64,000 nt of DNA, taken from positions 8,422-72,421 of the forward strand of contig JACPDF010000021.1 in NCBI GenBank assembly GCA_016184145.1. The letters are read 5' to 3'. Below the pieces are notes generated by a model. That model was given only the letters and a program-made list of their open reading frames with translations. It ran no database searches and had not been told where the DNA came from. Position numbers and translations under genes: made by a program. The stretch is from Candidatus Woesearchaeota archaeon (GTDB lineage: Archaea > Nanobdellota > Nanobdellia > Woesearchaeales > GW2011-AR4). How positions within the stretch are numbered: position 1 is the first letter of the stretch; every line of letters begins with the position of its first letter. This document shows, piece after piece, positions 1 through 64,000 of the stretch.

Positions 1-21
1 ATAAATTTATTTTTCCTTGTT

Positions 22-810
22 TTGGTTTTGTCTGGATTTTTATTTTCTTTGGCATTCTCTTTGTTTATAATAAGGCATGCGCAGGAAATCAAAAGAGAGA
101 TTCACCCAAAAAATGCCAAGTTAATAACAGGAGTTGTTATTGTTTTGCTGGCTGCTTCCTTCCTGGGTTTCGGGGTTTATGTCGGAGAACATGGGGAAAA
201 AATTACTGGATATGCTGTTGATTCTACAGAAAAAGATGAACAAACCGAGCAGTCGCCACTGGCAACAACAACTCCTCCCGCCACAGAAACCTCAACACAA
301 ACACGACAACCAACAACCAAAAAAATAACTAATACTGAGACTTACCAAGCCGCTTCTATCCTGCTGAAGCTAACTCTGGGGAAATTTGCTGATGTTGGTG
401 TAAGCGATTACTGCAAAGCCCAGTATGACGGCTCTGATTATGGAACAACATCATACAGCATAAATAACCAGCAATTATTAACAGGCCAGGCTAATTTTCA
501 ATCAACTAACAACTGCATAGGAAATGAGACAACAGCAACAGCCCAGTCCCAGAAATCGATCATTGTAGCAGGCTTTACCTACCAAACTTCATGGACAATA
601 ACGCCATGCAAGGAGAATGTGCAATACACAATTTATCTTGGAAACAGCGTTGACGACAGAATTGGAATAGCAATAGGGATAGCAAACAAAGGAACAACGC
701 AATCAGAATCAAAGCGGTTTAGTTACACAAAAAATTACCAGTTTATCTGCATTCAGGCATCTGACACTTCTATAGGGAATAATGGCTATGCTTGCTTTAG
801 TGTGGTTTAG
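22..810 (+). CDS. hypothetical secreted or membrane-anchored protein with a Thr/Pro-rich linker
   Basis: ORF of 262 aa with an N-terminal hydrophobic helix followed by a T/P/Q-rich low-complexity linker and a Cys-containing C-terminal domain. It may continue upstream of the window. Confidence 0.45.
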   Translation: MVLSGFLFSLAFSLFIIRHAQEIKREIHPKNAKLITGVVIVLLAASFLGFGVYVGEHGEKITGYAVDSTEKDEQTEQSPLATTTPPATETSTQTRQPTTKKITNTETYQAASILLKLTLGKFADVGVSDYCKAQYDGSDYGTTSYSINNQQLLTGQANFQSTNNCIGNETTATAQSQKSIIVAGFTYQTSWTITPCKENVQYTIYLGNSVDDRIGIAIGIANKGTTQSESKRFSYTKNYQFICIQASDTSIGNNGYACFSVV

Positions 811-1955
811 GTTAGCTGTATCAGGCTTTGGTTAACCAAAACTTCGTAGAAAGCAACATCAGTTATGTTTAATTTGCTCAGCTGCTTTAAGCTCTCGCAG
901 CTCTGCCTCAAGTATTGGTTTGTAACCTTATCGCATACAGTATAATCCTTCTTATCGATCACAAAATTCATGTAGCATGTATCCTTGCGGTTGTCCTTGC
1001 TTATCTCCCCGCATATCTCGCTCTTTCCGGCTATCTTGGCAACATTGCTTAGGCAGACATCTTTTGTCCTCTCATCCGCCACTTTTATGCAATAAGTCCT
1101 GTCGCCTAAAACCTCTGCTATCTTGTTGAAGCATAAGTCCCTGGAAGTCTGCAACTGCAGCTGATTGCATAATTTTTCTGCTTCCCGACTGTTTTGCTTT
1201 GCTATCTGCTCGACTTTTTCCAAAGTCTCAAATGTGTTGATTGCGGAAGTTCCCGCTGTTTCTTCCCGGGTACCTTCTTTTTCCCCTGGTTTTTCTTGTA
1301 TAATCTCTTCTTGCTCTTCTTCTGTAACTGTCGTATTTTGCTCTTCAATAATTTCTTCTTCAGTTTCTGCAGTTTTCCCTCCGCTTATTTTTACTGGCAA
1401 AGTTGCAACAGCCCTCTGCCCGTTGTATGTTGCTATTGCCCTTAAAACATAATCGCCTGCTTCAGCGCCAGGAGGAATTTCCATAGCTACCTGCTTTGAG
1501 CCTTTTGTCTCTATTGCCCTGGTTTCCTCTTTAAACGTAAGAACATTATTTGTCTTGGTATTGATTAACTCATACCTTAAATTGACATCATACCTGTTTA
1601 GAGAGCCAAGATTGTCAAGCTCTGAAATAAAAGTGATTTCAGCTCCGGCATCAGCAGTTGTCTTTACGCTTTCCAGATTCAGGTCGAGCAATGTTGAAGG
1701 TGTTTTAGATGGCAAAAACTTAACCGTAACCACAACAGCAGCAATCATAACTACAAAGATTGCTGCAATTCCTATTAAAGTAGTAGGAGAGAAATGGATT
1801 ATATGCCTTACCTCTGGACTAGATGTGTACTTTATAGCTTCATCAACATCTGCCGGAGAATAGCCGTATCTTAACAGATAATTCTTTATTGTCTGTGCAT
1901 CAAAACCCCTCCTTGTCTGCTCCTGAATATAATTAACGAGCTTTTTATTTGCCAT
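807..1955 (-). CDS. hypothetical membrane-anchored protein with C-terminal regularly spaced Cys repeats
   Basis: 382 aa. A roughly 60-aa N-terminal cytoplasmic region is followed by a single TM helix (IGIAAIFVVMIAAVVVTV), an acidic E-rich linker, and a C-terminal region with Cys every 11-13 residues. Confidence 0.5.
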   Translation of the reverse strand: MANKKLVNYIQEQTRRGFDAQTIKNYLLRYGYSPADVDEAIKYTSSPEVRHIIHFSPTTLIGIAAIFVVMIAAVVVTVKFLPSKTPSTLLDLNLESVKTTADAGAEITFISELDNLGSLNRYDVNLRYELINTKTNNVLTFKEETRAIETKGSKQVAMEIPPGAEAGDYVLRAIATYNGQRAVATLPVKISGGKTAETEEEIIEEQNTTVTEEEQEEIIQEKPGEKEGTREETAGTSAINTFETLEKVEQIAKQNSREAEKLCNQLQLQTSRDLCFNKIAEVLGDRTYCIKVADERTKDVCLSNVAKIAGKSEICGEISKDNRKDTCYMNFVIDKKDYTVCDKVTNQYLRQSCESLKQLSKLNITDVAFYEVLVNQSLIQLT

Positions 1956-2036
1956 TAGGCTTTCTTTTTCTTGTTGTATATTTAAATGTTATTTTAATTT
2001 TGCTAAAACTCAATGCCGTATTAATATACTTGATAC

Positions 2037-2124
2037 ATACTTAAAATATACTTAATTTTGTATAAATAATACTTTAAAAATACTTAAAATATACTTTATT
2101 TATACTATTTTTTGTATAAATTTG
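2037..2124. promoter_or_regulatory. AT-rich direct repeats in a divergent promoter region
   Basis: Two copies of TACTTAAAATATACTT...TTTTGTATAAAT about 48 bp apart, lying between the divergent genes at 807..1955(-) and 2230..2400(+). Confidence 0.3.
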
Positions 2125-2229
2125 ACAAAAAGCATAAAAAAGTAATAAAAATATTTATATACTAGTATACAAATTATATCATAATTATGACAGAATTTAG
2201 GCTAAAATCAGTCTAAATAGAGTAAAAAT

Positions 2230-2400
2230 ATGGTAAACAACTCCATCCAGATAAGAATTACAGTTTCTAAGGAAATTAATGACTTATTAGAAAAGGCAGC
2301 GAAAAAGCTGGGCAAAAAGAAATCAATGTTAGCTAGGGAGCTTATGGAGCAAAAATTGTATGATTTAAACTTAATACAAAAGGAGCTAAAGGAAATTTAA
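2230..2400 (+). CDS. small ribbon-helix-helix (CopG/Arc-like) DNA-binding protein
   Basis: Unlisted 56-aa ORF, MVNNSIQIRITVSKEINDLLEKAAKKLGKKKSMLARELMEQKL... It shows the beta-strand-helix-helix pattern typical of RHH regulators and lies 1 nt upstream of the module-1 pilin-like gene. Confidence 0.5.
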   Translation: MVNNSIQIRITVSKEINDLLEKAAKKLGKKKSMLARELMEQKLYDLNLIQKELKEI

Positions 2401-2401
2401 G

Positions 2402-4522
2402 ATGATAAAGAAAGCGCAAGTTTCAATTTTCATCATCCTTGGAATAGTGATTTTAGCAGCAGCTGCAGTAGTTTTTTACATAAACACAACAGCGGAAGAA
2501 GAGGAAATCGAGCCCGGAGTTTTCATTTCCACAAAAGAAATACCAACGCAGCTTGACCCTGTAAGCAATTTTGTTACACAATGTCTTGATGATGCGGCTG
2601 TTCGAGGCCTAAAGCTTATAGGCGAACATGGCGGCTATGTAGATATTAACAGCCCAGAGCTTACAAAACAGAATTTCAAAATGAGCAATGATCCTACAGA
2701 AAGTGATGCCGTGGCTTTTGCTCCCCAAAGTGATTTGAAGATTCCATACTGGTGGTACCTCGAAAGCAGCAATAACTGCCAGGAAACATGCAAGTTTGCA
2801 AGCAAAAGGCCTCCATTGAGAGATGAGGATAACTCAATAGAAAAGCAGCTTGATAGGTACATAGAAAAAAACCTGCCGGAATGCATAAACAATTTTGAAA
2901 GCTTAAAGGAACAGGGATTTGAGATTACTCAATCAAGCGCAATAAAAGCTAATACTAAAGTTGCGGAAAATGACGTGGTTGTAGTCTTGGACTATAGTTT
3001 GGAGGCAAAGAAATCAGATACAGCTTCAACTATAGACCAGTTCTTTGTAAGGGTTCCTGTAGACCTGCAGAAAATCTACAGTCTGTCTACAGACATTGCA
3101 AACATGCAGCAGAAATATCGTTTCCTCGAGAGGCAGACAATGAACCTAATCTCATCTTTTTCATCAGTTGATAAGGACAAACTGCCTCCAATTACAGACA
3201 TGAGGTTTGAATTTGGAAGCACAACAAGCTGGAGGAAGTCTGATGTAAAAAACAGCGTTACACAGGTATTGGCAAGCTACATCCCATTTTTCCAGGTTGA
3301 TGGCGCAAAGAACTTCAACCGCGGCTTCTACTCTTCAGGGCTAAAGCAGAGATTATATGACAGCATGATTATTCCCGTTGCAGACCAAGAATACAATAAC
3401 CTTGATGTCACATTTAATTATCTTGATTTCTGGCCTGCATATTTTAACATTAACTGCAATGGAGATATTTGCCAGCCAGAGTCAGCTTCCTCGAACTTAT
3501 TGGCCTTTATTGGGCTGCAAAGGTATGATTTTGCATATGACATTTCATTTCCTGCTTTAGTTGAGGTTTTTGATGAGAACGCATTAAATGGCCGGGGCTA
3601 TAAGTTCAATTTCTTTCTGGAAGCGAACGTAAGGAACAACCAAGAGTTAGAATCGGAGTTTGTGCCTTTACAGGCAGCTAATGTGCCAACAGCATCTTTC
3701 CTTTGCAATATAGAAAACAGGAACAGTGCTGATGTGACTATCAAAGCGATTGATGCTGTTGAAGCAAAGCCATTGGAGGATGTAAGCGTTACCTTGAGTG
3801 TTGCAGGAGAAAGCTGCTACATTGGGAGCACAAATGAGGATGGCACCCTGGTTGCAAAATTTCCAACCGGGACAGCCGGCGCAGTTGTAGGTTTATTAAA
3901 GCCTGATTATATTTCAAAATCGCAATTGTTTGACGCAAGCCCTGACAGGAAGCTTTCTGTCGAAGCAAAGCTTGATCCTGTCAAAGACAAAAAGATTGCT
4001 GTCAAGAAAAAGCTGCTCGAGAAAACAAACAGAGGCTGGGAGTTTACAAATAAGATTTCTGACTTAAAGCCGGAGGAGGAAGCTTTTGTAACTTTAACAA
4101 GGCTAAGTCCGGCAACAGAGGAAGACTTTGATGCGGTTGCAAGCATAAAAGGGACAAATGAAGAGCAGATCAGGCTGGCCCCAGGCAGATATGAAGTCAA
4201 TATAAACACTTTCCTGAGGGAAGACATAAGGATACCGGAAAAGAAAGTGAAGAAAAAAACTGGTTTGTTCTCGGAAGAGGAATTCACTATTCCAGGAATT
4301 GATTTTAACAGCCAGAACCCTTATCCTTCTGGCGGCTTAAGGATGAATGTTACCATAACAGAAGATGACCTGAAGAAAGGCACCATAACATTTTTTGCAG
4401 TAAGCCCTGCCCTGGAAAATGTTCCCGAGCAGCAAAGGTCAATTGACGATCTGAACCAGGCAGCTAAGATTGAAGAATACTCAAGGGTATTCGCACCATT
4501 GCTAAAGCCGGTATTCCAATAA
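2402..4522 (+). CDS. large protein with class-III (prepilin-like) signal motif, family member 1
   Basis: N-terminus MIKKAQ|VSIFIILGIVILAAAAVVFY fits [KR][GA]Q[VA]S plus a hydrophobic stretch. It shares the motifs xPYWWY and NLxxCIxxFxxF with 11741..13621 and 42317..43111. Confidence 0.6.
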   Translation: MIKKAQVSIFIILGIVILAAAAVVFYINTTAEEEEIEPGVFISTKEIPTQLDPVSNFVTQCLDDAAVRGLKLIGEHGGYVDINSPELTKQNFKMSNDPTESDAVAFAPQSDLKIPYWWYLESSNNCQETCKFASKRPPLRDEDNSIEKQLDRYIEKNLPECINNFESLKEQGFEITQSSAIKANTKVAENDVVVVLDYSLEAKKSDTASTIDQFFVRVPVDLQKIYSLSTDIANMQQKYRFLERQTMNLISSFSSVDKDKLPPITDMRFEFGSTTSWRKSDVKNSVTQVLASYIPFFQVDGAKNFNRGFYSSGLKQRLYDSMIIPVADQEYNNLDVTFNYLDFWPAYFNINCNGDICQPESASSNLLAFIGLQRYDFAYDISFPALVEVFDENALNGRGYKFNFFLEANVRNNQELESEFVPLQAANVPTASFLCNIENRNSADVTIKAIDAVEAKPLEDVSVTLSVAGESCYIGSTNEDGTLVAKFPTGTAGAVVGLLKPDYISKSQLFDASPDRKLSVEAKLDPVKDKKIAVKKKLLEKTNRGWEFTNKISDLKPEEEAFVTLTRLSPATEEDFDAVASIKGTNEEQIRLAPGRYEVNINTFLREDIRIPEKKVKKKTGLFSEEEFTIPGIDFNSQNPYPSGGLRMNVTITEDDLKKGTITFFAVSPALENVPEQQRSIDDLNQAAKIEEYSRVFAPLLKPVFQ

Positions 4523-4555
4523 AATGATTTTCAATAAAAAAAACAATGAAAAATT

Positions 4556-4614
4556 CAATAATAAAAATCCATTAAAAAATAATCAACAATAAAATAAGAA
4601 ATAATAATTAAAAA
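4556..4614 (-). repeat. conserved AT-rich ~60-nt intergenic element (copy 1 of 3)
   Basis: The reverse complement reads cattttttaattattatttcttattttattgttgattattttttaatggattttt. This is about 85-90% identical to the segments at 23888..23965 and 58141..58200. Confidence 0.5.
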
Positions 4615-7600
4615 ATGAATAAAAAATACAGACAAAAAATTGCAGTAATGCTAAGCATATTAGTTGTAATGCTGCCGATATATTCTTCCATTGTATTTGC
4701 TAATTTATCCAAAATAGAGGCCCGCGGTAAGGACAATGTGAATAATTATATGAGAGAAGAGGATTTCATCACATTCAAGGCAACCGCTTCCATATCTGGA
4801 GACAGCGCAATAACTCCAAACCAGGTGCTTTTGGGCTCTGATCTGCAGTTTGACAGCTGCAAGGCAGGCATAGACGGCTTTGACTGCACCTTAAGGTTCC
4901 CTGGGAACGGGACAACAGTATTTGACGCAAGGGCCATTCCTTACACAGTAACATTAAAGAATGATGCAGGAAATGTCGTAGAGGCAAAAACCGACAGCAT
5001 TTTTGTTGACAATCTGCCTCCGGAAATTACTTCTTTTAGTGTTGACCAGGCTCTTGTAAGCTCTGGCGTTGTAAGATTTAGTTTTGATGTTGTAGATCAT
5101 GCCTGTGCAGCCTCTTCATGTTCTGGAAAGTGCTCAGGCATCAGCAGGGTTGAGCTTTCTGACAGTAACAGCAATTACAAGGATACCATCACTTTAAACA
5201 CTGACTCATGCACTATTACTAAGGTATTTGAAACATCCTCGTTGGAGTTCTCAGAAGGTGCTCATGTAATATTGGCAAAAGCATTTGATAGGTTTGATCA
5301 GTTATCAACAGCATCAGCAGCCTTTCAGCTTGACAAAAGCGCCCCTTTCATTGACTTAAACACCTTCAAGGTTGTTGATAGCCTGGATATAGACCTAAGC
5401 TCTTTTGGAATTAACCCTGTGCCTGTGACAGTAAAGATTGACATAAAAGACACTGATTTGAATAAGGACAATGTGTTTGCTAATTTAAGCGAGCTTAATA
5501 AAAACGCCGGTCTTGGAAATGCGCAGGCTGCTTGCGGTGCGACTGAAAATGATATAACAACATGCTCATGGCAGATAAGCCTTGCTCCTGACGGCTCTGG
5601 GCTAAAGAAAGTCACTATACTCGCTTCCGACAGCTCTGGAAATAATGCAAAGACAGAGATAACAAAGAGCTTTGGGCTGGACAACGAGGGCCCTGTTGTC
5701 CTTTCTTTGGCTACTTCCCAGGTTATAGACGGCCAGAGCTTTGCTAAATCAAATAATAATACTTTTATTGCCACTTTCAGGGATGAGGCAGGAGTAAAAC
5801 CAACAGACATTAAGCTGCATGCAGACGCTCTTGTTAAGGATGCAGACTCATGCGCTCAAGTAGTGGACATATGGCAGTGCACCTGGAGCAATATCAATCT
5901 CCTCAATCCGGGAAAAGTAAAGGTCTTCATCGATACTGATTCAAAGGACAGGGTAGGTAATGCTGTTTCGGAGAAATTTGAGAGAGAGGTCGTTGTTGAC
6001 TCTGCAAATCCAAAATTGATTCAGCTGGTTGTAAAAGGCATTGGCGGAAAGCAGGAAACAATTGAAGACTTTATTATCGCAGGGGACAAGCTGCAGGTCG
6101 AGGCAGTTATAGAAGATGATAGCCTGCAGAAAGCTGTTGCAGATTTTTCCAGATTTATATTTAATGCCCAAGAGGTTGATGCAGATGCGTGCACAAAGAC
6201 TGGAGAGAAAACAGTTGTATGCTCATGGACTACTTCCAGCATAGACATAGAAGGCTTTATTGATGATTTTATAAGGTTTGAATTTACTGATATTGCAGGC
6301 AATACCCTGGAAGCCAAGGAGCCTTTGAAGGTTTTTGGGGTGACAGGAGGCGAGACTCCTGATTTCTGGCAAAGCGCTGTCCAGTGCTCCCCATCTTTAT
6401 TGGATAGGGAAACAATGCCGCTGATAAACCAGAGGGCTTTTTGTTTGGTTTCTTTAAGGCCAAAATCATTGGTGGATGATCTAGGCACATTCGAGGATGT
6501 GGAGCCCGTAAGCGCAAGCTTAGGGGAATGCAATGGAGATTTAAGCTTTGTTGACGATATTAAATTGGAAAATAATGAATTCAGCAAAGAGCCTTTGATA
6601 AGGATCAACTTCAGGAAGCAGGATGCTAACATAGATAAGCTTGATTTTCTATGCCCTATTGACATAATATCGAGGAAAGGCAACAATATTTTCACAGTGC
6701 CAGAAAAAGAAAATGTAGATATAACTTTCCAGCTCTACAACCAGCCTCTCGGAGAAGTTAGCGAGAGCGTCCAGAAAAAGATTGATGATGCAGTTGAAGA
6801 TTCAAATAATATACTGAAAGTTGCGACTTTCTTCAAAAAGATTTTCTTTTATGGTCAGAGGACTTGCGAAATTGGGAATACAATTGTCAATGTTATAGTT
6901 TTATACAAAGTTGCTGGTAAAGTATGGGCTAATTGGGATGCTGCAACTACAGGAACACCAGCAAATCCACCAGCTAAAGCGCAAAGAATATCCTGGGATA
7001 TTATAACTGAAGAAGCAAGGCAGGAAACTTTAAAGGGATGGCCATTTTTCACAAAAGCATGCAACTTTGTCAATTGCAAGACCGTTATAGATACAGGTTC
7101 TGGTGCATTAAGGGTTGATGAAACGGCTATCACATTTAAGTTTGAAGACCCGGATTCCCTTTTGGGAAAATGGAGGCAGGCAGGAAACGGAATTATTAAA
7201 ACCTTGGATGTTGAGGGTGTTGTAAGCAAATATGTAGGGGGAGGAGGCAAAGAGAGCAACCCTGCTAGGTTCATGAACCCCAAAGACAGCATTGTAGTCG
7301 CATCTTTGACAGCGTGCATTCCTGGAATAATTTACGGCTTGGACAAGTACAGGCAGATACAATGCATGTATGCTGACTGCTTGCAGACGGGCGTTGGCGA
7401 GCAGGGCCTGCCTGTATTTGCATGTGAGGACCAAAAAGGCTATGCCACATGCAAGTATGTTGTAGGAGAGGCTTTCAAAGTCATACCCATAACAGCTGCA
7501 TTTGATTATTATGCAAATTTAATAAAATCCACTTTGGCAAACCCGTTCAAGATATTGGGAGCTGGAATGGCAGCTGCATGCAACCCGGCAATTGTGGCAG

Positions 7601-7776
7601 AGCCATTTAGCTATGAAATTTGCGCAGCGGTAAAAATAGCATCTCTCCTTGGAGTCACAATACAGGAAGTGACATCAATATTTGACTCAAATACATGGAA
7701 GGTGCAGGAAGACTTTTGCGGCAGGCTGGACAAAGGCAGCTCAGAGGAAAAAAGCGGAGGCCTATTTGGGATATAA
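4615..7776 (+). CDS. giant secreted surface protein (1053 aa) with Ig-like repeats and a C-terminal Cys-rich domain
   Basis: Signal peptide MNKKYRQKIAVMLSILVVMLPIYSSIVFA. Repeated beta-rich segments follow. The C-terminal Cys pattern (CxxxGI...CL...AC...YV) recurs in the 2227-aa protein. Confidence 0.7.
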   Translation: MNKKYRQKIAVMLSILVVMLPIYSSIVFANLSKIEARGKDNVNNYMREEDFITFKATASISGDSAITPNQVLLGSDLQFDSCKAGIDGFDCTLRFPGNGTTVFDARAIPYTVTLKNDAGNVVEAKTDSIFVDNLPPEITSFSVDQALVSSGVVRFSFDVVDHACAASSCSGKCSGISRVELSDSNSNYKDTITLNTDSCTITKVFETSSLEFSEGAHVILAKAFDRFDQLSTASAAFQLDKSAPFIDLNTFKVVDSLDIDLSSFGINPVPVTVKIDIKDTDLNKDNVFANLSELNKNAGLGNAQAACGATENDITTCSWQISLAPDGSGLKKVTILASDSSGNNAKTEITKSFGLDNEGPVVLSLATSQVIDGQSFAKSNNNTFIATFRDEAGVKPTDIKLHADALVKDADSCAQVVDIWQCTWSNINLLNPGKVKVFIDTDSKDRVGNAVSEKFEREVVVDSANPKLIQLVVKGIGGKQETIEDFIIAGDKLQVEAVIEDDSLQKAVADFSRFIFNAQEVDADACTKTGEKTVVCSWTTSSIDIEGFIDDFIRFEFTDIAGNTLEAKEPLKVFGVTGGETPDFWQSAVQCSPSLLDRETMPLINQRAFCLVSLRPKSLVDDLGTFEDVEPVSASLGECNGDLSFVDDIKLENNEFSKEPLIRINFRKQDANIDKLDFLCPIDIISRKGNNIFTVPEKENVDITFQLYNQPLGEVSESVQKKIDDAVEDSNNILKVATFFKKIFFYGQRTCEIGNTIVNVIVLYKVAGKVWANWDAATTGTPANPPAKAQRISWDIITEEARQETLKGWPFFTKACNFVNCKTVIDTGSGALRVDETAITFKFEDPDSLLGKWRQAGNGIIKTLDVEGVVSKYVGGGGKESNPARFMNPKDSIVVASLTACIPGIIYGLDKYRQIQCMYADCLQTGVGEQGLPVFACEDQKGYATCKYVVGEAFKVIPITAAFDYYANLIKSTLANPFKILGAGMAAACNPAIVAEPFSYEICAAVKIASLLGVTIQEVTSIFDSNTWKVQEDFCGRLDKGSSEEKSGGLFGI

Positions 7777-7783
7777 TTAAAGA

Positions 7784-10189
7784 ATGAAACATAAAAAACT
7801 GACAAAAAAAGCGCACCAACTAAGCACAATATTGATAGTTATAGTTTCTGTTATTTCCATAATTTCATTTGGGTTTTATACTGAAAATAATCCTGTTTCT
7901 GGTAATAATAAAAATATTGAACTGGAAATTACAGAGTCTGCTACAGGGATGGAAAGTGTTACTGGTATGGTGGTAAGTGGGAAAATTTCTGGACCTGCCA
8001 CACCGCCACCTCCGCCTGCACCCACAGCAACTGCGCCGCCTGCACCTGGAACAACTGCAACAGCTACCCCGCCCAAACCAACTGCGCCACCAGCACCGCT
8101 AGCAAGTCCCGAATCTATAAAAAAAGGCCCTCCAACAGCAAGACCAGTACCAGCAAATGATGGGTATTGGTACTTCAAAGAAAGTGATGGAACTCTTAAA
8201 TGGTATAATCCGAAAAAAGCTGGGACTGACAAGTGGGAAGAAATATTAAATACCTACACTATTACAGCAAGCAAGGGTGGGGAAACAAGAACCTTAAGCA
8301 TCGAAGCTGCAACGCTTAATAAGGCAACAGCCGAATTGACAAAAACCGGTTTTATAATATCGAATGTTGTATCTCCGCAAATAGCACAACAGCCAGCAGT
8401 AGCAGCGGATTTTAGACCTGACACTTTGGGAGGTGCAAATATTGTGAAAAACAGCAAAGGTGAAATGTATTTCGTGCCAACAGGGAAGACTCCTGAGCAA
8501 TATGCGCTTGAATTAAACCAAAAAATTGTAATCCAGAATGAATACAAAAAATTCCTTCAAGATAATAAGCTAAAAGATGATGACAAAAGCAAAAAGTGGT
8601 TTAAGGAGAATCTGCCTCCAGGCATTAATGCCGACCTGGTTAATGATGCCCTAGGAATAGGGGCTGCATCAGCATCTAAACAAGTAGCCATCTCAGTGCA
8701 AAAAATATCGCTTCCAAATGGGAAATTTAAGTTTATATTTGAAGGGAAAGAGTATGATAGTGACAGTGATAGCGAACCTCCTGAATTAACTGCTGCCAAA
8801 AATTTTAAAAAAGAGCATCCGACAGCAAAAAAAACCGATTTTACAGCTGATGGAAACACAGTCTATTCTGAAGGTAATAAATACATACTCCAAACCGGCG
8901 AGGAATATAAGGGCGAAGCCATAAAAAAAGAAAAAATTGGAGGAATTCCTTATGATGTTACTTACTCATTTGAAGGCAAAAAACCTGAACCCACCAAAAT
9001 TAAAATAGATGAAACAGATTTCAACTTAAATTCCAATGTTCTGAGCCAATTAAAGAGCAAAGTTGGCAAAGAAGACACGCTTAAGGTAAGCGAAGGGAAT
9101 TTAGTCCACACAAAAACAGCAAAAAAAACAGAAGGAAAGGAAGGGGAGGACAGCTATAGAGAAGCTACCACTACCACTATTTCAACTTATAATAAAGATG
9201 GATTAAATAGTTTAGTAGTAGATTATATCACAGTTAACAAAGATGGTAATGTCGTTGACAAAAAAAAGACAGTAACAACCTATGAATACGATAAAGGCAA
9301 TAATAAAGACAAACCTTTAAACATTATAGAAACAACTTATGAAAAAGATGAAAATGGAATTATAGATGAGTCAAAGAGTAGGACACTAATCACAGATGCA
9401 ATAACAGGAGAGCCAATAACAGTATTTTATTCAATCGGTCATCCAAGGAAGGGTAAAGAAAATGAGGACCTTGATCTCCTCAAAACCCAGTTTAAATCCA
9501 GGCAGTTCTTCGCCCAGCTTGAATCATCCCTTACAGACTTTAGCGGTTTAGGCTATTACGCAACATTATTCTTCAGCAGGGAAGACCTTGATATCTGGAG
9601 GGAGAATGTTGACAAGATATTCGCTACTTTATATTTAGGTACAGAGTATTGGACTTCTGGCATATGCGCCGCTGCCACAGACCTAGACAGGAGCAGCCAG
9701 GGAGTTGCTTATATTGACACCAAAACAGGCTTAGCGGCAGTAGCTGCGCATATAGAAGCTACACGAAGCGAGCAGATAATAGGGCCTGGAACAGAAGATA
9801 ACAGAACAGGTACAGTAAGGCCTACCAGGGAGTTTTTGTACAAGATAACATTCAACGTAAAGAATGGTGACTATGATACGGATCCAAAAGCCCTGGAAAA
9901 GATGAGGTTTAATATTGTATTAAGGGGGGAAAGGACGGCAAAGCTCTTCAGGAATAATATTGAGGTGAAAAAAGGAAATCAGTTTGGGCATCTTGGAAGA
10001 AATGCAATAGTGCAGTATAGCGACTTTTTCTATAGTACGGCATGCATAGAATTTGAAAATGCTCCGTCATCATGGACTTTAGACAATAATGAATTATGCA
10101 ACACAATTTTAGGACCTTCAGGGCCTACATCTATAGGCCAGCAGCAAACTGCCCAGGAAAGCGCAGGAGGAGATATTCTTGACATATAG
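7784..10189 (+). CDS. secreted protein (801 aa) with a Pro/Thr/Ala-rich linker
   Basis: N-terminal TM/signal region, then a PATPPPPPAPTATAPPAPG linker and a long K/E/T-rich domain. The gene is co-directional and contiguous with 4615..7776. Confidence 0.65.
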   Translation: MKHKKLTKKAHQLSTILIVIVSVISIISFGFYTENNPVSGNNKNIELEITESATGMESVTGMVVSGKISGPATPPPPPAPTATAPPAPGTTATATPPKPTAPPAPLASPESIKKGPPTARPVPANDGYWYFKESDGTLKWYNPKKAGTDKWEEILNTYTITASKGGETRTLSIEAATLNKATAELTKTGFIISNVVSPQIAQQPAVAADFRPDTLGGANIVKNSKGEMYFVPTGKTPEQYALELNQKIVIQNEYKKFLQDNKLKDDDKSKKWFKENLPPGINADLVNDALGIGAASASKQVAISVQKISLPNGKFKFIFEGKEYDSDSDSEPPELTAAKNFKKEHPTAKKTDFTADGNTVYSEGNKYILQTGEEYKGEAIKKEKIGGIPYDVTYSFEGKKPEPTKIKIDETDFNLNSNVLSQLKSKVGKEDTLKVSEGNLVHTKTAKKTEGKEGEDSYREATTTTISTYNKDGLNSLVVDYITVNKDGNVVDKKKTVTTYEYDKGNNKDKPLNIIETTYEKDENGIIDESKSRTLITDAITGEPITVFYSIGHPRKGKENEDLDLLKTQFKSRQFFAQLESSLTDFSGLGYYATLFFSREDLDIWRENVDKIFATLYLGTEYWTSGICAAATDLDRSSQGVAYIDTKTGLAAVAAHIEATRSEQIIGPGTEDNRTGTVRPTREFLYKITFNVKNGDYDTDPKALEKMRFNIVLRGERTAKLFRNNIEVKKGNQFGHLGRNAIVQYSDFFYSTACIEFENAPSSWTLDNNELCNTILGPSGPTSIGQQQTAQESAGGDILDI

Positions 10190-10213
10190 GGCATAAATTA
10201 AAAATATCTTAAC

Positions 10214-10969
10214 ATGAAAAACAACATTATAGCACAAAATTATCTGTTATTGATAAATTCCTTTAAAAGAATAAGTTTAAAGTTCTTTTTAATATTGGCT
10301 TTTGACATTCTTTTTTACTTTATTTTTATGCAGATAGGGAATTTTTTCTTGAAAATAATAGAAAAAAAGGCAGCAAATGTCGACCTTGCGCAAAACCTTC
10401 TTGGATTGAACCAGCAGGCTGCCAGTTCCTTATTGACCTCTGTAAGGGGATTTTTCTTTTTCCTTATCTTTTCCGCAATTTTATTTTTATTATTGATGGT
10501 GATTAACTGGAGCGTCTTCAAGGGCCTTATCTGGACAACAACCGCAGATAAAAAATTTAATTTCGGATTTTTTAAGAAATTTTTATTGCTGAACTTGATT
10601 TGGCTGCCATCCTGGTTTTTGCTCATATTCCTGTTTGCGGTTATAATAAACCCGGAAACATCTCCAATATTCATGATAGTCACTTTAGCTGTAGCATTCT
10701 ACTTCACCAATATACTTTACCCATTATTTCTAAAGGAGAATAAATTAAGAATAATAAAAGAAGCCTTTAAGCTTGGAATTAAAAAAATCCACCAGTTTAT
10801 TGTTCCTTACGCAATAATTATTATTCTGTTTTTTATGATATTAAATGCCTATAATCTTATTGCTATAAGGGTTAATTTGAATCCAAATGTTTTCTTTGGC
10901 ATTCTTCTGGTTTTTATCGCGTGGCTGAGGTATTATTTTGTTGAGATTGTTTACAGCCTGCACAAATGA
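10214..10969 (+). CDS. polytopic membrane protein (module-associated, paralog of 20277..21146)
   Basis: 251 aa with at least 5 predicted TM helices. It shares the segment VINxxVFKGLIW / VVINGLIWYF with 20277..21146. No GxGD prepilin-peptidase motif is present. Confidence 0.55.
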   Translation: MKNNIIAQNYLLLINSFKRISLKFFLILAFDILFYFIFMQIGNFFLKIIEKKAANVDLAQNLLGLNQQAASSLLTSVRGFFFFLIFSAILFLLLMVINWSVFKGLIWTTTADKKFNFGFFKKFLLLNLIWLPSWFLLIFLFAVIINPETSPIFMIVTLAVAFYFTNILYPLFLKENKLRIIKEAFKLGIKKIHQFIVPYAIIIILFFMILNAYNLIAIRVNLNPNVFFGILLVFIAWLRYYFVEIVYSLHK

Positions 10970-11194
10970 TTGTTTTCTACAGAAAACTATTTATATTATA
11001 ATGCAAGAGGGTTATGCAAAAAGGGGTGAGCATGATAAATTTCTATAAATTCCGCTATAAATTGCTCTGTAAAGTAATTTTCTTCACAATTTCACCAAAA
11101 GCCTTAAATATTCATATATAAATTATATATTAAATACTATTGTTAAATATATAAAACATCTATTAAATAGATATAAAACATATATAAAATAATA

Positions 11195-11353
11195 ATGAAA
11201 TTCACAAAAAAAGTCATAAAAACATCCGGAGGCCTAGTTGTAAGGGTTCCTGCAGATATTGTCAGGCTTCTTAGTCTGACAGATAAGGATTATGTTGAGA
11301 TTGATTTGACAAAAATAGACCTTAAAGAATTAAACAAGAAATCAAAATCATGA
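11195..11353 (+). CDS. AbrB/SpoVT/MazE-like swapped-hairpin DNA-binding protein
   Basis: Unlisted 52-aa ORF MKFTKKVIKTSGGLVVRVPADIVRLLSLTDKDYVEIDL..., a typical AbrB-fold signature. Its stop overlaps the next ORF's start (ATGA). Confidence 0.5.
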   Translation: MKFTKKVIKTSGGLVVRVPADIVRLLSLTDKDYVEIDLTKIDLKELNKKSKS

Positions 11354-11574
11354 AAATCAGAGATTTTCAGGACACAAGGAAAACAAAGTTTTCCGGTGTA
11401 CAGGAAATTCAAAGAATTTCCAAGTATGCCAAAAAGGCTTTAGCCTTTTTGTGCATAATGTTTAGAAATACAAAAACAAATGCCAATGAAAAAAACAATA
11501 GGAACATAAAAAATTTGCTCGAACAAAGTTCGGCACCAACTTCATTGGATTCGGCATTTTTGCATGCACAATGA
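11350..11574 (+). CDS. small basic ORF (74 aa) translationally coupled to the AbrB-like gene; possible toxin-like partner
   Basis: A 4-nt ATGA overlap with 11195..11353. No motif is recognised, so whether it codes is uncertain. Confidence 0.25.
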   Translation: MKIRDFQDTRKTKFSGVQEIQRISKYAKKALAFLCIMFRNTKTNANEKNNRNIKNLLEQSSAPTSLDSAFLHAQ

Positions 11575-11740
11575 CAATAAAGCAAAAATGCAGGCAATTA
11601 TTAATTATTTTTCCATGGTTTATGGAGTAAACCCAGAAAAAATTGAAAATTTTTTCGTTGCCGAATAATATTAAAAGTGAAATTAAACAATGACTGAACA
11701 AATGATTGTGAACATTGGATAAAAGATAGTTATTAAAAAA

Positions 11741-13621
11741 ATGTCAAAAAAAAGAGGTCAGGCATCTATATTCATGGTAATGGCAGTAATCATATTGCTC
11801 CTAGGGGCTCTTTTCTTCTATACCCAAAGGGCTTCTCTGGAAAAAGCAGAGCTGATAAGCCCAGAAATAGCGCCTGTGAAAAATTTCATAGACGCGTGCA
11901 TAAGCGATGTCGCAAGGCAGGGCATAACAATACTTGGGTTTAATGGGGGCTATATAAGCTTCCCGGATGAGATAAAAAACAATCCCAGGAGTTATCTGCA
12001 GCTTGGGCCTATAAGCAGCATAAAAAACCCTTACTGGTGGTATGACGGCATTGAAAGCGTTCCGTCAGAAAGCTTCATTGCAAGGCAGATAGAAGATTAC
12101 ATTACCTCAAATCTCGACACATGCATAAGCGACTTTAGCGCCTTTAGCCAGTTTGATGTAAGGCAAAGAGGATCTCTTGGCGTAAAAGTAACCCTTAATG
12201 AAAATGATGTTGCTGTAGATGTGAATTATCCTTTGGAGCTTACAAATAAGCTGAATAGAACCACAATAATGCTTGAAAAGTTCAAGGAAACGCTGCCCAT
12301 CAGGCTTAAGAAAGCCTATGAGATGGCAAAGGACATCTACGAGTCTGAAAAAAAGAATTTTTTCCTTGAATTTAAGACAATGGACCTTATAGCAATGGAC
12401 AAAAATATACCGACAACAGGGATAGAGACAACCTGCGGGGAAAAAGTATGGCGCGTTGACCAGGTGCAGCAAAAGCTGAAGAGGCTTCTCAATGTAAACT
12501 TGCCCTATATCAGCATAGTCAGCTCCGAATTTGATGAGAAGGTCTATGTGCCCAATCCATTCGGAGAAAATACCTATAAGGACTCCTACTATGGCAAGCA
12601 TTACAGCTGGCAAATAACAGACAAAAATTATGCTAATTTAAAAGTTTCATTTGCCTATGAGGAAAACTGGCCAATGCAGTTTTACGCAAGGCCAAGCAAC
12701 AATGGCATAATGAAGTCAAACGCCAAGAAAAGCCAGAGTTTTTTGGATTTTTTCTGCCTGCACATATGGCATTTTACATATGATGTTGTGTACCCTGTAA
12801 GGATCACCATAACTGACAATGCCCCCAAATCCGAGCCGTACCAGTTTAACTTTGCATTTGAGGTAAGCGTGGACCACAACCAGCCGAGAAGGGAAAACTT
12901 CGCATCAACATTATTCGAGCAGGCCGTTCTTGGTAATCAGGAAGAGTATTGCAATGATGTTGTGAATGATATTACCATTTATACAATGGAAAACACGACA
13001 GACCAGAAAGACATAGCCCATGTCAACCTCACATTCACATGCGGGATGTTTACATGCAACATGGGAGAGACAGACTGGCTTAGCTATGGTGCTGCTGCCG
13101 GCCTGACAAAGGCCTTCCCCTACTGCGTAAACGGCATCTTGAGGGGAAGCAAGGAAGGGTTTGAAGATAGCCAAAGATTCATGCGGACAGAGGCCCCAGG
13201 CACATATACGCTTTACCTTAAGCCAGTAAAACAATTTCAGGATTATGAGATTGTGAAACATGACTTTGACAATCCTTCTATTGAAAGCAAATTGAAGGAA
13301 AATGAGAAAGCGTCTATAACAATAAAATCCACGCAAAGTGATTTTGAAACTTTTGGAGTCTATCCTGTTGAAAAGGATTTCCAGATAAAGCTGCTCAATG
13401 ACGACCAGGAATATGAAGTCGCAATTTACCTTTCAGACGAAGACAGCATCATTGGCGGCTACAAGGGGACATGGAAAATTGCCGCATCAACAGTGTCAAA
13501 TTCAAAAAAAATAATATTTCATGTCCTGGAAAAGCAGGGGAATGATGACGAGACAGCTCTCTTTGTTTCAGGGCTTGATTCATACTCGCAAAAAGTTCCG
13601 CAGCCAGAGTTGATAGGATGA
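11741..13621 (+). CDS. large protein with class-III (prepilin-like) signal motif, family member 2
   Basis: MSKKRGQ|ASIFMVMAVIILLLGALFFY, with NPYWWY and NLDTCISDFSAF motifs. It is a paralog of 2402..4522. Its stop overlaps the downstream start (ATGA at 13618). Confidence 0.65.
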   Translation: MSKKRGQASIFMVMAVIILLLGALFFYTQRASLEKAELISPEIAPVKNFIDACISDVARQGITILGFNGGYISFPDEIKNNPRSYLQLGPISSIKNPYWWYDGIESVPSESFIARQIEDYITSNLDTCISDFSAFSQFDVRQRGSLGVKVTLNENDVAVDVNYPLELTNKLNRTTIMLEKFKETLPIRLKKAYEMAKDIYESEKKNFFLEFKTMDLIAMDKNIPTTGIETTCGEKVWRVDQVQQKLKRLLNVNLPYISIVSSEFDEKVYVPNPFGENTYKDSYYGKHYSWQITDKNYANLKVSFAYEENWPMQFYARPSNNGIMKSNAKKSQSFLDFFCLHIWHFTYDVVYPVRITITDNAPKSEPYQFNFAFEVSVDHNQPRRENFASTLFEQAVLGNQEEYCNDVVNDITIYTMENTTDQKDIAHVNLTFTCGMFTCNMGETDWLSYGAAAGLTKAFPYCVNGILRGSKEGFEDSQRFMRTEAPGTYTLYLKPVKQFQDYEIVKHDFDNPSIESKLKENEKASITIKSTQSDFETFGVYPVEKDFQIKLLNDDQEYEVAIYLSDEDSIIGGYKGTWKIAASTVSNSKKIIFHVLEKQGNDDETALFVSGLDSYSQKVPQPELIG

Positions 13622-16600
13622 AAGCAAAAAGAACATTAATCCGGTTTATTGCATTGCTCTTGCTAGAGCTGATAATACTGTATCCAGTGGAGTTTGTATA
13701 CGCCCTGAGCATTTCAAATGTGCAAATAACGGATGTAAGCTCAAACTCGGCAAGGGTGAAATGGTTTACAGATGAGGTTGCAGACGGCAAGGTAAAATAC
13801 GGGCCTACAAAAGACTTAGGATTTACCTCTAGGCATACCACTTTTATTTTTGAGCACAACCAGCTGCTGCAGGGCCTTGACTCGGAAAAAACTTATTTCC
13901 TCGATATAGAGTCATCAAACATCAACGGAGACATTGCAGTAGACAACAACAGCGGTCAGTTCTATTCTTTTACCACAAAAGACATCACGCCTCCCGCAAA
14001 AGTAGAAGGGCTTACTGTAACAGGCAGGACTAAAAATTCCATAGCGATAGCATGGCAGGCATCAAATGCCCAGGATTTAAGCCATTACAACATATTCAGG
14101 AACAATGTAAGGGTTGCAAATGCGACAGACACAATTTTTACAGACACAAACCTCAGCCCGGGATCAGCCTTTTCCTATAAAGTGTCTGCAATAGACTTAT
14201 CTGGAAATGAGGGTGCCCAGTCAGACACTGTAATTGGATCCACTGAAGCATTGGACCTCTCCAGCCCGGTAATAAGCGAAGTGGATATAGCGGAAATCAG
14301 GGACACAACGGCAATAATCATATGGCTGACAAACAAAAACAGCACCTCGATTGTTTTCTTCGGAACCGGCCAAAATCTGGATAGAAAAGAGGAAATTAAA
14401 GAACAAGTAAAAAACCACTCGGTAACCATAGGCAGCCTGGAAAAAGGTATTTCTTACAGCTTTGTTGTAAGTTCCTGCGACGAGGACAATAACTGCGCAA
14501 ACTCTTCAATATCGAGATTTGAAGCTGGACTAGGTGCAAAAGCCCCAAGTCTCAATGCAACAATACCGATGTTTGTGAATAAAAAAGAGATTGACATAAT
14601 AGGATCAACAGAGCCTTTTTCCTCGGTAAAGCTGTTTGTGAATGACTTAAACTTCCCAGTGAGAGCATTAGACAGCAAGGAAACACCAACAGGAGCATTT
14701 GAATTCCAGAATGTGCAGCTGCAGAAAGAGAATGTCATAAAGATTCTTGTTGCGGACAAAGCAGGCAACAAGAATGAAAGCACTTTTAGGGTAAGCGTTG
14801 ACACAGAAAGCCCTGTGGTGATTATCGATCAAGTTCCGGGAATAACATCAAAAAAGAATTTGACAATTGTAGGAACAGTAGATGAGCCTGTCTCCATGAA
14901 TTTCTATCTAAGGTTCGGCTCAAAAGAAAAGCCGGAAAAGATAACGGGGCTTAGTGGAGCTGCAAAAAACAACTCGATAAAGCTTGAATGGGATGAGACA
15001 AAAAATGAAGAATTTAGTCATTACATAATTTATAGGAAAGACATAGGACCTATTGCAATCACAGACTCTAAATCCTACAATTCCTACACTGACTTATTGG
15101 TCAACAAAGGCCAGGAATACACTTATTGGGTCACTGCAGTAGACAAATTCGGCAAGGAAAGCGACAAGTCAGATGTCGTCATGGTAAAAGTAATTGATGG
15201 AAGAAATGATATACCGAAGCCAAAACCTATTGAAATCCTGATAATAGAAAAGCCTGAATTAAGCATAAGCGTGAATAATACATTCTCCGAGTCATTAAAG
15301 ATTGAAAAAGACGGTGAATACACTTTAACAATAGAGGTGCTTGACAGGGCCAACAATAGGGTTGTTATTGAGCGCACAATAACTTTGGACACAAAAAAGC
15401 CTGACATAAAGATCACAAACCCACCATCCGGCACAATGATCTTTGAGAACTATGCGGGTGAGGTTGATGTCAAGGGCACCACAGAGCCGAATGCCAATAT
15501 TCATTTATACATAGAAAGGACTCCATTTGGGGGCTTAAACAAGTCTTTTGATGTAACTGCAATATTAGGGGGCATAGAAAGCATACCCGAGGCAAAATTA
15601 GACGCAAAATGCAGCGCCGGCATTGGGAGCAAAAATTTCTGCCCTGAATCAGCCGATTTCTCAGCTACAGCCGACAGCAGCGGGAATTTTGAATTTGACA
15701 ATGTTGATTTGACAAGCAGGAGCGGAGGGTTCTTAAGCATAGGGGGAGGCGCAAACATAGAGCAGGTCCCAGGAGCTCAGCTCGTACAAGAACTCAGACC
15801 GGAAACAACGAAAACCTCAAGGCTTGTTTTCATAGCAACCGACCTCGCTGGCTTAAGAAATGCAAAAGAGCATACTATAAGGATAGGCACATGCTGGTCG
15901 GGAAACCAAAGCTGGGATTTAATTCCTCTGACAGAGTTCCAGAGCCCGACATTCCTTAGCCCGCAAAGGCTTGCCGAGAACAAGGAAAGCATTTATTTCT
16001 TCTTTAATTACTCCTATATTGGCAGGGGAAAAGACGCAAAGATAGACAGTGTTTCCCTGCAAAAAGCCTGCTCAGGCACAGAAGTTTTAGGCGATAAGAG
16101 GTTTAACACAAGCTGTAAAATATTGCCTTCCGGAGGCTTCTCAACTGCAGTAAATCCGGAAGGGACTGCAACATACACGCAGATTAATCTAAACAGAGTA
16201 GAAAGAATGGACAGGTTTTTGCAGAATGACTGGAAAGATTTCTTCAATTCTGTAAGCAATGAATTGACATTTCCACTGAAGTTCACAATAAGATACAAGC
16301 ATAATGTAGAAGGCAAAGAAGTCATAGAAACGCAAACAACATGCCAGGAGATTACCTATGTATTGGATAACAGCATAATAGATCCGAGGGATATATTGCC
16401 TGACTGGCTTTTGTATGATTTCGTTGATTTCCTGCAAAATTCAATTGAAACAATAAATGATGTCAACCAGCAGCTCACCAAAGTTGTAGAGTTTGTGACT
16501 ATTGGCTGCGTTTCAACCTTCTTTTTAAGGATACCGGTGCAATTCTACAGGCGCCTTATTACTTTCAGCGAGGAAAAAATATTCCTGCTTAAGGACATAA

Positions 16601-19600
16601 CCAGCAAATTTTCTGATGGGCAAATTAAGTTTAATGTCAAAAACGATGAGGATCAGGTATATTGCAATGCTGTTGCGAACAACATCAAAAAAGACTATAA
16701 GCTTGGCACGGATAAAAACTCCTTATTCGGATTAAAGTTAAAGTATTTTAGCGATAAGGATCTAAAAAGATGCTTCCCTGAGGTTGCGGATATATGGGAC
16801 ACAGAAGCATCATTGTACAAAGCCTATAGGTACACTTGCGACAGGATTTTCGGCCATCAGACACCATCAGCATGGACGGAAAACCTTGATGATGAGAAGA
16901 TATACCAGAGAGTCCTGGAAGGCAACCAATGCCCCAATGACCAAAGCGTGTTTGGCAGGCCTATACAGGCAGTTAACTGCAGGGAAGTCTCAAGGCAATT
17001 TTTAATAGAGGAAAATTTCTTTGATGTTGGTAGTGTTTGTTTTGTTCTTCCTATTAGCACATCAGGCAGCAGAGAGAGAGGCAATCAACTTTTCCAGCTG
17101 GGCAAGCCTGTTGAAGGAGGAACAAATGTTTATGAGATAACAAGGGTAAGGGAAAGGGGCTCTTACGCGGAGACAAAGTATGTAATAAAACAATCAGAAA
17201 GGCAGTATCTTACAAATAGGCCTGAGAGATGCGAGCAATTATGCGCTGGTGGTGTTATTCAAGGTTTGCAGAAGGACACAGTGGTAATTGGCGGCATATC
17301 TTATCCTGCTTATCAAACTCCAAAAAAGAATCTGAAGGAGCCTACGGATCCACTTAAAAAAGCAATTCCTGCCTGCGTAAGTGCTGCGCAATGCAACCAG
17401 TGGGCTGAGCAAAAGCCAGAGGCTACATTTGGGGATAATGTGATAAAAATAGATTCTGCAAAAAGGCAGGGCTATACAAGCGACTGCTTCCCGCCAGCAA
17501 CAGACCTTTCCTCAATAAGCGACAATCCCCAGCAAAGGTATGAATGCTGCTGCTTAAACAGCAAAAAGGCTGAAGCACCGACACTATATTATCTTTATGA
17601 TGATCTGAACAGGTATGAGGATGATAAAAACACAAAGCAAAGCGCGTTTCAGTCAAAGAAAAATTTGGATACTCCGGAAAATCTTGCAGATGTAGAATGG
17701 AGCTACAGGTACTGGAAAGAAGGGTATATTGCCTTGTCCAAGGAAACCACGCAATCAGGCAGGAATATCCAGCATAACCAGTATAATCCAAACAGGTACA
17801 TTGAAGGTCGTGATTACCCAGCGTGCTTTGGGCAGAATAATTACCTCTACGAGGGATTTATCAGTCCGGGCGAAGGCGAAGTTGGAAAATTGGTTACAAT
17901 AGATTCCAGGCAACAGTTTGAAAGCGCGTTTTTCTGCGCGAACATAGCAGGCATACAGAACAGGCTTGTCATGCTGAACAACATGCAAAGTGCTTTAGCC
18001 AGCTGCTTAATAGATGTAAGAGAAACCGGAACTTCGGATGCTGCAGCGTGCAAGGAATTCTTTACAAGATATGTCTGCTCTAGTATATGGCAGACAATAA
18101 ATTTTGCCCAAAATTTGTTTTCAGATTCGTGCACATCATCACCCTTAGGAGTCTCGATACAGGATGAGGATGATTATGCTGCGGCTGTAAGCGCGGGCTT
18201 TAGGAGCGCAACCCAGAGCATCACTGATGCCCAATCAGAGCTTGCAGGCGAATATGGAAATGTGCAGCTTAATAATTTGCTAGGTACTGGGGCAGGAGAG
18301 GTTGCAAGGAAAGTCTGCTTGGCAGCATTCGGCTATGACTGGGACCTGAGCCTGCAGAATATTATTAATGCCGCTTACTCCCAATCATTTGAAACTCTTG
18401 TGCAAAAAACAACAGGCACCAGGGAATATTTGACAATAGATCCTACCAACGGCCAGGCAAGATATGACTACAGGGCCTCATGGATAATAAATCCCGGGTG
18501 CGATATCGATAGCTATAAAGTCGAGCTTGCTTGTGTAAGCAGATACGAGCTGAGCAAGGAAGGAGAGTTTATCGACCCGTTATCATCCATTGGAGTGCCT
18601 TCCAGAGGCATAAGATGCGATGCAGTGGGAAGCCCGGACGGAAATAACTGCGATTGCCTAAACCTTGACAAGGAGCAAACAAAGAGCTTCTTTACATCGA
18701 AAGGCAAATTGCTGCAGAACAAGCTTGTGCAGCAGGCCCAGGATGAGGTTGTCTCCTCCCTGTACAGGTACGATCACCTCAAATTCACTTTACGGCCTGA
18801 CAGGAAGCTAAAAGGAGATTTGGCAAAAACTTGCTTCCCGCCGGGGCATGAAGACGGGGTATTTTATTTCCCATTAACAGACAAAACCGCAAGGGACATA
18901 GCAGCATGCAAGCTAGAGCCCATATCAGGGGTTTTCCAGTGCACTGGCGCTTTGGACTTCTGGAGCAAGAAAGGACTGGCTAATATAGTAGATGTAACAA
19001 TAAACGGGGAAAAGGCAAAAGACAATTCATTCACAGTCTTTAAAGGGGAATCATTAATATTGACTCCGACTATATTCAAGACGCCTGGAGCCCCAAATAA
19101 ATGCCTTGTCATGCAGCTTGAGAAGCAGGGAATTGGATTAACTTCACAAGTAGAAACCATAAACGTTGATGGCACATACCAGTATTCTCCGATAACGCTT
19201 GATCAGAATGTCCAGCCTGTTCAGAATCTGGGAATTTTGCCGTCAGCTCAATTTAACGGCTGTACCACAGTAATCAACACAGGAACTCAATGCCAAGAGA
19301 TTATATCAAGGCAAAAGCCTACTATTGGAGTTTTGCAGAGAGGAAATACTCAGGATGTTGATTTGTCTATCACATTCATTGATGAAAAACCGGAAGATGG
19401 AAGGATTGACATAAGTGAAAACAGCCAAGATAAGATGGAAGTAAGTGTATTAGGAAGTGCTGTTGATTCAAGAATATTGGGAAAAGGTGGCTGGTATGAT
19501 GAAAGCAGGAAAAAGCCTGTTATTGACCTGCCACAATACGACATAAAATTGCAGGTAAATACTGTGCCTTTCGCATCAGGAGTAAAATCAGCGATCTACA

Positions 19601-20301
19601 CACAAATAATCCCATCAATCTTCGGTGGTGCAAGCACAACAACCCTTGGCAGTCAAAATATAGCCTCAGATAACATCTGGAAATTAAAGCTAAGCTTATT
19701 CGAGGCTGATGACAATACTTTCCTTTGCAGCAGGTATAATGCAGGAGAAACTGTGCAGTACCAGGGGACAAAGCAGGAAAAAACATACACAATAAGGGTT
19801 GCAGCCCAAAGACAGGATGCAGACGCTCCAAGAGTAACACTAAATATTCAACCTTCTGAAATTAAGCTTGTAGGGGAAACAGCAAAATTGACTGTTGATG
19901 TAACTGACGAGACAAAAGTAGGAAATATTGTTTTTGAATTGGCAAAGCCCGGAGGGCCAAAATTCAATTGGGATGCAGTTAATAATGAAGCCAAAAATTC
20001 GTGCATTCCAAGCGCTTTGCAGGGAAGCGGTGACAGGAAAGTCTGCTCAATAGATATTGACGGCAGCAAGCTGAATGTGGATAAAGCAGGAACATACAGG
20101 GTAACTGTAACAGCATATGATGAGGATAGAATATCACACAAGGATGTAAAGGAAGCCGCAATTGAGGTTTTGTGCGGCCCGTCATCAGATAATTCTTACG
20201 GGATATGTATGAAAGGCGGAAGCTGTGGAAGAGAAAATGTGATAGAAGGGACAACAACGTGCCAGCAGGGATTTGAATGCTGCAGAAAATTCCAGGGTTA
20301 A
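13618..20301 (+). CDS. giant secreted protein (2227 aa) with multiple fibronectin-III-like repeats and Cys-rich domains
   Basis: Signal peptide present. There are at least three FN3-like segments (ISNVQITDVSSNSARVKWFTDE...; PPAKVEGLTVTGRTKNSIAIAW...; SPVISEVDIAEIRDTTAIIIW...). The central and C-terminal Cys-rich regions share a pattern with the 1053-aa protein. Confidence 0.8.
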   Translation: MKAKRTLIRFIALLLLELIILYPVEFVYALSISNVQITDVSSNSARVKWFTDEVADGKVKYGPTKDLGFTSRHTTFIFEHNQLLQGLDSEKTYFLDIESSNINGDIAVDNNSGQFYSFTTKDITPPAKVEGLTVTGRTKNSIAIAWQASNAQDLSHYNIFRNNVRVANATDTIFTDTNLSPGSAFSYKVSAIDLSGNEGAQSDTVIGSTEALDLSSPVISEVDIAEIRDTTAIIIWLTNKNSTSIVFFGTGQNLDRKEEIKEQVKNHSVTIGSLEKGISYSFVVSSCDEDNNCANSSISRFEAGLGAKAPSLNATIPMFVNKKEIDIIGSTEPFSSVKLFVNDLNFPVRALDSKETPTGAFEFQNVQLQKENVIKILVADKAGNKNESTFRVSVDTESPVVIIDQVPGITSKKNLTIVGTVDEPVSMNFYLRFGSKEKPEKITGLSGAAKNNSIKLEWDETKNEEFSHYIIYRKDIGPIAITDSKSYNSYTDLLVNKGQEYTYWVTAVDKFGKESDKSDVVMVKVIDGRNDIPKPKPIEILIIEKPELSISVNNTFSESLKIEKDGEYTLTIEVLDRANNRVVIERTITLDTKKPDIKITNPPSGTMIFENYAGEVDVKGTTEPNANIHLYIERTPFGGLNKSFDVTAILGGIESIPEAKLDAKCSAGIGSKNFCPESADFSATADSSGNFEFDNVDLTSRSGGFLSIGGGANIEQVPGAQLVQELRPETTKTSRLVFIATDLAGLRNAKEHTIRIGTCWSGNQSWDLIPLTEFQSPTFLSPQRLAENKESIYFFFNYSYIGRGKDAKIDSVSLQKACSGTEVLGDKRFNTSCKILPSGGFSTAVNPEGTATYTQINLNRVERMDRFLQNDWKDFFNSVSNELTFPLKFTIRYKHNVEGKEVIETQTTCQEITYVLDNSIIDPRDILPDWLLYDFVDFLQNSIETINDVNQQLTKVVEFVTIGCVSTFFLRIPVQFYRRLITFSEEKIFLLKDITSKFSDGQIKFNVKNDEDQVYCNAVANNIKKDYKLGTDKNSLFGLKLKYFSDKDLKRCFPEVADIWDTEASLYKAYRYTCDRIFGHQTPSAWTENLDDEKIYQRVLEGNQCPNDQSVFGRPIQAVNCREVSRQFLIEENFFDVGSVCFVLPISTSGSRERGNQLFQLGKPVEGGTNVYEITRVRERGSYAETKYVIKQSERQYLTNRPERCEQLCAGGVIQGLQKDTVVIGGISYPAYQTPKKNLKEPTDPLKKAIPACVSAAQCNQWAEQKPEATFGDNVIKIDSAKRQGYTSDCFPPATDLSSISDNPQQRYECCCLNSKKAEAPTLYYLYDDLNRYEDDKNTKQSAFQSKKNLDTPENLADVEWSYRYWKEGYIALSKETTQSGRNIQHNQYNPNRYIEGRDYPACFGQNNYLYEGFISPGEGEVGKLVTIDSRQQFESAFFCANIAGIQNRLVMLNNMQSALASCLIDVRETGTSDAAACKEFFTRYVCSSIWQTINFAQNLFSDSCTSSPLGVSIQDEDDYAAAVSAGFRSATQSITDAQSELAGEYGNVQLNNLLGTGAGEVARKVCLAAFGYDWDLSLQNIINAAYSQSFETLVQKTTGTREYLTIDPTNGQARYDYRASWIINPGCDIDSYKVELACVSRYELSKEGEFIDPLSSIGVPSRGIRCDAVGSPDGNNCDCLNLDKEQTKSFFTSKGKLLQNKLVQQAQDEVVSSLYRYDHLKFTLRPDRKLKGDLAKTCFPPGHEDGVFYFPLTDKTARDIAACKLEPISGVFQCTGALDFWSKKGLANIVDVTINGEKAKDNSFTVFKGESLILTPTIFKTPGAPNKCLVMQLEKQGIGLTSQVETINVDGTYQYSPITLDQNVQPVQNLGILPSAQFNGCTTVINTGTQCQEIISRQKPTIGVLQRGNTQDVDLSITFIDEKPEDGRIDISENSQDKMEVSVLGSAVDSRILGKGGWYDESRKKPVIDLPQYDIKLQVNTVPFASGVKSAIYTQIIPSIFGGASTTTLGSQNIASDNIWKLKLSLFEADDNTFLCSRYNAGETVQYQGTKQEKTYTIRVAAQRQDADAPRVTLNIQPSEIKLVGETAKLTVDVTDETKVGNIVFELAKPGGPKFNWDAVNNEAKNSCIPSALQGSGDRKVCSIDIDGSKLNVDKAGTYRVTVTAYDEDRISHKDVKEAAIEVLCGPSSDNSYGICMKGGSCGRENVIEGTTTCQQGFECCRKFQG

Positions 20302-21146
20302 AAATGGGCTCTAAACATATAGTTATCAGCTCATTGAAAGAATCTTTTTTGCTCATTAAAAAAAACAAAAAGGTATTTTTGCTGGTTTTTATTCTGCAGG
20401 TCTTATTTTTTTTATTGATTGTTATGGTTAATGTTTACCACATGCCGCAGATATTGCAAAGCGCGAAAGATGCCATAGACTATGCTGAGGCATTAAACAT
20501 AAATCCCCAGACTGCCAATATCGACATGCTGCAGAAGAAAAACCCGCTTGGAGAAGACCCATTATTAATAAGCAGAAATTATGATTTAATTATAAAAAAT
20601 TCATTTTATTTGCTGTTTTCTATTTTTTTAATATTTGTTGTTATTAACGGCTTAATATGGTACTTTTCCTCAAATATAAATGAAAAAGGCAAAAATTTGT
20701 TTTCATTGAAGAACATCTTGCGCTATCTCTCAAGATTTTTTATAATAGCCATCATATTATCTGTGCCATTGTATTTTTTTGCTTATGCGCTTGTAAAAAC
20801 ATCTTTCAGCAGCTTTCTCTCCGCAAAGCCAGCGGATTTTGTTCCGTTATTGCTAATCGCAGCCATAGCCATTTATTTCATTTATATATCAATTCCAATA
20901 CTGGATAAAATCAAGTTTAAAAGCCTGGCAAAAAAATTATTTTCAATAGGAACAAAGAACTTCATTCCTGTAATAATTTCCTATTTGATTATTTTAATTT
21001 TGATAATGGCCTCTTTATTTTTGATTTTTTATTTGATAGAGCTGAATCTGTTTTTATTGCTGATTGCTGTTTTATTGTCTATTTTTGTTTTTGCCTGGGC
21101 TAAAATTTATTTTTCAGTTGTTGTTAAGAAGTTAAGCGGCTTGTGA
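20277..21146 (+). CDS. polytopic membrane protein (paralog of 10214..10969)
   Basis: 289 aa with multiple TM helices. It overlaps the 3' end of the giant gene by 25 nt and has the same architecture as 10214..10969. Confidence 0.55.
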   Translation: MLQKIPGLKMGSKHIVISSLKESFLLIKKNKKVFLLVFILQVLFFLLIVMVNVYHMPQILQSAKDAIDYAEALNINPQTANIDMLQKKNPLGEDPLLISRNYDLIIKNSFYLLFSIFLIFVVINGLIWYFSSNINEKGKNLFSLKNILRYLSRFFIIAIILSVPLYFFAYALVKTSFSSFLSAKPADFVPLLLIAAIAIYFIYISIPILDKIKFKSLAKKLFSIGTKNFIPVIISYLIILILIMASLFLIFYLIELNLFLLLIAVLLSIFVFAWAKIYFSVVVKKLSGL

Positions 21147-22472
21147 TTCTTGTGCGGGCTCATTATCATTAGTGGCCTCGGGGGCATTATCAGATGCTTC
21201 AGCCTTATTTGTCGCATAATTGCTGTCTGCATCATCAGGATTAGTTTCTCCATTGGCTGCAGATTTATCTATTGTATCTTCCAATTTGCTTTTTTCTGAA
21301 TCGCTTTTCTCGCTATCATTATTTTTAGTATATTCACTTATCCTATTATTGACATAAGCTGTTGCTTCCTCTCCCTTAAGCCCCATCTCTTCTGCCTCTT
21401 TAACAGCTTCTTCTGCTATGGCTTCCAGCCTGCTCATTACCATAGCCTTGCCGCTATGGAATTCTTCTGCAGTAGCATACCAGTGCCTTGATAAAATATC
21501 GTATATTCTGCCTTGCAATGTGCCATGCCTTGAAGCGGCTCTTTTGGCATTAACCCTGCCGTGCATTGATCTTATATTGAATTCAGAAACATTTTCAGGC
21601 AATCCTTCTTCCTCATAAAGATGCGCTGTCTCGTGCTCTATTACATTTTGGATATATTTATCAACAAATTCTTGTGCTGCCTTTCCCTTATAGCCATGGG
21701 CATATGCATGCTGCCATGCTTCAGATACGAGCTTGTTGGATAAGGCAATATACCTCCTATTTATTGTTACTCCATGAATATGCCTTCTTGGTGAATCTAT
21801 TGCGCCTATGCCTTTAAGCTCTCTTTGCTCATTATAGCCTTCTGACAAAAGGGCATCTCTCCACTCCATAGTCCTATCAGTAAAAGGTACATAACCAATT
21901 CCAGAAACATAATTCGGCCTTTCTGAAATAAGGTATTTCCTGAAAAGGTGCTCTGCAGTTGCCGCTTCATGTATTTTTTTGCCAAAGTCATTATTCGCAA
22001 TATCACCATATATGCTCATTGGTCTTATAGGAACATTAATATTAGTCATAGTAGGGGAAAATTTGCTGTATTTTTGTATTTCCTCCGGGCCGTTAATTAC
22101 AATTCCATCAGTTTGCGGCTTATGCCCAGTTGTAAGAATTGGCTTTTCAGCTGTCCAGGGCAGGAAATATTTAGCCTGGTCTTCCCAAGAATATATGTGC
22201 CCAAAAGCTGCTAGGTCTTTCTTATCAACCTCTGTAGGCCTATAGCATGTGACTACCCTTAATTTGCTATCATCCTGAACGGGGTAATAATGTAGTGTAT
22301 GCACCATTAGGGAATTCCAGTCTTGTGCAGATGAAGTATTATTCCACCAGAATGTTGGCGCCCATGGGCCTTTGCTTGAATTTGCATGAGGAGCGCCTTC
22401 AGAAATTACAGAGTGCTGGCTAAGAGGACCATCATAAAAATCCGCATCCTTATGGCTAAGCTTTGTTGTCAT
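21132..22472 (-). CDS. hypothetical cytoplasmic protein with an HExxH motif and an acidic low-complexity tail
   Basis: 446 aa with ...VIEHETAHLYEEEG... as a possible zinc-binding HExxH. No signal peptide is present. The C-terminal region is D/E/S/N-rich. Confidence 0.45.
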   Translation of the reverse strand: MTTKLSHKDADFYDGPLSQHSVISEGAPHANSSKGPWAPTFWWNNTSSAQDWNSLMVHTLHYYPVQDDSKLRVVTCYRPTEVDKKDLAAFGHIYSWEDQAKYFLPWTAEKPILTTGHKPQTDGIVINGPEEIQKYSKFSPTMTNINVPIRPMSIYGDIANNDFGKKIHEAATAEHLFRKYLISERPNYVSGIGYVPFTDRTMEWRDALLSEGYNEQRELKGIGAIDSPRRHIHGVTINRRYIALSNKLVSEAWQHAYAHGYKGKAAQEFVDKYIQNVIEHETAHLYEEEGLPENVSEFNIRSMHGRVNAKRAASRHGTLQGRIYDILSRHWYATAEEFHSGKAMVMSRLEAIAEEAVKEAEEMGLKGEEATAYVNNRISEYTKNNDSEKSDSEKSKLEDTIDKSAANGETNPDDADSNYATNKAEASDNAPEATNDNEPAQESQAA

Positions 22473-22587
22473 TCTCCACCCAAAATATCATAGTATCATA
22501 TTGTGACTATTTAATAGTGGTAAAAGTAGTATATAAAGCTTTCGGTTTTTTGCAATAGAAAAGGTAGAGAAAGAATGTATATAGAAA

Positions 22588-23202
22588 CTAAGCTTCCTTC
22601 TTTTCTGGAGCACCATATTTCTTGACTACTGCTCTATGGCCATATACAACTCCAACATGGGCTTTTGCCAATTCCTGCCACTGGTTTGCCAGTTCTTCAG
22701 GTTTTTTCTTCTTAAGCTTTTTAGCAACCCCTGGAGGAAGTAATGAAGCGTATTTGTCCATGTACTGCTGCACCATGCCAGTTGCAAGATCAAAGTCGAG
22801 GGGATCTACCTGGCTAAAAACATGTAAATTATAGGCTTCTATCTGTTCCCCCTCCATCCCCTTATGAATTGCATTAAAAACATCTTGCAGTTTTCCACTT
22901 AAAGAATCACTATAAGCTTGACCAACACTGCCAAAACCTCCTTCTTCCTTTCTAATTGAGCTAAGAATTCTATGAGCAAGATGGTAAGCTCTTTCTTTGT
23001 CTATATCAGTACCATAGACTTTTTTATGATGATGCTGAACATATTTTGTTACTTCATCCAGAAATTCTTTATAGTCCTTAACCTTTATCTTTTTAGATTC
23101 GTGAGATGCTCTTGCTTCTGCATGTGGTTGCTGAACCTTTTCATTTATTATAGTTGGGTCTAACATTTCAATTATTTCGTCAAGTGTTGGTTTTTTTGCC
23201 AT
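22588..23202 (-). CDS. hypothetical protein
   Basis: 204-aa ORF, His/Lys-rich, with no recognised motif. Confidence 0.45.
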   Translation of the reverse strand: MAKKPTLDEIIEMLDPTIINEKVQQPHAEARASHESKKIKVKDYKEFLDEVTKYVQHHHKKVYGTDIDKERAYHLAHRILSSIRKEEGGFGSVGQAYSDSLSGKLQDVFNAIHKGMEGEQIEAYNLHVFSQVDPLDFDLATGMVQQYMDKYASLLPPGVAKKLKKKKPEELANQWQELAKAHVGVVYGHRAVVKKYGAPEKKEA

Positions 23203-23260
23203 TTTAGCAAACCTCTAATTTATTAAATATAAACCTTTCGCTTTAAATTTCCTAAATATT

Positions 23261-23887
23261 TTACCGCATAGTGCTAAATTCCTCAAAACTCCTGCACCTT
23301 AAAAAAGGATTGTTCTCCTTCTCATGCTTTATTGTAGAGCTTGGCATGGAGCCGTAATCATGGCCTGGGTAAATCTCAATATTCTCATCCATCTGTTTTA
23401 ATCTCTGTAGGCTCTCATATTGTTTTTTTATATCTCCTCCAAGCATGTCTATCCTTCCGCAGCCCTCCACAAATAATGTATCGCCGGTAAGCATCTTATT
23501 AGTGCCAATTAAAAAGCAAACGCAGCTTGGCTTATGCCCTGGAGTGTAAAGGACGGTGAGTTTTATTTTGCCAATGTCTATCTCGTCCCCTTCATCTATT
23601 GTTTTTATTTTATTAACACCAAGATTTTTAATGTCTTTTTCCCCGTTTTTATGCACATAAACAGCTGCATTTGTAATCTTTGCCATTCCCTTCACGCCAT
23701 CAATATGGTCAAAATCAGTATGAGTGATTAATATTTTATTAATTTTTAAGTTGTATTTTTTTGTAATGTTTAATATTTTGCCATTCTCCCACGCAGGATC
23801 AACCACAGCAGCTTCTTTTGTTTTTTTATCTCCGATAACATAGGCAAAATTCTGCATATGCCCGACTGCAATTTGCTCAAAAATCAT
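23261..23887 (-). CDS. metallo-beta-lactamase-fold hydrolase (glyoxalase II-like)
   Basis: HxHxDH motif (THTDFDHIDG) with downstream His and Asp ligands (PGHKP, GDTLF, PGHDY). Confidence 0.8.
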   Translation of the reverse strand: MIFEQIAVGHMQNFAYVIGDKKTKEAAVVDPAWENGKILNITKKYNLKINKILITHTDFDHIDGVKGMAKITNAAVYVHKNGEKDIKNLGVNKIKTIDEGDEIDIGKIKLTVLYTPGHKPSCVCFLIGTNKMLTGDTLFVEGCGRIDMLGGDIKKQYESLQRLKQMDENIEIYPGHDYGSMPSSTIKHEKENNPFLRCRSFEEFSTMR

Positions 23888-23965
23888 TTTTAATTGCTTT
23901 AAAATTTTATTGAATTATTATTTCATTGTCGATTATTTTTTAAATGGATTTTTAATTATTGGAAC
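23888..23965 (+). repeat. conserved AT-rich ~60-nt intergenic element (copy 2 of 3)
   Basis: tgaattattatttcattgtcgattattttttaaatggatttttaattattgg lies immediately upstream of the start codon of the MBL gene, in the same relative orientation as copy 1. Confidence 0.5.
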
Positions 23966-23994
23966 TTTTATTATTGCTTATCTTATTTATTGGC

Positions 23995-24720
23995 TCAAAT
24001 CCTCCTCGCAAAACTCAAAAAGCCTGAGTGCCCTATAGCCTGTGACCTTGGCCTGACTTTCCTTTCCTCAACTTCCCATTCCCTTTCTATTATCTCGGAT
24101 GTCTTAAGGTAGGCAAAATTGTCATTTTTCCTTATTGCGTCGACAAAATCCATTACCTGTGGCATTGTCGGGCTGTAGGATGCAAGAAAACCTCCTGCCT
24201 TAAGCGATTTTTCAGCGCTTTCCAGGGCTTTCCACGGCTCGGGAAGATCCAAAACAACTAAATCAACATTCTTTTCATCTATGCCGTCATATATGTTCTT
24301 ATTTTTTATTTTGACATTTTTTAGGTTTAGAAATTTAATATTGTTTTTTACTATTTCAATGAAATCTCCCCTTATCTCATATGTTGTAACTTCCTTTGCT
24401 ATATTCGCTAAAAAACATGCTAATGCGCCGCTGCCAGCACCGGCATCCACAACTTTGCTTTTATTGTTAACTCCGGTCTCAGAAACTATTAAGCCGATAT
24501 CCTTCAAAGGAATAATCTGGGCGTTTCTCTTGATTTTTTTGTATAAATCAATGAAAAAAGGGTTGAATATTGTAAATTCCTTTCCTGTGTTTGTCTTTAT
24601 TTTTCCGCTTTTTGCCTTTAAGTCTTTTTTATTAAAATAGCCGAACTGTGTATGCATATCCTTGCTGGTGTCTTTAACCAAAAATCTCTTCCCGAATTTG
24701 TTTATCAATACTCTTGCCAT
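23995..24720 (-). CDS. trmI: tRNA (adenine57/58-N1)-methyltransferase TrmI (GCD14-like)
   Basis: SAM-binding motif VVDAGAGSGALA with typical GCD14/TrmI flanks. The start is placed at the internal ATG (24720); the longer ORF to 24873 adds an implausible Phe-rich extension. Confidence 0.75.
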   Translation of the reverse strand: MARVLINKFGKRFLVKDTSKDMHTQFGYFNKKDLKAKSGKIKTNTGKEFTIFNPFFIDLYKKIKRNAQIIPLKDIGLIVSETGVNNKSKVVDAGAGSGALACFLANIAKEVTTYEIRGDFIEIVKNNIKFLNLKNVKIKNKNIYDGIDEKNVDLVVLDLPEPWKALESAEKSLKAGGFLASYSPTMPQVMDFVDAIRKNDNFAYLKTSEIIEREWEVEERKVRPRSQAIGHSGFLSFARRI

Positions 24721-24913
24721 TCCTCTCCAGAATCCATTGCAATTTAAAAACATTTTTATACCATTAATAAGAAGTATGAATAAAAAGTGATAAAGTGATA
24801 TCATGGCAAAAAAATCGAAAAAGGTATCAAAATCAAGGAAACAGGCAAAAAAGGTAAAATCAAAAAAGCCCAATGTGTGCGAGTTTTGCTGAAAAAAGAG
24901 GTATAGGCAGATA

Positions 24914-25744
24914 ATGCTTGATAATAAAACTGCGTTAATTATTGGTATTTTTCTATTACTTCTATTTTCTATCGCCTATGCACACGAAGCTGAAGAAGAG
25001 ACTCATGAAGAAAGCACTATAAATGCGCATAGCCTTGTATCATCATCATTTAAATATATGATAATTGCCTCAGTTATATCCTTACTGTTCATCATAATTT
25101 CTTTGTATATCCGGGAAAAAAGCGAAAAGGTAAAATGGATCTTGTTTTTGGCAATAATAATTCCAGTAATAGCGTCTACTGCTTACCTTGCTTATTCTAC
25201 AGTCTACTTAAATCTTGTTTCTGAAACCCAAGGCCCAGTGCATTGGCATGCTGATTATGAGGTATGGGTTTGCGACGAAAAAGCGGAGCTGGTTAAGCCC
25301 AAAGGAATCTCTAATAGGATAGGAAGCCCTCTTTTTCACGATCATGGTGACAGCAGAATCCATGTGGAAGGAGTTGTAGCAGATACAAGAAATGTTGACT
25401 TGCATAGTTTCTTTCAGACTGTCGGCGGCGATTTAGACGCGGATATATTGGAAATCCCAAAAGAAAACGAAGTTGTAAAAGTAAAAAATGGTGATTTATG
25501 CAATGGAGAAGAAGCAAAGCTGCAGGCTTTCGTTTACAAAGTGATTAATGCCGATAACGCCAAAAGCTGGATTTTTGAGCAGGAAAAAATAGGTAATTTT
25601 CCAAAATATATTTTATCGCCTTATTCTAATGTGCCACCCGGTGACTGCATAATAATAGAATTTGGCCCTGAAAGTGAAAAAACAGGGCATATTTGCGCTA
25701 CATACGAAGCTGCAATGCAGAGAGGTGAGCTAGTTGGCAGTTGA
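24914..25744 (+). CDS. hypothetical membrane-anchored extracytoplasmic protein
   Basis: 276 aa with two N-terminal TM helices and a soluble domain carrying several Cys and His. It overlaps the next gene by 11 nt. Confidence 0.45.
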   Translation: MLDNKTALIIGIFLLLLFSIAYAHEAEEETHEESTINAHSLVSSSFKYMIIASVISLLFIIISLYIREKSEKVKWILFLAIIIPVIASTAYLAYSTVYLNLVSETQGPVHWHADYEVWVCDEKAELVKPKGISNRIGSPLFHDHGDSRIHVEGVVADTRNVDLHSFFQTVGGDLDADILEIPKENEVVKVKNGDLCNGEEAKLQAFVYKVINADNAKSWIFEQEKIGNFPKYILSPYSNVPPGDCIIIEFGPESEKTGHICATYEAAMQRGELVGS

Positions 25745-26444
25745 AACTTACTTGCCCTCATTGATAACTATAATAACAACCGCTACAATAGATTCAATTA
25801 ATCCATGCGCTATTGGTGTAATAATACTGATGATATCTGTTCTGCTTGCGGCAAGGCAGTCAATAAAAAAAGTCCTTTTCCTGGGAAGCATTTATATTAT
25901 ATCTGTGTATATAGTTTATTTCCTTGCAGGTCTGGGTTTAACATATTATTTTTCAACATTGCCCCTATACCTGACAGAGTATATTGCTATTGCAGTAGCC
26001 TCATTGATTATTATTGGAGGAATTTTAGAGATTAAGGACTATTTCTGGTACGGAAGATGGTTTTCATTGTCTATACCTCACGGACTATCAAAAAAAATAC
26101 ACAAATATGCAACTAAAACCACGATAGTAGGAGTTATACTGCTTGGTGCATTTGTCTCCGGGGTCGAGCTGCCCTGCACTGGTGGTCCATATCTTGCAAT
26201 CATAACATTGCTGTCCCAAAACTTCAACACAACTGCATTTTTCCTGCTGGTGATATACAACATAATTTTTGTCCTGCCTTTGATTGTGATATTGCTGATG
26301 GTAGTGCTTGGAATGAAGCTGCATAAGATAAAAAGATGGAAGCAGGGAGCCAGGCCTTACACGAGACTGCTGATAGGCTTATTGTTAATAGGCTTGGGAT
26401 GGCTGTTAATGCTAATTGCAAATGGAACTGTTAATTTAGGGTAA
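25734..26444 (+). CDS. CcdA/DsbD-like thiol-disulfide transmembrane protein
   Basis: Six TM helices, with Cys in TM1 (SINPCAIGV) and a second membrane-embedded Cys-Pro (ELPCTGGPY), as in the CcdA/DsbD family. Confidence 0.45.
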   Translation: MAVETYLPSLITIITTATIDSINPCAIGVIILMISVLLAARQSIKKVLFLGSIYIISVYIVYFLAGLGLTYYFSTLPLYLTEYIAIAVASLIIIGGILEIKDYFWYGRWFSLSIPHGLSKKIHKYATKTTIVGVILLGAFVSGVELPCTGGPYLAIITLLSQNFNTTAFFLLVIYNIIFVLPLIVILLMVVLGMKLHKIKRWKQGARPYTRLLIGLLLIGLGWLLMLIANGTVNLG

Positions 26445-26446
26445 AA

Positions 26447-26749
26447 ATGAAAAAAATATCAAAAGAAGGGCAGATATGCAAATACTGCATTGTAAAGAGA
26501 AAGGGCCATGCAGAGGAATTTGACGAGAGGAAGGTATATGCCAGCTGCTATGCAGCATGCCTGAATGCGCAGATAGAGCATAAAAAAGCAGAGAAAATAT
26601 GCGAGAAAGTTTCCAGAGAGCTTAAAACATGGGCAAGGAAAAAGAAGTATGCAGACTCAAAAGAGATTTTCAAAAAAGTGACAGCTGCTATAAAAAGGCA
26701 TGATAAGAATGCAGCTTTCATGTACGAAACGCATAGGGATATTTCTTAG
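26447..26749 (+). CDS. ATP-cone domain protein
   Basis: KYCIVKRKGHAEEFDERKVYASCYAAC resembles the ATP-cone signature (V-KR-G--E-FD--KI). The protein is 100 aa. Confidence 0.45.
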   Translation: MKKISKEGQICKYCIVKRKGHAEEFDERKVYASCYAACLNAQIEHKKAEKICEKVSRELKTWARKKKYADSKEIFKKVTAAIKRHDKNAAFMYETHRDIS

Positions 26750-26760
26750 GGATAAAAAAG

Positions 26761-26868
26761 CCTCCGGTGGGATCTGCACCCACGACCTTTGCCTTTTTAG
26801 GCTGCATAGTACCAAGGCTTCGCGGATACTTTTGGTATCTAACGCAATAGCTACTATGCTACGGAGGC
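26761..26868 (-). ncRNA. tRNA-like structured small RNA (non-canonical; possibly an intron-containing or degenerate tRNA)
   Basis: On the minus strand, a 5' GCCUCCG pairs with a 3' CGGAGGC. A T-arm-like GUGGG-UGCAGAU-CCCAC is present. An internal 8-bp helix GCAUAGUA/UACUAUGC encloses a hairpin GAUAC-CAAAA-GUAUC. The element is followed by an oligo-T run. It does not fold as a canonical 76-nt cloverleaf. Confidence 0.3.
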
Positions 26869-26915
26869 GTTAATTAGTGAAAATCTAGGCTTGTTTTTAA
26901 AAATTGCTATATATA

Positions 26916-27776
26916 CTAAGAATATAAGGTGGTCTTTATGTAACTCAAAGGCAAATCATTAAAATTAGGGTAGAAAGTAAGAGGATTTAAACGACCATTC
27001 AAAACCTTAAGCCTTTCATTCAAAGTGGTATAAGGAGGGCAAAATCCAGATTTCTCCCAAATGTTTACTTTAGTAACATGTTTAAGATTCTTAAAACCAA
27101 TGTCTTTTATCCATTTTAAGACATCACTTTTGGAGTCTACTATCACTGAGTGCATAGTATATTCATTTTTTCTTTGTTTTATAGGCTTTTGAATTCTTGG
27201 ATGAAAACCCAAACCTATTAATAAACTATAAACTTCTTCAATTAGAGTATAAGATATTGTAGCTAGTTTTATTTTTGGCCTATAATGAAAAGCATTATAA
27301 ATTGATTTTTTCTTTCTCTTGTTGTAACTTTTGCAAAAATAGATACTTCCATCTGTATCAAACAAACCTCTAATAAAACATATTTTCTCTCTTAGAGTTT
27401 TTATTTTAAAGGGTACAGATATTGCATATTTTTTACCGTTTTTCAAATTAAAATTGCTTTGCAGAAATTGAATAAAATCTCTTTGAAAAACATAAATTCC
27501 ACAAACTCCTACAGATTTATAAATCCTCAACTTTGCCGGATTATTTAATTGACTCGTAAATAAACGATTAAAAGTTGGGACGACAACTTTTTTGTAGAAT
27601 GGGTATTCCTCAACAATATCTCCTGTTAAAGTGTATTGGTAGTGCCGTTTATTAATACTTATACAGCCATCGCCAACATGCCAACCCAGAAATTCTGCTA
27701 ATTCTTCTGAATAATCTTTATTCTCTCCATTATTTGAATTATTTTCAAAATCCAAAATTATATTTTGATTTTTCAT
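26916..27776 (-). CDS. free-standing LAGLIDADG homing endonuclease (two-motif type)
   Basis: Two LAGLIDADG motifs, LAEFLGWHVGDGCIS and IRGLFDTDGSIYF, in a basic 286-aa protein. Confidence 0.8.
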   Translation of the reverse strand: MKNQNIILDFENNSNNGENKDYSEELAEFLGWHVGDGCISINKRHYQYTLTGDIVEEYPFYKKVVVPTFNRLFTSQLNNPAKLRIYKSVGVCGIYVFQRDFIQFLQSNFNLKNGKKYAISVPFKIKTLREKICFIRGLFDTDGSIYFCKSYNKRKKKSIYNAFHYRPKIKLATISYTLIEEVYSLLIGLGFHPRIQKPIKQRKNEYTMHSVIVDSKSDVLKWIKDIGFKNLKHVTKVNIWEKSGFCPPYTTLNERLKVLNGRLNPLTFYPNFNDLPLSYIKTTLYS

Positions 27777-27779
27777 ATT

Positions 27780-28315
27780 TCAGGAATTGGTTTAGGAAAA
27801 AACAAAATAATTAAGATTTGGATATTTAAATACTCTACGCGCGAATGTCCAGTGGAGTATTGGCATGTCCAGTGGGTAAAAAGAGAAGAAATGCGGAGGA
27901 GGGGACTCCCAAATCCTGAGGGATTTGTGGTCTCCCTCTGGGATATTTGAACCCCCGGACCCACTAAGGGACAGGATATCTTCGTTACAACAGAAGTGTC
28001 CAATATGGGCCACTGCTGACCTTAAGTTTCGCAGTGAATTTCTATCCCTCCTGCGCGTTTGGCCAGGCTTCGCTACCTCCGCATCAAAGCCAAAAGAAAA
28101 GAAAACCCTATTTAAACGTTACTGTTAGGAAACTTTTGTATACCCAAGTGACATATGTCACTAGGGAGATATTGAAATATATCGACTACAAAATCAAAAG
28201 GTTGTTTTCAGGTTTGCTCTTCCACTGAAAGGGGTAATAAGGGTTTTTTTGATATCTTTGACGACAAATGGATCTAGCATTGCATTGGTGACAAATGTCA
28301 CTAGGGCGTACACTG
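27780..28315 (-). other. 0.5-kb non-coding region with tRNA-like and palindromic repeat structure
   Basis: No ORF of plausible coding quality. On the minus strand, a 7-bp terminal helix GCGGAGG/CCUCCGC (28082->27891) encloses a tRNA-like 5' end (GCGGAGG-UA-GCGA-AGCCUGGCCAA-ACGC), a T-loop-like GGGGGUUCAAAUAUCCC and several hairpins. Duplicated motifs are GTGACA(T/A)ATGTCACTAGGG (28148..28166, 28288..28306) and ACTGTTAGGAAACTTT (28121..28136, 28312..28327). Confidence 0.35.
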
Positions 28316-28837
28316 TTAGGAAACTTTAATCTTGTACAGCTCAAAAAAGCTCTTCAAGCGTTTATGCAACTCGTAGCAATCAGCTTGTACAGGTCCCTCA
28401 TACCTTTCCGTTATAGTCTGCCCTATTCCCCATATGTATTTGTCATAAAGAGTCCTGAAAAATACGTACAAAGGATTCACCTGAGTCCATCTTGACCTGA
28501 GGATTGTTTCCACCCAGCCATCTATGTTGACAAAAATATTAGCCTCGTTAAACTTTACATACCTCCCTCTCCTTTTCTGACTTACTTCCCTTACATTATC
28601 AAACAAAGCCCTCAGCTTTATCATGTGCTTTACCTCTCTCGCTGGGCTTTTCCATAGTTCAACTGCATATTCTATCCTTTTGCCTTTTGATTTTACTTCC
28701 TCTGATTTTCTCTTTATCTCTTTCTCAAGGCCTTTTTCCCTAGCCCATTTGTCAACTTCTTTATAAAAATCTTCTACTGACAATGGTCCATTGTACTTAA
28801 GCATTAAATCATAAACTACTTGTTTTTTTTCTACCAT
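28316..28837 (-). CDS. unknown-function protein, paralog family member 1 of 3
   Basis: 173 aa. It shares Y-GP...F..I....E.G......SKGK-IE...WK...W-Q-P-F-R-IY--F-YK with 28842..29384 and, more distantly, with 29591..30211. Confidence 0.55.
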   Translation of the reverse strand: MVEKKQVVYDLMLKYNGPLSVEDFYKEVDKWAREKGLEKEIKRKSEEVKSKGKRIEYAVELWKSPAREVKHMIKLRALFDNVREVSQKRRGRYVKFNEANIFVNIDGWVETILRSRWTQVNPLYVFFRTLYDKYIWGIGQTITERYEGPVQADCYELHKRLKSFFELYKIKVS

Positions 28838-28841
28838 TTGA

Positions 28842-29384
28842 TTAATGCGCGGATGCGAAAGGCGCTGCTACCGATATTACCTTATAGCTCCTGTATGTGT
28901 TTAAAAACTGCTCAATGGTGTGGTGCAAATGATGCATGTCATGGGTCAGCTGCTGCTCAAACCTCTCAGTGTAAATTTTGTAGACAAAATTGTTGTAGAT
29001 TGACCTTAAAAACTGAAAAAATGGGAATTGCTCCCATCTGTTTGACTCGTCAAGCTCAAGGTAAGCATCGATATAAATAACCGCCCTTCCGTTCCCAACC
29101 TTGACTTTTTTATTCTCCATTATGGCTTCAACTTTGCTGTAGTCATAAATCAAAATTCTGATTTTAGGCCAATACCTGGCATAATCTGATATTCTTTTCC
29201 AGCATTTTATCTGCCATTCTATTTGTTTTCCCTTGGAGGTGTTATTTTCAAACTCCTTTTCCGTCTTTAAATCCCACCCTCTCTCCTTTAGAAAAGCGGT
29301 TATGTGCTTGAACAATGAGTTGGCATCAAAAGGCCCTTCATAATTAAGCCTTAGATGGTCAACAGTCAGCCTTAACTCAGACAT
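28842..29384 (-). CDS. unknown-function protein, paralog family member 2 of 3
   Basis: 180 aa, 4 nt downstream of member 3's intergenic region and 4 nt upstream of member 1, so members 1 and 2 form an operon. Confidence 0.55.
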   Translation of the reverse strand: MSELRLTVDHLRLNYEGPFDANSLFKHITAFLKERGWDLKTEKEFENNTSKGKQIEWQIKCWKRISDYARYWPKIRILIYDYSKVEAIMENKKVKVGNGRAVIYIDAYLELDESNRWEQFPFFQFLRSIYNNFVYKIYTERFEQQLTHDMHHLHHTIEQFLNTYRSYKVISVAAPFASAH

Positions 29385-29391
29385 GCTAAAA

Positions 29392-29418
29392 ATTCACCTC
29401 GTGAATTTTTGCACACAA
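29392..29418. promoter_or_regulatory. perfect 10-bp inverted repeat at the promoter of paralog 2
   Basis: AAAAATTCAC-ctc-GTGAATTTTT lies 8-35 nt upstream of the ATG of 28842..29384. Confidence 0.4.
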
Positions 29419-29495
29419 GAGCGAAGCTCTGTGCCGAACTCCGTTCGTGCACCGAAAATCTAATGGAAATCTCTTTGAAATTCTTTGAATTTCTA

Positions 29496-29578
29496 AGAGA
29501 TACAGAAAATCTTTGATTTTCTCGTATCTTTGATTTCCAGTAGATACCAAAAATCCTTTGGATTTTTTAGTATCTTTG
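29496..29578. repeat. two adjacent imperfect ~32-bp palindromes between paralogs 3 and 2
   Basis: GATACAGAAAATC-TTT-GATTTTCTCGTATC and GATACCAAAAATCC-TTT-GGATTTTTTAGTATC. These could be a terminator or an operator. Confidence 0.35.
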
Positions 29579-29590
29579 ATTTTCATGTGT

Positions 29591-30211
29591 TTATCTCACC
29601 TTGGCGAAGTACCTGTGTTCATATCCTTCAGCTTCCATCTTTAGCCTTTCTTTAACCAAAGAATGCAGTTTCAGGAAAACATTATAATGCATGGTGTCCC
29701 ACCATATGGCCTCTATCTTTTTCCATATGACATATTTGTGGTAAAAGTTCCTTAAATTGACATAGAAGGCATTTTCCTCCCATCTTTTGTCATAATCAGT
29801 CTCAACCTTTCCTAGGAATTGTATCCACAATCTTCCTTTTGTAAAGGTTTTTTTTGTGCCGTCTTTCATGGCAACTTCCACATCCTGTGTGTCGTATGTA
29901 TGCAGGAACAGCGTGATAACAAAGCGGTAATATTCCTCAACGTCCCTCTTTGCCTCCCACACATGATATGTTTCAGGACCGAAGGGCCCGGGATGCTTCA
30001 CAATATACCTTTTCTCATAAAACTTGAACTTGTTCTTAGTAAAAAAAGAAGCCACAAACTCATACAAATCCTGCATGTCCCAGACCCCCTTATATTGTAT
30101 GTATGTTGGCCATGTAGGCGCTTCCTTATGCGTCCAGGGTAAAGGTTCCACCATGAGAAAATTCCCGTATAGAATGTATATAAATGTTGCGGAAAATTTG
30201 TGATTTCGCAA
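29591..30211 (-). CDS. unknown-function protein, paralog family member 3 of 3
   Basis: 206 aa, a divergent member of the same family, with the motifs Y.G...L..F..F, WE..R, LR.FY.KY. Confidence 0.5.
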   Translation of the reverse strand: MRNHKFSATFIYILYGNFLMVEPLPWTHKEAPTWPTYIQYKGVWDMQDLYEFVASFFTKNKFKFYEKRYIVKHPGPFGPETYHVWEAKRDVEEYYRFVITLFLHTYDTQDVEVAMKDGTKKTFTKGRLWIQFLGKVETDYDKRWEENAFYVNLRNFYHKYVIWKKIEAIWWDTMHYNVFLKLHSLVKERLKMEAEGYEHRYFAKVR

Positions 30212-30233
30212 ATTTTCTCAACCCAGAAAATTT

Positions 30234-30262
30234 CAGAGAAATTTTCGTTGGTTTTGGAATTT
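30234..30262. promoter_or_regulatory. 9-bp inverted repeat upstream of paralog 3
   Basis: GAAAATTTG-tgatttcg-CAAATTTTC lies about 25-50 nt upstream of the ATG at 30211. A TATA-like TTTATATACA sits between the repeat and the start. Confidence 0.4.
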
Positions 30263-30279
30263 TAAAAAAATTCCAAATA

Positions 30280-30358
30280 CCTCGAAAACTCTGTTTTCCG
30301 CTGGTTTTTGTTTTTTTTTTGCAAAAACCTCGAAAACTTGTTTTCCGCTGGTTTCTAC
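30280..30358. repeat. two ~29-bp direct repeats upstream of paralog 3
   Basis: ACCTCGAAAACTCTGTTTTCCGCTGGTTTTT and ACCTCGAAAACTTGTTTTCCGCTGGTTTCT are separated by a T-run. Confidence 0.4.
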
Positions 30359-30360
30359 TG

Positions 30361-30921
30361 CTAAGCAAACAGTTTTTCCTGCTTGGCGCAACTCTCGCAC
30401 AAAACAGTCCCTTTTACTTCCCTCACTTTCTCAGAATACTCACCGCACTCCTGGCATATGCCCTCAGTAGGTATTATCCTGTTTATCGGCTTCCTGCTCT
30501 CTTCCTTTAACTCGAATTTCTCAACTATAAGCTCAAAAAGCTGCGGCTCTATCTTCAGGATGTCTTTTATCGTGAGCAATCCAACTATTTCATTGCCCTG
30601 CACAACCGGAAGATGCCTTATGTTGTTGTCCCTCATCTTTATCAGGGCATCGTAAATGTCCGCATCAGGATTTATTGTTATCAGTTCTGTTTCCATGAAA
30701 TCCCTTACCTTCGCTTTTTTTAGGCTGATGCCCTTCGCAACCGCTTTCCTAACGATGTCTTTTTCAGTTATAATCCCTAAAGATTGCCCATCATCCTTTA
30801 CAACAACAGCGCCTATATGGTTGGAGTCCATAACCCTGGCGCACTCAGGCAGTGTAAAGCCCGACGTAACAGAAATAACATTTATCGTCATCGCATCCGC
30901 AACCTGAATGCCTGATTTCAT
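30361..30921 (-). CDS. CBS-domain pair protein with a C-terminal C4 zinc ribbon
   Basis: Two CBS motifs (…HIGAVVVKDDGQSLGIITEKDI… and …NIRHLPVVQGNEIVGLLTIKDI…) are followed by CQECGEY…CESC. Confidence 0.8.
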   Translation of the reverse strand: MKSGIQVADAMTINVISVTSGFTLPECARVMDSNHIGAVVVKDDGQSLGIITEKDIVRKAVAKGISLKKAKVRDFMETELITINPDADIYDALIKMRDNNIRHLPVVQGNEIVGLLTIKDILKIEPQLFELIVEKFELKEESRKPINRIIPTEGICQECGEYSEKVREVKGTVLCESCAKQEKLFA

Positions 30922-31039
30922 TTTAGGATATAATTGGATTAGGAATTTATAAACTTATTGCTTTAAGGGCTTTTGCAAAGCAAACTTGATATTAATATTA
31001 TAAATTTTAGAGTTTTAATTTTATTATTATAAAAATTAA

Positions 31040-31230
31040 TTTTTATTTAGTAAGCGACTTAATTTTAGGGCAAAATTCAATCCGTCGCTTCACGATTGAT
31101 TTCAAAATTAATACCGAGGCGGAGCGATATGTTTAGAGAGCGACGCCTCGGACTAGATTTGCGGAGCAGATTGAAATAAAATAGCAATAACAACTTAAAC
31201 TTTTGCCGAAGGCGGATTGAAGATAATTCC
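31040..31230. ncRNA. candidate structured non-coding RNA, low confidence
   Basis: AT-rich intergenic region with nested complementarity. GCGAC…GUCGC; CCGAGGCG…CGCCUCGG (31114..31151); and a long-range pairing of TTCAATCCG (about 31076) with CGGATTGAA (about 31207). Confidence 0.2.
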
Positions 31231-31278
31231 TAATTTAAGACTTATTACCCAGCAAGAATTATTTAATTGAAATATTTT

Positions 31279-33153
31279 TTAATAATTAATCAGAATCTCA
31301 ACATCCTTTCCGAATATATTCTTAAGGTTCTCGAATATTGGCTCTTTTATGAAGACTTTTGCAGGTATTTCCACTGTTGCAAGCGCTTTCTCAAGCTCTT
31401 CAATGGAGCTTTTCTGCACTGTTCCCAGGCTGCCGTCATCCTTTATCTTTGCCCTGCTTATCTCTTTCTCCTCGTGGTCAATGTCATGGATTATGAAGGC
31501 ATCCTTGTCCAGCAATATTACCTCTCCGTACCTGCTGCCGTGCTTCACCCTTATCTTTGCCCTTTCCAGCTCCCTCCCTCTTTTCCTCTGCATATACTCC
31601 ACCAAAAACTTGATAAGCTCGTTTGAGTCTTTCTGCACCTTGTCAACCTCGTTCTTCGTAAGCTTCTTCTCATCATAATCTTTTTTTGCCTGTATTATCT
31701 CATTTAAAATCCTTAAGAACTTTGCGGGTATTTTCCCCTGGCTTATCAGCTCGTTCTCAAACAGGTTTACAACCTCCTCATCCTGTACCTTTTCTATTCC
31801 CTCCATCCTCAAAACGTCCCTTATTATAGTCACAATGGTCTCATAAATCTTCACCATGTCCTGCTCTTCCTTCATCTTTTCTATCTGCGTGAACAGCCTC
31901 TTTATCCTCTTGAGGTACTTGTCGCTCTCGTTTAGCAGCTCGTCTATCTCCTTCCCTGTCATGTCTTTTTTCTCGCCGTGCTCTATTGCCTTTCTTGTCT
32001 CTATGACTTTTTCCAGGGTTTTTATGAATTTATCCTCGAGCAGCTTCTCTTTCTGCACGAAAATCTGCCTCATCAGGGATGCGGTTTCTTTAGGTGCCGG
32101 TGGAGGAACGCCATGCAGCATCAATGCTGCCTGCGACGGGGTTAAGATGGCATAATAAATGTCTTCCATGCCTATATCCTTCAGTTTTAATTCCACTCTT
32201 TTGAGCATCTGCTCTCCAGAGCCCATGAACATGTCAATTGCCTCGGCGCTTGGCTTAATTTTGCCCATCTTGAGCAGATATTTCCACGGCATAAATATGC
32301 CCCTATCATAAAATGGAACGCCGTCTCTCAGCAAAGTAAATATTATCGGGTTGGCTTCCCTTAAGCTGTCCCAGAAATCAGTCAGTATATATACCTGGAT
32401 GTTAAGCTTGTTTTTTATCCCGGTTAAATCCCCTGCTTCAATGCCCATCCCTATAATGATGGCCCTTAACTTGTCTTTCAGCTCTGCCCTCGTCATCTTC
32501 TTTACATCAGTGTCGTCAATTACAACCCAGACATCAATGTCTGATGTCGGAGTGGCTCTTCCCTGTATCAGGCTTCCAGCCAGAACATAGCTGATGATAT
32601 ATTTCTCAAACTTCTTAAGGACCATGGTCTTGTGGACTTCCGCAATTTTAATAGCCGCCAGCATGCCCCTGTCAAAGATTGGAGCAGACATCGCTATTAA
32701 TTGCAGCAGCTCATATTTGGCATCATAGCAGTTCTGCCACAATTCCGATAAAATCACGGTCTGCGGCGCAAGGTTTTTGTCAATCTCCTGCGCAATATTG
32801 CCTATTATCACAGAAAGCTTATCCTTAAGCTCAAACTTGGACATTTTCCTGCTGTCAGAATCATCAACAAGAACCAGCACATTTATTTTGTCTTTGTCTT
32901 CCGGCTTCTGCTCTTTCTGCTCTTCCGGCTTTGGAGGAGGCAATAAAGTTATTCCTGCTATGTACTTGTCAAATTTCTCCAATGCTTGCTTCTGGAACTT
33001 GTCCAGCTTTACCTTTATTGCTTTTAGCTTTTCCTGCACATCTTTAGGCAATTTGTCAAAGGCAGCTTTTTCCTGCATAACCATGTCTTTGTCTGGCTTC
33101 TGCTGCTTCTCATTGCCGTTTTTCTTCTCGTATTTCTTTGATTTTTTGGCCAT
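31279..33153 (-). CDS. Pol-beta-superfamily nucleotidyltransferase domain protein (GlnD/DUF294-like), 624 aa
   Basis: Minimal NTase motif GSLIQGRATPTSDIDVWVVIDD, with a second degenerate NTase-like segment (NVLVLVDDSDS). The N- and C-terminal regions are K/E-rich and probably coiled-coil. Confidence 0.5.
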   Translation of the reverse strand: MAKKSKKYEKKNGNEKQQKPDKDMVMQEKAAFDKLPKDVQEKLKAIKVKLDKFQKQALEKFDKYIAGITLLPPPKPEEQKEQKPEDKDKINVLVLVDDSDSRKMSKFELKDKLSVIIGNIAQEIDKNLAPQTVILSELWQNCYDAKYELLQLIAMSAPIFDRGMLAAIKIAEVHKTMVLKKFEKYIISYVLAGSLIQGRATPTSDIDVWVVIDDTDVKKMTRAELKDKLRAIIIGMGIEAGDLTGIKNKLNIQVYILTDFWDSLREANPIIFTLLRDGVPFYDRGIFMPWKYLLKMGKIKPSAEAIDMFMGSGEQMLKRVELKLKDIGMEDIYYAILTPSQAALMLHGVPPPAPKETASLMRQIFVQKEKLLEDKFIKTLEKVIETRKAIEHGEKKDMTGKEIDELLNESDKYLKRIKRLFTQIEKMKEEQDMVKIYETIVTIIRDVLRMEGIEKVQDEEVVNLFENELISQGKIPAKFLRILNEIIQAKKDYDEKKLTKNEVDKVQKDSNELIKFLVEYMQRKRGRELERAKIRVKHGSRYGEVILLDKDAFIIHDIDHEEKEISRAKIKDDGSLGTVQKSSIEELEKALATVEIPAKVFIKEPIFENLKNIFGKDVEILINY

Positions 33154-33360
33154 GCTAAAAAATCTCCAATTTTATTCATTTTTGTGTTTGTTGTATTATA
33201 TTTAAAGCTTTTGCTATTTAAAATTCTTGGTAAAATTCCGTTTTTAATAAAAATATTTATAAACGAGTCTGTTTCCAAGCTTTATATGCAAAAATATCCA
33301 GCAAATAGCAGGACTGAATGACTTATTCTTGATTTAGGTAGCTATAACTCTGAAAACCTA

Positions 33361-34467
33361 GTGGTCAAAATGAGCATAACGGAAAAGCAAAAACACCAGC
33401 TGAAAAAATTAATCAAGGAGCTTGAGCAATATAAGGGCAGACATACGGAATTGGTTAGTGTCTATATTCCGCAGGATTATGATATTGTAAAGATCATAAA
33501 CCACCTTGACCAGGAGAAAGGCACCGCTACCAACATAAAATCCGCTTCTACAAGGAAGAATGTCACAGACGCCCTGGAGAGGATGATTCAGCACCTGCGC
33601 CTGTTCAAAAGGACTCCTGAAAACGGCCTTGCTGTTTTTTCAGGCAATGTTGCGGAGAGGGAAGGCCAGCAGGACTTCAAGGTGTGGAGCATTGAGCCTC
33701 CTATCCCATTGAAAACCAGAATCTATCGCTGCGACAAGGAGTTTGTCCTTGAACTGCTAAGGGACATGATGGAAACCAAGGAAGTTTACGGCCTTGTGAT
33801 AGTGGACAGGAGGGACGCTATAATAGCCCATCTCAAGGGAAAAACAATAATTCCCCTATTAAAGACGCATTCTGAAGTTCCGGGAAAGACGAAAGCCGGC
33901 GGGCAATCTGCCGCGCGTTTTGAGAGATTAAGGGAAGGCGCAAAAAAGGACCATTTCAAGAAAGTTGCAGAATATATGAAAGAGAAATTCTTAACGGATA
34001 AAAATCTCAAAGGCATAATTGTTGGCGGCCCGGGACCGACAAAATACGACTTTATTGATTCCGGCTACATAACCGCAGACGTCAGGAACAAAATCATTGC
34101 AATAAAAGACCTGAGCTACACAGGCGAATTTGGCTTGCAGGAGCTTCTGGAAAAAAGCGGGGACGTGCTTGCAGAAGAAGGCGTAATGGAGGAAAAGAAA
34201 ATTGTTGGAAGGTTTTTTGAGCTTCTTTCAACAAAGCCGGGAATGGTGTCTTATGGCGTGGAAGAGACGATGAAAAACCTGAAAATGGGGACTGTCGAGA
34301 CATTATTGATTTCAGAAACGCTGGAAGATGAAAAAATAGAGGAATTTGAAAAGGAAGCGGAAAAAGTAGGGACTGATGTAAAAATAATCTCAACAGAGAC
34401 AAGGGAAGGTGCTCAGCTGATGGAAATGGGAAAAGTCGCTGCCATCCTGAGGTATGAGGTAAGGTAA
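33361..34467 (+). CDS. prf1: peptide chain release factor aRF1
   Basis: NIKS motif (TATNIKSAS) and GGQ motif (KTKAGGQSAARF), with the typical aRF1 domain order. Confidence 0.9.
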   Translation: MVKMSITEKQKHQLKKLIKELEQYKGRHTELVSVYIPQDYDIVKIINHLDQEKGTATNIKSASTRKNVTDALERMIQHLRLFKRTPENGLAVFSGNVAEREGQQDFKVWSIEPPIPLKTRIYRCDKEFVLELLRDMMETKEVYGLVIVDRRDAIIAHLKGKTIIPLLKTHSEVPGKTKAGGQSAARFERLREGAKKDHFKKVAEYMKEKFLTDKNLKGIIVGGPGPTKYDFIDSGYITADVRNKIIAIKDLSYTGEFGLQELLEKSGDVLAEEGVMEEKKIVGRFFELLSTKPGMVSYGVEETMKNLKMGTVETLLISETLEDEKIEEFEKEAEKVGTDVKIISTETREGAQLMEMGKVAAILRYEVR

Positions 34468-34468
34468 T

Positions 34469-35113
34469 GTGTCAATTATAACTGACGCTTTTGAGGACTT
34501 GTTTCCTGAAAAAAACATCGAGGACTTCAATTTTAAGATAAATTATAATGGCAAGTTCAAGCCGTATAATGCCAATGTAAAATACACAAGGAATTCTTTT
34601 GCCTTTAATTTGAGCAAAAAATGGAAAAATGTAAGCAGGGAAATACAAATTGGCCTGTTACAGGAATTATTGTTAAAAATTTTCAAAACAAAAAAAAATA
34701 CTTTTAACATTGACTTATACAATAATTTCATGAAGAAAATATATATAGCTGCCCCGAAGACAAAAATAGACTCTTTTCTTGAGGAATCCTTTGACAGGGT
34801 AAATGAAAAATATTTCATTGGCATAGTCGAGAAGCCAAACCTCATATGGCACAGCTCTATAAGGCGCTTAGGAAGCTATGAGTACGGCTCTGACACGATA
34901 TCCATAAGCCGTGTTCTGGAAAATGACCTGGATGCATTGGATTATGTAATGCATCATGAGATGCTGCACAAAAAGCTCAAGTTTGACAATAAAAACGGAA
35001 GCTGCAGGCACCATACAAAAGCATTTAGGGAGCTGGAAAGGAAGTTTGAAAACAGCAATGAGATGGAAGAGAGGCTGAAAATCATTGCGGGGCATGGCAT
35101 GAGAAAGAGATAG
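34469..35113 (+). CDS. SprT-like / DUF45-type putative zinc metallopeptidase
   Basis: HExxH in VMHHEMLHKK, followed by a Cys/His cluster (GSCRHH). GTG start 1 nt after the aRF1 stop. Confidence 0.45.
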   Translation: MSIITDAFEDLFPEKNIEDFNFKINYNGKFKPYNANVKYTRNSFAFNLSKKWKNVSREIQIGLLQELLLKIFKTKKNTFNIDLYNNFMKKIYIAAPKTKIDSFLEESFDRVNEKYFIGIVEKPNLIWHSSIRRLGSYEYGSDTISISRVLENDLDALDYVMHHEMLHKKLKFDNKNGSCRHHTKAFRELERKFENSNEMEERLKIIAGHGMRKR

Positions 35114-35123
35114 AGAAAAAAAG

Positions 35124-36206
35124 ATGAAAATAAAAATATATATTTCACTAATCTTAGTTTTCATATTAAATTTTTTTATAGTGAATGCTATTGATTCTGT
35201 TACAGATGCACTGATAGAAGGTCAAACAAAAACATATACGATTGACGGCAAGACTTATGAAGTTACACCGAATTTTATTGACTCGGACGAAGCACAGTAT
35301 ATTGTTAATGGTAGAGTAACTAAAAAATTGAAAGCTGGTGATACTTATAATATATCAGAAGACATAGTAATTGGTGTAATAAACATTTTGTACCAAGACT
35401 ATGCTGGTGGCATTCACAGCACAACATTTGCTCTTACCCAAATAGAGCGATGTGGCAATAGTATATGCGGTGAAGGAGAAACATGCTCATCATGCCAACA
35501 AGATTGCGGCTGTGTTTCAGGATATGCGTGCCAATCAGAACAATGTATACAAGTAGTATTCTGCGGAGATAATAAATGCGGCCCTGAAGAAACTTGTGAA
35601 AAAGATAATTGCTGCTATGGAAGAACTGTTGATTTGAATTCTGATAGATACTATTGCGGTTCTTGCGGCAATGTTTGTATTACTAATCAAGACTGTATTT
35701 CTGGCATCTGTAAATTTCCTGAATATTGTGGAGATGACGCTTGCAATTCAAACGAGAACTGTGGAACTTGTGCTGAAGATTGTGCTTGTGCAAAAAACAC
35801 AAGATGTGAGTTAAATAAATGTGTAACTTACTGTGGTAACGGAATTTGCGAATCAAATGAGAAAGGTATTTGCAAAGCAGATTGCAAATGGTGCGGTGAT
35901 AGCAGTTGCAATGGCAATGAAGATTATAAAAAGTGTCCTCAAGATTGTGAAAGACCAATTATTTGCAGCGATAAAATATGTGATAATAATGAAAACTGTT
36001 GCATAGATTGTGGTTGTGATATTGGTTACGAGTGCATAAGTAATTCTTGTGTTTTAGCTTATGAATGCATATCAAATTCTGATTGTGGTGGTAATGAGGT
36101 CTGCATCAATAATAAATGTGTTTTAGTTGCTCAAAATACAATAAAAGAAGGACAAAATGTTTTGCAAGTTGTTATTAAATGGTTTTTTGGTTTATTTAGG
36201 AGGTAG
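35124..36206 (+). CDS. secreted Cys-rich protein with about 8 tandem CGxxxC…E.C..C..DC modules
   Basis: Signal peptide, then repeated modules such as CGNSICGEGETCSSCQQDCGC and CGDDACNSNENCGTCAEDCAC. Confidence 0.6.
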   Translation: MKIKIYISLILVFILNFFIVNAIDSVTDALIEGQTKTYTIDGKTYEVTPNFIDSDEAQYIVNGRVTKKLKAGDTYNISEDIVIGVINILYQDYAGGIHSTTFALTQIERCGNSICGEGETCSSCQQDCGCVSGYACQSEQCIQVVFCGDNKCGPEETCEKDNCCYGRTVDLNSDRYYCGSCGNVCITNQDCISGICKFPEYCGDDACNSNENCGTCAEDCACAKNTRCELNKCVTYCGNGICESNEKGICKADCKWCGDSSCNGNEDYKKCPQDCERPIICSDKICDNNENCCIDCGCDIGYECISNSCVLAYECISNSDCGGNEVCINNKCVLVAQNTIKEGQNVLQVVIKWFFGLFRR

Positions 36207-36208
36207 AT

Positions 36209-36457
36209 ATGGGTTTAAAAGAGTGGTGGAAAAGACTAAAGTATTGGAAAAGAGGTTTATATACAACTTTGGTCATTTATTTATTATTAAATATTCTTTA
36301 TTTAGGTTACACTACATATACTTCTAAAAAAATAATTTGTCTAACATTTGGTGGGGGCTTCAAATGTAACATTTTTGAATTTTTATTCACGTCTCTTGCT
36401 GGATTTCCTTGGTATTTCATCTTTATAGGTTTACCTATCATAATAATTTTTGGATGA
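36209..36457 (+). CDS. small membrane protein
   Basis: 82 aa with two hydrophobic helices, immediately downstream of the Cys-rich protein. Confidence 0.35.
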   Translation: MGLKEWWKRLKYWKRGLYTTLVIYLLLNILYLGYTTYTSKKIICLTFGGGFKCNIFEFLFTSLAGFPWYFIFIGLPIIIIFG

Positions 36458-36513
36458 TTGGTTTAATAAAATCAAAAAATGATAAGAAAATTAACTAGAT
36501 TTTCCGGGGTATT

Positions 36514-36568
36514 TGAAAAGAGTGAATTGTGAGCGAGTGAAACAAGTTTACTCGCATCTCCTCCTTTT
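36514..36568 (+). ncRNA. conserved intergenic hairpin element (copy 1 of 2)
   Basis: AGTGAATTGTGAGCGAGTGAAACAAGTTTACTCGCATCTCC. The inner stem is GCGAGTGAAAC/GTTTACTCGC with one bulged C, flanked by GAAAAGAG…CTCCTTTTC. Copy 2 is at 39645..39696. Confidence 0.4.
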
Positions 36569-36621
36569 CAAAACATTTAAATATAACTCCGTTTTTTTCT
36601 AACATACTATTTGGTGATTGA

Positions 36622-36831
36622 ATGAGCTCAAAGATTCTTCCTTTGGCTGCTATGGAAAAGATACTCAAGCAGTGCGGCGCTGACCGCGTTTCGGATAAGG
36701 CCAAAGTCGCTTTAAAGACTGTTGTCGAGGAAATTGCAGATAGGATAGCAGTCAAGGCAATACAGCTTGCTGTCCATGCGGGAAGGAAGACCGTAAAGGC
36801 AAGGGATATCAAGCTCGCTGCCAAAGGGTAG
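36622..36831 (+). CDS. archaeal histone (HMfB-like)
   Basis: 69-aa histone fold: LPLAAMEKILKQCGADRVSDKAKVALKTVVEEIADRIAVKAIQLAVHAGRKTVKARDIKLAAKG. Confidence 0.9.
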   Translation: MSSKILPLAAMEKILKQCGADRVSDKAKVALKTVVEEIADRIAVKAIQLAVHAGRKTVKARDIKLAAKG

Positions 36832-36944
36832 TCATAAAATTTATAAGTTATATGTCAAAAACACGCCGAAAATTCCGATTGCACAATCGGGATTTTCCAG
36901 CGTCTCAAATTATTGTCTTAATTTTCTGCAAAAAAGGTGATTTT

Positions 36945-37337
36945 ATGGCAACAAAGATGCAGTCTGTTGGAAGCTTGCAAAAAGGCAGCTATATTGTGCT
37001 TGAAGGCGCTGCCTGTAGGGTTGTTGACATGCAGGTCTCAAGGCCCGGCAAGCACGGCCACGCGAAAGTAAGGCTGACAGCAGTCGGCATTGTGGATGAG
37101 AAAAAAAGGGTTGTTGTAATGCCAGGCCACGATAATGTGGAAGTGCCGATAATAGAGAAGAAGACAGCCCAGGTCCTGTCTATACAGGGAGATACCGCAA
37201 ATGTCATGGATTCCGAGACATACGAGACATTTGACCTAAAAATACCTGAAGAATTAAAGGGGCAGGTTGCGGAAGGAATAAGTGTCCTGTACTGGGTCGT
37301 GCTTAGCGACAAAGTTATGAAGCAGATAAAAGGTTAA
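36945..37337 (+). CDS. eif5a: translation initiation factor 5A (aIF5A)
   Basis: Hypusine loop SRPGKHGHAKVR. The start is taken at the internal ATG (MATKMQ…); the longer ORF from 36852 adds an implausible leader. Confidence 0.9.
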   Translation: MATKMQSVGSLQKGSYIVLEGAACRVVDMQVSRPGKHGHAKVRLTAVGIVDEKKRVVVMPGHDNVEVPIIEKKTAQVLSIQGDTANVMDSETYETFDLKIPEELKGQVAEGISVLYWVVLSDKVMKQIKG

Positions 37338-37432
37338 AACAATAGTTAAAGCATTCAAGGATAAGATTAAAAAATAAGAAGCTGCAAAAACCACCGTAGG
37401 TGGTGCCAAAAATACACAGAGGATTTTTGAGT

Positions 37433-37594
37433 ATGGTAAAATTTGCTGAGGCGGAAGCAAGGAAGTTTAGGAATATTTTTGTCTGCAAGAACTGCAGCAC
37501 TAAAATAAGGGCCAATAACATGAAAATCATACAGGGCAGGATAAAGTGCAGAAGATGCAACAGCAACAAATTTCGCTCAGTAAGGAAGAAATAA
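37433..37594 (+). CDS. rpl40e: 50S ribosomal protein L40e
   Basis: MVKFAEAEARKFRNIFVCKNCSTKIRANN…CRRCNSNKFRSVRKK, with the zinc-ribbon C4 pattern typical of L40e. Confidence 0.8.
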   Translation: MVKFAEAEARKFRNIFVCKNCSTKIRANNMKIIQGRIKCRRCNSNKFRSVRKK

Positions 37595-37595
37595 A

Positions 37596-38777
37596 ATGCC
37601 ATTGGAATTCCAGACCACAGCAGCTATTGTTTTTCTGGTTCTTCTCTCATTATTTGTCTATGCAAAAAGGAAAAACCTGCATACTCATGGGCTTTTTCCA
37701 TTGATTTATTTCTCAATGTACAGGACGCAGATTGGCTTGAAGTTTATGGATAGGTTTGCAGGGAAATTTAACAAAACCATGAAGTTCCTTGGCTATGCAG
37801 GGATTTTAGTTGGATTCTTGGGCATGGCTCTGTTGTCATTTTCCTTGCTGCAGAATTTATACAATCTTATTGCAACGCCGGAAGCGCAGCCTGGCGTGGG
37901 CTTGGTGCTTCCTTTCAAGGTAAAAGGCGCTTTCTTCGTGCCATTCTTTTACTGGATTATTGCCATATTCATCATTGCTTTAGTCCACGAGTATGCACAT
38001 GGAGTTATAGCCCGCGCCCATAACCTTAAGGTAAAATCTTCAGGCTTTGCTTTTTTAGGGATTTTAATACCAGTTATACCTGCTGCATTTGTGGAGCCGG
38101 ACGAAAAAACTTTGAGAAAAAGGCCTCATAAGCAGCAGCTTTCTGTGTTCGCTGCAGGCCCATTTTCCAATATAATCCTGGCATTTATTGTGCTGGGCTT
38201 TTCATTCCTCATTTTATCTCCAATTGCAGATAATATGATGGAATATTCTGGAGTTGAGATAACGGGGTTTATCGAAGGCAATTATCCTGCTGAATCATCC
38301 GGAATCGCAAAAGGCGAGGTTGTAAAAAGCATCAACGGGAAAAAAATAGAGACTCTTGATGATTTCTCAGGAATATTAAAAGAGAAAAAGCCGGGTAATA
38401 CAATAAGGCTTGAAACTGACAAAAACACTTATAACCTAAAGCTCGGAAAAAATCCAGAGGACGAGAGCCTGGCTTACTTGGGCGTTTATGTCCAGCAGGA
38501 ATCCAGAGTGAAAGAGTCCTTCAAGGAGAAGTATGGCAGTTTTATCCCTGCAGCAATAATATGGATTGCTGGCTTGTTCAGCTGGCTGATAATACTCAAT
38601 TTGGGAATTGGGCTTTTTAACCTAGTCCCTATCGGCCCATTGGACGGCGGCCGTATGCTGCAGCTTGTCCTCCACAGGTTTTTTGAGAGGAAGAAAGCCG
38701 ACAAGGTGTGGTATTATGTGAGCATGGTCTTTCTGCTGATTGTTGTAGCCAATATAGGAGCTGCCTTCATCAAGTAA
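37596..38777 (+). CDS. site-2 protease (M50 family) with PDZ domain
   Basis: HExxH in TM (LVHEYAHGVIA), the LDG motif (PIGPLDGGRM), and a central PDZ-like segment. Confidence 0.85.
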   Translation: MPLEFQTTAAIVFLVLLSLFVYAKRKNLHTHGLFPLIYFSMYRTQIGLKFMDRFAGKFNKTMKFLGYAGILVGFLGMALLSFSLLQNLYNLIATPEAQPGVGLVLPFKVKGAFFVPFFYWIIAIFIIALVHEYAHGVIARAHNLKVKSSGFAFLGILIPVIPAAFVEPDEKTLRKRPHKQQLSVFAAGPFSNIILAFIVLGFSFLILSPIADNMMEYSGVEITGFIEGNYPAESSGIAKGEVVKSINGKKIETLDDFSGILKEKKPGNTIRLETDKNTYNLKLGKNPEDESLAYLGVYVQQESRVKESFKEKYGSFIPAAIIWIAGLFSWLIILNLGIGLFNLVPIGPLDGGRMLQLVLHRFFERKKADKVWYYVSMVFLLIVVANIGAAFIK

Positions 38778-38808
38778 GTTTTTAAATTATAATCAAATAC
38801 TGGTTCTT

Positions 38809-39570
38809 ATGATAGAAATAATTTTAATGGAGCCCAGGAAGCAGGAAAATGTTGGAGCAGTGGCAAGGGCCATGAAGAACTTTGACTTTGAATATCTTGT
38901 TTTGATTGCTCCTAAATGCAAAATAGGCAAGAAAGCAAGAAAAGTGGCAAAGCATGCCAATGATATTCTTGATAAAGCAAAAATAAAAAAATTTGATTAT
39001 TTGAAAAATTACGATTATTTGATTGGAACAACCGCAATTTTAGGCACCGATTATAACATACCAAGAAATACGATAAGCATTGAGCAATTAAGCAATAAGT
39101 TATCAGCAATAATAGGGAAAAAGAAAACCGATAATAAAAAAAATTTCAACAAAAAGAAGGGCTATAATAATAAAAATACACCCTCTAATAATTTAAAAAT
39201 TGGCATTTTGATTGGAAGGGAAACCATTGGATTGAAGAATGAAGAGATTAATTTATGCGATATCCTTGTTACGATACCAACTTCAAAAAAATACCCTACG
39301 CTTAACATAAGCCACTCTGCTGCCATAATGCTTTATGAACTGTTCAAAAGAATAAATGATGAAAAATCCAACTCACACATCAGCTTCGCAACAAAGAAAG
39401 ACAAGGAGATTATTATGAAATACATAAACCATGTTTTGAATAAGATGGAATTCCCGACAAAAGAAAAGAAAGAAACCCAGAGAAAAGTCTGGAAACGGGT
39501 CATTGGAAAAGCCATGCTGACAAAAAGGGAGGCTTTTTCTGTTATGGGGTTTCTGAGAAAATTAAAATAG
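38809..39570 (+). CDS. SPOUT-class (SpoU/TrmH family) RNA methyltransferase
   Basis: N-terminal EPRKQENVGAVARAMKNF and C-terminal IGRETIGL…NISHSAAIMLYEL, with a K/N-rich insertion. Confidence 0.6.
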   Translation: MIEIILMEPRKQENVGAVARAMKNFDFEYLVLIAPKCKIGKKARKVAKHANDILDKAKIKKFDYLKNYDYLIGTTAILGTDYNIPRNTISIEQLSNKLSAIIGKKKTDNKKNFNKKKGYNNKNTPSNNLKIGILIGRETIGLKNEEINLCDILVTIPTSKKYPTLNISHSAAIMLYELFKRINDEKSNSHISFATKKDKEIIMKYINHVLNKMEFPTKEKKETQRKVWKRVIGKAMLTKREAFSVMGFLRKLK

Positions 39571-39644
39571 GCTCTGTAAAAATCTCGCATACGCTCGGGT
39601 TAGCAGCTTCGAATTTTTTATGTTTATTTTAATTGCTGATATTT

Positions 39645-39696
39645 CCAGTGAATTGTGAGCGAGTGAGAAAAAATGAGCTCACTCGCATCTCACTGG
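39645..39696 (+). ncRNA. conserved intergenic hairpin element (copy 2 of 2)
   Basis: CCAGTGAATTGTGAGCGAGTGAGAAAAAATGAGCTCACTCGCATCTCACTGG. The outer 7-bp and inner 9-bp stems are separated by an asymmetric internal loop (ATTGTGA / ATC). Confidence 0.4.
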
Positions 39697-39826
39697 AGCA
39701 TCCCCTTTGTCAGCTTAATGTACATCTAAATTAAATTCGACCTTAAGGCTGCTAACCTTCATTTTCTACAGAGCCGCTAAATTAAAATAACAATATTTTT
39801 ATATTAAATAAATGAAAAGCTAAAGC

Positions 39827-40375
39827 ATGGCAAATGCGTGGGATAATCTGCTTTCTGGCTTTAGCGAGATTTTCTCATCGCCTTTGAAAGATCCCTCAAT
39901 TTGGTGGCTTCTTGCTCCTATAATATTGTTCTGGCTCGTCATTGAGATTTACTTCGGAAGGCACAAGAAGGAAAAGCTCGGCTGGAACACTGCCTTGGGA
40001 AATGGCCTTAACATGTTCTGGATTATGATAATAAGCTTAAAGGTTTTATTTGAAGGGCAGCTGGGGCTTCACAATCTTGATAAGCTGGTTTTTGTCGTTT
40101 TTATTGCCTTATATTCAATTTTCATAATATTTGTCTCCTTTACCCATAAGATAAAGGAAAATGTATTTTTCCTTGTCGCTTCGCCTACTATTGTGTATTA
40201 TCTGTCAGGTATAGCTATTTTGTGGGTGTACAACTTGCTTGCAATAAATATTTGGGTGATAATAGACTTAATAACCCTTTACATAATAATATTGATCTTT
40301 GAGGCAATATTGAAGAAAGCTATTCCTACTGCCCCTGCAGAAGGGCATACGGAAATGCAGCTTGGGAGAATTTAA
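39827..40375 (+). CDS. hypothetical polytopic membrane protein
   Basis: 182 aa with about 5 TM helices. Confidence 0.45.
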   Translation: MANAWDNLLSGFSEIFSSPLKDPSIWWLLAPIILFWLVIEIYFGRHKKEKLGWNTALGNGLNMFWIMIISLKVLFEGQLGLHNLDKLVFVVFIALYSIFIIFVSFTHKIKENVFFLVASPTIVYYLSGIAILWVYNLLAINIWVIIDLITLYIIILIFEAILKKAIPTAPAEGHTEMQLGRI

Positions 40376-40441
40376 TAACTATATAGTAGTAAAAATAGAA
40401 AGATTTATATAGTAGTTCTTACATGGTAATACCTGATAAAA

Positions 40442-40738
40442 ATGAATGCAAGCCATAAAGCAGATAATGAAAATTATATGAATAGTATGGTTAATGCCAT
40501 ATATAATGCTAACTGGAAAAAAATTGCCAAGTACGCTGCTTCTGCAGGGGCTGGAGCTGCTGCGTTGGGATTTGCAGGCTATGAATTCGGGCGTGATATT
40601 GCTGATTTATTCGTAGAATCAAAAATGGGTATTGAAAGGGCTGTCGTAGGAGACCTAATTGCCAAAGTCAGCCCTTATGCAGGCGGAGTAATTGGCATGT
40701 TAGCTGCATATGTTTCAGATAAAATACAAAAAAAATAG
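40442..40738 (+). CDS. small Gly/Ala-rich hypothetical protein
   Basis: 98-aa ORF with AGAGAAALGFAGYEFG and GGVIGMLAAY segments. Confidence 0.3.
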   Translation: MNASHKADNENYMNSMVNAIYNANWKKIAKYAASAGAGAAALGFAGYEFGRDIADLFVESKMGIERAVVGDLIAKVSPYAGGVIGMLAAYVSDKIQKK

Positions 40739-40763
40739 TCAATTTCTTAGTTTTAACATTAGC

Positions 40764-42314
40764 CTAACATGCATTACGGCTTTTCAGTGTTCCGCACAAA
40801 AGCGCAGCAGGCATATCATTAACATTGTTTCTTGAAGTGACATAGACCGGAAGCAATACCTGCCTCATAAACAAGTCATTAGAAAATTGTAAAGACTGTT
40901 TAGTGGCTCTGTCTTTGATATTAGGATAAAAATCTACAGAGCTTCTGCCATTCTGAATTGTATAGACCATCTCCGACCCTGCCTTGAATCCGCCCATAGA
41001 AGACATGAAACTATCAAACCTCTCCCTTTGGGATTGCACCTGAGGATTATTAATTATTATTTTTCCAGTTTTTTCTGTGTACGGCACTCCGGATCTTATT
41101 ATTTCTTTTTGAAATTCAGATTTGATCTCTTCAGGAGTTAGTGCTTTGCTCACCTTCGGCATTATCCTCATCGTAATCGGGTCAGCATACTTAGCAACAA
41201 AATTCTGGAAATTCTTATCTTCATTTGGATTTTCAGGCAATTTACCCACTAAAATCTCGTAATCTTTCTTGAGCTGATCAGCATCAAACTCCAGCTGTGC
41301 ATCATAAGCATGGACAAATAAAACACTCCTTTTATAAAGCCCCACTCTTTCAGACTTAGGGTTGCTATACGCTACAAAACTCCCATCCATGGAAACTCCT
41401 GCTTTATGGCCGCTTTGCAGGTTCTTCAGAATCATATTTTTATCGCCTCTCCCCATATCCGAATCAACATTTATCTTGCCATTGTCAAAAGTAAATTTAA
41501 GTCCCCCGTTAATAACCCGGATTCCTTTTCCATTTACATCTACTGAGTCATAAGGGCTGTTTTTTGTAAATTGGGCAGAAAAATCCCTTCCTGCTAAAAG
41601 CGCTCTTCTGTTCGCTTGGTCAAATAAAACATAGCTGTTTTTGCCGGAATTAAATCCAAGATCAACCTTGGTATTTTGCGTGTTTATCGTAGTTTGTAAA
41701 AATTCTGCTGAAGAATGTTCCTGCAGGGTATAGCGGCCGTCTTTCACGCTCAGCATGCCGCTCTTCAGCGTAACCTCTCCGGCATTGTTTTTTATTGAAA
41801 CGTCTGAGCCGCTAATATACCTTTCACCTGCGGTGCCGGACACATCAAACTTTTTTGATGATGTTATCTGGTTGCTGTCTAACTTTACTGGTGCATTGGT
41901 GTTTGGCTTGATAGTAATGCTCCCATCTTGATTAACAGTAATTGCACCATCAAAGCCCTTAAAGCTGTTCAGGTTTAAATCAGTAGTTTGGGTTTTTACA
42001 AGGCCATTATTGAATGTTACTTGACCGCTGACCGCTACACTGCTGCTGGAATAAAAAGACAGTATTTTTGATTGGACTCCCATAGACGCTTTGCTAAAAA
42101 CTGATTCAACCTGGCCTATTGTTCCTTCCTTAAAAAGCCTCTCGACACCAAGCTGGTTGTTTTCCAGCGCATTTGCAATAGCTATGGGATTGTTGAAGTT
42201 CAATGCCCCATTAGCCTCAAATGAGGTGTCTTGGGCCATTGCAGACATAAAGTTCAGCAGTAAAACAGCTAAGATAACAATTGCAATATTTGTTGTTTTT
42301 TTTATTTTTTCCAT
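40764..42314 (-). CDS. secreted protein (516 aa), module-3 cargo
   Basis: Signal peptide MEKIKKTTNIAIVILAVLLLNFMSAMA and a T/S/N-rich beta-type composition. It lies immediately downstream of the pilin-like gene 42317..43111. Confidence 0.6.
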   Translation of the reverse strand: MEKIKKTTNIAIVILAVLLLNFMSAMAQDTSFEANGALNFNNPIAIANALENNQLGVERLFKEGTIGQVESVFSKASMGVQSKILSFYSSSSVAVSGQVTFNNGLVKTQTTDLNLNSFKGFDGAITVNQDGSITIKPNTNAPVKLDSNQITSSKKFDVSGTAGERYISGSDVSIKNNAGEVTLKSGMLSVKDGRYTLQEHSSAEFLQTTINTQNTKVDLGFNSGKNSYVLFDQANRRALLAGRDFSAQFTKNSPYDSVDVNGKGIRVINGGLKFTFDNGKINVDSDMGRGDKNMILKNLQSGHKAGVSMDGSFVAYSNPKSERVGLYKRSVLFVHAYDAQLEFDADQLKKDYEILVGKLPENPNEDKNFQNFVAKYADPITMRIMPKVSKALTPEEIKSEFQKEIIRSGVPYTEKTGKIIINNPQVQSQRERFDSFMSSMGGFKAGSEMVYTIQNGRSSVDFYPNIKDRATKQSLQFSNDLFMRQVLLPVYVTSRNNVNDMPAALLCGTLKSRNAC

Positions 42315-42316
42315 TT

Positions 42317-43111
42317 TTAGGCTGCATTCACGTTATGATCAATAGCAAAAACAAAGACATAGGGCTTGTTGCTAAGTTTTGTTTGATTGTCTTCTACAGC
42401 TATAATGGTGACATTTGCTGTTTTAGGAATCAGCTCAAAATAAAGGTTGTTTGCGTCACCCAGCTCTATAAGGCAGCTGATGCATATACTCCCCAAATGA
42501 GTCAGCTGGTCATCGGTTATATTCTCAGCTAAGCTATAAACCAGGCTTAGCCTGGAAGGGATTACAACCAAAAAATCCTCCATGGTTGATGATTTTTGCC
42601 CCTTTTCAACTGCTATTGGGAAATTTAGGCTGAATGCAACAGTGTCTTCATTTATTGAAGTTGCAGTTGAGAATCCGCTTCTTGTAATTTTATAGCCAAG
42701 ATTATTGAAGTCTTTAAAATCATCAATGCAACTATCTAAGTTTTCGTCTATATAATTTGAAATCTCATTTTCTATTGTTTGCAGGCTGGGCATTACATTT
42801 TCGCCATTGAATAGGTAAACAGCATGGAAGAAATTGTAAAAAATTCCTTTGGAATCTATTTTATGGCTTGGTTCGTTGAAAAATCCCCCTTGAAGCCCTG
42901 TAAAGTATAATGCGCTCTCCCCTGTACTCTTCAGGCATAAATCCACATAACTTTTTATTGGAGTGGACAAGTCTGAAGAAGCGGATTGTATTTTTACTTC
43001 CTGTTTTATCTCTTCCACTTGGTGATTTAAATAGAAAAGGAACCCGGCAATTATGAGAATAACAAAGCTAAAAAGTATGAATATGCTAACCTGTCCTCTT
43101 CTTTTATCCAT
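42317..43111 (-). CDS. protein with class-III (prepilin-like) signal motif, family member 3
   Basis: MDKRRGQ|VSIFILFSFVILIIAGFLFY. It shares NLDSCIDDFKDF with the other two members. Confidence 0.6.
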   Translation of the reverse strand: MDKRRGQVSIFILFSFVILIIAGFLFYLNHQVEEIKQEVKIQSASSDLSTPIKSYVDLCLKSTGESALYFTGLQGGFFNEPSHKIDSKGIFYNFFHAVYLFNGENVMPSLQTIENEISNYIDENLDSCIDDFKDFNNLGYKITRSGFSTATSINEDTVAFSLNFPIAVEKGQKSSTMEDFLVVIPSRLSLVYSLAENITDDQLTHLGSICISCLIELGDANNLYFELIPKTANVTIIAVEDNQTKLSNKPYVFVFAIDHNVNAA

Positions 43112-43153
43112 TTTTCAATTTTTATAAATTAAATTTGGTTAATTGAGATAGAA

Positions 43154-43471
43154 TTATTTGCTTTTCTTGTCAAAATATCCCCTGGCCTTCTCATTGCCCA
43201 TCGGCTTTGCTTTCTCTCCTAAGCCATAGTATGTCTTCTCAGCTTCACCGCCCCAGGAATATTCCCCTTTTTCCCTCTGCACTTTGCTTACCTTGAATTC
43301 TCCTAAAGCAAGCCCTTTCTTCAGATGGTAATATATGCTACGCATGGTTACTTTAGGAAATATTGCAGTATAGGCCTTGTAAATCTCATACCCATATCCT
43401 TCTTCCATGAAATAAAGAATTTCTATAATGTTCTGCCTTATTTCTGACCTTACTGGACGACCTTTTGGCAT
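43154..43471 (-). CDS. PadR-like winged-helix transcriptional regulator
   Basis: GYEIYKAY…SIYYHLKKGLALGEFKVSKVQREKGEYSWGGEAEKTYYGL matches the PadR HTH plus wing pattern. It sits directly upstream of module 3. Confidence 0.5.
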   Translation of the reverse strand: MPKGRPVRSEIRQNIIEILYFMEEGYGYEIYKAYTAIFPKVTMRSIYYHLKKGLALGEFKVSKVQREKGEYSWGGEAEKTYYGLGEKAKPMGNEKARGYFDKKSK

Positions 43472-43567
43472 AACAGCTTTATTTAATAATTAGTATTTAT
43501 ATCTTTCTATATTGAAAATAAGTATGTAACACAAAATTTAAATAAGATATAATAAACGAACAAAGCA

Positions 43568-44983
43568 ATGTTAAATAAAAAGGGTGCATCTTTTGGGACT
43601 ATAATCGCCGTCTTTGGTTCTATCCTTATTGCCTTGGGAATTGGTTGGCTTATAGCACAAAACTGGCATCAAATTCCAGCCGCATTGAAAATCATAATTC
43701 TTCTTTCTTCTACAAGTGGCGCTTATGTTGCAGGTTCAATGCTACGAATAAGGGGTTATGCAAACATAGGAAAAAGTTTGTTAGTTTTGGGAGCACTGTT
43801 GTACACTTGGAGCATCTTCCTAATAGCCCAGATATTTTTTACTGAATCAAGTTTGCAGGGTACGACCAATTTAATGTTGATTGCGTGGCTCGGTGTGCTG
43901 GCTGCCTCATATGCCCTCAATTCATCAGCCAGCCTTGTTGTTGCGTTGGTTGAATTTGTTATCTGGTTATCACTACAATTCTTCGCATTTTATGACGATA
44001 ATTATTACCGCGATCCATCTTTCGGATTGCTTACAATAATTTATTTGGCTGTAGGAGTTTTATTGTATGGAATGAGCCTACTACATCGAGCACGACAACA
44101 TAAGTTTGGTTCTGTATACCAATGGTGGACTGGCTTTTATCTTCTTTTGTTCGCTTACATCCTGTCATTTCAAATAGTCCTGCCCCATTTATGGAGTGGA
44201 AGAGTTGGATTTTCAGCTCCACTTATATTAGTGATTGTAGTTACGGCACTTGCATTGATTGTAATGCAGTCTGGCCTTATTTTTGCAAAACGTAGTGGAA
44301 ATCTCAATAAGAGAGAGTTAATTGGTGTCTCTTTGTTTACAATCTTTCTTATGTTGGTCATAATATCGACAATTTACTCGATTGGAAAAGAGGGATACTG
44401 CAATAGCCGCAACTATAATGAGGGAGCGGATTGTAATCGATTTAATGACTATAGAGAATCCTGCTTGAATGAAAAAAATTGTTATTGGTCTCCTGAGGAC
44501 TATAACGGGATTTTTGGAGGAAATAAAAATCCTCCGATTTCGCTTTGGCTAGTCTGGATTTTCTCCAACTTAGTGTTCCTTGGAATAATTCTCGTTATAA
44601 TCGGTTATGGGACTTGGCAGAAGCAGCCCAGGATAATTAATCTCGGAATTTTCTTCTTTGCGTTAGACATTCTTTCAAGATACATCGGATTCATAATGGA
44701 TTTCTGGGGCTACACAAGCCTGGCTATCACGTTTATCATTGGAGGGGTCATTCTTATCATCGGTGGTTTTTACACCGAAAAATGGAGAAGAAAACTTGTA
44801 GCACAAGCAAGATCCGAGACTGGAGAAATTGGAGAGGTAAAGAAAGAAGAAGTTTCTCAACAAAATGCAGTTGGTCCAAAAGATCAGGTAATCAAAGCGC
44901 AACGACAGCAAATCCAGCAACTACAGAAACAGGTGCAGACTTTAAAATCCTTGATCCAGCAACAAAAAACAAAGAAAAAATGA
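43568..44983 (+). CDS. hypothetical polytopic membrane protein with a C-terminal Q-rich coiled coil
   Basis: 471 aa with at least 10 TM helices. The C-terminus reads QRQQIQQLQKQVQTLKSLIQQQKTKKK. Confidence 0.55.
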   Translation: MLNKKGASFGTIIAVFGSILIALGIGWLIAQNWHQIPAALKIIILLSSTSGAYVAGSMLRIRGYANIGKSLLVLGALLYTWSIFLIAQIFFTESSLQGTTNLMLIAWLGVLAASYALNSSASLVVALVEFVIWLSLQFFAFYDDNYYRDPSFGLLTIIYLAVGVLLYGMSLLHRARQHKFGSVYQWWTGFYLLLFAYILSFQIVLPHLWSGRVGFSAPLILVIVVTALALIVMQSGLIFAKRSGNLNKRELIGVSLFTIFLMLVIISTIYSIGKEGYCNSRNYNEGADCNRFNDYRESCLNEKNCYWSPEDYNGIFGGNKNPPISLWLVWIFSNLVFLGIILVIIGYGTWQKQPRIINLGIFFFALDILSRYIGFIMDFWGYTSLAITFIIGGVILIIGGFYTEKWRRKLVAQARSETGEIGEVKKEEVSQQNAVGPKDQVIKAQRQQIQQLQKQVQTLKSLIQQQKTKKK

Positions 44984-45492
44984 AAGAACTTACAAGATTG
45001 ATGCTGGCACTGGGTATTTTACTGGGTATCGCAGGAGTGTTCATACTTTATCTGTCATGGCCTTTGCTTACAGGAACAACTGTAATTCTGAAAACGCAGC
45101 CTGTTGATCCTTTTGACATATTTAGAGGGCAGTATATGACAATAAATTATGAAATAAGCAATGTTGAGCTGCCGGAAGAAATAAAAGAAGGTGACAATGT
45201 TTATGTCTTATTGAAAGAAGGGGATGATAAAATATGGCACGCTGAAAGAGTTTCACCAAACAAGCCAGACAACGGGGTTTTTATCAAAGGCACGGCTAGG
45301 CAGTCATGGAGAGGCTTAACGGTTGAGTATGGAATTGAACAATATTTTTTTGAAAGAAATGCAGAGCTCCCATTGAGAGATTTGGATGTAAAGGCTAAAA
45401 TCGGAAGCTCTGGGCAGGCAAGAATAGTCGGGCTTCTTCAGTATGGAAAGCCTATTAATATAACTTACAGGGATGTAACCTTGACTTCTTAG
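44980..45492 (+). CDS. GDYXXLXY-domain membrane-anchored protein (COG4929-like)
   Basis: Start taken at the internal ATG overlapping the upstream stop (ATGA). One TM helix, then DPFDIFRGQYMTINY resembling the GDYxxLxY motif. Confidence 0.4.
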   Translation: MKELTRLMLALGILLGIAGVFILYLSWPLLTGTTVILKTQPVDPFDIFRGQYMTINYEISNVELPEEIKEGDNVYVLLKEGDDKIWHAERVSPNKPDNGVFIKGTARQSWRGLTVEYGIEQYFFERNAELPLRDLDVKAKIGSSGQARIVGLLQYGKPINITYRDVTLTS

Positions 45493-45528
45493 AAAAAAGT
45501 TAAATATATAAACCAGCGAAGAATTGTT

Positions 45529-46134
45529 ATGTTTATGCCAAAATTCAAGCACATAATATTAGCGGTTGCAATCGCAATAGTCTTTGCTTTCTTTGTCGGA
45601 TTTGGAATATCTGCTTTTTATCCGACTCCGAAGTATGAGGATTTCTGCGGCCAAAGGGAATTTAAGGAAATGGTAACAAAAGAGTCATGCGAAACTGCCA
45701 ATGGAAAATGGAACCCCGCAGAGATTGCAAGGGCAGTGCCTGCAAAGATTGGTCCGAACCAGCTTCTATGCACAAAGCTTTCTGAAAAGGACAATGCTAT
45801 CACATTGGACTGCCAGTCTCAGGAGCAGCTTGAGAACCAGGGCTACTGCGACTTGTATTATTACTGCAGCCAGGAATTCAGCAAGGTAAATGAAAAATAC
45901 AATAGAAATGTTTTCATAATAGCAACCGGCATCGGTATAATAGCATTAATTGTAGGGATTGCCTTAAAGCTCGCATCAGTAAGCGCTGGCTTAATGGGCG
46001 GCGGAATTCTGGCAATAATCTACGGTACAGTAAGGTATTGGAGCGATCTGCCTGATTACGGAAGATTCATAATTTTAGGAATAACTCTGGTAATTTTGAT
46101 ATGGCTTGGGTACAAGAGAATAAATAAGAGTTAA
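45529..46134 (+). CDS. hypothetical membrane protein
   Basis: 201 aa with an N-terminal TM, a Cys-containing soluble domain and two C-terminal TM helices. Confidence 0.45.
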   Translation: MFMPKFKHIILAVAIAIVFAFFVGFGISAFYPTPKYEDFCGQREFKEMVTKESCETANGKWNPAEIARAVPAKIGPNQLLCTKLSEKDNAITLDCQSQEQLENQGYCDLYYYCSQEFSKVNEKYNRNVFIIATGIGIIALIVGIALKLASVSAGLMGGGILAIIYGTVRYWSDLPDYGRFIILGITLVILIWLGYKRINKS

Positions 46135-46140
46135 TTGTTT

Positions 46141-49100
46141 TTATTTTCTCTTAAGCCTTTTTTCTTCCTTAGACACAGCTACTATTGTCTTAAGTATGGC
46201 ATCAGGAGTCAAAGACATTGAGTCTATTCCACATTCAACTAAAAATCTCGCAAATTCTTGGGAAGAACTCGGAGCATCGCCGCATATCCCCACTTTCTTC
46301 TTGTTTTTCTTCGCTACCCTGATTATATCCGCAACCAATATTTTCACAGCCGGATTATTCTCGTCATAAATATGGCTCACTAAAGCTGAATCCCTATCTA
46401 ATCCAAGAGTTAATTGCGTTAAATCATTTGTTCCTATGCTAAACCCGTCAAAAATCTTTGAAAATTCGTCGCCTAAAATCACATTGCTTGGGATTTCGCA
46501 CATTACATAAAGCTCCAAGCCGTTTTTATGCTGCCTTAATCCGTGCTTGTCCATCTCCTCAATCACTTTTTTAGCTTCCTCTACTGTCCTGCAGAAAGGA
46601 ACCATAACTTTTATGTTTGTTAATCCCATCTGGTCCCTTGCTTTTTTGAGCGCTTTGCATTCCAAAGCAAAAGCTTCCTTATATTTTTCAGAATAATATC
46701 TTGAAGCGCCTCTCCATCCTAGCATCGGGTTTTCCTCTTTTGGCTCAAATTCCTCTCCGCCTATAAGGTTTGCATACTCATTGCTTTTGAAATCCGAGAG
46801 CCTTGCAATGACATCATTGGGATAGAAGGCTGCCGCAAGTGTTGCAACTCCTTCAGCAAGCTTGTCGATGAAAAAGAATTCCAGCTTTTTGCCGTGATAG
46901 CCGCGAGTGGCTTTCAGGATTGCATTTCTTGTATTTTCGTTCTTTATTTTATCGAAATGCAGCAAGGCAAGAGGATGGACTTTTATGTAGCTGCTTATTA
47001 TGAATTCCTGCCTCGCCAAGCCAATGCCGTCATTTGGTATAAAGCTGAGCTCAAAAGCCTGCTCAGGATTTCCCAGGTTCATCATTATCTTTGTCTTTGG
47101 CTTTTTTAGCTTGCTAAGGTCTGTTTTTTTAACCTGGAATTTTAACAGGCCGTCATAAACAAAGCCGTCGCTTCCTTCAGCGCAGCTTACGGTTATTTTC
47201 TGCCCGTTCTTTATTTTCTCTGTCCCGTTTCCTGTGCCTACAACGCATGGTATTCCCAGCTCCCTTGCTACAATTGCTGCATGACAGTTATTGACCAAAA
47301 TAGGAGTGTATCTGGTGGTAAAAACAATATAATTATGGTTGTCTTCGACAGTAATATTGTAGACATCCTGCTCTCCAAGATCTCTGCTATAATCCACCCT
47401 CTGCATCCTTAAGTCGGATTCCAGTATCCTAGCGAGATTTTCTCTCAGGTTTTCAGGGCAAAGTGGCAGTATGTTATCTCTTATTTTATCGCCGTCAATC
47501 AGCAAATTTTTGTCCACATAAGGCCTTATTCTCCCCTTATAGTTTACCTTGTCAATTATATCACCGATTATTTGCTTGGCTCCAAAAAACCTTGTGCCTT
47601 GGGTTTTTCTGCTGTAAGCGCCCTTAACCCTCTTCGTATGCTGCAGCAGTTCATTCACCCTTTCCACAATCTGTATATTTGCTATGGTCCTGTTCCTGCT
47701 TATTTGAGGCACTATTCCTAATCTCAGGCAACAGACAACAATAGCCTGCAACAGCGGTTTATTGGAACAAAAGATGTTTATCCTGCTGGATTTGTGGCTG
47801 TAAGTGCCGTCGCCATCTATTACTCCTGCAAGAAAGCTAAAGATAAGTTCTTCGTCTGCTGACAGCAAAGTCTTTACCAGATTATGCTTATGCTCGAGCA
47901 GCTCAGTAGCAACTTGTTTGCTGTAAACCCTGTAAGCATTTGCATTTCCTGTTACCTTTTTCCCTCTTATAAAGCCGCTTGACTCTTTTTTCTTAGAAAC
48001 AGAAAAAGTCTTATGAAAAACCTCTTTCATGTAAGTTTGCATTGTAGAGATAAAATTCTCTTTCTCCGCAATTGGCTTCTGTACGAAAGTAACTACGCCA
48101 TGTCTTCTTGTTAGGTATATATTTCCGTCTGTGCTTATTGCACCCAGCAGATAAGCCAGTTTCCTATCTTTTTCGTTGCTCTCATTCAAAGAAGGTATTT
48201 TTTGGACTATGCTCATCATTTCATTGTCTTTTATAACCCCCCTTATCTCCTTAGCCACTAGACTCCTGTTCTCAAAAGTCAGAATCTTGTGGTCTGGCGT
48301 CAAGCCTAATGTATTATATTTCGCGCGTCCTGTCTGGGACACCCCTATTTCAATTGCATTATTTTTTCTTTTCATGGATGCTATAATCCTTTTCCACTCA
48401 ACTTTCAATGTTTTTTTATTCAGGGACGGAACATAAAGACCTTCATAATCCTCAAATACATCCTCAAATTTCATAAAACCCTTATTTGTAAGAAGAATTG
48501 TGTCTGCGGTAAAGCACGTCTTGCCCCCCCTGTTTGTAACAATAGCGGCAGCGGACTTCATTATAGGCTCCCAGTCGGGGTCTGTCATCTCGGTAACTAA
48601 AACATCTCCCTTATTGAAATTCTCAATGTCCCTCACGCTGTTAATAATGTGGGCTTTTCCCTGCCCTATCTTGTCGCCTATGCTCAATCCGGCAACTAAA
48701 AGCCTGCCTTTTTCCTTGAGTTCGTATTTCTCAAGTATTTTCACATTCTTCTGGCTCTGGACTGTCTCGGGCCTTGCCTGCACAATATACAGCTTGTTGC
48801 TTCTGCCGTCTTTTGCCCACTCCATGTCCATTGGCTTGAATTTGCCGGCTTTCCTTGAATAATGCTCTTCAATGATTACTGCCCATTTTGCCAATGTCAG
48901 GACTCCATCATCATTTATGCAGAATTTGTTCCTGAACGCTTCTGAAACATCAACATTCTTTGTAGCGCTTTTTTCCCCTATATGGCTGTAAACCATCTTA
49001 ATTTGTTTTGTGCCTAACTTTTTGCTTATTATCGGCTTAAAGCCTTTTTTTAGTGTTGGCTTGAAAACATAGAACTGGTCCGGGTTTACAGATCCCTGCA

Positions 49101-49797
49101 CGATATTCTCGCCAAGGCCGTAAGCGGCATTTATCAAGACCGCATCCTTGAACCCTGACTCTGTGTCGATGGAAAACATTACCCCCGAGCTTGCAAGGTC
49201 AGACCTCACCATCTTCTGTATGCCTATGCTTAAGGCTATCTTGAAATGGTCAAAGCCCTTGTCCACCCTGTAGGAAATTGCCCTGTTTGTGAATAATGAA
49301 GCGAAACACTTCTTGCAGTCATCTATCAAGGCATGCTCTCCCTTGACATTAAGGTAAGTTTCCTGCTGGCCGGCAAAGCTTGCATCCGGCAAATCTTCTG
49401 CTGTCGCCGAGCTTCTTACAGCAACATCTGTCTCCGGCGTATTGTATTCTTTTGAAAGCCTTTTGTACGCTTCCCTTATTTCCTTCTCCAGTTCCTCTGG
49501 AAATTCCGAGTCAAGGATTAATTCCCTCACTTTCCTTCCGCGCTCGGTAAGATTCCTTAAGTCATGCGTGTCCAAATCAGAAAGTATTTCTTTTATTTTT
49601 TCCTCAATTCTCGCCTTTTTGAGAAAAAGCCTGTAAGCAGCTGCTGTAACTGCAAAGCCATTTGGTATATTAACTCCTTTTTTAGTCAGGTTGCGGTACA
49701 TTTCTCCAAGGGAAGCATTTTTGCCCCCTACAAGGGGAACATCCTCTATTCCCAGCTCCTTAAACCACAGAATGAAAGCCTTTTTCTTGTCCATCAA
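46141..49797 (-). CDS. ppsA: phosphoenolpyruvate synthase (PpsA) interrupted by an intein
   Basis: N-terminal PEP-utilizer ATP-grasp region, with the mobile His domain TNRGGKT/CHAAIVARELGIPCVVG split by a 410-aa insertion. The C-terminal PEP/TIM-barrel region includes the catalytic Cys (ICGDAP). Confidence 0.9.
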   Translation of the reverse strand: MMDKKKAFILWFKELGIEDVPLVGGKNASLGEMYRNLTKKGVNIPNGFAVTAAAYRLFLKKARIEEKIKEILSDLDTHDLRNLTERGRKVRELILDSEFPEELEKEIREAYKRLSKEYNTPETDVAVRSSATAEDLPDASFAGQQETYLNVKGEHALIDDCKKCFASLFTNRAISYRVDKGFDHFKIALSIGIQKMVRSDLASSGVMFSIDTESGFKDAVLINAAYGLGENIVQGSVNPDQFYVFKPTLKKGFKPIISKKLGTKQIKMVYSHIGEKSATKNVDVSEAFRNKFCINDDGVLTLAKWAVIIEEHYSRKAGKFKPMDMEWAKDGRSNKLYIVQARPETVQSQKNVKILEKYELKEKGRLLVAGLSIGDKIGQGKAHIINSVRDIENFNKGDVLVTEMTDPDWEPIMKSAAAIVTNRGGKTCFTADTILLTNKGFMKFEDVFEDYEGLYVPSLNKKTLKVEWKRIIASMKRKNNAIEIGVSQTGRAKYNTLGLTPDHKILTFENRSLVAKEIRGVIKDNEMMSIVQKIPSLNESNEKDRKLAYLLGAISTDGNIYLTRRHGVVTFVQKPIAEKENFISTMQTYMKEVFHKTFSVSKKKESSGFIRGKKVTGNANAYRVYSKQVATELLEHKHNLVKTLLSADEELIFSFLAGVIDGDGTYSHKSSRINIFCSNKPLLQAIVVCCLRLGIVPQISRNRTIANIQIVERVNELLQHTKRVKGAYSRKTQGTRFFGAKQIIGDIIDKVNYKGRIRPYVDKNLLIDGDKIRDNILPLCPENLRENLARILESDLRMQRVDYSRDLGEQDVYNITVEDNHNYIVFTTRYTPILVNNCHAAIVARELGIPCVVGTGNGTEKIKNGQKITVSCAEGSDGFVYDGLLKFQVKKTDLSKLKKPKTKIMMNLGNPEQAFELSFIPNDGIGLARQEFIISSYIKVHPLALLHFDKIKNENTRNAILKATRGYHGKKLEFFFIDKLAEGVATLAAAFYPNDVIARLSDFKSNEYANLIGGEEFEPKEENPMLGWRGASRYYSEKYKEAFALECKALKKARDQMGLTNIKVMVPFCRTVEEAKKVIEEMDKHGLRQHKNGLELYVMCEIPSNVILGDEFSKIFDGFSIGTNDLTQLTLGLDRDSALVSHIYDENNPAVKILVADIIRVAKKNKKKVGICGDAPSSSQEFARFLVECGIDSMSLTPDAILKTIVAVSKEEKRLKRK
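47287..48516 (-). mobile_element. intein with LAGLIDADG homing-endonuclease domain inside ppsA
   Basis: The insertion begins with Cys (CFTADTILL) and ends with …ILVNN followed by Cys +1 (CHAAIV). Internal LAGLIDADG motifs are LAYLLGAISTDGNIY and FSFLAGVIDGDGTYS. Confidence 0.8.
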
Positions 49798-49874
49798 ACT
49801 ACCTCTTTAACAATAAAAAATAAGAAAGAAAGGGTATTTAAATGTTTTTGGGTTATGGCATCAAAACAGATTTA

Positions 49875-50960
49875 TCACAAATCACTATAGGCTTCCTCAA
49901 GCAATTTAATAGTGGTCTCCAATGGAAGACATTTATCTGTTATGGATGTTCCAAAGCGTAAAGCAGATTTATCCAATGTCGAGAGGTCTACAGGAACTGG
50001 CTGGTTCCCATCTTCAATATGGGATTCTACCATTAATCCTACAACCCCTTTGTTTCCGTCCACTCTTTGCCTGATTCCTTCCTGGAATACTATGACCTGT
50101 CTTTTATAATCCTTTTTATACTCTGTTTCCCATTCAACAAGGGTATTATCATGGCTGCAGTCAATGATTAGTCTGTTAGGAATGCCTCGCTCAGATAACA
50201 TTTTCTGAGCTTTTTCGACCGAGCCTTGATCATAATTAGGTCCTGTATCCCCTCCTCTTAGGACTATATGTGCATAAGCATTTCCTCTGGTGTATATCAA
50301 TGCGATATTTCCATCCGGATCTAATCCAGGAAACACATGATTGTCCCTAGCTGCTATAACTCCGTTTACCGCTACGCTTATATCCCCATGAGTATCATTC
50401 TTTATCCCTACTGGCATTGACAGCCCGGATGCCAATTCCCTGTGCACAGGAGAATATGCTGTCCTTGCTCCTATTGCAGCCCATGCGATCATGTCTGAAT
50501 TATACTGCGGTGTTATTGTTTCAAGGTATTCAGTAGCAGCGGACATGCCTTCTTTTGCCATAATGTTTAATATTCTTCTCGCTTCCCTGTAGCCCTCGTT
50601 TATATCATAGGTCCCGTCAAGATGTGGATCGTTTATCAGCCCTTTCCACCCGAGGCTTGTTCTTGGCTTTTCAAAATAAGCCCTCATGACAACATATATT
50701 TTGTTGGCCACTTTCTCTGCCACGGGCCTAATTGCGGACGCATATGCCTGGGCGTTTTCCGCATCATGCAAAGAGCAGGGACCCACAATAGCCAGCAGTC
50801 TCTCATCTTTCCCGTCAAGAATGCTCTGTATTGCATCCCTAGACGATTTTACCAACTCGTAAGCTGCTTCTGTCCTTGGAACGTCGTGTATTATTTGTCT
50901 AGGTGAGACAAGCGGCGAATATCTAACAACATTTACATCAGTCACTCCGTTATTTTTCAT
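49875..50960 (-). CDS. aroG: 3-deoxy-7-phosphoheptulonate (DAHP) synthase, class I (AroG-like)
   Basis: …LLAIVGPCS…KPRTS…GLINDPHLDG… throughout. The 361-aa length is typical of type I-alpha. Confidence 0.85.
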   Translation of the reverse strand: MKNNGVTDVNVVRYSPLVSPRQIIHDVPRTEAAYELVKSSRDAIQSILDGKDERLLAIVGPCSLHDAENAQAYASAIRPVAEKVANKIYVVMRAYFEKPRTSLGWKGLINDPHLDGTYDINEGYREARRILNIMAKEGMSAATEYLETITPQYNSDMIAWAAIGARTAYSPVHRELASGLSMPVGIKNDTHGDISVAVNGVIAARDNHVFPGLDPDGNIALIYTRGNAYAHIVLRGGDTGPNYDQGSVEKAQKMLSERGIPNRLIIDCSHDNTLVEWETEYKKDYKRQVIVFQEGIRQRVDGNKGVVGLMVESHIEDGNQPVPVDLSTLDKSALRFGTSITDKCLPLETTIKLLEEAYSDL

Positions 50961-51207
50961 TTTCTGCCTCCTTAAATTTTATTCTTGAATTTTAAGTAGA
51001 ATATTAAAATAAAAACCTCAGAAGCCCTTGTTTTCATCCCGCGCTTATTGGCTTTTCAGGCCGCGCTTGGAAGGAACTTATCAAGAGCAATTAAACTATC
51101 TAGAACCAATAGCTAAAGCCAAAAAATGAATTTGCCCTCATGAATTATAAGATTAAGAAGCTTATTTATATATTTTTTGTTTTGCTTGGCTTTATTTAAT
51201 GCTGGAT

Positions 51208-52191
51208 TTATGGTTTCTTCTTCATCACTTTGATTGGCATTTTTTTCATTTGCCTTAAAGCCTCATTGTAAGTCAATAATTTATTCTTTGCGCCATGGTA
51301 TTTGATAACGGATTCCGCATTTGTCATTCCCAGTTTTATTGCAAATTCCACATCATTTTTCCTTATAATTCCGGACAAAAAAGAAGAGGCAAAAGCATCT
51401 CCTGCCCCTGTTGTTTCCACGACCTTTACCTTGTGCGGCTTTGCATGGTAGAAATAATTTTGGTCAGAAACATAGACGCCATGCCCTCCATCAGTAATTG
51501 CAACTATTTTTGGCCCTGATTTATGCAGTTTTTTCAGCAGGTTTTCTATTTTGTTCTTTCCCGCTAAAATATTTGCTTCTTCCTTGTTCAAAACCAGGAT
51601 GTTTGTCCTTTTTAATATTGGCTTTAGGTAATTAATTCCCTTTTTTGCAAGGTAAGAGCTTATGTTAAACGATATATTTATCCTGTTTTTCTCTGCGTAT
51701 AAAGCCAGTTTTTCCATTGTTTTATAAGACTCCCCCATCATAGTGGAAAAATAGAACCATTTTGTTTTCAGCCTGCTTAATTTTACCTCATTAAGCCTTA
51801 AGTCATTGTTTGAGCCCCTGAAAACAAGAATTGTCCTGTCATGCTTCACGCTGTCCAGTATTACTGAATATCCTGTCCTGGAATTTGGCTTCCTGACTAT
51901 TAAAGATGTATTTACATGCTCTTTTTGCAGGTCCAGCATTACCCTGCGGGAATTTTCAAATGTGCCTATCTTTCCCAGGAAAGCCGCTTTATGGCCTAGC
52001 CTTGCCAGGGAAACTGCAGTATTAGTCCCTCCGCCCCCTGTTGTAAGGATTAATTCATCTACAAGTATCTTAGAGCCTACGGGGTAGGCTATGAAGTCCC
52101 TGCCCTTCTCTTTTATCATGTCGCAGAACTCTGTCCTTACAAAAACATCAACAGTAGCTGAACCAACAGTTATTACATCAAACATAACCAA
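51208..52191 (-). CDS. PfkB-family carbohydrate kinase
   Basis: GG motif (GGGGTNTAVSLARLG) and the anion-hole motif (TTGAGDAFASSFL). Confidence 0.8.
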   Translation of the reverse strand: MVMFDVITVGSATVDVFVRTEFCDMIKEKGRDFIAYPVGSKILVDELILTTGGGGTNTAVSLARLGHKAAFLGKIGTFENSRRVMLDLQKEHVNTSLIVRKPNSRTGYSVILDSVKHDRTILVFRGSNNDLRLNEVKLSRLKTKWFYFSTMMGESYKTMEKLALYAEKNRINISFNISSYLAKKGINYLKPILKRTNILVLNKEEANILAGKNKIENLLKKLHKSGPKIVAITDGGHGVYVSDQNYFYHAKPHKVKVVETTGAGDAFASSFLSGIIRKNDVEFAIKLGMTNAESVIKYHGAKNKLLTYNEALRQMKKMPIKVMKKKP

Positions 52192-52361
52192 ATCTTAAAC
52201 TAATCCCTTTAAATAATTTATTATTCCTCCAATTTTAGGCTCGCCCAATACGGCTCGCATCATTGGTATGTATCTTTCCCAGCCGCCTCATTGACGGCGG
52301 CAATAAAGGCTATATTAGATGTCTTGGGAATTACATTTCTTAGAATGAATAAACTTTACTT

Positions 52362-53411
52362 TTAGCTTATCCTGTCCAAAACTTCATGCGCATCTATGCT
52401 TGTTAAAGTTTCCTTGATTTTTTCCCAGTCTTTGCCGAATTTTACTGAAAAGAATGTCTTTAGCATATCTTTCTCGTTATTGCCTATTCTTGCATTTTTG
52501 TCCGCTTCTATTAAGCCATAGGGATAGCCTATAAAGACAGGGTCTTTGGCATTATCCGATAATAATGGGATTACTTCTCCTAATTTATCTTTTTGTTCCT
52601 TGTATATCTCAAACCTGAAAATATGCTTTGCCTTTTCATGCAGCTTTACAAAGGAAATGTCTGCTTTATGCTGATCACTTTTAATATCTGCAACAGGATT
52701 GTAATACCATTTTCCCTCTGCTTTAAATTTATTTAATGCGTTGTTTATTGAGTTTCCCTTGTCTGTCATCAAGGTAGTTGTTTTGCTCAGTCCGGAAACT
52801 ATAACGCCCTTTTTAATTGCCTTTCCATATAGGCTGTCAATGTATTTCCTTTCATTGGTAAAAGTGCATTGCAAGCTTCCATCTAAAACAATAATATCAT
52901 TTTCATTTAAATTGTCTATAATATCTGCTGCTGTTTTTAACTCCGAAAACCTTCTTATGAGGTTTGAGACATTGGAAATATTGGCTCTCGTAATGCCTTG
53001 TTTTATTGTCTCATCAAAAGAGCTTATCAGCAAGTCGCCCTTATCAGGAATTATATTTTCCTTGCTTATTGTTTCCGTATTGTAAAAAATCTCATTGTCT
53101 TTGTCAATGGCATTTGTAAAGGCATAAAACTCCTTTTTTCCTGACTTTGTTCTTTTGTTGTTTTGGAATATAGAATAATAAACCCTTATCAGGCTTAAGG
53201 AGAAATTGGCTGACTTTATTATTTCCGAGCTTCCGCCGTCTACAAAGGCTATTTTATTGCTTTTATTTTCCGAATTTTGAATCGAATGAAAGTTATTTTT
53301 ATCAAATGGGAAAGCCCTGTAATCTGGATCTGAGAATTTTACATGATTGTCTTTAGATTCAAGGGAATTATTTTTTACCAATTCTATTATTTTGTCGAAC
53401 ATGTCTTGCAT
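52362..53411 (-). CDS. NurA-like 5'-3' nuclease domain protein (tentative)
   Basis: IAFVDGGS and IIVLDGSL segments, with a C-terminal GYPYGLIEADKNARI resembling the NurA C-terminal motif. No herA, mre11 or rad50 gene is adjacent. Confidence 0.4.
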   Translation of the reverse strand: MQDMFDKIIELVKNNSLESKDNHVKFSDPDYRAFPFDKNNFHSIQNSENKSNKIAFVDGGSSEIIKSANFSLSLIRVYYSIFQNNKRTKSGKKEFYAFTNAIDKDNEIFYNTETISKENIIPDKGDLLISSFDETIKQGITRANISNVSNLIRRFSELKTAADIIDNLNENDIIVLDGSLQCTFTNERKYIDSLYGKAIKKGVIVSGLSKTTTLMTDKGNSINNALNKFKAEGKWYYNPVADIKSDQHKADISFVKLHEKAKHIFRFEIYKEQKDKLGEVIPLLSDNAKDPVFIGYPYGLIEADKNARIGNNEKDMLKTFFSVKFGKDWEKIKETLTSIDAHEVLDRIS

Positions 53412-53589
53412 AGCGAGAAAGCAATAGCCTGAATATATAAAAATATTGGGTTTCTACAAATTTTATGATATTCAATTTATGTAGACGCCTATAGAAAGGC
53501 TTACGCGTAAATCTTTTTAGAGACGCTTTCGCATAAAATTAGATTTTATACGTTCAGAACAAGTTCTAAGTTTTTGTCTTTATTTTTGT

Positions 53590-55635
53590 TTATCTACCTA
53601 AAGCAAATTCTACAGAATCTCCAGTTTCTGTTTTAACTAAATTATTGACTAATAACATTTCTCCTTTTGGAAGTTTTTGGGTTTCTCCTGATTTTAAATA
53701 GTCAGATAACCAACCATTAATCATTATCCTAACTCCTTGTGGTCCAATATAAAGTAACAATGTTTCATAGTCAACTCTATTAATGGTGTAAGTTTTGGTT
53801 TCTCCTAAAGTTATAGTATCTACAATTGAATCCCTATATTTATTTACGAAATTATCGAGTTCGGAGTAAAATACGGAGGTATTTTCATTAATAGTGAATC
53901 TTTCACTTGTTACAACTTCTTCCTTGCTTATTAGATCCATAATTGTAACTTCATAAACGTATTCTCCATCAGGATAATCATTCAAAGAAGCATATACAAA
54001 ATGTCCCAATAATGGTGATGTAAGTGTTTCCCCATCATCACCAAAAGCATTAGTTTCATAGTACATTCTCTCTCCATTTGAGTTGTATACGGTTTCGTCC
54101 ATATTGAAATGTATTTTGCCATTAGAGTCTTCCTCAAGATTGGTAGCAAAAGGTTCAAAACATATAGTTTCTTGGGGGGAAAATATTCTTGGGGTTCTTG
54201 AATTACAATTGAATCCATCATAAGCTCCAATTTTATACCAATCCACAATAAAGGATACTTTATTATCAACAATAACAAAATTTTTTGTTATTTTGGCTTG
54301 CTTTTTTCCTATTCTATCTTTAACTACAAGTTCAAATGTATAATTTCCTGAAGATAATGCACTTAACTGGTGTTGCACTCCTAAAGATTCTTCAGCAATA
54401 GGGTTTAATATGTTATTTCTCAAAACTCTTAACCCACTTTCCTCATAGATATTTTTACTTTCTTGAATAATCCCTCCTGAACTATTCCGTATGAACGAGT
54501 CCATATCAAAAAGATGTAATCCTTCTTGATTTTTATCAAACTTACTAACATTGTAGGCGTGGACACATATGGAATCTTTTTTTGTATATGCATTATTGCT
54601 TTTACTAACGCAACCTTGGCCTTCTGCCATAACCCCTAGCATATCGTTCATTATTGTCAATTTGTTATTGTAATTTTCTCCAACTTTTAGAGTTTTATTT
54701 ACATATTTTCCTTTGTTACTAATCCTATCATAAACAGCAATATCATAAGTGTACGTCCCAGGACCATTTTTCGCAATAGTTTTACTCAAAGTTAACTCTA
54801 AAGTATGTTTTTTAAGGAAATTATTGTTAAAGAGGTTATCACTTGGTTCAATATGCCCTTCTTTATCTAGAAATTTATCAAAACTAGTTAGTAGTTTGCC
54901 TTTATCATCATAAATCCATAATCCTAAATCAAACCAGTAAAGACCATCCTCTCCTTTTTCCAATGGTCCTATATTGTTAAAGATGATGCAAAAGTCATCA
55001 TCAAAAGTAAAATCATTATCCTCAACTTCAATACATTTGTCTCCGGCTAGGACACCTAAAACTGCATCATCAACATTCAAAGTTCCATTAAATTCTAATT
55101 TTTTCTCTTTAAATAGGTAATCAACTGCCGAATTAGTGAAATTATAGACCTTCTTGCAAATAGTTACATAATAATTTGATTTTGCATTATCACATATGCT
55201 TTGGTTCCTTTCTGATACGGCTATTCTAGTTATGCAATCATTATAAGTCTGTTTTGAATTTATGTTGGAACCGCATATCTCCAATACTGAATTTGTAGGA
55301 TTAACAATATCAACTTCCTTAGATTCTGTTTGCAAGGCAATAGTTATGCCAAGAGCAACAGAGAGAATATAAAATAGCACATATCCAACAACTATAAGTA
55401 AAACTATTACTATTAGTGTCTTTTTGATGCCTTCTCTAATTTTGCTTTTTGCATCTTTTACAACTGTTGTTTCTGCTATCTTATCATGCAATCCTTGCTT
55501 TTTATTATCCCATATAATCATTAAATAACCTATTCCTAATGCCAATGTAGAGAGCCATTTTGAGAAATATCTTATAACTGAATCAGAAATAGAAATATTA
55601 TTGCCTTTGGAATCAATAACCTTACACTTCATCAA
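53590..55635 (-). CDS. RDD-family membrane protein with a large extracytoplasmic C-terminal domain
   Basis: The annotated TTG/ATG start is followed by the end of an RDD domain (…GYLMIIWDNKKQGLHDKIAETTVV), then a TM helix and 550 aa of extracellular sequence. The RDD domain continues upstream in frame (see findings). Confidence 0.55.
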   Translation of the reverse strand: MMKCKVIDSKGNNISISDSVIRYFSKWLSTLALGIGYLMIIWDNKKQGLHDKIAETTVVKDAKSKIREGIKKTLIVIVLLIVVGYVLFYILSVALGITIALQTESKEVDIVNPTNSVLEICGSNINSKQTYNDCITRIAVSERNQSICDNAKSNYYVTICKKVYNFTNSAVDYLFKEKKLEFNGTLNVDDAVLGVLAGDKCIEVEDNDFTFDDDFCIIFNNIGPLEKGEDGLYWFDLGLWIYDDKGKLLTSFDKFLDKEGHIEPSDNLFNNNFLKKHTLELTLSKTIAKNGPGTYTYDIAVYDRISNKGKYVNKTLKVGENYNNKLTIMNDMLGVMAEGQGCVSKSNNAYTKKDSICVHAYNVSKFDKNQEGLHLFDMDSFIRNSSGGIIQESKNIYEESGLRVLRNNILNPIAEESLGVQHQLSALSSGNYTFELVVKDRIGKKQAKITKNFVIVDNKVSFIVDWYKIGAYDGFNCNSRTPRIFSPQETICFEPFATNLEEDSNGKIHFNMDETVYNSNGERMYYETNAFGDDGETLTSPLLGHFVYASLNDYPDGEYVYEVTIMDLISKEEVVTSERFTINENTSVFYSELDNFVNKYRDSIVDTITLGETKTYTINRVDYETLLLYIGPQGVRIMINGWLSDYLKSGETQKLPKGEMLLVNNLVKTETGDSVEFALGR

Positions 55636-55880
55636 TAGTTTCCCAACTGTTCCACCATATTTTGAGGTGATAAATATTTCGTAAATTGCTTCTGCTATTA
55701 TATTTACAGCAATACTTATCAGTGTTATTTTTATTAATGAGAATGGAAGATAAATAAAAAATCTTCCTATAATCCAAAAGGCAATAAAAAATATGATAGA
55801 ATCGATAGCAGCAGCGATAAATCTGATTCCGAATCCAATATAATCCTTATCGCTGGTAATTCTACTACCCCCAATAATTA

Positions 55881-56426
55881 TTATAGTTTTTTAGATGCCT
55901 TGAACATTAGCATAATCTCAAGCACAATCAATGGTACCATGATCAACAACCCAATAAAAAACAGGAAAACTGTTATAAAGGATATTCCCCCAATGATATT
56001 GAGAACTCCTGTTGCTGTCGCTAATGCTCCAAACTCTTTTTTTAGTCTTAATAGCCCGATTCCAAAAGGAATGCTCAGAGCACCGAATAAAATAAATATT
56101 ACCACTCCGAATATAATTTGCGTTAAAGTTGAATCATTTTGGGGTAAAAAAATTGTTGCATATGTAACTATTGTAGCAATGATTACCAAGTAAGTGGAAA
56201 TGCCCAATAATTTATTTTTAGTTTTGTCAGCAATAATCTTGAAACCCCACATAAAATAGAGATAGCTTCCAAGCGAAATTATTGTTATAAGAACATAAAC
56301 TGGAAAGAGATTGCCAGTAAGTTTATCTGCCTCCCTTAAATATTCAAAAATAGCTGCTGGAATAAAGAAAATAGCAGCTACTATACCTGCAATAGCAGCA
56401 TTATTAAGATTTTTATTCATTTTCAC
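55881..56426 (-). CDS. hypothetical polytopic membrane protein
   Basis: 181 aa with 5-6 TM helices. Confidence 0.45.
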   Translation of the reverse strand: MKMNKNLNNAAIAGIVAAIFFIPAAIFEYLREADKLTGNLFPVYVLITIISLGSYLYFMWGFKIIADKTKNKLLGISTYLVIIATIVTYATIFLPQNDSTLTQIIFGVVIFILFGALSIPFGIGLLRLKKEFGALATATGVLNIIGGISFITVFLFFIGLLIMVPLIVLEIMLMFKASKKL

Positions 56427-56611
56427 ACCCCCAATTGAATTATATATTAAGCTAAGAGTTTAAATATAAAACTTTCTATTTATATGAAGCCCTCTAAACC
56501 CCGTAAACGCTCTGCCTTGCATCATTAAGGTATGGCTGCACGGTAATCAGTTCTTTCCTAAGCAAAATCTCAAGGGCATGCCTTACTGTTCTTTCCGGCA
56601 GATAAGTCAGG

Positions 56612-57460
56612 TTAATGAGCTCTTTCTGGGTTAGATTGCCTTCGTAGGAAAGTGTTTGGTACTAATTTCACCGTCCTTTTCTTTAGTTTATCCTCAATTG
56701 CATACTCTTTTGAAAACTGGACAAAGCATGCATCATACTTTGACTTCTCAATGCTTAAAGAGTCTTTCCTTAGTGGAACCCTTACATCCCCGTCCATAAT
56801 AACAATAGGAGCAGTCGCATGTATGTTATTTATCAAAACAGAAGAATCATTAGGGATTATTATAGATGTCTTTTTTTCTATTGATGATATTGGGGTAACA
56901 GAAAGGACGGAAGGCTCGTCCAGGATAATAGGCCCGTGAGCTGAATAGCTGTACCCTGTGCTTCCAGTAGGGGTTGCCACAATCAAGCCATCAGCGCTGT
57001 CCTTCCACAACAATTCATCGTTTATATTTAGGTCATATCTGACCAAAGAAGCTGATTTAGAGGAAAATATGCCTATATCATTCAGGGCTGAATATTTTTT
57101 ATTGTCAACTTTGGCAACAATCCTTGACCTTTTAAAAATATCAAATTTGTTCTTATTAATCAAATTAATATGATTCTCAAAATTATTGGCGTCAGACTGG
57201 GCAAGAAAGCTCTGCATGGAAGCTATGCCCAGGACTGGAATCTCCCTTTTGCCCAGCTCCCTGAACGTCCTTAATATTATATTGTCGTCCCCGACAGCTA
57301 AAATAAAATCTGGCTCAGCTTCATTCAGGGATTTTTTAGCGCCAATAAGATTTATACTCTTGTCAATGGCAAATTTAATATTTTTTTTGTTTAAATAATG
57401 GATTATCCTATTGGCTAATTCCAATGATACAGAATCCTTCCTTGTAGTTATATAGTACAT
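56612..57460 (-). CDS. nadK: NAD kinase
   Basis: DGLIVATPTGSTGYSYSAHGPII, the NAD-kinase signature, with an upstream GDDNIIL segment. Confidence 0.8.
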   Translation of the reverse strand: MYYITTRKDSVSLELANRIIHYLNKKNIKFAIDKSINLIGAKKSLNEAEPDFILAVGDDNIILRTFRELGKREIPVLGIASMQSFLAQSDANNFENHINLINKNKFDIFKRSRIVAKVDNKKYSALNDIGIFSSKSASLVRYDLNINDELLWKDSADGLIVATPTGSTGYSYSAHGPIILDEPSVLSVTPISSIEKKTSIIIPNDSSVLINNIHATAPIVIMDGDVRVPLRKDSLSIEKSKYDACFVQFSKEYAIEDKLKKRTVKLVPNTFLRRQSNPERAH

Positions 57461-57590
57461 ATTGCCTTAATAATGCCTTTTTTAATATAAATTTTGCTGT
57501 TTATAGGCAAATTTTGCCGCTTTTTTCCAAATACAAATAAAAATTGCCTCTACAAATAACTATTTTAAAAAGCTGGTTCATCCAAGCAAT

Positions 57591-58109
57591 ATGGATGCCC
57601 ATAAAGCATTGTCAGATATAGTAAAAGATGAAAAAGGCATTAACGATGATGAAAGAGTTGCTGATGGTATTTCTATTGCTATTGTTGATAGGTATATTAT
57701 TGAGATTATAAGAGTATCCAAGATGTATAAGTTTGAATTAAGGGTAATGCCAAAGGCAAAAAAGCAGGAAACACCAGAAAAAGAAAGTGCCCAAATAACA
57801 GGCATAGAGGAGCAGGTAAGCAAAACAATCAAAGATGGCAATGAAGAAAAGCAGGAAATCAACCATTACATTTCAATAAAAGAAACATTCAAAGATGATA
57901 ATGTTACATACGCTGATGCCAGGATAAAAGTTAAGGACAAGGATTACAAATATACTGTTGAAAAGCCAAACACAAGATACCAGGAGTTGTGGGAGAAGAC
58001 AGGCTTTTACCAGGAAAAAACCACGCAGGCTAAGGTAAGAGTGCAGCTATGGCCGGAGCATCTGCCATACGACCATTTCAAGAGGAAAAGGGCTTTCTTA
58101 TTCTGCTAA
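57591..58109 (+). CDS. hypothetical K/E-rich protein
   Basis: 172-aa ORF with no recognised motif. Confidence 0.4.
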   Translation: MDAHKALSDIVKDEKGINDDERVADGISIAIVDRYIIEIIRVSKMYKFELRVMPKAKKQETPEKESAQITGIEEQVSKTIKDGNEEKQEINHYISIKETFKDDNVTYADARIKVKDKDYKYTVEKPNTRYQELWEKTGFYQEKTTQAKVRVQLWPEHLPYDHFKRKRAFLFC

Positions 58110-58140
58110 TTAGTCTTTGTAAGTTTAATCTTTATTGATT

Positions 58141-58200
58141 AATTATTATTTTATTGTTGATTATTTTTTAATGGATTTTTGATTATTGGTAAATTATTTT
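58141..58200 (+). repeat. conserved AT-rich ~60-nt intergenic element (copy 3 of 3)
   Basis: aattattattttattgttgattattttttaatggatttttgattattgg. Relative to the nearest gene start it is in the opposite orientation to copies 1 and 2. Confidence 0.5.
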
Positions 58201-58308
58201 TAGTTTATCTAATTTTAATTAGTCGTATTATTATTTCTTATTCTGATTATTAGCATTTTATGCTCCTTTCCAATACATTTTTAAATAAAATTAAGTTTTT
58301 CTAAAATC

Positions 58309-60543
58309 ATGTATGAATTAATCATAACAGAAAAGCCTACTGCAGCGAATAGGATAGCAGAGGCTTTGGCTGACGGAAAACCAATCAAGGAAAATGCAAG
58401 TGGTGTCCCGTATTACAAAGTAACGAGGGGGAAGAAAGACATAATAGTAGCTTGCGCTGTTGGCCATTTATACAGCTTAACCCAGAAAGAAGGCAAGAAA
58501 TGGAACTTTCCAGAATTTAACATCGAATGGAAGCCTGCTGGAGAGGTAAGCAAGAGGTCAGATTTCTCAAAAAAATACCTGAATGTAATAAAGAAATTGT
58601 CCAAGGAAGCGAATGAATTCACGGTAGCGACAGATTTTGATGTTGAAGGAGAAGTAATAGGGTTAAATGTCATTAGATATGCATGCAAGAAAAAAGACGC
58701 AAACCGGATGAAGTTTTCCACATTGACAAAGCCGGATTTGATTGAAGCGTATGAAAACAAACTGTCAAGTTTGGACTGGGGCCAGGCTAATGCTGGAGAA
58801 ACAAGACATTTCCTCGACTGGTACAACGGGATAAACTACTCAAGGGCATTAACCTCATCGATAAAAGCCGCAGGCTCATTTAAGCTCATGTCCACAGGCA
58901 GAGTCCAGGGGCCTGCATTAAAGATAATTGTGGACAGGGAAAAAGAGATAAAAGCATTTAAGCCAGTTCCATTCTGGCAGATTGAGCTGCAGGGAGATGT
59001 AAGCAAAGGGCAGATAATAGCATGGCACAAGGAAGACAAGTTCTGGGAAAAGGAAAAAGCAGATGAGGTAATAAAAAAAACAAAAAATGCCAAAGAAGCC
59101 ACAGTAGAAAGCACGGAAAAAAGGCAGTACCAGCAAACACCTCCAACTCCATTTGACCTAACCACGCTGCAAATAGAAGCATACCGCTGCCATAGGATAA
59201 GCCCTAAGGAAACATTGCAGATAGCACAAGAGCTGTACACCTCAGGATTCATCTCTTATCCGAGAACCTCCTCCCAAATCCTATCAGAAAAACTCGGCTT
59301 CAGGAAAATATTTTCAGAGCTTGCAAGGCAAAAAAATTATTCTGATTTAATAAATAAATTGTTGTCTAAAAAAACCTTAAAGCCAAATAATGGAAAAAAG
59401 GCTGATCCTGCCCATCCTGCTATCTATCCCACAGGCATACAGCCGGGAAACCTCAGCCAGAGAGAAGAAAAAATATATGATTTGATTGTAAAAAGATTCA
59501 TGGCAACTTTCTCGGAAGCAGCAACAAGGGAAACAGCAACAATAGACATAAATTGCAAAGAAGAGATTTTCATAGCAAAAGGAACAAGGACAACAGAAAA
59601 AGGATGGCATCTCTTTTATCAGCCATACGTGAACATAGAAGAGGAAGAGCTTCCAGCGGTAAGCAAGAATGATCAAGTTGCAGTCAAAAAAATAAAATTG
59701 CATGAAAAGGAAACGCAGCCGCCAAAGCGCTACACTCCAGCTTCCATAATAAAGGAATTAGAAAAAAGGAATTTAGGAACCAAAGCAACAAGGTCGGAGA
59801 TTGTAGACACTCTGTTCAATAGAGGCTATGTAACAGGAAAAGCAATAGAAGCGACAAACTTGGGAATAAAAACAGTAGAAACCCTGGAAACATACGCCCC
59901 GAAGATAGTCGATGAGGAATTAACAAGGCATTTTGAAGAGGAAATGGAGGAAATAAGGGAAGGCAAAAGAAAGGGGAAGGAAGTTCTGGAAGAGGCAAAA
60001 GAGGCAATAACAAATATAATTGTGGATTTCAAAAAGAAAGAGAAAGACATAGGAAAAAAACTGCTGGAAGCCAACATAGAGACCAGGGATGCTTTAAGCA
60101 ATTTGGGAAAATGTCCAAAGTGCAATCAGGGAGACCTGCAAATAAGAAGAGGCAAGTTTGGAAGCTTTGTGGCATGCAACCAGTATCCAAAGTGCAAGAC
60201 TACATTCTCATTGCCTAAAAACACATTGATAAAGCCGGCGCAAAAATCATGCGAAACATGCACTTTTCCCAAGGTATTGGCAATAAGGAAAGGGAAACAG
60301 CCCATGGAATTCTGCCTGAACCCAAAATGCCCCACAAAGCACGTGGAAGGCGCAGCAGGAAGAGAGGCAAAAGCCATAGCCAAGGGAGAAATAGAAAAAA
60401 GCTGCCCGGAATGTAAGGAAGGAAACCTGGTTTTAAGAGGCTCAATTTATGGAAAATTCTACGGCTGCTCCAATTACCCAAAGTGCAAATACACGGAAAA
60501 GCTCGGAGAAGGTCCGTTAAAAGAGGACTTTGCCAAAAAGTAA
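58309..60543 (+). CDS. topA: DNA topoisomerase type IA (TopA/Topo III-like) with C-terminal zinc ribbons
   Basis: Toprim N-terminus (LIITEKPTAANRIAEAL…DFDVEGE). Three C-terminal C4 zinc-ribbon repeats (CPKCNQGDL…CNQYPKC). Confidence 0.9.
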   Translation: MYELIITEKPTAANRIAEALADGKPIKENASGVPYYKVTRGKKDIIVACAVGHLYSLTQKEGKKWNFPEFNIEWKPAGEVSKRSDFSKKYLNVIKKLSKEANEFTVATDFDVEGEVIGLNVIRYACKKKDANRMKFSTLTKPDLIEAYENKLSSLDWGQANAGETRHFLDWYNGINYSRALTSSIKAAGSFKLMSTGRVQGPALKIIVDREKEIKAFKPVPFWQIELQGDVSKGQIIAWHKEDKFWEKEKADEVIKKTKNAKEATVESTEKRQYQQTPPTPFDLTTLQIEAYRCHRISPKETLQIAQELYTSGFISYPRTSSQILSEKLGFRKIFSELARQKNYSDLINKLLSKKTLKPNNGKKADPAHPAIYPTGIQPGNLSQREEKIYDLIVKRFMATFSEAATRETATIDINCKEEIFIAKGTRTTEKGWHLFYQPYVNIEEEELPAVSKNDQVAVKKIKLHEKETQPPKRYTPASIIKELEKRNLGTKATRSEIVDTLFNRGYVTGKAIEATNLGIKTVETLETYAPKIVDEELTRHFEEEMEEIREGKRKGKEVLEEAKEAITNIIVDFKKKEKDIGKKLLEANIETRDALSNLGKCPKCNQGDLQIRRGKFGSFVACNQYPKCKTTFSLPKNTLIKPAQKSCETCTFPKVLAIRKGKQPMEFCLNPKCPTKHVEGAAGREAKAIAKGEIEKSCPECKEGNLVLRGSIYGKFYGCSNYPKCKYTEKLGEGPLKEDFAKK

Positions 60544-60618
60544 TATCAGAATTTCTTGACAATAAATTAAAACTGCAATTGAATCAAAACAAAAAGCATT
60601 AAAAACAGCGTTTTATTT

Positions 60619-62421
60619 GTGATATTCATGAAAAGATTACTTATTTTTATGTTTTTGGTGTTATTGCTAGTGCCTATTGCAAATGCCAAAAGCGGCCACA
60701 TGAAGCTCTTGGCGGTCTCGGATAGGGAAAACGGCCAAGTTGGGGGCATAGCAGACTTATACCTGGAAATCAATCCCGGCTCAGGGCGCGTTTTTCTGGA
60801 GACTTTTCCCCTGACAAAAGTAGACACCCAGATATCAACAAGGCTTGCAAAAGAGATAGCTTGCGATTATGCAGATGCTGATTGCAGCAAATACGACTTT
60901 TTCTACACAATAACTGCAGATAGCCCAATAATAGCAGGCCCGAGCGCAGGCGCGGCAATAACAGCCCTTACATTTTCCCTGATAAGAGATGTTCCTCTTG
61001 ACAAAAACACAGCAATTACAGGAACAATAAACTCAGGCGGCTTAATAGGGCCCGTTGGCGGCTTAAAGGCAAAGATAGAGGCTGCATCAAAAGATGGAAT
61101 AAAAAAAGTCCTTATACCCCTGGGGGAAGCCATAGACAGAGAAGATAATACCACGGCAGACAATGAAACCGCTCCAGAAAATGAGACCTTTGACCTCGAA
61201 GAGCTGAGGGAAAAATATGGCATCAAAATAATTGAAGTGTCAACCATAGACGAGGCTTTGTTTGAGTTTACCGGAAAAAGATTCAGGGAAAAAAAGAGCA
61301 ACCTTACAATAAGCCAGAACTACAAAGACACCATGAAGCTTCTCGCAATACAGCTATGTTCAAGAAGCACCAGGCTGAGGGATGAAACTGCGAATTTTGC
61401 TGTTGACAACAGGACAAGGCAGGTAATGGAAAATGCAGTTAACCTCTCCATAAAAGGCAGGGATTCCTTCAAGCAGGATATGTTTTACTCCTCGGCAAGC
61501 TACTGCTTTGGCTCGAATGTTGAATTCAATTATTTGTCATTGCTCCATCAAAATCCGACGGAAAAGGAGATTATTAAAAAATCCCAGGATCTAAAGGACG
61601 AGTCAAAGCAGTTTAATGATGAGATAGAAAATGAGGAATTGAAGACAATAACAGACCTTGAATCCTATATGGTAGTTAAAGAGCGCTTAAAAGAGGCTGA
61701 TGACTTCCTTGGTCTTGTCCTTGAAACAATAGAAAACAAAAACTCAAGCCTGCATAACCTGGCTTATGCGGAAGAAAGGCTCAATTCCGCGAAATCATGG
61801 TCGCAGTTCCTGAAAAATACAGGGAAGGAATTCAACTTGAACCAGGATGTAATTAAAAATGCCTGCAGGACAAAGCTTGCAGAAGTGGAGGAAAGATTGC
61901 AGTATGTGCAGCTTTACCTGCCCCAGAGCCTTGAAAGCACAAGGAAAGAGCTTGATTATGCGTATAAGGACCTTGAAGAAGGAAACTATGAATTGTGCCT
62001 GTTCATGGCAAGCAAGGCAAAGGCCAATGTTGATACAGTCCTCAGCGTGTTTGGAGTGGCAACAGACAACGTCAAGACTGTAGTTGAAAATAAGCTGGAG
62101 ATTGCAGAAAGGAACCTTGTTGAGGAAACAGAGAAAGGGGTCTTTCCCATACTTGGCTACAGCTATTTCGAATACGCAAACTCATTAAAGGACTCTGATA
62201 TTTTCTCTGCTTTGCTCTATTCCGGATATGCCTTGGAATTAAGCAGTTTAGACATTTACTTTAAAAGCAAAAATATAACGCCGCAAGCAGCAGAGTTTTC
62301 CTGGAGCATCGATAAAAATCTTGCTGTTGGATTAATAGCCGGGTTAATATTCGGAATTGCCATCACAAGAGCGTATTATTTTGGTAAAAATCCTAAAAAG
62401 AAAGCAAAAAGAAAAAGATGA
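60619..62421 (+). CDS. extracytoplasmic membrane-anchored Lon-protease-domain (S16) protein
   Basis: Signal peptide, then a Lon proteolytic domain with catalytic Ser (IAGPSAGAAITALTFSL) and Lys (TGTINSGGLIGPVGGLKAKIEAASKDGIKKVLIP). A long helical region and a C-terminal TM with a basic tail follow. Confidence 0.75.
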   Translation: MIFMKRLLIFMFLVLLLVPIANAKSGHMKLLAVSDRENGQVGGIADLYLEINPGSGRVFLETFPLTKVDTQISTRLAKEIACDYADADCSKYDFFYTITADSPIIAGPSAGAAITALTFSLIRDVPLDKNTAITGTINSGGLIGPVGGLKAKIEAASKDGIKKVLIPLGEAIDREDNTTADNETAPENETFDLEELREKYGIKIIEVSTIDEALFEFTGKRFREKKSNLTISQNYKDTMKLLAIQLCSRSTRLRDETANFAVDNRTRQVMENAVNLSIKGRDSFKQDMFYSSASYCFGSNVEFNYLSLLHQNPTEKEIIKKSQDLKDESKQFNDEIENEELKTITDLESYMVVKERLKEADDFLGLVLETIENKNSSLHNLAYAEERLNSAKSWSQFLKNTGKEFNLNQDVIKNACRTKLAEVEERLQYVQLYLPQSLESTRKELDYAYKDLEEGNYELCLFMASKAKANVDTVLSVFGVATDNVKTVVENKLEIAERNLVEETEKGVFPILGYSYFEYANSLKDSDIFSALLYSGYALELSSLDIYFKSKNITPQAAEFSWSIDKNLAVGLIAGLIFGIAITRAYYFGKNPKKKAKRKR

Positions 62422-62599
62422 TTACAAAACCCCGGCAATGCTTGCACACTGCCAGGGAAAAAGAGGTGATAGATTATTGTTATCCACGTTAGTGGATACC
62501 GAAAACCGTTAGGTTTTCAGGTAATTACTTAACAATAGTCTAACTTTATTGTTACTTCAAAATAGTATTAGTATTTAAAGTTTTCGATGTTTTGGCAAA

Positions 62600-63580
62600 A
62601 TGAGGCATATTTCACTGATAATATATGCTATTTTCTTATTAACGATAAGTGCGTGTTCTTATGCCCCAACAGCAAATCTGATTAAGGAGGAAAAGGTAGT
62701 TTATGAGGACGATATAGATGTTAAAGCGTATTTTTGCCCTAGGGAAAACTGCACTTCTATACTAGAAAATGCTATAAATAATGCAAAAAGCTCTTTGCAC
62801 TGCGCTTTTTATGATATTGATTCAGATAGAATAATAAAAGCGATAGTGAAAAAGAGCCGCGATGCTGATGTAAAGATTGTCATAGATAAAAACAATTATC
62901 AAAATCAGATAAGAGGGCTAGGAATAAGGATCGCTGATTCAAAGCAGTACATGCACAACAAATTCTGCATCATTGACAATAAAATTGTATTGACAGGAAG
63001 CACTAACCCGACAAATAATGATTTGACGTTAAATAATAACAATATTGTAGTTATAGCCTCAAGGTATATTGCAGAAAATTATGAGGATGAGTTTAATGAA
63101 TTGTGGAATGGCATTCTGGCAGCAGGAAATAATGTGAAGTATGACAAAATAAATTCAAACGATGTTTTATTGGAAAATTATTTCTGCCCCGAAGATGACT
63201 GCAAAAGAAAGGTTATAGAAGCTTTAAAAAATGCAAAACAAAGCATTTACTTTATGACGTTTTCTTTTACTGACGAGGATATTGCTGATGCGGCTTTAAT
63301 GAGCGATTTGGATATCAAGGGGGTTTTTGAGACGATGCAGGCTGGCAGCCAATATTCCCAGTTCCAAAGATTAAAGGATTTTAATATTGATGTAAAAAAG
63401 GATAAAAACAAAAAGAATATGCACCATAAGGTATTCATAATAGACAATGAGACCATAATAACAGGCTCCTATAACCCGACAGGCTCGGGAAACTACAGGA
63501 ACGACGAGAATTTAATCGTAATCAGGAACAAGGACATTGCAAAAGGCTTTGTCGAGGAGTTTGAGCTTTTGCGGCAATGA
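62600..63580 (+). CDS. phospholipase-D-superfamily protein with two HKD motifs (lipoprotein-like signal)
   Basis: HNKFCIIDNKIVLTGSTNPT and HHKVFIIDNETIITGSYNPT. The N-terminal LLTISAC resembles a lipobox. Confidence 0.8.
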   Translation: MRHISLIIYAIFLLTISACSYAPTANLIKEEKVVYEDDIDVKAYFCPRENCTSILENAINNAKSSLHCAFYDIDSDRIIKAIVKKSRDADVKIVIDKNNYQNQIRGLGIRIADSKQYMHNKFCIIDNKIVLTGSTNPTNNDLTLNNNNIVVIASRYIAENYEDEFNELWNGILAAGNNVKYDKINSNDVLLENYFCPEDDCKRKVIEALKNAKQSIYFMTFSFTDEDIADAALMSDLDIKGVFETMQAGSQYSQFQRLKDFNIDVKKDKNKKNMHHKVFIIDNETIITGSYNPTGSGNYRNDENLIVIRNKDIAKGFVEEFELLRQ

Positions 63581-64000
63581 TTTTTTCTTATTTTCCTTGG
63601 AAGCAAAAAGCAGCCTTACCGCCTCCGAGAGTGTATCATTGGTTTCTATTTGCGCCTCGATTTTTCCATCATCAGGCTCATTGATTTCATCAGCTCCCAT
63701 TGGAACATCTTTGGCAGCATCATTATCCTCCCGGACATCCTCTTTTCCTTCCATATCGTCGTCTGGGGGCGTTGGAAGATAAGAGACTGAGGATGAAGCG
63801 TATCCTGTGGTTTCTTCATCTTTAGCAGGACCAAAATAAAAGACTTCTTCTTCGTAATCTTCGTAAGAGAACTGCATGTCTGCGGAATTGAAGAGATCAT
63901 CTTTATGGCCCCTGTAAGGTATGTAATGCCAGTGATAAAGTATGTCTTCCACTGTGAATACCCTCCTCACAACGCCATCGGATTCCAGCCTGTTCTGCAT
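63512..64000 (-). CDS. hypothetical acidic protein, N-terminus at or beyond the window edge
   Basis: D/E-rich ORF reaching the window end. Confidence 0.3.
   Translation of the reverse strand: MQNRLESDGVVRRVFTVEDILYHWHYIPYRGHKDDLFNSADMQFSYEDYEEEVFYFGPAKDEETTGYASSSVSYLPTPPDDDMEGKEDVREDNDAAKDVPMGADEINEPDDGKIEAQIETNDTLSEAVRLLFASKENKKKSLPQKLKLLDKAFCNVLVPDYD

Follow-up and report, generated by a model that had tools for sequence, protein, structure and literature searches.

Within the DPANN archaea, Woesearchaeota belong to the most abundant and diverse groups, and to our knowledge they have neither a cultured member nor a known host. In archaea, class III signals occur not only on filament subunits but also on non-filament proteins, e.g. 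the sugar-binding proteins of the Sulfolobus bindosome. PilY-like adhesins have been described for archaeal type IV filament (TFF) systems, DPANN included (bioRxiv 10.64898/2026.04.22.720090), and since Woesearchaeota express archaellins (PMC11606122), they can be expected to possess a class III peptidase. Large SLT proteins of Woesearchaeota and Pacearchaeota have already been noted, with attachment to bacterial walls as the proposed role (PMC8204110, PMC9723730), and one co-sorting study, as cited in PMC11606122, is described there as having found no cell-cell associations.

We analysed a window (the whole stretch of DNA, 64 kb) from a Ca. Woesearchaeota MAG that encodes class III-type and giant secreted proteins. 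A 19-kb part of it is a single operon-like, lineage-specific conserved cluster of Woesearchaeota-type DPANN archaea, in a genome that, going by the group in general, is presumably ~1 Mb. All nine ORFs of the cluster are present where an earlier, sequence-only reading of this DNA had placed them:

807-1955, minus strand: upstream membrane-protein gene, conserved
1956..2229, no strand: divergent AT-rich intergenic region, from the 807-1955 gene to R1, predicted promoter/operator
2230..2400, plus strand: R1, 56 aa, ribbon-helix-helix-like
2402..4522, plus strand: A1, 706 aa, class III signal
4615..7776, plus strand: B1, 1053 aa, Sec-secreted
7784..10189, plus strand: C1, 801 aa, N-terminal anchor
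10214..10969, plus strand: D1, 251 aa, polytopic membrane protein
10970..11740, no strand: AT-rich spacer holding R2, GC ~0.32
11195..11353, plus strand: R2, 52 aa, AbrB/MazE-like (SpoVT-AbrB)
11741..13621, plus strand: A2, 626 aa, A1 paralog
13618..20301, plus strand: B2, 2227 aa, Sec-secreted giant
20277..21146, plus strand: D2, 289 aa, polytopic membrane protein, D1 paralog
40764..43111, minus strand: third, shorter module, A3 and partner, beyond the originally reported span

The tight coupling of genes claimed earlier is borne out by these coordinates, which give a gap of 1 nt between R1 and A1, an overlap of 4 nt between A2 and B2 (13618-13621) and one of 25 nt between B2 and D2, although D2 may actually begin at its second ATG, position 20304. 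Coupling is also seen across loci: R1 and A1 meet within +/-30 nt in 11/13 (with a 4-nt overlap in 6 of them), the A2/B2 overlap of 4 nt is found in 23/52, and for B2 and D2 a junction within +/-30 nt was counted in 32/39. A search for conserved neighbourhoods revealed that the gene order recurs across dozens of Woesearchaeota genomes, as R1-A1-B1-C1-D1-(R2)-A2-B2-D2 was found in loci of 78 species-level genomes among those scanned and is kept down to ~35% identity. All six core genes were present in 18 of the 26 loci with full flanks, 17 of these 18 having the canonical order, and the bin labels of all carriers are Woesearchaeota, Nanoarchaeota/Nanoarchaeia or doubtful. That unrelated secreted and membrane proteins merely came to lie side by side by chance is contradicted by this synteny, along with the translational coupling and the co-duplication (see below), and we regard it as hardly credible. 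We also rejected a virus or mobile element, as no relatives of A were found in IMG/VR, the PHROG matches of the cluster proteins were limited to generic FN3 in B2, and the chromosomal flanks of the cluster are conserved. In public metagenomes the A family comprises ~9,000 50%-identity clusters with a threshold of E <= 0.001, of which the stricter E <= 1e-30 leaves 1,913. No family of Pfam, NCBIfam, PHROG or the PDB sequences covers A, the conserved domain of C1, D or the B1/B2 cores, consistent with the earlier view that the combination is not a described system, and the database name of the core proteins is 'hypothetical protein', save for A2, a 'Tad domain-containing protein' at NCBI.

The paralogy of A1 and A2 is certain (26% identity across ~640 columns in BLASTP, with E=7e-48; E=2.4e-84 in hhalign, at a probability of 100%), and both share their domain order and a class III signal, with >120 orthologues for A2. 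The proposed prepilin-like N-termini of the A proteins are supported by a strictly conserved class III motif with K/R at -2, A/G/S at -1, Q at +1 (103/103 sequences) and F at +5 (103/103), which reads KKA|QVSIF in A1 and KRG|QASIF in A2 of the window and is kept although the A paralogs are only ~25% identical. The signal fits 19/19 A1 and 67/72 A2 sequences, compared to 0/34 for B1, 1/50 for B2 and 0 for D. By sequence criteria A1 and A2 qualify as class III signal peptide substrates, with putative cleavage by a PibD/FlaK/EppA-type aspartyl peptidase. A1, A2 and A3 share the PibD/FlaK-type signature of archaeal TFF substrates such as pilins and archaellins: their N-region is short and basic, a small residue occupies -1 and Gln +1, and a hydrophobic helix follows. 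As in the Sulfolobus bindosome, this signal sits on large non-pilin proteins. In contrast to TFF systems, the residue at +5 of A is an invariant Phe, its globular domains are not pilin folds, the cluster has no linked ATPase, platform or peptidase, and nothing in the TFF loci described so far corresponds to B, C1 or D.

A confident AlphaFold model of A1 comprises a single N-terminal helix, an N-domain (~380 aa) for which no PDB match was found, and C-terminal CnaB/transthyretin-like sandwiches. A pilin fold (long alpha-1 plus beta-sheet head) was sought in this model and not found: the modelled helix is short and of TM length (3-31), unlike the long alpha-1 of true pilins, and A may therefore be membrane-anchored only. 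The sandwiches resemble those of Gram-positive sortase pilins and adhesins as a generic fold only, and A has neither a sortase signal nor sequence similarity to these proteins. A2 showed a weak match to Pfam Tad (PF13400), the family of TadE/TadF/TadG of bacterial Tad/Flp systems, that covers only the hydrophobic helix and stays below the cutoff (15.8 bits versus 22.3, E=0.018), and A1 did not match this family. While the large extracellular part of A is TadG-like in its general layout, tad genes are absent nearby and the NCBI name of A2 stems from the N-terminal helix only.

As the sequence-only reading had remarked for the ATPase and the peptidase, neither an ATPase or platform protein for type IV assembly nor a prepilin peptidase was found in the 45 window ORFs scanned, among them nearly all that exceed 150 aa, and T2SSE and T2SSF were absent from these ORFs and from the neighbourhood gene tables of loci L001, L003, L005 and L006; the filament machinery could be encoded elsewhere in the genome. 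It is conceivable that A1 and A2, along with some C1 proteins, are true minor pilins that prime or cap a type IV filament with B as its tip adhesin, as in the bacterial minor-pilin/PilY1 arrangement, the cluster being an accessory module of a TFF encoded elsewhere. The conserved class III motif of A, the weak 'Tad' (TadE/G-like) N-terminal match together with the NCBI name, and the archaeal PilY-like systems (in DPANN, too) would agree with this, but we think it unlikely given that ATPase/platform genes are absent from the locus gene tables read, that the predicted A1 helix is short and the predicted globular part no pilin fold, and that class III signals are known on the non-filament proteins of the bindosome.

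D1 has about six hydrophobic segments by hydropathy, and its paralogy with D2 is invisible to BLASTP (E=0.23) but clear in full-length profile-profile comparison by hhalign (probability 97.9%, E=4.5e-13, score 93), in which the controls, namely 20 alignments with shuffled columns, one reversed alignment and four membrane proteins without relation to D, scored <=20.2 (shuffles at E ≥0.047). Neither D1 nor D2 has relatives in Pfam or PDB or matches a platform family, and the D proteins are poorly conserved, with zero invariant residues.

B1 and B2 both carry Sec signals with AxA-type sites. In the B1 model about seven Ig-like sandwiches precede a C-terminal domain that is entirely helical and rich in Cys. 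B2 has FN3 and Ig-like domains at its N-terminus (Pfam matches to fn3, 5.7e-16, and Big_13); its Cys-rich core (~300-1800) is conserved, its C-terminal region varies, and numerous Cys residues are invariant. Hydrophobic helical Cys-rich segments are present in B. BLASTP found nothing between B1 and B2. By profile, the N-terminal Ig-like regions match at E=9.5e-15, this being a generic fold, and a Cys-rich segment of ~70 aa (B1 886-958, B2 1427-1495) matches at E=1e-6 with whole profiles and at E=1.2e-4 on sub-alignments (score 46; shuffles <=22.4). There is thus moderate support for B1 and B2 being related through their Ig-like arrays and this Cys-rich motif. The common Cys-rich pattern earlier ascribed to all giant proteins is partly borne out in this form for B1 and B2, and C1 showed no similarity to either in profile comparison.

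C1 starts with an anchor, continues with a linker rich in Pro and Thr and a hypervariable middle, and ends in a domain of ~250 aa, to which (residues ~550-801) conservation is limited. Its orthologues range from 616 to 2227 aa, and its identity in the closest relative is only 30%, versus 77-84% for the neighbouring genes. A class III-like N-terminus (K-G-[IL]-V-S) was found in 17/40 C1 orthologues, and that of the window C1, KKAHQLS, lies outside this pattern.

These relationships modify the idea of two tandem blocks of the same architecture, each led by a DNA-binding protein. A, D and partly B are indeed paralogous, and since each paralog has its own orthologs in many species, the duplication is ancient and fixed, neither recent nor local. 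C1 is confined to the first block and has no counterpart in the second, and R1 and R2 are unrelated, R2 moreover being lineage-restricted (37 loci of one subclade, in which it is highly conserved with 19 invariant positions). Because distant genomes lack R2, with A2 adjoining D1 (L005, L006, L045, L053 and L067, all from deeper-branching lineages), the conserved unit is one cluster rather than two regulator-led blocks. The R2 spacer as a whole is missing in the deeper-branching lineages; in the window it is bracketed by an exact 12-nt direct repeat, ACAAATGATTGT, at 10962 and 11698, the D1-R2 gap measures at least 78 nt in every case, and L003 has toxin-antitoxin pairs inserted near the position of the D1-A2 spacer.

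Of all genes in the cluster R1 shows the highest conservation, with 30/56 invariant positions across 15 species and identities of 98/93/92/77% in relatives whose A1 is 84/57/44/36% identical. Its pattern of beta-strand, helix, G-x-x-x-S turn and helix is compatible with a ribbon-helix-helix (RHH) protein, and its matches are weak: NCBIfam RelB-like at E=8.6e-6 (25.9 bits, below the cutoff of 50), Pfam NikA-like at E=0.04 and PDB CopG at E=0.58. Likewise, R2 matched Pfam MazE_antitoxin (PF04014) below the cutoff of 24.7 bits, both with the window copy (E=0.0075, 16.6 bits) and with that of L001 (E=1.7e-4, 21.9 bits), and PDB MazE weakly (E=0.087). Profile comparison detected no similarity between R1 and R2, and judging from these weak RHH/RelB/CopG-like versus weak AbrB/MazE-like signals they would have different folds. 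Upstream of R1, region 1956..2229 is a likely promoter/operator; it harbours two ATACTTAAAATATACTT-like repeats located 43 nt apart (2033-2049 and 2076-2092) within 45-nt repeat units, although such repeats could be a chance product of AT-rich DNA.

The pairing of an A protein with a secreted partner is found three times in the window. A3 (42317-43111, minus strand, 264 aa) has the same class III motif as A1/A2, matches the N-domain of A over its first half (A columns 11-216 in hhalign with the A profile, E=1e-29 at a probability of 99.8%), and is directly followed by a 516-aa Sec-secreted protein (40764-42314, minus strand). A3 orthologues in L001 (E 1e-43) and L003 (1e-39) each lie directly before an SLT-domain protein, and in L084 such a pair stands alone. 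No SLT (PF01464) or other lytic domain was detected in B1, C1, B2 or the 516-aa A3 partner of the window. Among other species SLT shifts its location between C1, B2 and the A3 partner: it is present in 4/35 C1 orthologues (L040, 2.6e-25; L027, 4e-27; L080; L081), and the C-terminus of B2 can carry SLT (L049, L079) or a glucosaminidase domain. The large murein lytic-transglycosylase proteins reported earlier ('fam00969' in module 98, Castelle et al. 2015, 2021; Vigneron et al. 2022) have the same taxonomic range as the cluster, and the C1 orthologues of L040 (2227 aa) and L027 (1706 aa) and B2 of L049 and L079 are such SLT proteins, so that fam00969 may correspond to C1 or B2. However, these papers deal with the protein family only, without the nine-gene cluster or its internal duplication, and the window copies have no SLT.

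The differences between species in payload-like domains (SLT, glucosaminidase and one PT-HINT/Hint match among the C1 orthologues) raise the question of contact-dependent antagonism, in which B and C1, akin to polymorphic toxins, would be carriers of lytic or membrane-active payloads, and D would provide immunity or self-protection. Such a role might also account for the hydrophobic helical segments of B and for D lacking any invariant residue while directly following a giant protein. We nevertheless consider it quite improbable, as conservation within B and C1 resides in their cores and C-termini, which do not look like variable C-terminal toxin tips, D is paralogous and syntenic group-wide instead of strain-variable, and the Hint match may be an intein, inteins being common in the genome of the window.

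For the cluster as a whole, we see an even chance that it builds an extracellular cell-surface apparatus of two A-B-D triads plus C1 that contacts neighbouring cells. After cleavage, the N-terminal helix of A would either stay in the membrane or join a type IV filament built by machinery from elsewhere. B would be exported via Sec as an Ig/FN3 array with a Cys-rich helical core and no anchor of its own, and D, small and spanning the membrane with six helices, would be the third member of each triad. As A, B and D are co-duplicated and translationally coupled, each triad probably forms its own complex, with B held on the cell by A and/or D. C1 would act as a membrane-anchored stalk with a fast-diverging exposed region and a conserved C-terminal docking domain. 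The fast divergence of C1 and the murein lytic transglycosylases of some species lead us to think that the apparatus may contact the envelope of neighbouring, probably bacterial, cells and, in some lineages, digest it locally. R1 probably autoregulates the cluster, and R2 would be a later addition in one subclade, ahead of the second triad. The adhesion or cell-contact role suggested by the sequence-only reading thus gains indirect support, from hypervariable C1 and from the peptidoglycan-lytic domains in C1/B2 orthologues and beside the third A-like gene, with the function itself remaining conjectural. Against such an apparatus, no assembly ATPase, platform or peptidase is linked to it in the window or the neighbourhood gene tables read, the giant proteins and the A3 partner of the window have no detectable lytic domain, the short modelled helix of A1 leaves room for plain membrane anchoring, the group has no known host and no cell-cell associations in the co-sorting study cited above, and near-universal syntenic presence would agree with a housekeeping envelope structure, too.

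In the latter case the cluster would encode an S-layer-like or sheath scaffold with membrane anchors instead of a host-contact device. The logic is similar to that of Sulfolobus SlaA/SlaB, where a large beta-sandwich-rich outer protein sits on a membrane-anchored partner, but here the anchor is N-terminal (at the opposite end), sequence homology is absent, and there are many more components, including hypervariable and enzymatic parts. The SlaB match comes down to generic beta-sandwiches, genes annotated as S-layer are already among the most expressed Woesearchaeota transcripts (PMC11606122), known S-layer loci are unlike eight to nine genes with an internal duplication, and the hypervariable C1 as well as the lytic transglycosylase or glucosaminidase domains of orthologues also speak against a scaffold. 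We therefore judge a housekeeping scaffold rather unlikely.

Extending the cell-contact apparatus, we tentatively put forward, as a possibility with the balance tilted against it, an undescribed Woesearchaeota-wide machine that attaches to and opens the envelopes of partner or prey cells, in which two co-evolving A-B-D complexes would be combined with an exchangeable, fast-evolving C1 'warhead' stalk, and the prepilin pathway would help assembly, with no part played by a pilus, secretion system or S-layer of a known kind. The cluster is made almost wholly of unannotated protein families, at least five of which are newly defined here (A, the B core, the C1 C-terminal domain, D and R1), and it gives the large lytic transglycosylase proteins reported before a defined multi-protein context. 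The cluster bears on whether and how Woesearchaeota interact with hosts, and gives concrete protein targets for this question; an envelope-opening machine, if true, would be the first candidate molecular basis of host interaction in Woesearchaeota.

The window is archaeal, as judged by its genes for eRF1, for a PEP synthase that carries an intein and for topoisomerase I, and exact protein matches place it on a 73.7-kb contig belonging to a MAG of Candidatus Woesearchaeota, whose locus tags read HYU50_019xx. All nine plus-strand ORFs that the sequence-only reading had reported are present, and their coordinates are consistent with the tight junctions described there (a 1-nt gap, a 4-nt overlap and a 25-nt overlap). 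The ORFs of the cluster, together with a third, separate A-type gene, are as follows:

2230-2400, plus strand: R1, 56-aa RHH-like small DNA-binding protein
2402-4522, plus strand: A1, 706-aa prepilin-like protein
4615-7776, plus strand: B1, 1053-aa giant secreted protein
7784-10189, plus strand: C1, 801-aa protein
10214-10969, plus strand: D1, 251-aa membrane protein
11195-11353, plus strand: R2, 52-aa AbrB/MazE-like small DNA-binding protein
11741-13621, plus strand: A2, 626-aa prepilin-like protein
13618-20301, plus strand: B2, 2227-aa giant secreted protein
20277-21146, plus strand: D2, 289-aa membrane protein
42317-43111, minus strand: A3, 264 aa, third, short A paralog with an N-terminal class III motif (RRGQVSIF)

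A scan for bacterial-type promoters and terminators was uninformative, the DNA being archaeal. The PEP synthase/pyruvate-phosphate dikinase-like gene (46141-49797, minus strand) is split by an intein that itself carries a LAGLIDADG domain, and a separate, free-standing LAGLIDADG ORF lies at 26916-27776 on the minus strand.

Scanning one genome per GTDB species uncovered 78 loci, in genomes named Woesearchaeota, Nanoarchaeota or Nanoarchaeia or carrying doubtful bin labels ('uncultured Methanosarcinales', 'Aenigmatarchaeota', 'uncultured archaeon'). Many cluster-bearing genomes (L012, L014, L018 and others) are binchicken MAGs labelled 'uncultured Methanosarcinales archaeon' and one is labelled Aenigmatarchaeota; the genes they contain make it probable that these bins are of Woesearchaeota type and wrongly labelled. 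Groundwater sites are among the sources of the MAGs. When the ORFs of the loci were assigned to families by BLASTP and then by family HMMs, the order R1-A1-B1-C1-D1-(R2)-A2-B2-D2 was found to recur throughout. Among the 26 loci with full 10-kb flanks, B1, C1, D1, A2, B2 and D2 were all detected in 18, with 17 of these in canonical order. Exceptions include L084, which has A2 and B2 only, L049, in which block 1 is inverted, and a few loci without a detectable D1. This synteny contradicts a chance juxtaposition of unrelated genes, which we consider extremely improbable, and a viral origin was rejected as far as tested. The cluster genes also show widespread translational coupling (a 4-nt A2/B2 overlap in 23/52 loci; R1 and A1 within ±30 nt in 11/13 and B2 and D2 within ±30 nt in 32/39).

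A1 and A2 each have their own set of more than 120 orthologue clusters at 40-87% identity, all annotated 'hypothetical', devoid of Pfam domains and derived from Woesearchaeota or Nanoarchaeota bins. The two blocks, previously read as a tandem duplication, form instead one ancient conserved cluster in which each A paralog has its own orthologues across species. The more distant genomes (L005, L006, L045, L053 and L067) have no R2, and their D1 stop touches or overlaps the start of A2, while loci with R2 always have a D1-R2 gap of at least 78 nt, indicating that the ancestral state was a single operon-like cluster to which R2 and its spacer were added later. The D1-A2 spacer of the window is AT-rich, contains R2 and lies between the two copies of an exact 12-nt direct repeat, ACAAATGATTGT (10962-10973 and 11698-11709); this repeat may be an insertion scar, as the lack of a spacer in deeper lineages would suggest, or may have arisen by chance. 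A 74-aa ORF (11350-11574) overlapping the R2 stop (ATGA) is probably spurious; none of the 84 loci has a homologue. Insertions are seen elsewhere: L003 carries three toxin-antitoxin pairs between cluster genes (15501-16187, PIN/RHH; 18970-19428, HicAB; 20197-20806, PIN/MazE) that leave the gene order intact. Many relatives, and not the window, have small extra ORFs between A1 and B1 and between B1 and C1 (12157-12306 and 15388-15747 in L001). Similar ORFs of ~104-137 aa precede C1 in L015, L023, L027, L038, L040, L050 and L053; these match the C1 profile and might be N-terminal pieces that were split from C1.

The paralogy claimed for A1 and A2 was readily confirmed (BLASTP E=7e-48; hhalign E=2.4e-84). 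For D1/D2 (BLASTP E=0.23, not significant) and the giant pairs (no significant match), BLASTP was insufficient and the relationships were resolved solely by orthologue-built profiles. Profiles from 51 and 37 orthologues aligned D1 and D2 over their full length (probability 97.9%, E=4.5e-13, score 93), compared with scores of at most 20 for 20 column shuffles, one reversed profile and four membrane proteins from the window that are unrelated to them. The proposed Cys-rich pattern shared by B1 and B2, undetected by BLASTP, narrowed to a ~70-residue segment (B1 886-958, B2 1427-1495) matching at E=1e-6 with whole profiles and at E=1.2e-4 on sub-alignments (score 46 versus at most 22 in shuffles), in addition to an N-terminal Ig-like region (E=9.5e-15) whose fold is generic. 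Profile comparison revealed no resemblance of C1 to B1 or B2; C1 as a piece split off B2 was likewise rejected (hhalign probability 1%), as was paralogy of R1 and R2 (no resemblance by hhalign). The idea of a four-part module present twice must therefore be given up, since C1 is confined to the first half and the regulators are unrelated, and the repeated unit appears to be the triad A-B-D.

Comparison of window proteins with those of four relatives gave the following identities (for C1, identical residues over query length):

R1: L008 98%, L047 93%, L033 92%, L067 77%
R2: L008 92%, L047 82%, L033 76%, L067 absent
A1: L008 84%, L047 57%, L033 44%, L067 36%
B1: L008 77%, L047 56%, L033 32%, L067 30%
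C1: L008 30%, L047 19%, L033 25%, L067 11%

Along with the invariance of 30 of the 56 R1 positions across 15 species, these values show that the small DNA-binding proteins are the most constrained components and C1 the least, as would be expected if the regulator had a fixed target and C1 were an exposed, fast-evolving surface component. The divergent promoter region upstream of R1 (1956-2229) contains two copies of an ATAC(A/T)TACTTAAAATAT-like motif (ATACTTAAAATATACTT repeats), spaced 43 nt (2033-2049 and 2076-2092); they are candidate operators for R1, of uncertain significance as the region is AT-rich. Divergent from R1, a membrane protein of 382 aa that spans the membrane once and has repeats containing Cys (807-1955, minus strand) may belong to the system, having homologues at the equivalent position in L001, L003, L039 and L051. 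The first window ORF (22-810) was rejected as the counterpart of the gene with a lytic transglycosylase (SLT) domain upstream in L001. At the other end, a 446-aa protein with no family assigned (21132-22472, minus strand), convergent with D2 and overlapping it by 15 nt, is kept downstream of D2 in L008, L009, L012 and L033; its sequence includes HETAH, which resembles an HExxH motif, and its C-terminus is acidic and of low complexity.

The A N-terminus has K/R at -2, A/G/S at -1, and Gln+1 and Phe+5 in 103/103 sequences, followed by ~20 hydrophobic residues, and this motif holds across two paralog families that are only ~25% identical. The class III motif occurs in 19/19 A1 and 67/72 A2 sequences, versus 0/34 B1, 1/50 B2 and no D. 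A motif so conserved where the hydrophobic segment begins is as predicted for a peptidase recognition site, and favours this reading since a signal anchor that stays uncleaved could do without it. The prepilin-like character claimed for A thus stands for the N-terminus and not for the fold, as the A1 model lacks a pilin fold. The A proteins might be true minor pilins that display B at a pilus tip, as an accessory module of a type IV filament encoded elsewhere. Neither an assembly ATPase, whose absence from the window had been noted before, nor a platform gene was found in the window or in the gene tables inspected for loci of other genomes, and together with the fold of the A1 model this makes such membership rather unlikely, though it overlaps with our main reading of an extracellular apparatus anchored by A.

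An exhaustive A-profile HMM search retrieved 9,088 50%-identity clusters at E<=0.001 (1,913 at E<=1e-30), pointing to a very large, uncharacterised family. A3 matches the first 216 columns of this profile (E=1e-29) and is directly followed by a 516-aa Sec-secreted protein of no family, the pair spanning 40764-43111 on the minus strand. In L001 and L003, A3 orthologues (E 1e-43 and 1e-39) lie just upstream of the main cluster, before an SLT-domain protein; homology of the 516-aa partner to the L003 SLT protein or to B or C1 was not supported. As an A-type protein immediately followed by a secreted partner occurs three times in the window and alone in L084, this pairing is a recurring unit, and one that has repeatedly recruited peptidoglycan-lytic domains. 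The SLT domain is found in different cluster components depending on the species: near the C1 N-terminus in L040 (E=2.6e-25) and L027 (4e-27), in C1 of L080 and L081, and at the B2 C-terminus in L049 and L079, with a glucosaminidase domain rather than SLT in one further B2 orthologue. Domain scans detected no lytic domain in the window's own proteins.

B1 and B2 have classical Sec signals. The B1 model (pLDDT 77) shows about seven Ig-like sandwiches (30-708) and, with moderate confidence, an all-helical C-terminal domain (717-1037) holding the most conserved, Cys-rich stretch. B2 has N-terminal FN3 and Ig domains and a conserved core (~300-1800) in which many cysteines are invariant, while its last quarter is variable. 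C1 comprises an N-terminal anchor (class III-like in 17/40 orthologues, not in the window copy), a Pro/Thr-rich linker, a middle whose length varies among orthologues between a few hundred and about 1,900 residues, and a conserved ~250-residue C-terminal domain (550-801). One C1 orthologue contains a strong PT-HINT/Hint/intein-type match (E=2.5e-27), which may represent an intein or else a pretoxin-HINT module. D1 and D2 each have about six hydrophobic segments, and none of their residues is invariant. These components could form a housekeeping envelope or S-layer-like scaffold, but the hypervariability of C1, the enzymatic domains in orthologues and the expression of separately annotated S-layer genes by Woesearchaeota (PMC11606122) make this improbable. 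A toxin/immunity-like antagonism system we regard as very unlikely.

Class III signals, Ig/FN3 arrays and an occasional SLT domain are familiar building blocks. For the core domains, no family was found when the window proteins were scanned against Pfam, NCBIfam and PHROG, or in Pfam scans of the D, B2 and C1 ortholog sets; PDB profile searches with A, B1, B2, C1 and D gave FN3/Ig matches or nothing, and fold searches with whole A1 and B1 models, the A N-domain (45-420) and the B1 helical domain included, gave generic beta-sandwich matches only. Unknown families specific to Woesearchaeota/Pacearchaeota had already been pointed out by studies of protein families in bulk (module 98, PMC8204110). 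Literature searches returned no description of the cluster, its duplication or its families, in keeping with the initial impression that the combination is not a described system. We rate the cluster as a surface structure that depends on class III signals; a host-contact machine of a distinct kind is a tentative suggestion, more doubtful than not.

We propose a lineage-specific extracellular apparatus in which two co-evolving A-B-D complexes and C1 would act together under R1 control, with A providing a membrane or filament anchor via the prepilin pathway. That the cluster genes work jointly, as a system that is secreted or sits at the surface, is highly probable and much more secure than the role in contact, the likeliest one, for which belief and doubt are evenly balanced: the apparatus would make contact with neighbouring bacterial envelopes and, in some species, lyse them locally.

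Follow-up and report, generated by a model that had tools for sequence, protein, structure and literature searches.

A large unannotated Woesearchaeal protein family with a conserved, class III-like N-terminal motif and large secreted partners

Motif proteins and their neighbors at the locus

Three proteins sharing an N-terminal motif are encoded in the 64-kb window (i.e., the whole stretch of DNA that was analyzed): A626 (positions 11741 to 13621, plus strand; 626 aa), A706 (2402 to 4522, plus strand; 706 aa), and A264 (42317 to 43111, minus strand; 264 aa). Their N termini are MSKKRG/QASIF, MIKKA/QVSIF, and MDKRRG/QVSIF, respectively, with the slash marking the putative cleavage site, and the translations begin MSKKRGQASIFMVMAVIILLLGALFFY (A626), MIKKAQVSIFIILGIVILAAAAVVFY (A706), and MDKRRGQVSIFILFSFVILIIAGFLFY (A264). 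All three open reading frames (ORFs) use the earliest start codon available downstream of a stop. The three ORFs of the original prediction, with their N termini and sizes (264 to 706 aa), were all present in the translations. Its coordinates were right for A264, and the N termini of the ORFs at 2402 and 11741 had been interchanged, a minor slip. The paralogy that it proposed was also recovered, with BLASTP E values of 1e-22 to 7e-48 and similarity reaching well past the N terminus. A706 and A626 share 26% identity over ~610 aa (E = 7e-48), and A264 was matched to A626 with an E value of 6e-26 and to A706 with an E value of 1e-22. Each paralog has a single hydrophobic segment (hydropathy; residues about 7 to 26) and no second transmembrane (TM) segment. 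A264, whose relatives are 240 to 440 aa long, is the minimal core of the family.

A706 is the first gene of a seven-gene block of roughly 19 kb, in the order A706-B-C-D-A626-E-D, that holds both large pairs described below and two polytopic proteins. Downstream of A706, B1053 (4615 to 7776, plus strand; 1,053 aa) has a Sec-type signal peptide, 27 Cys residues, and no membrane anchor, and Pfam gives it weak Ig-like matches only. It is followed by C801 (7784 to 10189, plus strand; 801 aa), in which the N terminus bears a TM anchor of another kind, the linker is rich in Pro and Thr, and the C-terminal domain is conserved. The first sub-block is closed by D251 (10214 to 10969, plus strand), a polytopic protein with about six TM segments, no Cys, and no match in Pfam or NCBIfam; its conserved residues are D31, N127, K191, P198, R239, and Y241. 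The stop of A626 overlaps by 4 nt the start of E2227 (13618 to 20301, plus strand; 2,227 aa), which has a Sec-type signal, 50 Cys residues, and FN3/Ig-like domains (Pfam fn3, 5.7e-16; also Pur_ac_phosph_N). A second polytopic membrane protein, D289 (20277 to 21146, plus strand; hydropathy), closes the second sub-block. Directly downstream of A264 lies F516 (40764 to 42314, minus strand; 516 aa), with a Sec-type signal and the N terminus MEKIKKTTNIAIVILAVLLLNFMSAMA/QD. Scans for Rfam families, tRNAs, and terminators in the window and a 771-bp gap returned nothing.

In three pairs (A706 and B1053, A626 and E2227, and A264 and F516), the gene for a motif protein immediately precedes that for a large, Sec-secreted, Cys-rich protein of the Ig/FN3 type that lacks an anchor of its own. 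The signals of B1053, E2227, and F516 are of the ordinary Sec type, in contrast to those of the motif proteins of the same loci. The block is collinear in dozens of species (80 Woesearchaeal species genomes were fetched), and its order was seen in related loci L001, L007, L034, L047, L049, L072, and many others, with A706 orthologs at the same position in these six and others. The position of the B1053 ortholog is conserved across related loci, and C801 orthologs were found in 55 of 85 related loci, at an unchanged position wherever the flank was present. In 78 of 82 loci, E2227 lies next to the ortholog of A626, and the D289 orthologs, present in 40 loci, are invariably the last gene of the block. 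Pairing of the A264-F516 type (a 259- to 271-aa motif protein, followed by a 487- to 498-aa protein) was also detected in L003, L004, and L005. In L002, the A264 type lies in one cluster with both large types.

The family and its predicted ectodomain

The family is unannotated and very large, comprising 9,847 clusters (50% identity) at an E value of ≤1e-3 and 3,788 at ≤1e-30. No Pfam or NCBIfam model covers it, and scans of all nine locus proteins against these collections gave no match above the cutoff. In A626, the N-terminal motif and helix are followed by a low-confidence linker (residues 34 to 43), an alpha/beta ectodomain that is conserved and has invariant Cys residues (44 to about 385), and, at the C terminus, beta-sandwich domains (about 400 to 626). 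In the AF2 model, the helix spans residues 5 to 33 and is followed by a flexible linker before the ectodomain; it is not continuous with the globular domain. A Foldseek search against the PDB returned nothing significant, and a PDB sequence search with family profiles gave no match. The conserved ectodomain has no solved relative, and the model, which is of high confidence, predicts a new fold.

The C-terminal domains of A626 resemble CnaB/transthyretin-like stalk domains and SlaB. Seven Cys residues (C53, C232, C339, C404, C434, C439, and C462) are invariant in 113 A626 orthologs. Together, the cysteines and the stalk-like domains would count toward an extracellular character. The density of N-glycosylation sequons was uninformative on surface location, because no enrichment was found. 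Newly defined here are a family of about 9,800 clusters, its conserved N-terminal motif, an ectodomain model with a predicted new fold, and a collinear seven-gene locus with a putative surface function.

The N-terminal motif as a probable class III signal

The leader of A626, MSKKRG (11741 to 11758, plus strand), is a short basic n-region with G at position -1, and the putative class III cleavage site comes next. In the segment that follows (Q7 to Q29; 11759 to 11827, plus strand), Q at +1 and F at +5 are invariant, S or T stands at +3, and the remainder is hydrophobic (hydropathy peak at residues 8 to 26) and uncharged until R30. In A626, A706, and A264, 22 to 25 uncharged residues follow the Q. 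The family consensus is K-[KR]-[GAS]/Q-[VI]-[TS]-[IVL]-F, with about 20 hydrophobic residues after it. Q7 and F11 are among only 28 invariant columns in an alignment of 113 A626 orthologs, and both are also invariant in 130 sequences that take in the 706-aa type; the Q at +1 is invariant in 87 aligned N termini of the family.

Position statistics were compiled for 137 motif matches among 146 family representatives. The match pattern itself required Q, which is the sense in which Q occupies +1 in 137 of 137. At -3, K was present in 108 of 137, and K or R was present at -2 in 127 of 137. Position -1 was held by G (77), A (36), S (23), or T (1), i.e., by G, A, or S in 136 of 137. F occupied +5 in 129 of 137, the remainder having I, Y, or L. 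The leader ranged from 4 to 33 residues across the 137 representatives, and the site itself was fixed. S at -1, seen in 17% of representatives, falls outside the usual G/A set and is unusual among known archaeal substrates.

The strict pattern [KR][GAS]Q.[STA][ILV]F was used to scan the translated ORFs of the window and 85 related loci (725,889 aa; 1.35 Mb). It occurred 94 times, and 92 of these occurrences were family N termini. The same pattern was found on 92 of the 107 family ORFs with an intact N terminus; 14 of the other 15 were one or two positions off and retained the small residue before Q, and the fifteenth had a mis-called start. Across thousands of relatives, conservation of the motif greatly exceeds that of the remaining hydrophobic segment. 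A generic membrane anchor would need nothing like this degree of constraint.

The N terminus of the three paralogs is probably a class III signal. As the original prediction stated, it follows the class III (prepilin-type) pattern of a basic leader, a small residue at -1, Q, and a hydrophobic stretch of ~20 residues. By criteria of the FlaFind class, the short charged leaders of the three paralogs end in [KR(DE)][GA] immediately before the hydrophobic domain, and an uninterrupted H-domain of about 20 residues follows the site with no other TM segment. The tetrads of the proven EppA substrates EpdA to EpdE (RAQI, KGQV, KGQL, and KGQI [PMC4371748]) are of the same type as RGQA, KAQV, and RGQV of A626, A706, and A264. 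The leader lengths found here are compatible with cleavage, because PibD cleaves leaders down to 3 aa and FlaK those of 5 aa or more (PMC10117864). The suggestion that large class III substrates are known agrees with the literature (PMC4371748), in which precedents include proteins of >1,000 aa and the bindosome (PMC4371748; PMC3875500).

A more specific assignment to the EppA type was sustained in part. Q at +1 is in keeping with it, but the family has F at +5 instead of the Glu that is conserved there in EppA substrates (PMC3875500), and PF04021 (Class_IIIsignal) matched 0 of 87 family N termini at an E value of ≤0.01. The best scores were 8.0 and 7.2 bits (E values of 3.9 and 7), versus a gathering score of 23.7.

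Two other signal types were considered. The NCBI protein name refers to a Tad domain, which we rejected as a borderline PF13400 match that is not common to the family. With a cutoff of 22.3 bits, full-length A626 scored 15.8 and its isolated N-terminal 40-mer 22.5, A264 scored 14.6, A706 had no match, and 3 of 87 family N termini matched at an E value of ≤0.01. In the bacterial pseudopilins TadE/TadF/TadG (PF13400), too, a hydrophobic helix comes after an N-terminal R/K-G, and the proteins can be large, as TadG is; here, however, Tad genes are absent, and the family comes from an archaeon. A Tat signal was rejected because KKRGQ, KKAQ, or KKSQ prevails among the members instead of RR-x-F-L-K.

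Possible roles at the cell surface

The original prediction that the proteins are displayed on, or anchored to, a pilus-like fiber was not borne out: neither the window nor 85 related loci yielded a TFF ATPase, a platform protein, an A24 peptidase, or a motif ORF of pilin size. Pfam matches to T2SSE, T2SSF, and Peptidase_A24 were absent from the 64-kb window and from five annotated neighborhoods. A crude regular-expression scan of the related loci (1.35 Mb) revealed no T2SSE-type Walker A, A24 motifs, archaellin N termini, or small class III ORFs, and the 95 motif ORFs in this sequence were 200 to 800 aa long, except for two frameshift fragments. The combination by which a TFF locus is recognized (i.e., a secretion ATPase, a TadC/FlaJ platform, and a major pilin nearby) was found in neither the window nor the related loci. 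D251 and D289 were considered as the missing peptidase and rejected, as neither a GxGD motif nor an Asp pair is conserved in them; polar residues are conserved only at D31, N127, K191, and R239 in D251 and at Q41 and K228 in D289.

The paralogs look more like membrane-proximal anchors of secreted partners than fiber subunits. We give about an even chance to the explanation that they form a large, unannotated Woesearchaeal surface family of N-in/C-out topology, carrying a lineage-specific variant of the class III signal and serving as membrane-held anchors of secreted partners. The leader would be removed on the cytoplasmic side by the A24 peptidase of the lineage, whose specificity would more likely be PibD-like or EppA-like than that of the archaellin-specific FlaK, because +3 is T or S and not G. 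Cleavage would leave an N-terminal Gln able to cyclize, and the retained helix would keep the protein embedded in the membrane or make it part of a short bundle close to the membrane, together with its paralogs and the D proteins. The disulfide-stabilized ectodomain and the beta-sandwich stalk may then tether the giant secreted partner to the cell surface. The anchor-for-partner role is one that we infer from gene adjacency and the partners' want of an anchor of their own only. Such proteins would act like a minor pilin with PilY1, or SlaB with SlaA, and not as the subunit of a long fiber, and the module may provide a surface or adhesion function to a probably host-dependent DPANN cell.

The Woesearchaeota, a DPANN lineage that is abundant but uncultured, are believed to live in attachment to other cells. 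If the N terminus is a class III signal, prepilin-peptidase processing in DPANN archaea serves large envelope proteins besides archaellins, and a major variant escapes the class III models in current use (PF04021). If it stays uncleaved, the motif marks a new membrane-assembly signal. Either way, the locus is a concrete candidate for an attachment apparatus.

Close counterparts include two archaeal systems. The Epd/EppA system of Methanococcus maripaludis (DUF361/PF04021), including the larger MMP0600, MMP0601, and MMP0709, shares the short basic leader with G or A as its last residue and the Q at +1 directly before a hydrophobic helix; it also has several paralogs, some of them large, with genes scattered from the machinery. 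Tetrads such as KGQV and RAQI there compare with RGQV, KAQV, and RGQA here. However, the residue at +5 is E there and F here, the ectodomains are unrelated, and neither an Epd-type locus nor an EppA gene was noticed nearby. In the Sulfolobus bindosome (GlcS, AraS, and others; PibD processed), as here, a prepilin-type signal is borne by large non-pilin ectodomains (four or more times as large as a pilin) at the envelope without long fibers. Bindosome subunits are recognizable solute-binding proteins that depend on linked bas ATPase and platform genes, whereas the present proteins have a novel ectodomain and no adjacent transporter genes, and each has a giant Cys-rich protein, itself secreted, as its partner.

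Compared with minor-pilin/PilY1 tip complexes, GspI-J-K of the T2SS, and modular pilins such as PilB of Streptococcus sanguinis, there is no major pilin here, there are no machinery genes, and the predicted model does not show an alpha-1 helix that runs on uninterrupted and packs against a beta-sheet; the similarity is within the range of unrelated alpha+beta folds. In S-layer anchor/lattice pairs such as SlaB/SlaA of Sulfolobus, SlaB is anchored by a C-terminal helix and lacks the class III motif; the likeness is limited to the ubiquitous beta-sandwich fold.

The N terminus could instead be a type II signal-anchor that is never processed, with Q, F, and the small residue retained for helix capping or for intramembrane contacts (e.g., with D251 or D289). 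We regard this reading as possible but rather unlikely. It fits the lack of a peptidase or TFF gene in any neighborhood examined, the unmatched Pfam class III models, and the flexible linker between helix and ectodomain in the AF2 model, a feature of bitopic membrane proteins. In dozens of genomes, each sub-block ends with a polytopic protein of the D type, which also counts for this reading; that the D proteins have few conserved polar residues counts against it. According to a preprint, DPANN genomes lack the components of type IV pili (10.1101/2020.05.14.094862), whereas flaB, flaH, flaI, flaJ, and flaK were found in most Woesearchaeota metagenome-assembled genomes (MAGs) (PMC11606122), and the presence of flaK speaks against an unprocessed anchor. 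So do the G/A/S at -1, the basic -2 and -3 positions, and the Q at +1 before a hydrophobic stretch, which together are the signature of A24 substrates with tetrads as in proven EppA substrates, and a leader that varies in length around a constant site.

It is less probable still that the proteins are components of a pilus-like or archaellum-like fiber, as first proposed, i.e., that they are cleaved and extracted by an unlinked TFF machinery and act as tip or minor pilins presenting their ectodomains and partners away from the cell. Their class III-like N termini agree with this, three paralogs with large adhesin-like partners recall the priming complexes of minor pilins and PilY1, and flaI and flaJ are among the genes found in most of the MAGs (PMC11606122). 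In archaea, pilin genes frequently lie apart from those of their machinery (PMC3875500), and several archaeal TFF systems are accompanied by large adhesin-like proteins (10.64898/2026.04.22.720090). Even so, the 1.35 Mb of loci contained no pilin-sized motif ORF, no machinery is linked to the locus, and the modeled helix stops short of the globular domain.

More speculatively, and at rather long odds, the [GAS]-Q-x-[ST]-x-F N terminus might be a sorting or assembly signal and not a general prepilin-peptidase site. It would then belong to a dedicated, TFF-independent machine (the D proteins and three paralogs) that assembles the giant Cys-rich partners into a host-attachment organelle specific to Woesearchaeota. 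A chance resemblance or start-codon artifact, for which nothing but the shortness of the motif speaks, is refuted by a motif that thousands of clusters retain and that hardly occurs outside the family, in ORFs that begin at the first start available to them.

Three paralogs with a conserved N-terminal motif

The window, which comes from an uncultured Candidatus Woesearchaeota (DPANN) archaeon, encodes three proteins with a class III signal-like N terminus: A706 (706 aa; 2402-4522, forward strand), A626 (626 aa; 11741-13621, forward strand), and A264 (264 aa; 42317-43111, reverse strand). Their N termini are MIKKA/QVSIFIILGIVILAAAAVVFY, MSKKRG/QASIFMVMAVIILLLGALFFY, and MDKRRG/QVSIFILFSFVILIIAGFLFY, respectively, with the slash marking the putative cleavage site. 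All three ORFs exist with the N termini named in the original prediction, which assigned the correct coordinates to A264 but exchanged those of A706 and A626; the rest of its description was correct. A626 is identical to an NCBI protein from a metagenome-assembled genome (MAG). Hydropathy analysis revealed a single hydrophobic segment, N-terminal in each protein.

The predicted paralogy was confirmed using BLASTP (E values of 7e-48, 6e-26, and 1e-22), with similarity reaching well past the N terminus. A264 represents the minimal core, i.e., the N-terminal helix and an alpha/beta domain in which two cysteines are invariant. None of the three proteins matched a Pfam or NCBIfam model at its cutoff. 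A word-indexed search with A626 retrieved 146 clusters (611 to 688 aa), the named ones all belonging to Woesearchaeota or Nanoarchaeota, and a core-domain profile, used in an exhaustive HMM search, retrieved 9,847 clusters at an E value of ≤1e-3 and 3,788 at ≤1e-30 (counted as 50%-identity representatives). Judging from these searches, A706, A626, and A264 are members of a very large, unnamed family. When a single genome was scanned for each GTDB species, 122 genomes contained an A626 ortholog. Many MAG contigs carrying the Woesearchaeal locus (L006, L011, L013, L058, and others) bear titles naming an "uncultured Methanosarcinales archaeon" or "Candidatus Aenigmatarchaeota"; the L006 protein is 83% identical to A626, and these titles look like taxonomic mislabels in public records.

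Sequence comparisons indicate that the motif is real and strongly constrained. Only 28 columns were invariant among 113 A626 orthologs (41 to 83% identity to the window protein); Q7 and F11 were among them and remained invariant once the 706-aa type was added to the alignment. Position statistics were taken from the 137 motif matches among 146 diverse family representatives. Apart from Q at +1 (137/137), which the match pattern demanded, we observed K at -3 (108/137), K or R at -2 (127/137), G (77), A (36), S (23), or T (1) at -1, T or S at +3 (129/137), and F at +5 (129/137). When the translated ORFs of 1.35 Mb of Woesearchaeal DNA (725,889 aa) were searched with a strict form of the pattern, 92 of the 94 occurrences were family N termini. 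The motif is not a compositional habit of the organism's exported proteins, because B1053 and E2227 (encoded in the same gene block as A706 and A626) and F516 (encoded directly downstream of A264) have ordinary Sec-type signals in which the cleavage region is C-terminal to the hydrophobic core.

Gene neighborhood and predicted structure

A706 and A626 belong to a block of seven forward-strand genes (2402-21146) in the order A706, B1053, C801, D251, A626, E2227, and D289. B1053 (27 Cys) and E2227 (50 Cys, FN3/Ig domains) have Sec signals, C801 has an N-terminal anchor of a different type and a Pro-rich linker, and D251 (10214-10969) and D289 (20277-21146) are polytopic membrane proteins without family assignment. 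The few conserved residues of the latter two are D31, N127, K191, P198, R239, and Y241 in D251 and Q41, W128, Y200, G225, and K228 in D289; neither qualified as an A24 (prepilin peptidase family) enzyme, as no conserved GxGD or Asp pair was present.

A gene-for-gene collinear block occurs in a 446-kb JGI contig (29 to 44% identity), and the block was found again across the 80 species genomes retrieved whenever the flanking sequence extended far enough. The stop codon of A626 and the start codon of E2227 overlap by 4 nt in the window, and the two genes were adjacent in 78 of 82 loci. The other block genes were detected in 56 (D251), 55 (C801), 44 (B1053), 40 (D289), and 32 (A706) loci, the lower counts being limited by contig ends. 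In the window and three other loci, the gene downstream of the 264-aa type encodes a Sec-secreted protein of about 490 to 516 aa, and one genome carries all three paralog types in a single cluster. From gene order, each paralog thus lies upstream of a large secreted protein that lacks its own anchor. In the window, an AT-rich noncoding gap of 771 bp (10970-11740; GC content of about 0.32), in which scans for Rfam families, tRNAs, and terminator-like sites found nothing, interrupts the locus; the same junction in the related locus L001 is 1 bp.

An AF2 model of A626 (113-sequence alignment; pLDDT of 90.4) predicts an N-terminal helix (residues 5-33), a low-confidence linker with a conserved P-E-x-x-P-V motif (34-43), an alpha/beta domain (44 to about 385), and beta-sandwich domains (about 400 to 626). 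A second run on residues 1-385 gave a pLDDT of 91.6 and a pTM of 0.84. Because Foldseek and profile-sequence searches of the PDB returned no relatives, the modeled ectodomain would in effect represent a new fold family. Seven cysteines are invariant in the A626 orthologs, which would fit an extracellular, disulfide-bonded domain.

Comparison with class III signals and candidate roles

The label "EppA-type" in the original prediction is only half right. The tetrads RGQA, KAQV, and RGQV (family consensus [KR][GAS]Q[VI]) belong to the type found in EpdA-E, experimentally studied EppA substrates from Methanococcus maripaludis (RAQI, KGQV, KGQV, KGQL, and KGQI; PMC4371748). EppA requires Q at +1, and a mature N-terminal Q was verified by mass spectrometry (PMC4371748; PMC3875500). 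However, EppA substrates have a conserved E at +5, where the Woesearchaeal family has F, and the Pfam model PF04021 (Class_IIIsignal) scored only 7 to 8 bits against a cutoff of 23.7, matching 0 of 87 family N termini. The NCBI name of A626, "Tad domain-containing protein," stems from PF13400 and is misleading: the match is borderline (15.8 bits at full length and 22.5 bits for the isolated N terminus; cutoff, 22.3) and is reproduced by just 3 of 87 family N termini. In archaellins, position +3 is almost always G (PMC10117864), in contrast to T or S in this family, which makes the archaellin-specific FlaK a less obvious enzyme than a broad PibD-like or a Q-requiring EppA-like peptidase.

In the likeliest reading, to which we give about an even chance, the N terminus is a lineage-specific class III signal. 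An A24 peptidase encoded elsewhere would then cut off the basic leader behind a G, A, or S residue at the cytoplasmic face; the helix, now beginning with Q, would remain membrane embedded, perhaps in a bundle with the paralogs and the D proteins; and the ectodomain and beta-sandwich stalk would keep the giant Cys-rich partner encoded alongside at the surface, perhaps for adhesion. Alternatively, the conserved residues may serve intramembrane contacts in an uncleaved signal anchor, which we regard as rather unlikely. Leaders range from 4 to 33 residues across the family, the site position being fixed; the shortest leaders accepted are 3 aa or more for PibD and 5 aa or more for FlaK (PMC10117864), and by this measure the family leaders are compatible with cleavage.

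Incorporation into a fiber as a tip or minor pilin, as originally proposed, seems improbable. Large class III proteins as such are already known: FlaFind positives range from <150 to well over 1,000 aa, and the subunits of the bindosome are at least four times as large as pilins (PMC4371748). Display on or anchoring to a pilus-like fiber has so far found no support, as no secretion ATPase, TadC/FlaJ platform, A24 peptidase, or archaellin was detected in the window (Pfam) or any related locus (crude regex). Pilin-sized ORFs with the motif were likewise absent from the window and these loci; the 95 motif-bearing ORFs encode 200 to 800 aa, two frameshift fragments excepted. The literature on DPANN filament machinery is mixed. 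One study of Woesearchaeota MAGs detected flaB, flaH, flaI, flaJ, and the peptidase gene flaK in most of them and counted archaellin among the genes with the highest expression (PMC11606122), and a recent census assigns "system 1" filaments, which are Epd-like, to some DPANN (10.64898/2026.04.22.720090); an earlier groundwater preprint states that DPANN lack type IV pilus components (10.1101/2020.05.14.094862). Chance resemblance of the motif is excluded.

Large archaeal proteins with prepilin-type signals are already known, and at that level the finding is unsurprising. New are the very large family itself, which escapes Pfam and NCBIfam and has a predicted novel ectodomain fold, the Q(+1)/F(+5) motif variant missed by current models, the conserved seven-gene Woesearchaeota surface locus without linked filament machinery, and the recurrent arrangement in which a giant secreted partner accompanies a motif protein. 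For a major archaeal lineage that is uncultured, the locus is a good, testable candidate for the cell-surface or attachment apparatus.

Other genes in the window

The rest of the window carries archaeal housekeeping genes (e.g., aRF1, aIF5A, topoisomerase, and an intein-containing PEP synthase); no tRNA gene or Rfam family at the gathering threshold was found in positions 1-64000. The PEP synthase/PPDK-like gene (46141-49797, reverse strand) encodes 1,218 aa, a length due to an intein that bears a LAGLIDADG homing endonuclease (Pfam Intein_splicing, residues 436-825; LAGLIDADG_3, 651-704); its relatives in L003 and L004 have 800 aa and no intein. A free-standing LAGLIDADG-type ORF (286 aa; 26916-27776, reverse strand) adjoins an ATP-cone protein and may be what is left of a mobile intron or intein. 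Pfam and BLASTP searches also identified a secreted 360-aa protein with 46 cysteines and a Dumpy DPY module match (35124-36206, forward strand), the N-terminal part of which resembles the C terminus of a 681-aa RDD-domain membrane protein (53590-55635, reverse strand; BLASTP E value of 6e-7). Divergent from the A264 operon are genes for a DUF2157 membrane protein and a GDYXXLXY protein (43568-45492, forward strand). As listed, these two ORFs overlap by about 200 nt, so the GDYXXLXY start is probably further downstream. The N terminus of the DUF2157 protein, MLNKKG/ASFGTIIAV, also fits a loose class III pattern.

Follow-up and report, generated by a model that had tools for sequence, protein, structure and literature searches.

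A free-standing LAGLIDADG endonuclease gene between two intron-bearing tRNA genes of a woesearchaeote, and its tRNA-linked relatives in DPANN archaea

Homing has been demonstrated for archaeal rRNA introns, and it is a long-standing question how archaeal tRNA genes gain non-canonical introns and what makes such introns so abundant in some lineages. A 64,000-nt stretch of contig JACPDF010000021.1 (GCA_016184145.1) from a member of the Woesearchaeota (DPANN), here called the window, raises this question at a single locus, where a homing endonuclease gene (HEG) lies between two structured RNAs. Does the HEG belong to a large intron, has it invaded a tRNA locus, or is it an ordinary gene that happens to lie there? 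As the initial annotation had stated, the HEG and both flanking RNAs are co-oriented; on the minus strand their order is tRNA-Leu(UAA), HEG, tRNA-Thr(GGU), with the HEG 115 nt downstream of tRNA-Leu(UAA). We found no other LAGLIDADG gene in the 64-kb window, and an identical copy of the HEG is carried in samples SRR12113425, SRR12113429, and SRR12113430. The features of the locus are as follows.

26759..26868, minus strand: tRNA-Thr(GGU) gene, 110 nt, two introns (solved via homologues L008, L095, L132, and L162)
26795..26809, minus strand: tRNA-Thr intron at position 37/38 (homologue comparison)
26819..26840, minus strand: tRNA-Thr intron at position 28/29 (homologue comparison)
26916..27776, minus strand: free-standing two-motif LAGLIDADG HEG (ATG-to-stop ORF, 286 aa; Pfam and homologues)
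27892..28082, minus strand: tRNA-Leu(UAA) gene, 191 nt including the discriminator, three introns (ARAGORN on the hand-spliced sequence, 86 nt)
27906..27945, minus strand: tRNA-Leu intron 3, 40 nt, T loop 59/60 (removal restores GGGGG-TTCAAAT-CCCCT)
27978..28020, minus strand: tRNA-Leu intron 2, 43 nt, canonical position 37/38 (removal needed for anticodon loop CTTAAGA)
28028..28049, minus strand: tRNA-Leu intron 1, 22 nt, position 30/31 (BHB helix and homologues)
28106..28120, minus strand: TATA-like element (TTTAAATA), about 25 to 35 nt upstream of tRNA-Leu, a putative promoter (read from sequence)

The flanking RNAs had been described as tRNA-like, and they proved to be not fragments but whole tRNA genes whose spliced forms are called by ARAGORN: tRNA-Leu(taa) of 86 nt and tRNA-Thr(ggt) of 73 nt, each a cloverleaf with a standard anticodon loop. 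Both are thus complete, functional-looking tRNA genes with BHB introns, the splicing of which is predicted. In intron 1 of tRNA-Leu, the central BHB helix is formed by exon nt 25-28 (CGCA) and a TGCG of the intron; a register of 31/32 gives the same spliced product, and the 3' end of the intron reads TGCG-AA. Among 26 distinct homologues of the 30/31 intron, 24 have this 4-bp central helix, with 16 different inner helices; inner and central helices both covary, the central one between CGCA/TGCG, GGCA/TGCC, and AGCA/TGCT. Since the inner helix of the window copy is poor, we regard it as a relaxed BHB form. Exon CTTA of intron 2 pairs with intron GAAG in the window (three of four pairs), where the homologues have TAAG, and the central helix at 59/60 reads TTCA/TGGG in the window, TTCA/TGAA in the homologous intron 3 of L205, and TTCG/CGAA in L125. 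With one mismatch or two G-U pairs, the central helices at 37/38 and 59/60 are likewise relaxed forms. By inspection, the 28/29 intron of tRNA-Thr features a TGCG/CGCG helix, a 3-nt bulge, and a 5-bp inner hairpin (GATAC/GTATC).

Because BHB introns interrupt both genes, standard finders miss them. Neither ARAGORN (default and intron mode) nor Rfam at gathering score reports a tRNA in the raw 64-kb window, and the Rfam check suggested by the initial annotation came back empty: the raw region gives no tRNA and no intron model, and at E<=10 no match, group I intron included, was obtained over 26400..28500. Two relaxed ARAGORN hits, at 36048 and 58765, were dropped as coding-like sequence. Brute-force removal of one or two segments of the tRNA-Thr RNA yielded many contradictory ARAGORN calls, and a first home-made acceptor/D-arm/T-arm scan was too noisy (88 hits in the window), so that only a stricter version of it was usable. 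Since standard finders report zero tRNAs in 64 kb, annotations of DPANN genomes probably underestimate the tRNA complement.

Do the two RNAs form the halves of one large, or degenerating, intron-containing gene with the ORF as the core of the intron? The shared orientation of the three features, a hexamer common to the neighboring ends of the flanks, and the existence of intron-encoded relatives speak for this idea. The hexamers (..CCTCCGC and GCCTCCG..) noticed earlier do exist. However, one is the acceptor strand at the 3' end of tRNA-Leu and the other that at the 5' end of tRNA-Thr, both base-pair within the tRNA to which they belong, and a repeat of this type is not common to the related loci compared, so they represent neither the ends of an intron nor a target-site duplication. 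Moreover, each flank has its own closed acceptor stem of 7 bp and yields, once spliced, a complete tRNA, the two differing in identity; when acceptor pairs were sought across the ORF, only L034 was recovered, and not the window. Orthologues elsewhere keep the tRNA-Leu but are followed by protein genes, a TATA box of its own precedes the ORF, and Rfam finds no intron model. The single large intron is thus very improbable here, and no BHB intron of a stable-RNA gene encloses the window ORF. The intron idea nevertheless holds for relatives of the gene: homologous HEGs are located inside BHB introns of tRNA-Thr(UGU) in L034/L214 and of tRNA-Lys(CUU) in L211/L212, which makes kinship with a mobile tRNA intron a live evolutionary reading for the window HEG.

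The description of the HEG itself, a stand-alone two-motif LAGLIDADG gene of 286 aa, is borne out by the profile search of the protein (Pfam LAGLIDADG_3, E=4.9e-10, better than the curated cut-off), by both motifs (..LGWHVGDGC.. and ..RGLFDTDGS.., aligned across 34 homologues), and by a total of 244 homologues. The catalytic aspartates D36 and D142, one at each motif end, are invariant in the alignment of the 34 homologues. The AlphaFold model (pLDDT 91.9, pTM 0.88) shows two alpha-beta-beta-alpha-beta-beta-alpha domains forming a DNA-binding saddle; its best PDB matches are I-DmoI and I-Tsp061I (Foldseek E ~3e-9, TM to target 0.7-0.77), and the Foldseek probability is 1.0 for these two and for PI-PfuI. 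Alignment and model further reveal a conserved C-terminal helical extension of ~70 aa with the motif GFKNxKHxTK..GFCPPxTT. Compared with its closest relative, the 74%-identical orthologue in L210, the gene has a dN/dS of 0.16, by which it is under strong purifying selection. Most likely, the product is a monomeric, catalytically intact LAGLIDADG homing endonuclease, to which we would ascribe cleavage on the grounds of these features.

The neighborhood of the homologues shows that the position of the HEG beside a tRNA gene is a family trait. Orthologues with at least 36% identity lie nearly always beside tRNA-Leu(UAA), in four different layouts (upstream or downstream, on the same or the opposite strand), and adjoin homologous multi-intron tRNA-Leu genes. 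Paralogous clades abut tRNA-Arg(UCG), tRNA-His(GUG), tRNA-Leu(CAA), and tRNA-Ser genes, with the Arg and His clades at intron-less tRNAs; several paralogues can occur in one genome, and some copies are truncated (e.g., 157 aa in L026). It could be argued that an ordinary gene fell between two tRNA genes by chance, as many genomes cluster their tRNA genes. Yet a same-strand tRNA starts within +/-100 nt of the ORF end at 45 of 80 loci, compared with 0.33 expected, protein clades match the identity of the tRNA partner, and the linkage to tRNA-Leu(UAA) persists through the four arrangements, so we give chance almost no credence. The rule is not absolute, since the relative in L213 lies inside a thiolase/HMG-CoA synthase cluster with no tRNA neighbor. 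Two apparent HEG-in-intron cases (L041 and L043) were rejected, the tRNA merely overlapping the 3' end of the ORF. Thus, the window HEG is part of a large DPANN family with a single tRNA gene as the partner of each clade, and a few of its members lie inside BHB introns at position 30/31. We found no description of this link in the literature searched, and the family is apparently undescribed so far, although prior work may exist.

Comparison with HEG-less relatives, also suggested by the initial annotation, speaks in favor of its third proposal, an invasion of a tRNA locus. At 17 related loci without the HEG (L197, L186, L205, and 14 more), tRNA-Thr begins 6-89 nt after tRNA-Leu(UAA), and exactly this spacer is occupied in the window and in L151 by a cassette of ~1.0 kb comprising two copies of CACTGGACA, a TATA box, and the ORF. 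Two of the empty sites (L197 and L186) share the upstream gene with the window, and a third (L205) shares its T-loop intron; the empty junction of L197 reads ..CCCTTCCCCCGCATTTTTTATGCCTCTGTAGC... An adjacent HEG is sporadic, found at only 2 of ~84 tRNA-Leu(UAA) loci. Presence and absence at the homologous site were scored across divergent metagenomic lineages rather than within one population, so repeated loss of the HEG after vertical inheritance, instead of gain, is a possible explanation of the pattern.

Taken together, the window probably carries a cassette inserted into the spacer between tRNA-Leu(UAA) and tRNA-Thr(GGU), with a tRNA-targeted homing endonuclease as its product, whose cleavage, target, and homing we infer from comparison of the loci. 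In such a scenario, the ~1.0-kb cassette (upstream element, TATA box, and HEG) would have entered the short T-rich spacer of an ancestral Leu-Thr tandem. The enzyme would recognize ~20 bp of conserved tRNA-gene DNA in cassette-less alleles, for which there are two candidate sites: the junction of the empty site, made up of the Leu 3' end, a T run, and the Thr 5' end, or the uninterrupted anticodon stem around 30/31 of tRNA-Leu(UAA), which in intron-less genes reads ..GCGCAGGACTTAAGATCCTGTC... Once the site is cut, the break would be repaired from a cassette-bearing copy, with the conserved tRNA sequences as homology arms, whereas in the resident copy the target site would be interrupted by the cassette and/or the 30/31 intron, which would confer immunity. 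In L004, L006, L008, and L210, no tRNA-Thr directly follows the HEG; the tRNA-Leu is kept and protein genes follow, which implies that the Leu/Thr junction is not a general target.

The second candidate site draws attention to the 30/31 intron, with which the HEG is possibly homing. In the intron-encoded relatives (two tRNA genes on three contigs), the HEG-bearing introns are ~700-770 nt long, interrupt the tRNA at 30/31, and show textbook BHB motifs; at gathering score, Rfam matched no group I intron model in the window, L034, or L211. At the matching position, the window tRNA-Leu harbors its ORF-less 22-nt intron, so that here a free-standing HEG lies beside a gene with an ORF-less intron. 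The 30/31 intron is found in 22 of 29 HEG-linked tRNA-Leu(UAA) genes, including all 12 close orthologue loci, but in only 3 of 38 HEG-less ones (Fisher p=1.1e-8, counted without phylogenetic correction).

These observations allow a sharper version of the insertion scenario, namely collaborative homing: the enzyme would cut intron-less tRNA-Leu(UAA) at 30/31, the ORF-less 22-nt intron would protect the resident gene, and intron and HEG would be co-converted, with the free-standing and the intron-encoded states (L034 and L211) as two stages of one life cycle. Besides the association of intron and HEG, it is backed by the homologous HEGs in BHB introns at exactly 30/31 of tRNA-Thr(UGU) and tRNA-Lys(CUU), and by L076, which pairs a free-standing HEG with a neighboring tRNA-Thr(UGU) carrying a 30/31 intron. 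On the other hand, the association lacks phylogenetic correction, seven HEG-linked Leu genes have no intron, some HEG-less tRNA-Leu genes have one (e.g., L197), and the Arg and His clades sit at intron-less tRNAs. The intron-less Leu genes and the Arg and His clades together indicate that intron-based immunity is not a general rule. We put this version forward tentatively, as one that might hold but that we would not yet expect to. The same caution applies to its extension to the whole family, which is conceivable rather than probable: the DPANN LAGLIDADG family would home on tRNA genes, one clade per tRNA, the 30/31 BHB introns would be mobile HEG-carrying introns or their relics, and the window would represent the collaborative stage, in which an ORF-less intron shields tRNA-Leu(UAA) and both elements are copied into naive alleles.

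The remaining part of the cassette lies between the HEG and tRNA-Leu.

27820..27833, minus strand: TATA-box-like element (TTTAAATA), ~45 nt upstream of the ATG (read from sequence)
27842..27876, minus strand: CCACTGGACAT in two copies, 20 nt apart, immediately upstream of the putative HEG promoter (motif count)

The TATA-like element is a putative promoter of the HEG, and the orthologues have TATA-like elements in the corresponding place; a scan for sigma-70 promoters and intrinsic terminators was uninformative, the host being an archaeon. Exact CACTGGACA matches occur three times in the window, compared with 0.24 expected. Two of them are located upstream of the HEG, and the third, at 6378, has no LAGLIDADG gene nearby. 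Across the related loci, 15 matches fall <=200 nt upstream of a HEG on the same strand and 4 at other places, over 471 kb and both strands; the double copy is also present in L210. We considered whether CACTGGACA mimics the anticodon-stem target in tRNA-Leu and rejected this, because the motif is conserved upstream of clades with different tRNA partners. The purifying selection, the C-terminal extension, and the conserved upstream motif would also fit a protein that benefits the host.

Could the HEG product, then, be domesticated, i.e., a host factor acting on tRNA genes as a WhiA-like DNA-binding regulator or in tRNA gene expression or processing, with CACTGGACA as its operator? The dN/dS of 0.16, the conserved extension, the upstream motif shared by clades with different tRNA partners, the possibility of several paralogues in one genome, and WhiA as the PDB match with the highest query TM-score (0.56) are in line with such a role. 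In contrast, both catalytic aspartates are invariant, unlike in WhiA, most tRNA-Leu(UAA) loci have no HEG and the empty sites are clean, some copies are truncated, and relatives are intron-encoded in the manner of classical homing endonucleases. We therefore regard domestication as unlikely.

If the family indeed homes and the 30/31 introns are mobile, they would provide the first concrete mechanism, at the DNA level, by which archaeal tRNA genes gain non-canonical introns and these introns spread. One family unites HEGs in BHB tRNA introns, HEGs beside tRNAs with ORF-less introns at the same position, and clean empty sites; with this combination, tRNA-intron homing becomes directly testable by cleavage assays, as a route along which the odd tRNA introns of archaea may spread. 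The family also represents a naturally diversified set of monomeric LAGLIDADG enzymes, and the genomic context lets one guess their probable targets, namely tRNA genes. Homing of archaeal tRNA introns is not mentioned in the literature we searched, and neither "homing" nor "LAGLIDADG" occurs in the text of PMC4090602. That article summarizes the idea of Randau and Soll (2008) that conflict with mobile elements shapes tRNA gene disruption, which a homing family would directly support.

Among known enzymes, I-DmoI and I-Tsp061I, from archaeal BHB introns of rRNA genes, share the monomeric two-motif single-chain fold and the archaeal setting, and the relatives of the window HEG are also encoded in BHB introns. 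However, their identity to the window protein is only ~18-20%, the window HEG is free-standing with its own putative promoter, its family is tied to tRNA rather than rRNA genes, and the protein has the extra C-terminal helical region. The bacterial transcription factor WhiA, which descends from a LAGLIDADG endonuclease and carries an HTH domain at its C-terminus, has lost the catalytic residues. Like the window protein, it has a helical extension C-terminal to the LAGLIDADG core, but identity is ~10% and the window family retains both catalytic aspartates. SegB of phage T4 is a free-standing homing endonuclease in a tRNA gene cluster that promotes preferential inheritance of its locus. This phage system, discussed in PMC13096335, matches both the placement of the window HEG among tRNA genes and the behavior we suppose for it, yet SegB is phage-encoded and of the GIY-YIG type, whereas the window HEG is a LAGLIDADG gene in a cellular archaeal genome and comes from a family of several clades, each with one tRNA partner.

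Patescibacteria carry group I introns with LAGLIDADG genes in their tRNA genes (PMC13011429) and thus parallel our case in their ultra-small genomes, in intron-hidden tRNA genes missed by standard finders, and in the association of LAGLIDADG and tRNA. Their introns are bacterial and self-splicing, whereas those in the window are BHB introns with no group I match, and most members of the window HEG family lie outside the tRNA. Finally, Zeng, Bonocora and Shub reportedly described, in 2009, collaborative homing between F-CphI and an ORF-less intron in psbA of cyanophage S-PM2. While that system involves a group I intron in a protein gene and ours a predicted, protein-spliced BHB intron in a tRNA gene, both place a free-standing HEG next to a gene with an ORF-less intron, and in both homologous enzymes reside in introns at the same position, so that the layout of the locus fits the collaborative pattern.

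On its minus strand, the window (38.6% G+C), part of a Candidatus Woesearchaeota (DPANN) genome, carries a homing endonuclease gene (HEG) lying between two tRNA genes:

28082..27892, minus strand: tRNA-Leu(UAA), upstream of the HEG, with a closed acceptor stem (GCGGAGG/CCTCCGC)
26916..27776, minus strand: HEG, 286 aa, from the ORF and a Pfam match
26868..26759, minus strand: tRNA-Thr(GGU), downstream of the HEG, resolved via homologues

The initial annotation had described an HEG flanked by tRNA-like RNAs, and this observation holds: the ORF encodes a 286-aa LAGLIDADG protein, and both flanks are complete tRNA genes after intron removal. The protein is identical to NCBI HYU50_01980 and matches Pfam LAGLIDADG_3 (E=4.9e-10). 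In an alignment of 34 homologues that are 40-74% identical, the motif aspartates D36 (in GDGC) and D142 (in DTDG) are both invariant, and the C-terminal stretch GFKNxKHxTK..GFCPPxTT is also kept. The AlphaFold model built on this alignment is confident (pLDDT 91.9, pTM 0.88), and its top matches among solved structures are I-DmoI and I-Tsp061I, both archaeal intron-encoded monomeric enzymes, followed by the intein endonuclease PI-PfuI; PI-PfuI and I-Tsp061I were also indicated by a sequence-profile search. Compared with the closest relative, L210 (74% amino acid identity; L numbers denote loci from other genomes or metagenomes), the gene shows dN=0.149, dS=0.926, and omega of ~0.16. It is intact and under purifying selection. 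While the strength of this selection, the C-terminal extension, and an overall shape of the model resembling WhiA would also suit a domesticated LAGLIDADG protein, such a role is possible but less likely, given that the active site is invariant and the HEG patchily distributed.

Neither ARAGORN nor Rfam reported a tRNA anywhere in the raw 64-kb window, although two tRNA genes are present; default annotation is blind to the multi-intron tRNA genes of this lineage. Excision of three introns from 28082..27892, one of 22 nt preceding the anticodon loop, one of 43 nt at the canonical position 37/38, and one of 40 nt within the T loop, yields a perfect 86-nt tRNA-Leu(UAA). The 22-nt intron is best placed at 30/31, where exon nucleotides 25-28 (CGCA) pair with TGCG of the intron; next comes a 3-nt bulge formed by AA and exon A31. 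Of 26 distinct homologous introns, 24 show this pattern, with an inner hairpin directly abutting the 4-bp helix and 16 different inner helices among them, and the central helix covaries (CGCA/TGCG, GGCA/TGCC or TGCT, AGCA/TGCT). Pairing and covariation together are the signature of the bulge-helix-bulge (BHB) motif, of which the window's own intron is a relaxed form because its inner helix is weak. In L210 (1855-2040), the tRNA-Leu(UAA) has an extra insertion of ~30 nt straight after nucleotide 9 (GCGAGGGTA|atcattaag...cctcag|AGCGAAGCC), thus a D-arm-region intron that has no counterpart in the window gene.

The second flank, 26868..26759, is ambiguous alone, and its identity as tRNA-Thr(GGU) was shown by homologues in L008, L095, L132, L162, and others. 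Of its two introns, one is 22 nt long and lies at 28/29 (TGCG/CGCG helix, bulge, and GATAC/GTATC inner hairpin), and the other is a canonical one of 15 nt; the spliced 73-nt product is called tRNA-Thr(ggt). Its T loop, TGCAGAT, is odd yet common to the lineage and is therefore not a sign of decay. Throughout the lineage's tRNA-Thr genes (window 26759..26868, L008, L011, L016, L095, L132, L162, and L197), this loop reads TGCA(G/A)(A/T)T instead of TTC(A/G)A(A/T)T, with position 55 altered and, in some copies, also position 58.

The suggestion that the HEG sits inside one large intron is contradicted at this locus by two complete flanking tRNAs of different identity and by a negative scan for acceptor pairs bracketing the ORF. 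Moreover, orthologous loci keep the tRNA-Leu(UAA) yet have a protein gene (SIS/PGI, NFACT, AP endonuclease, or adenine glycosylase) on the opposite flank of the HEG. The related hexamers noted at the flank ends do exist but are merely the two tRNA acceptor strands. The other initial proposal, HEG invasion at a tRNA locus, is supported, in that related loci hold empty Leu-Thr tandems and the window holds the cassette in that very spacer. In 17 HEG-less loci, tRNA-Thr(GGU) starts 6-89 nt past tRNA-Leu(UAA), across a T-rich spacer. In the window, the two genes lie 1,023 nt apart, separated, in order, by:

a T-run
two copies of CCACTGGACAT, 20 nt apart
a TATA-like TTTAAATA
the ORF
47 nt with TATATATA

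A scan of metagenomes for the conserved 5' half of tRNA-Leu gave 120 loci; among about 84 tRNA-Leu(UAA) genes, the HEG adjoins only those of L110 and L151, the latter with the order Leu-HEG-Thr as in the window. The window's upstream gene is also found in L197 and L186 (C-terminus ..LYKMKVG/E versus ..LYKIKVS), its T-loop intron is found in L205, and spliced tRNA-Leu matches that of the window at 75-79 of 86 nt. The contrast of filled and empty sites is what insertion of a cassette at a conserved site classically looks like. Formally, the HEG-less loci could also reflect loss from an ancestral filled state, as the compared filled and empty loci belong to different lineages.

The family is tied to tRNA genes, as seen in a survey of 80 loci from species-representative genomes. 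Every relative at least 36% identical to the window protein lies next to tRNA-Leu(UAA) where the contig permits a view, in four layouts:

tRNA-Leu(UAA) upstream, same strand: window, L004, L006, L008/L011, L014, L015, L210
tRNA-Leu(UAA) upstream, divergent: L010, L012, L013, L023, L026
tRNA-Leu(UAA) immediately downstream, same strand: L016, L019-L022, L024, L025, L027-L032
tRNA-Leu(UAA) downstream, convergent: L017

Less similar paralogues (about 30% identity) immediately precede other, co-oriented tRNA genes. Overall, 45 of the 80 loci have an ARAGORN-called tRNA on the same strand whose start lies no more than 100 nt to either side of the ORF end, versus 0.33 expected from tRNA density in the distal flanks. 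Protein clusters form clades matching tRNA identity (Leu(UAA), Arg(UCG), His(GUG), Leu(CAA), and Ser), one further clade adjoins a multi-intron tRNA that we read as Ile(UAU), and several genomes hold more than one paralogue. Searching 1.84 billion cluster representatives with a profile returned 186 clusters at E<=1e-30, rising to 1,824 at E<=1e-10. In paralogous clades (L033, L037, L039, L042, L044, L047, L052, L063, and others), the ORF often runs into the downstream tRNA, its stop TAG coinciding with tRNA nucleotides 8-10 (offset -9) or its stop lying at offset -14, and at some His-clade loci it reads through the entire tRNA. Such overlap implies that HEG and tRNA would be cotranscribed, in which case RNase P cleavage would strip the stop codon from the HEG mRNA. 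The linkage is not universal in the family, since a 378-aa relative on a Diapherotrites contig (L213:1501-2637; 38% identical to the L034 protein) lies between HMG-CoA synthase-like and thiolase genes with no tRNA nearby.

Some relatives are themselves intron encoded:

L034:2894-3746 (Micrarchaeota genome): tRNA-Thr(UGU) with HEG intron, from a BHB at 30/31
L211:903-1700: tRNA-Lys(CUU) with HEG intron, from a BHB at 30/31

In L034 and its 93% relative L214, the HEG lies within an intervening sequence of ~770 nt. Exon 1 ends in ..GAGCACCTG, the intron starts with T-GCGCAGAAGC and ends in GCTTCTGCGC-GGTG-AA, and the anticodon loop CTTGTAA, a second short intron, and the 3' half follow. With a 4-bp helix (CACC/GGTG), 3-nt bulges, and a 10-bp inner helix, the intron ends form a textbook BHB, and folding a mini-precursor recovers these elements in its minimum-energy structure (z=-4.7). 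L211 and L212 hold the HEG in an intron of ~700 nt at the same position, and group I intron models gave no match at these HEG-in-intron loci (L034/L211). The window tRNA-Leu's ORF-less 22-nt intron shares this position, 30/31, with both pairs, and in L076 a free-standing HEG adjoins a tRNA-Thr(UGU) with a 30/31 intron. Such an intron is present in 22 of 29 HEG-linked tRNA-Leu(UAA) genes versus 3 of 38 HEG-less ones whose flanks extend for at least 1 kb each way (Fisher p=1.1e-8, shared ancestry ignored).

The cassette also has an upstream element, CACTGGACA, present in three copies in the window (0.24 expected), two of which precede the HEG. At family loci, the coding strand has 15 copies in the 200 nt ahead of the HEG, versus 4 elsewhere in 471 kb, both strands. 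As the element is found in front of clades that differ in tRNA partner, it belongs to the cassette and not to the target, and it could be an operator or activator site. Canonical 37/38 introns of tRNA-Leu(UAA) on many contigs (L090-L209), and in the window at 27990..27997, contain GGACAC (e.g., TGGACACTT), resembling the core of this promoter-proximal motif; the likeness may be coincidence or reflect common ancestry of the introns.

Further features surround the locus. Upstream of tRNA-Leu, 28121..28327 contains a 16-nt direct repeat, ACTGTTAGGAAACTTT, twice (28121 and 28312) and a dyad-symmetric element, GTGACA(T/A)ATGTCACTAGGG, twice (28148 and 28288), arranged as a 25-nt inverted pair flanking a 126-nt segment; they could serve to bind a regulator or represent a small element that is mobile or was duplicated. 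Lying in tandem at 28316..30211 (minus strand), three ORFs (173, 180, and 206 aa) are mutual paralogues (first pair 27% identical, E=4e-24) without a Pfam match. The set also precedes tRNA-Leu(UAA) in L004, L006, L210, L186, and L197 and is a conserved DPANN gene cluster. On the plus strand, a convergent 100-aa ORF with an ATP-cone domain (26447..26749; E=2.7e-9) ends 10 nt from the tRNA-Thr 3' end.

Given the intact catalytic residues, sporadic presence, clean empty sites, linkage to one tRNA gene that persists through rearrangement, and intron-encoded relatives, a free-standing homing endonuclease with a tRNA locus as its putative homing site fits better than any alternative. tRNA genes would supply both a conserved recognition sequence for the endonuclease and conserved homology arms, allowing repair-mediated copying between diverged genomes. 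The anatomy suggests two candidate targets: the Leu-3'/T-run/Thr-5' junction, which the cassette splits, and the anticodon stem in its uninterrupted form, split by the intron at 30/31, which would be collaborative homing. Neither can apply to every clade. The wider tRNA-linked pattern suggests a plausible, testable link to the spread of noncanonical tRNA introns. The literature searched, incomplete in coverage, contained no report of free-standing LAGLIDADG genes linked to tRNAs or of BHB tRNA introns bearing an HEG, and a review of archaeal tRNA introns does not mention homing or LAGLIDADG genes in such introns (PMC4090602). Group I introns that carry LAGLIDADG genes are described there from archaeal rRNA (PMC6125680) and from patescibacterial tRNA genes (PMC13011429).
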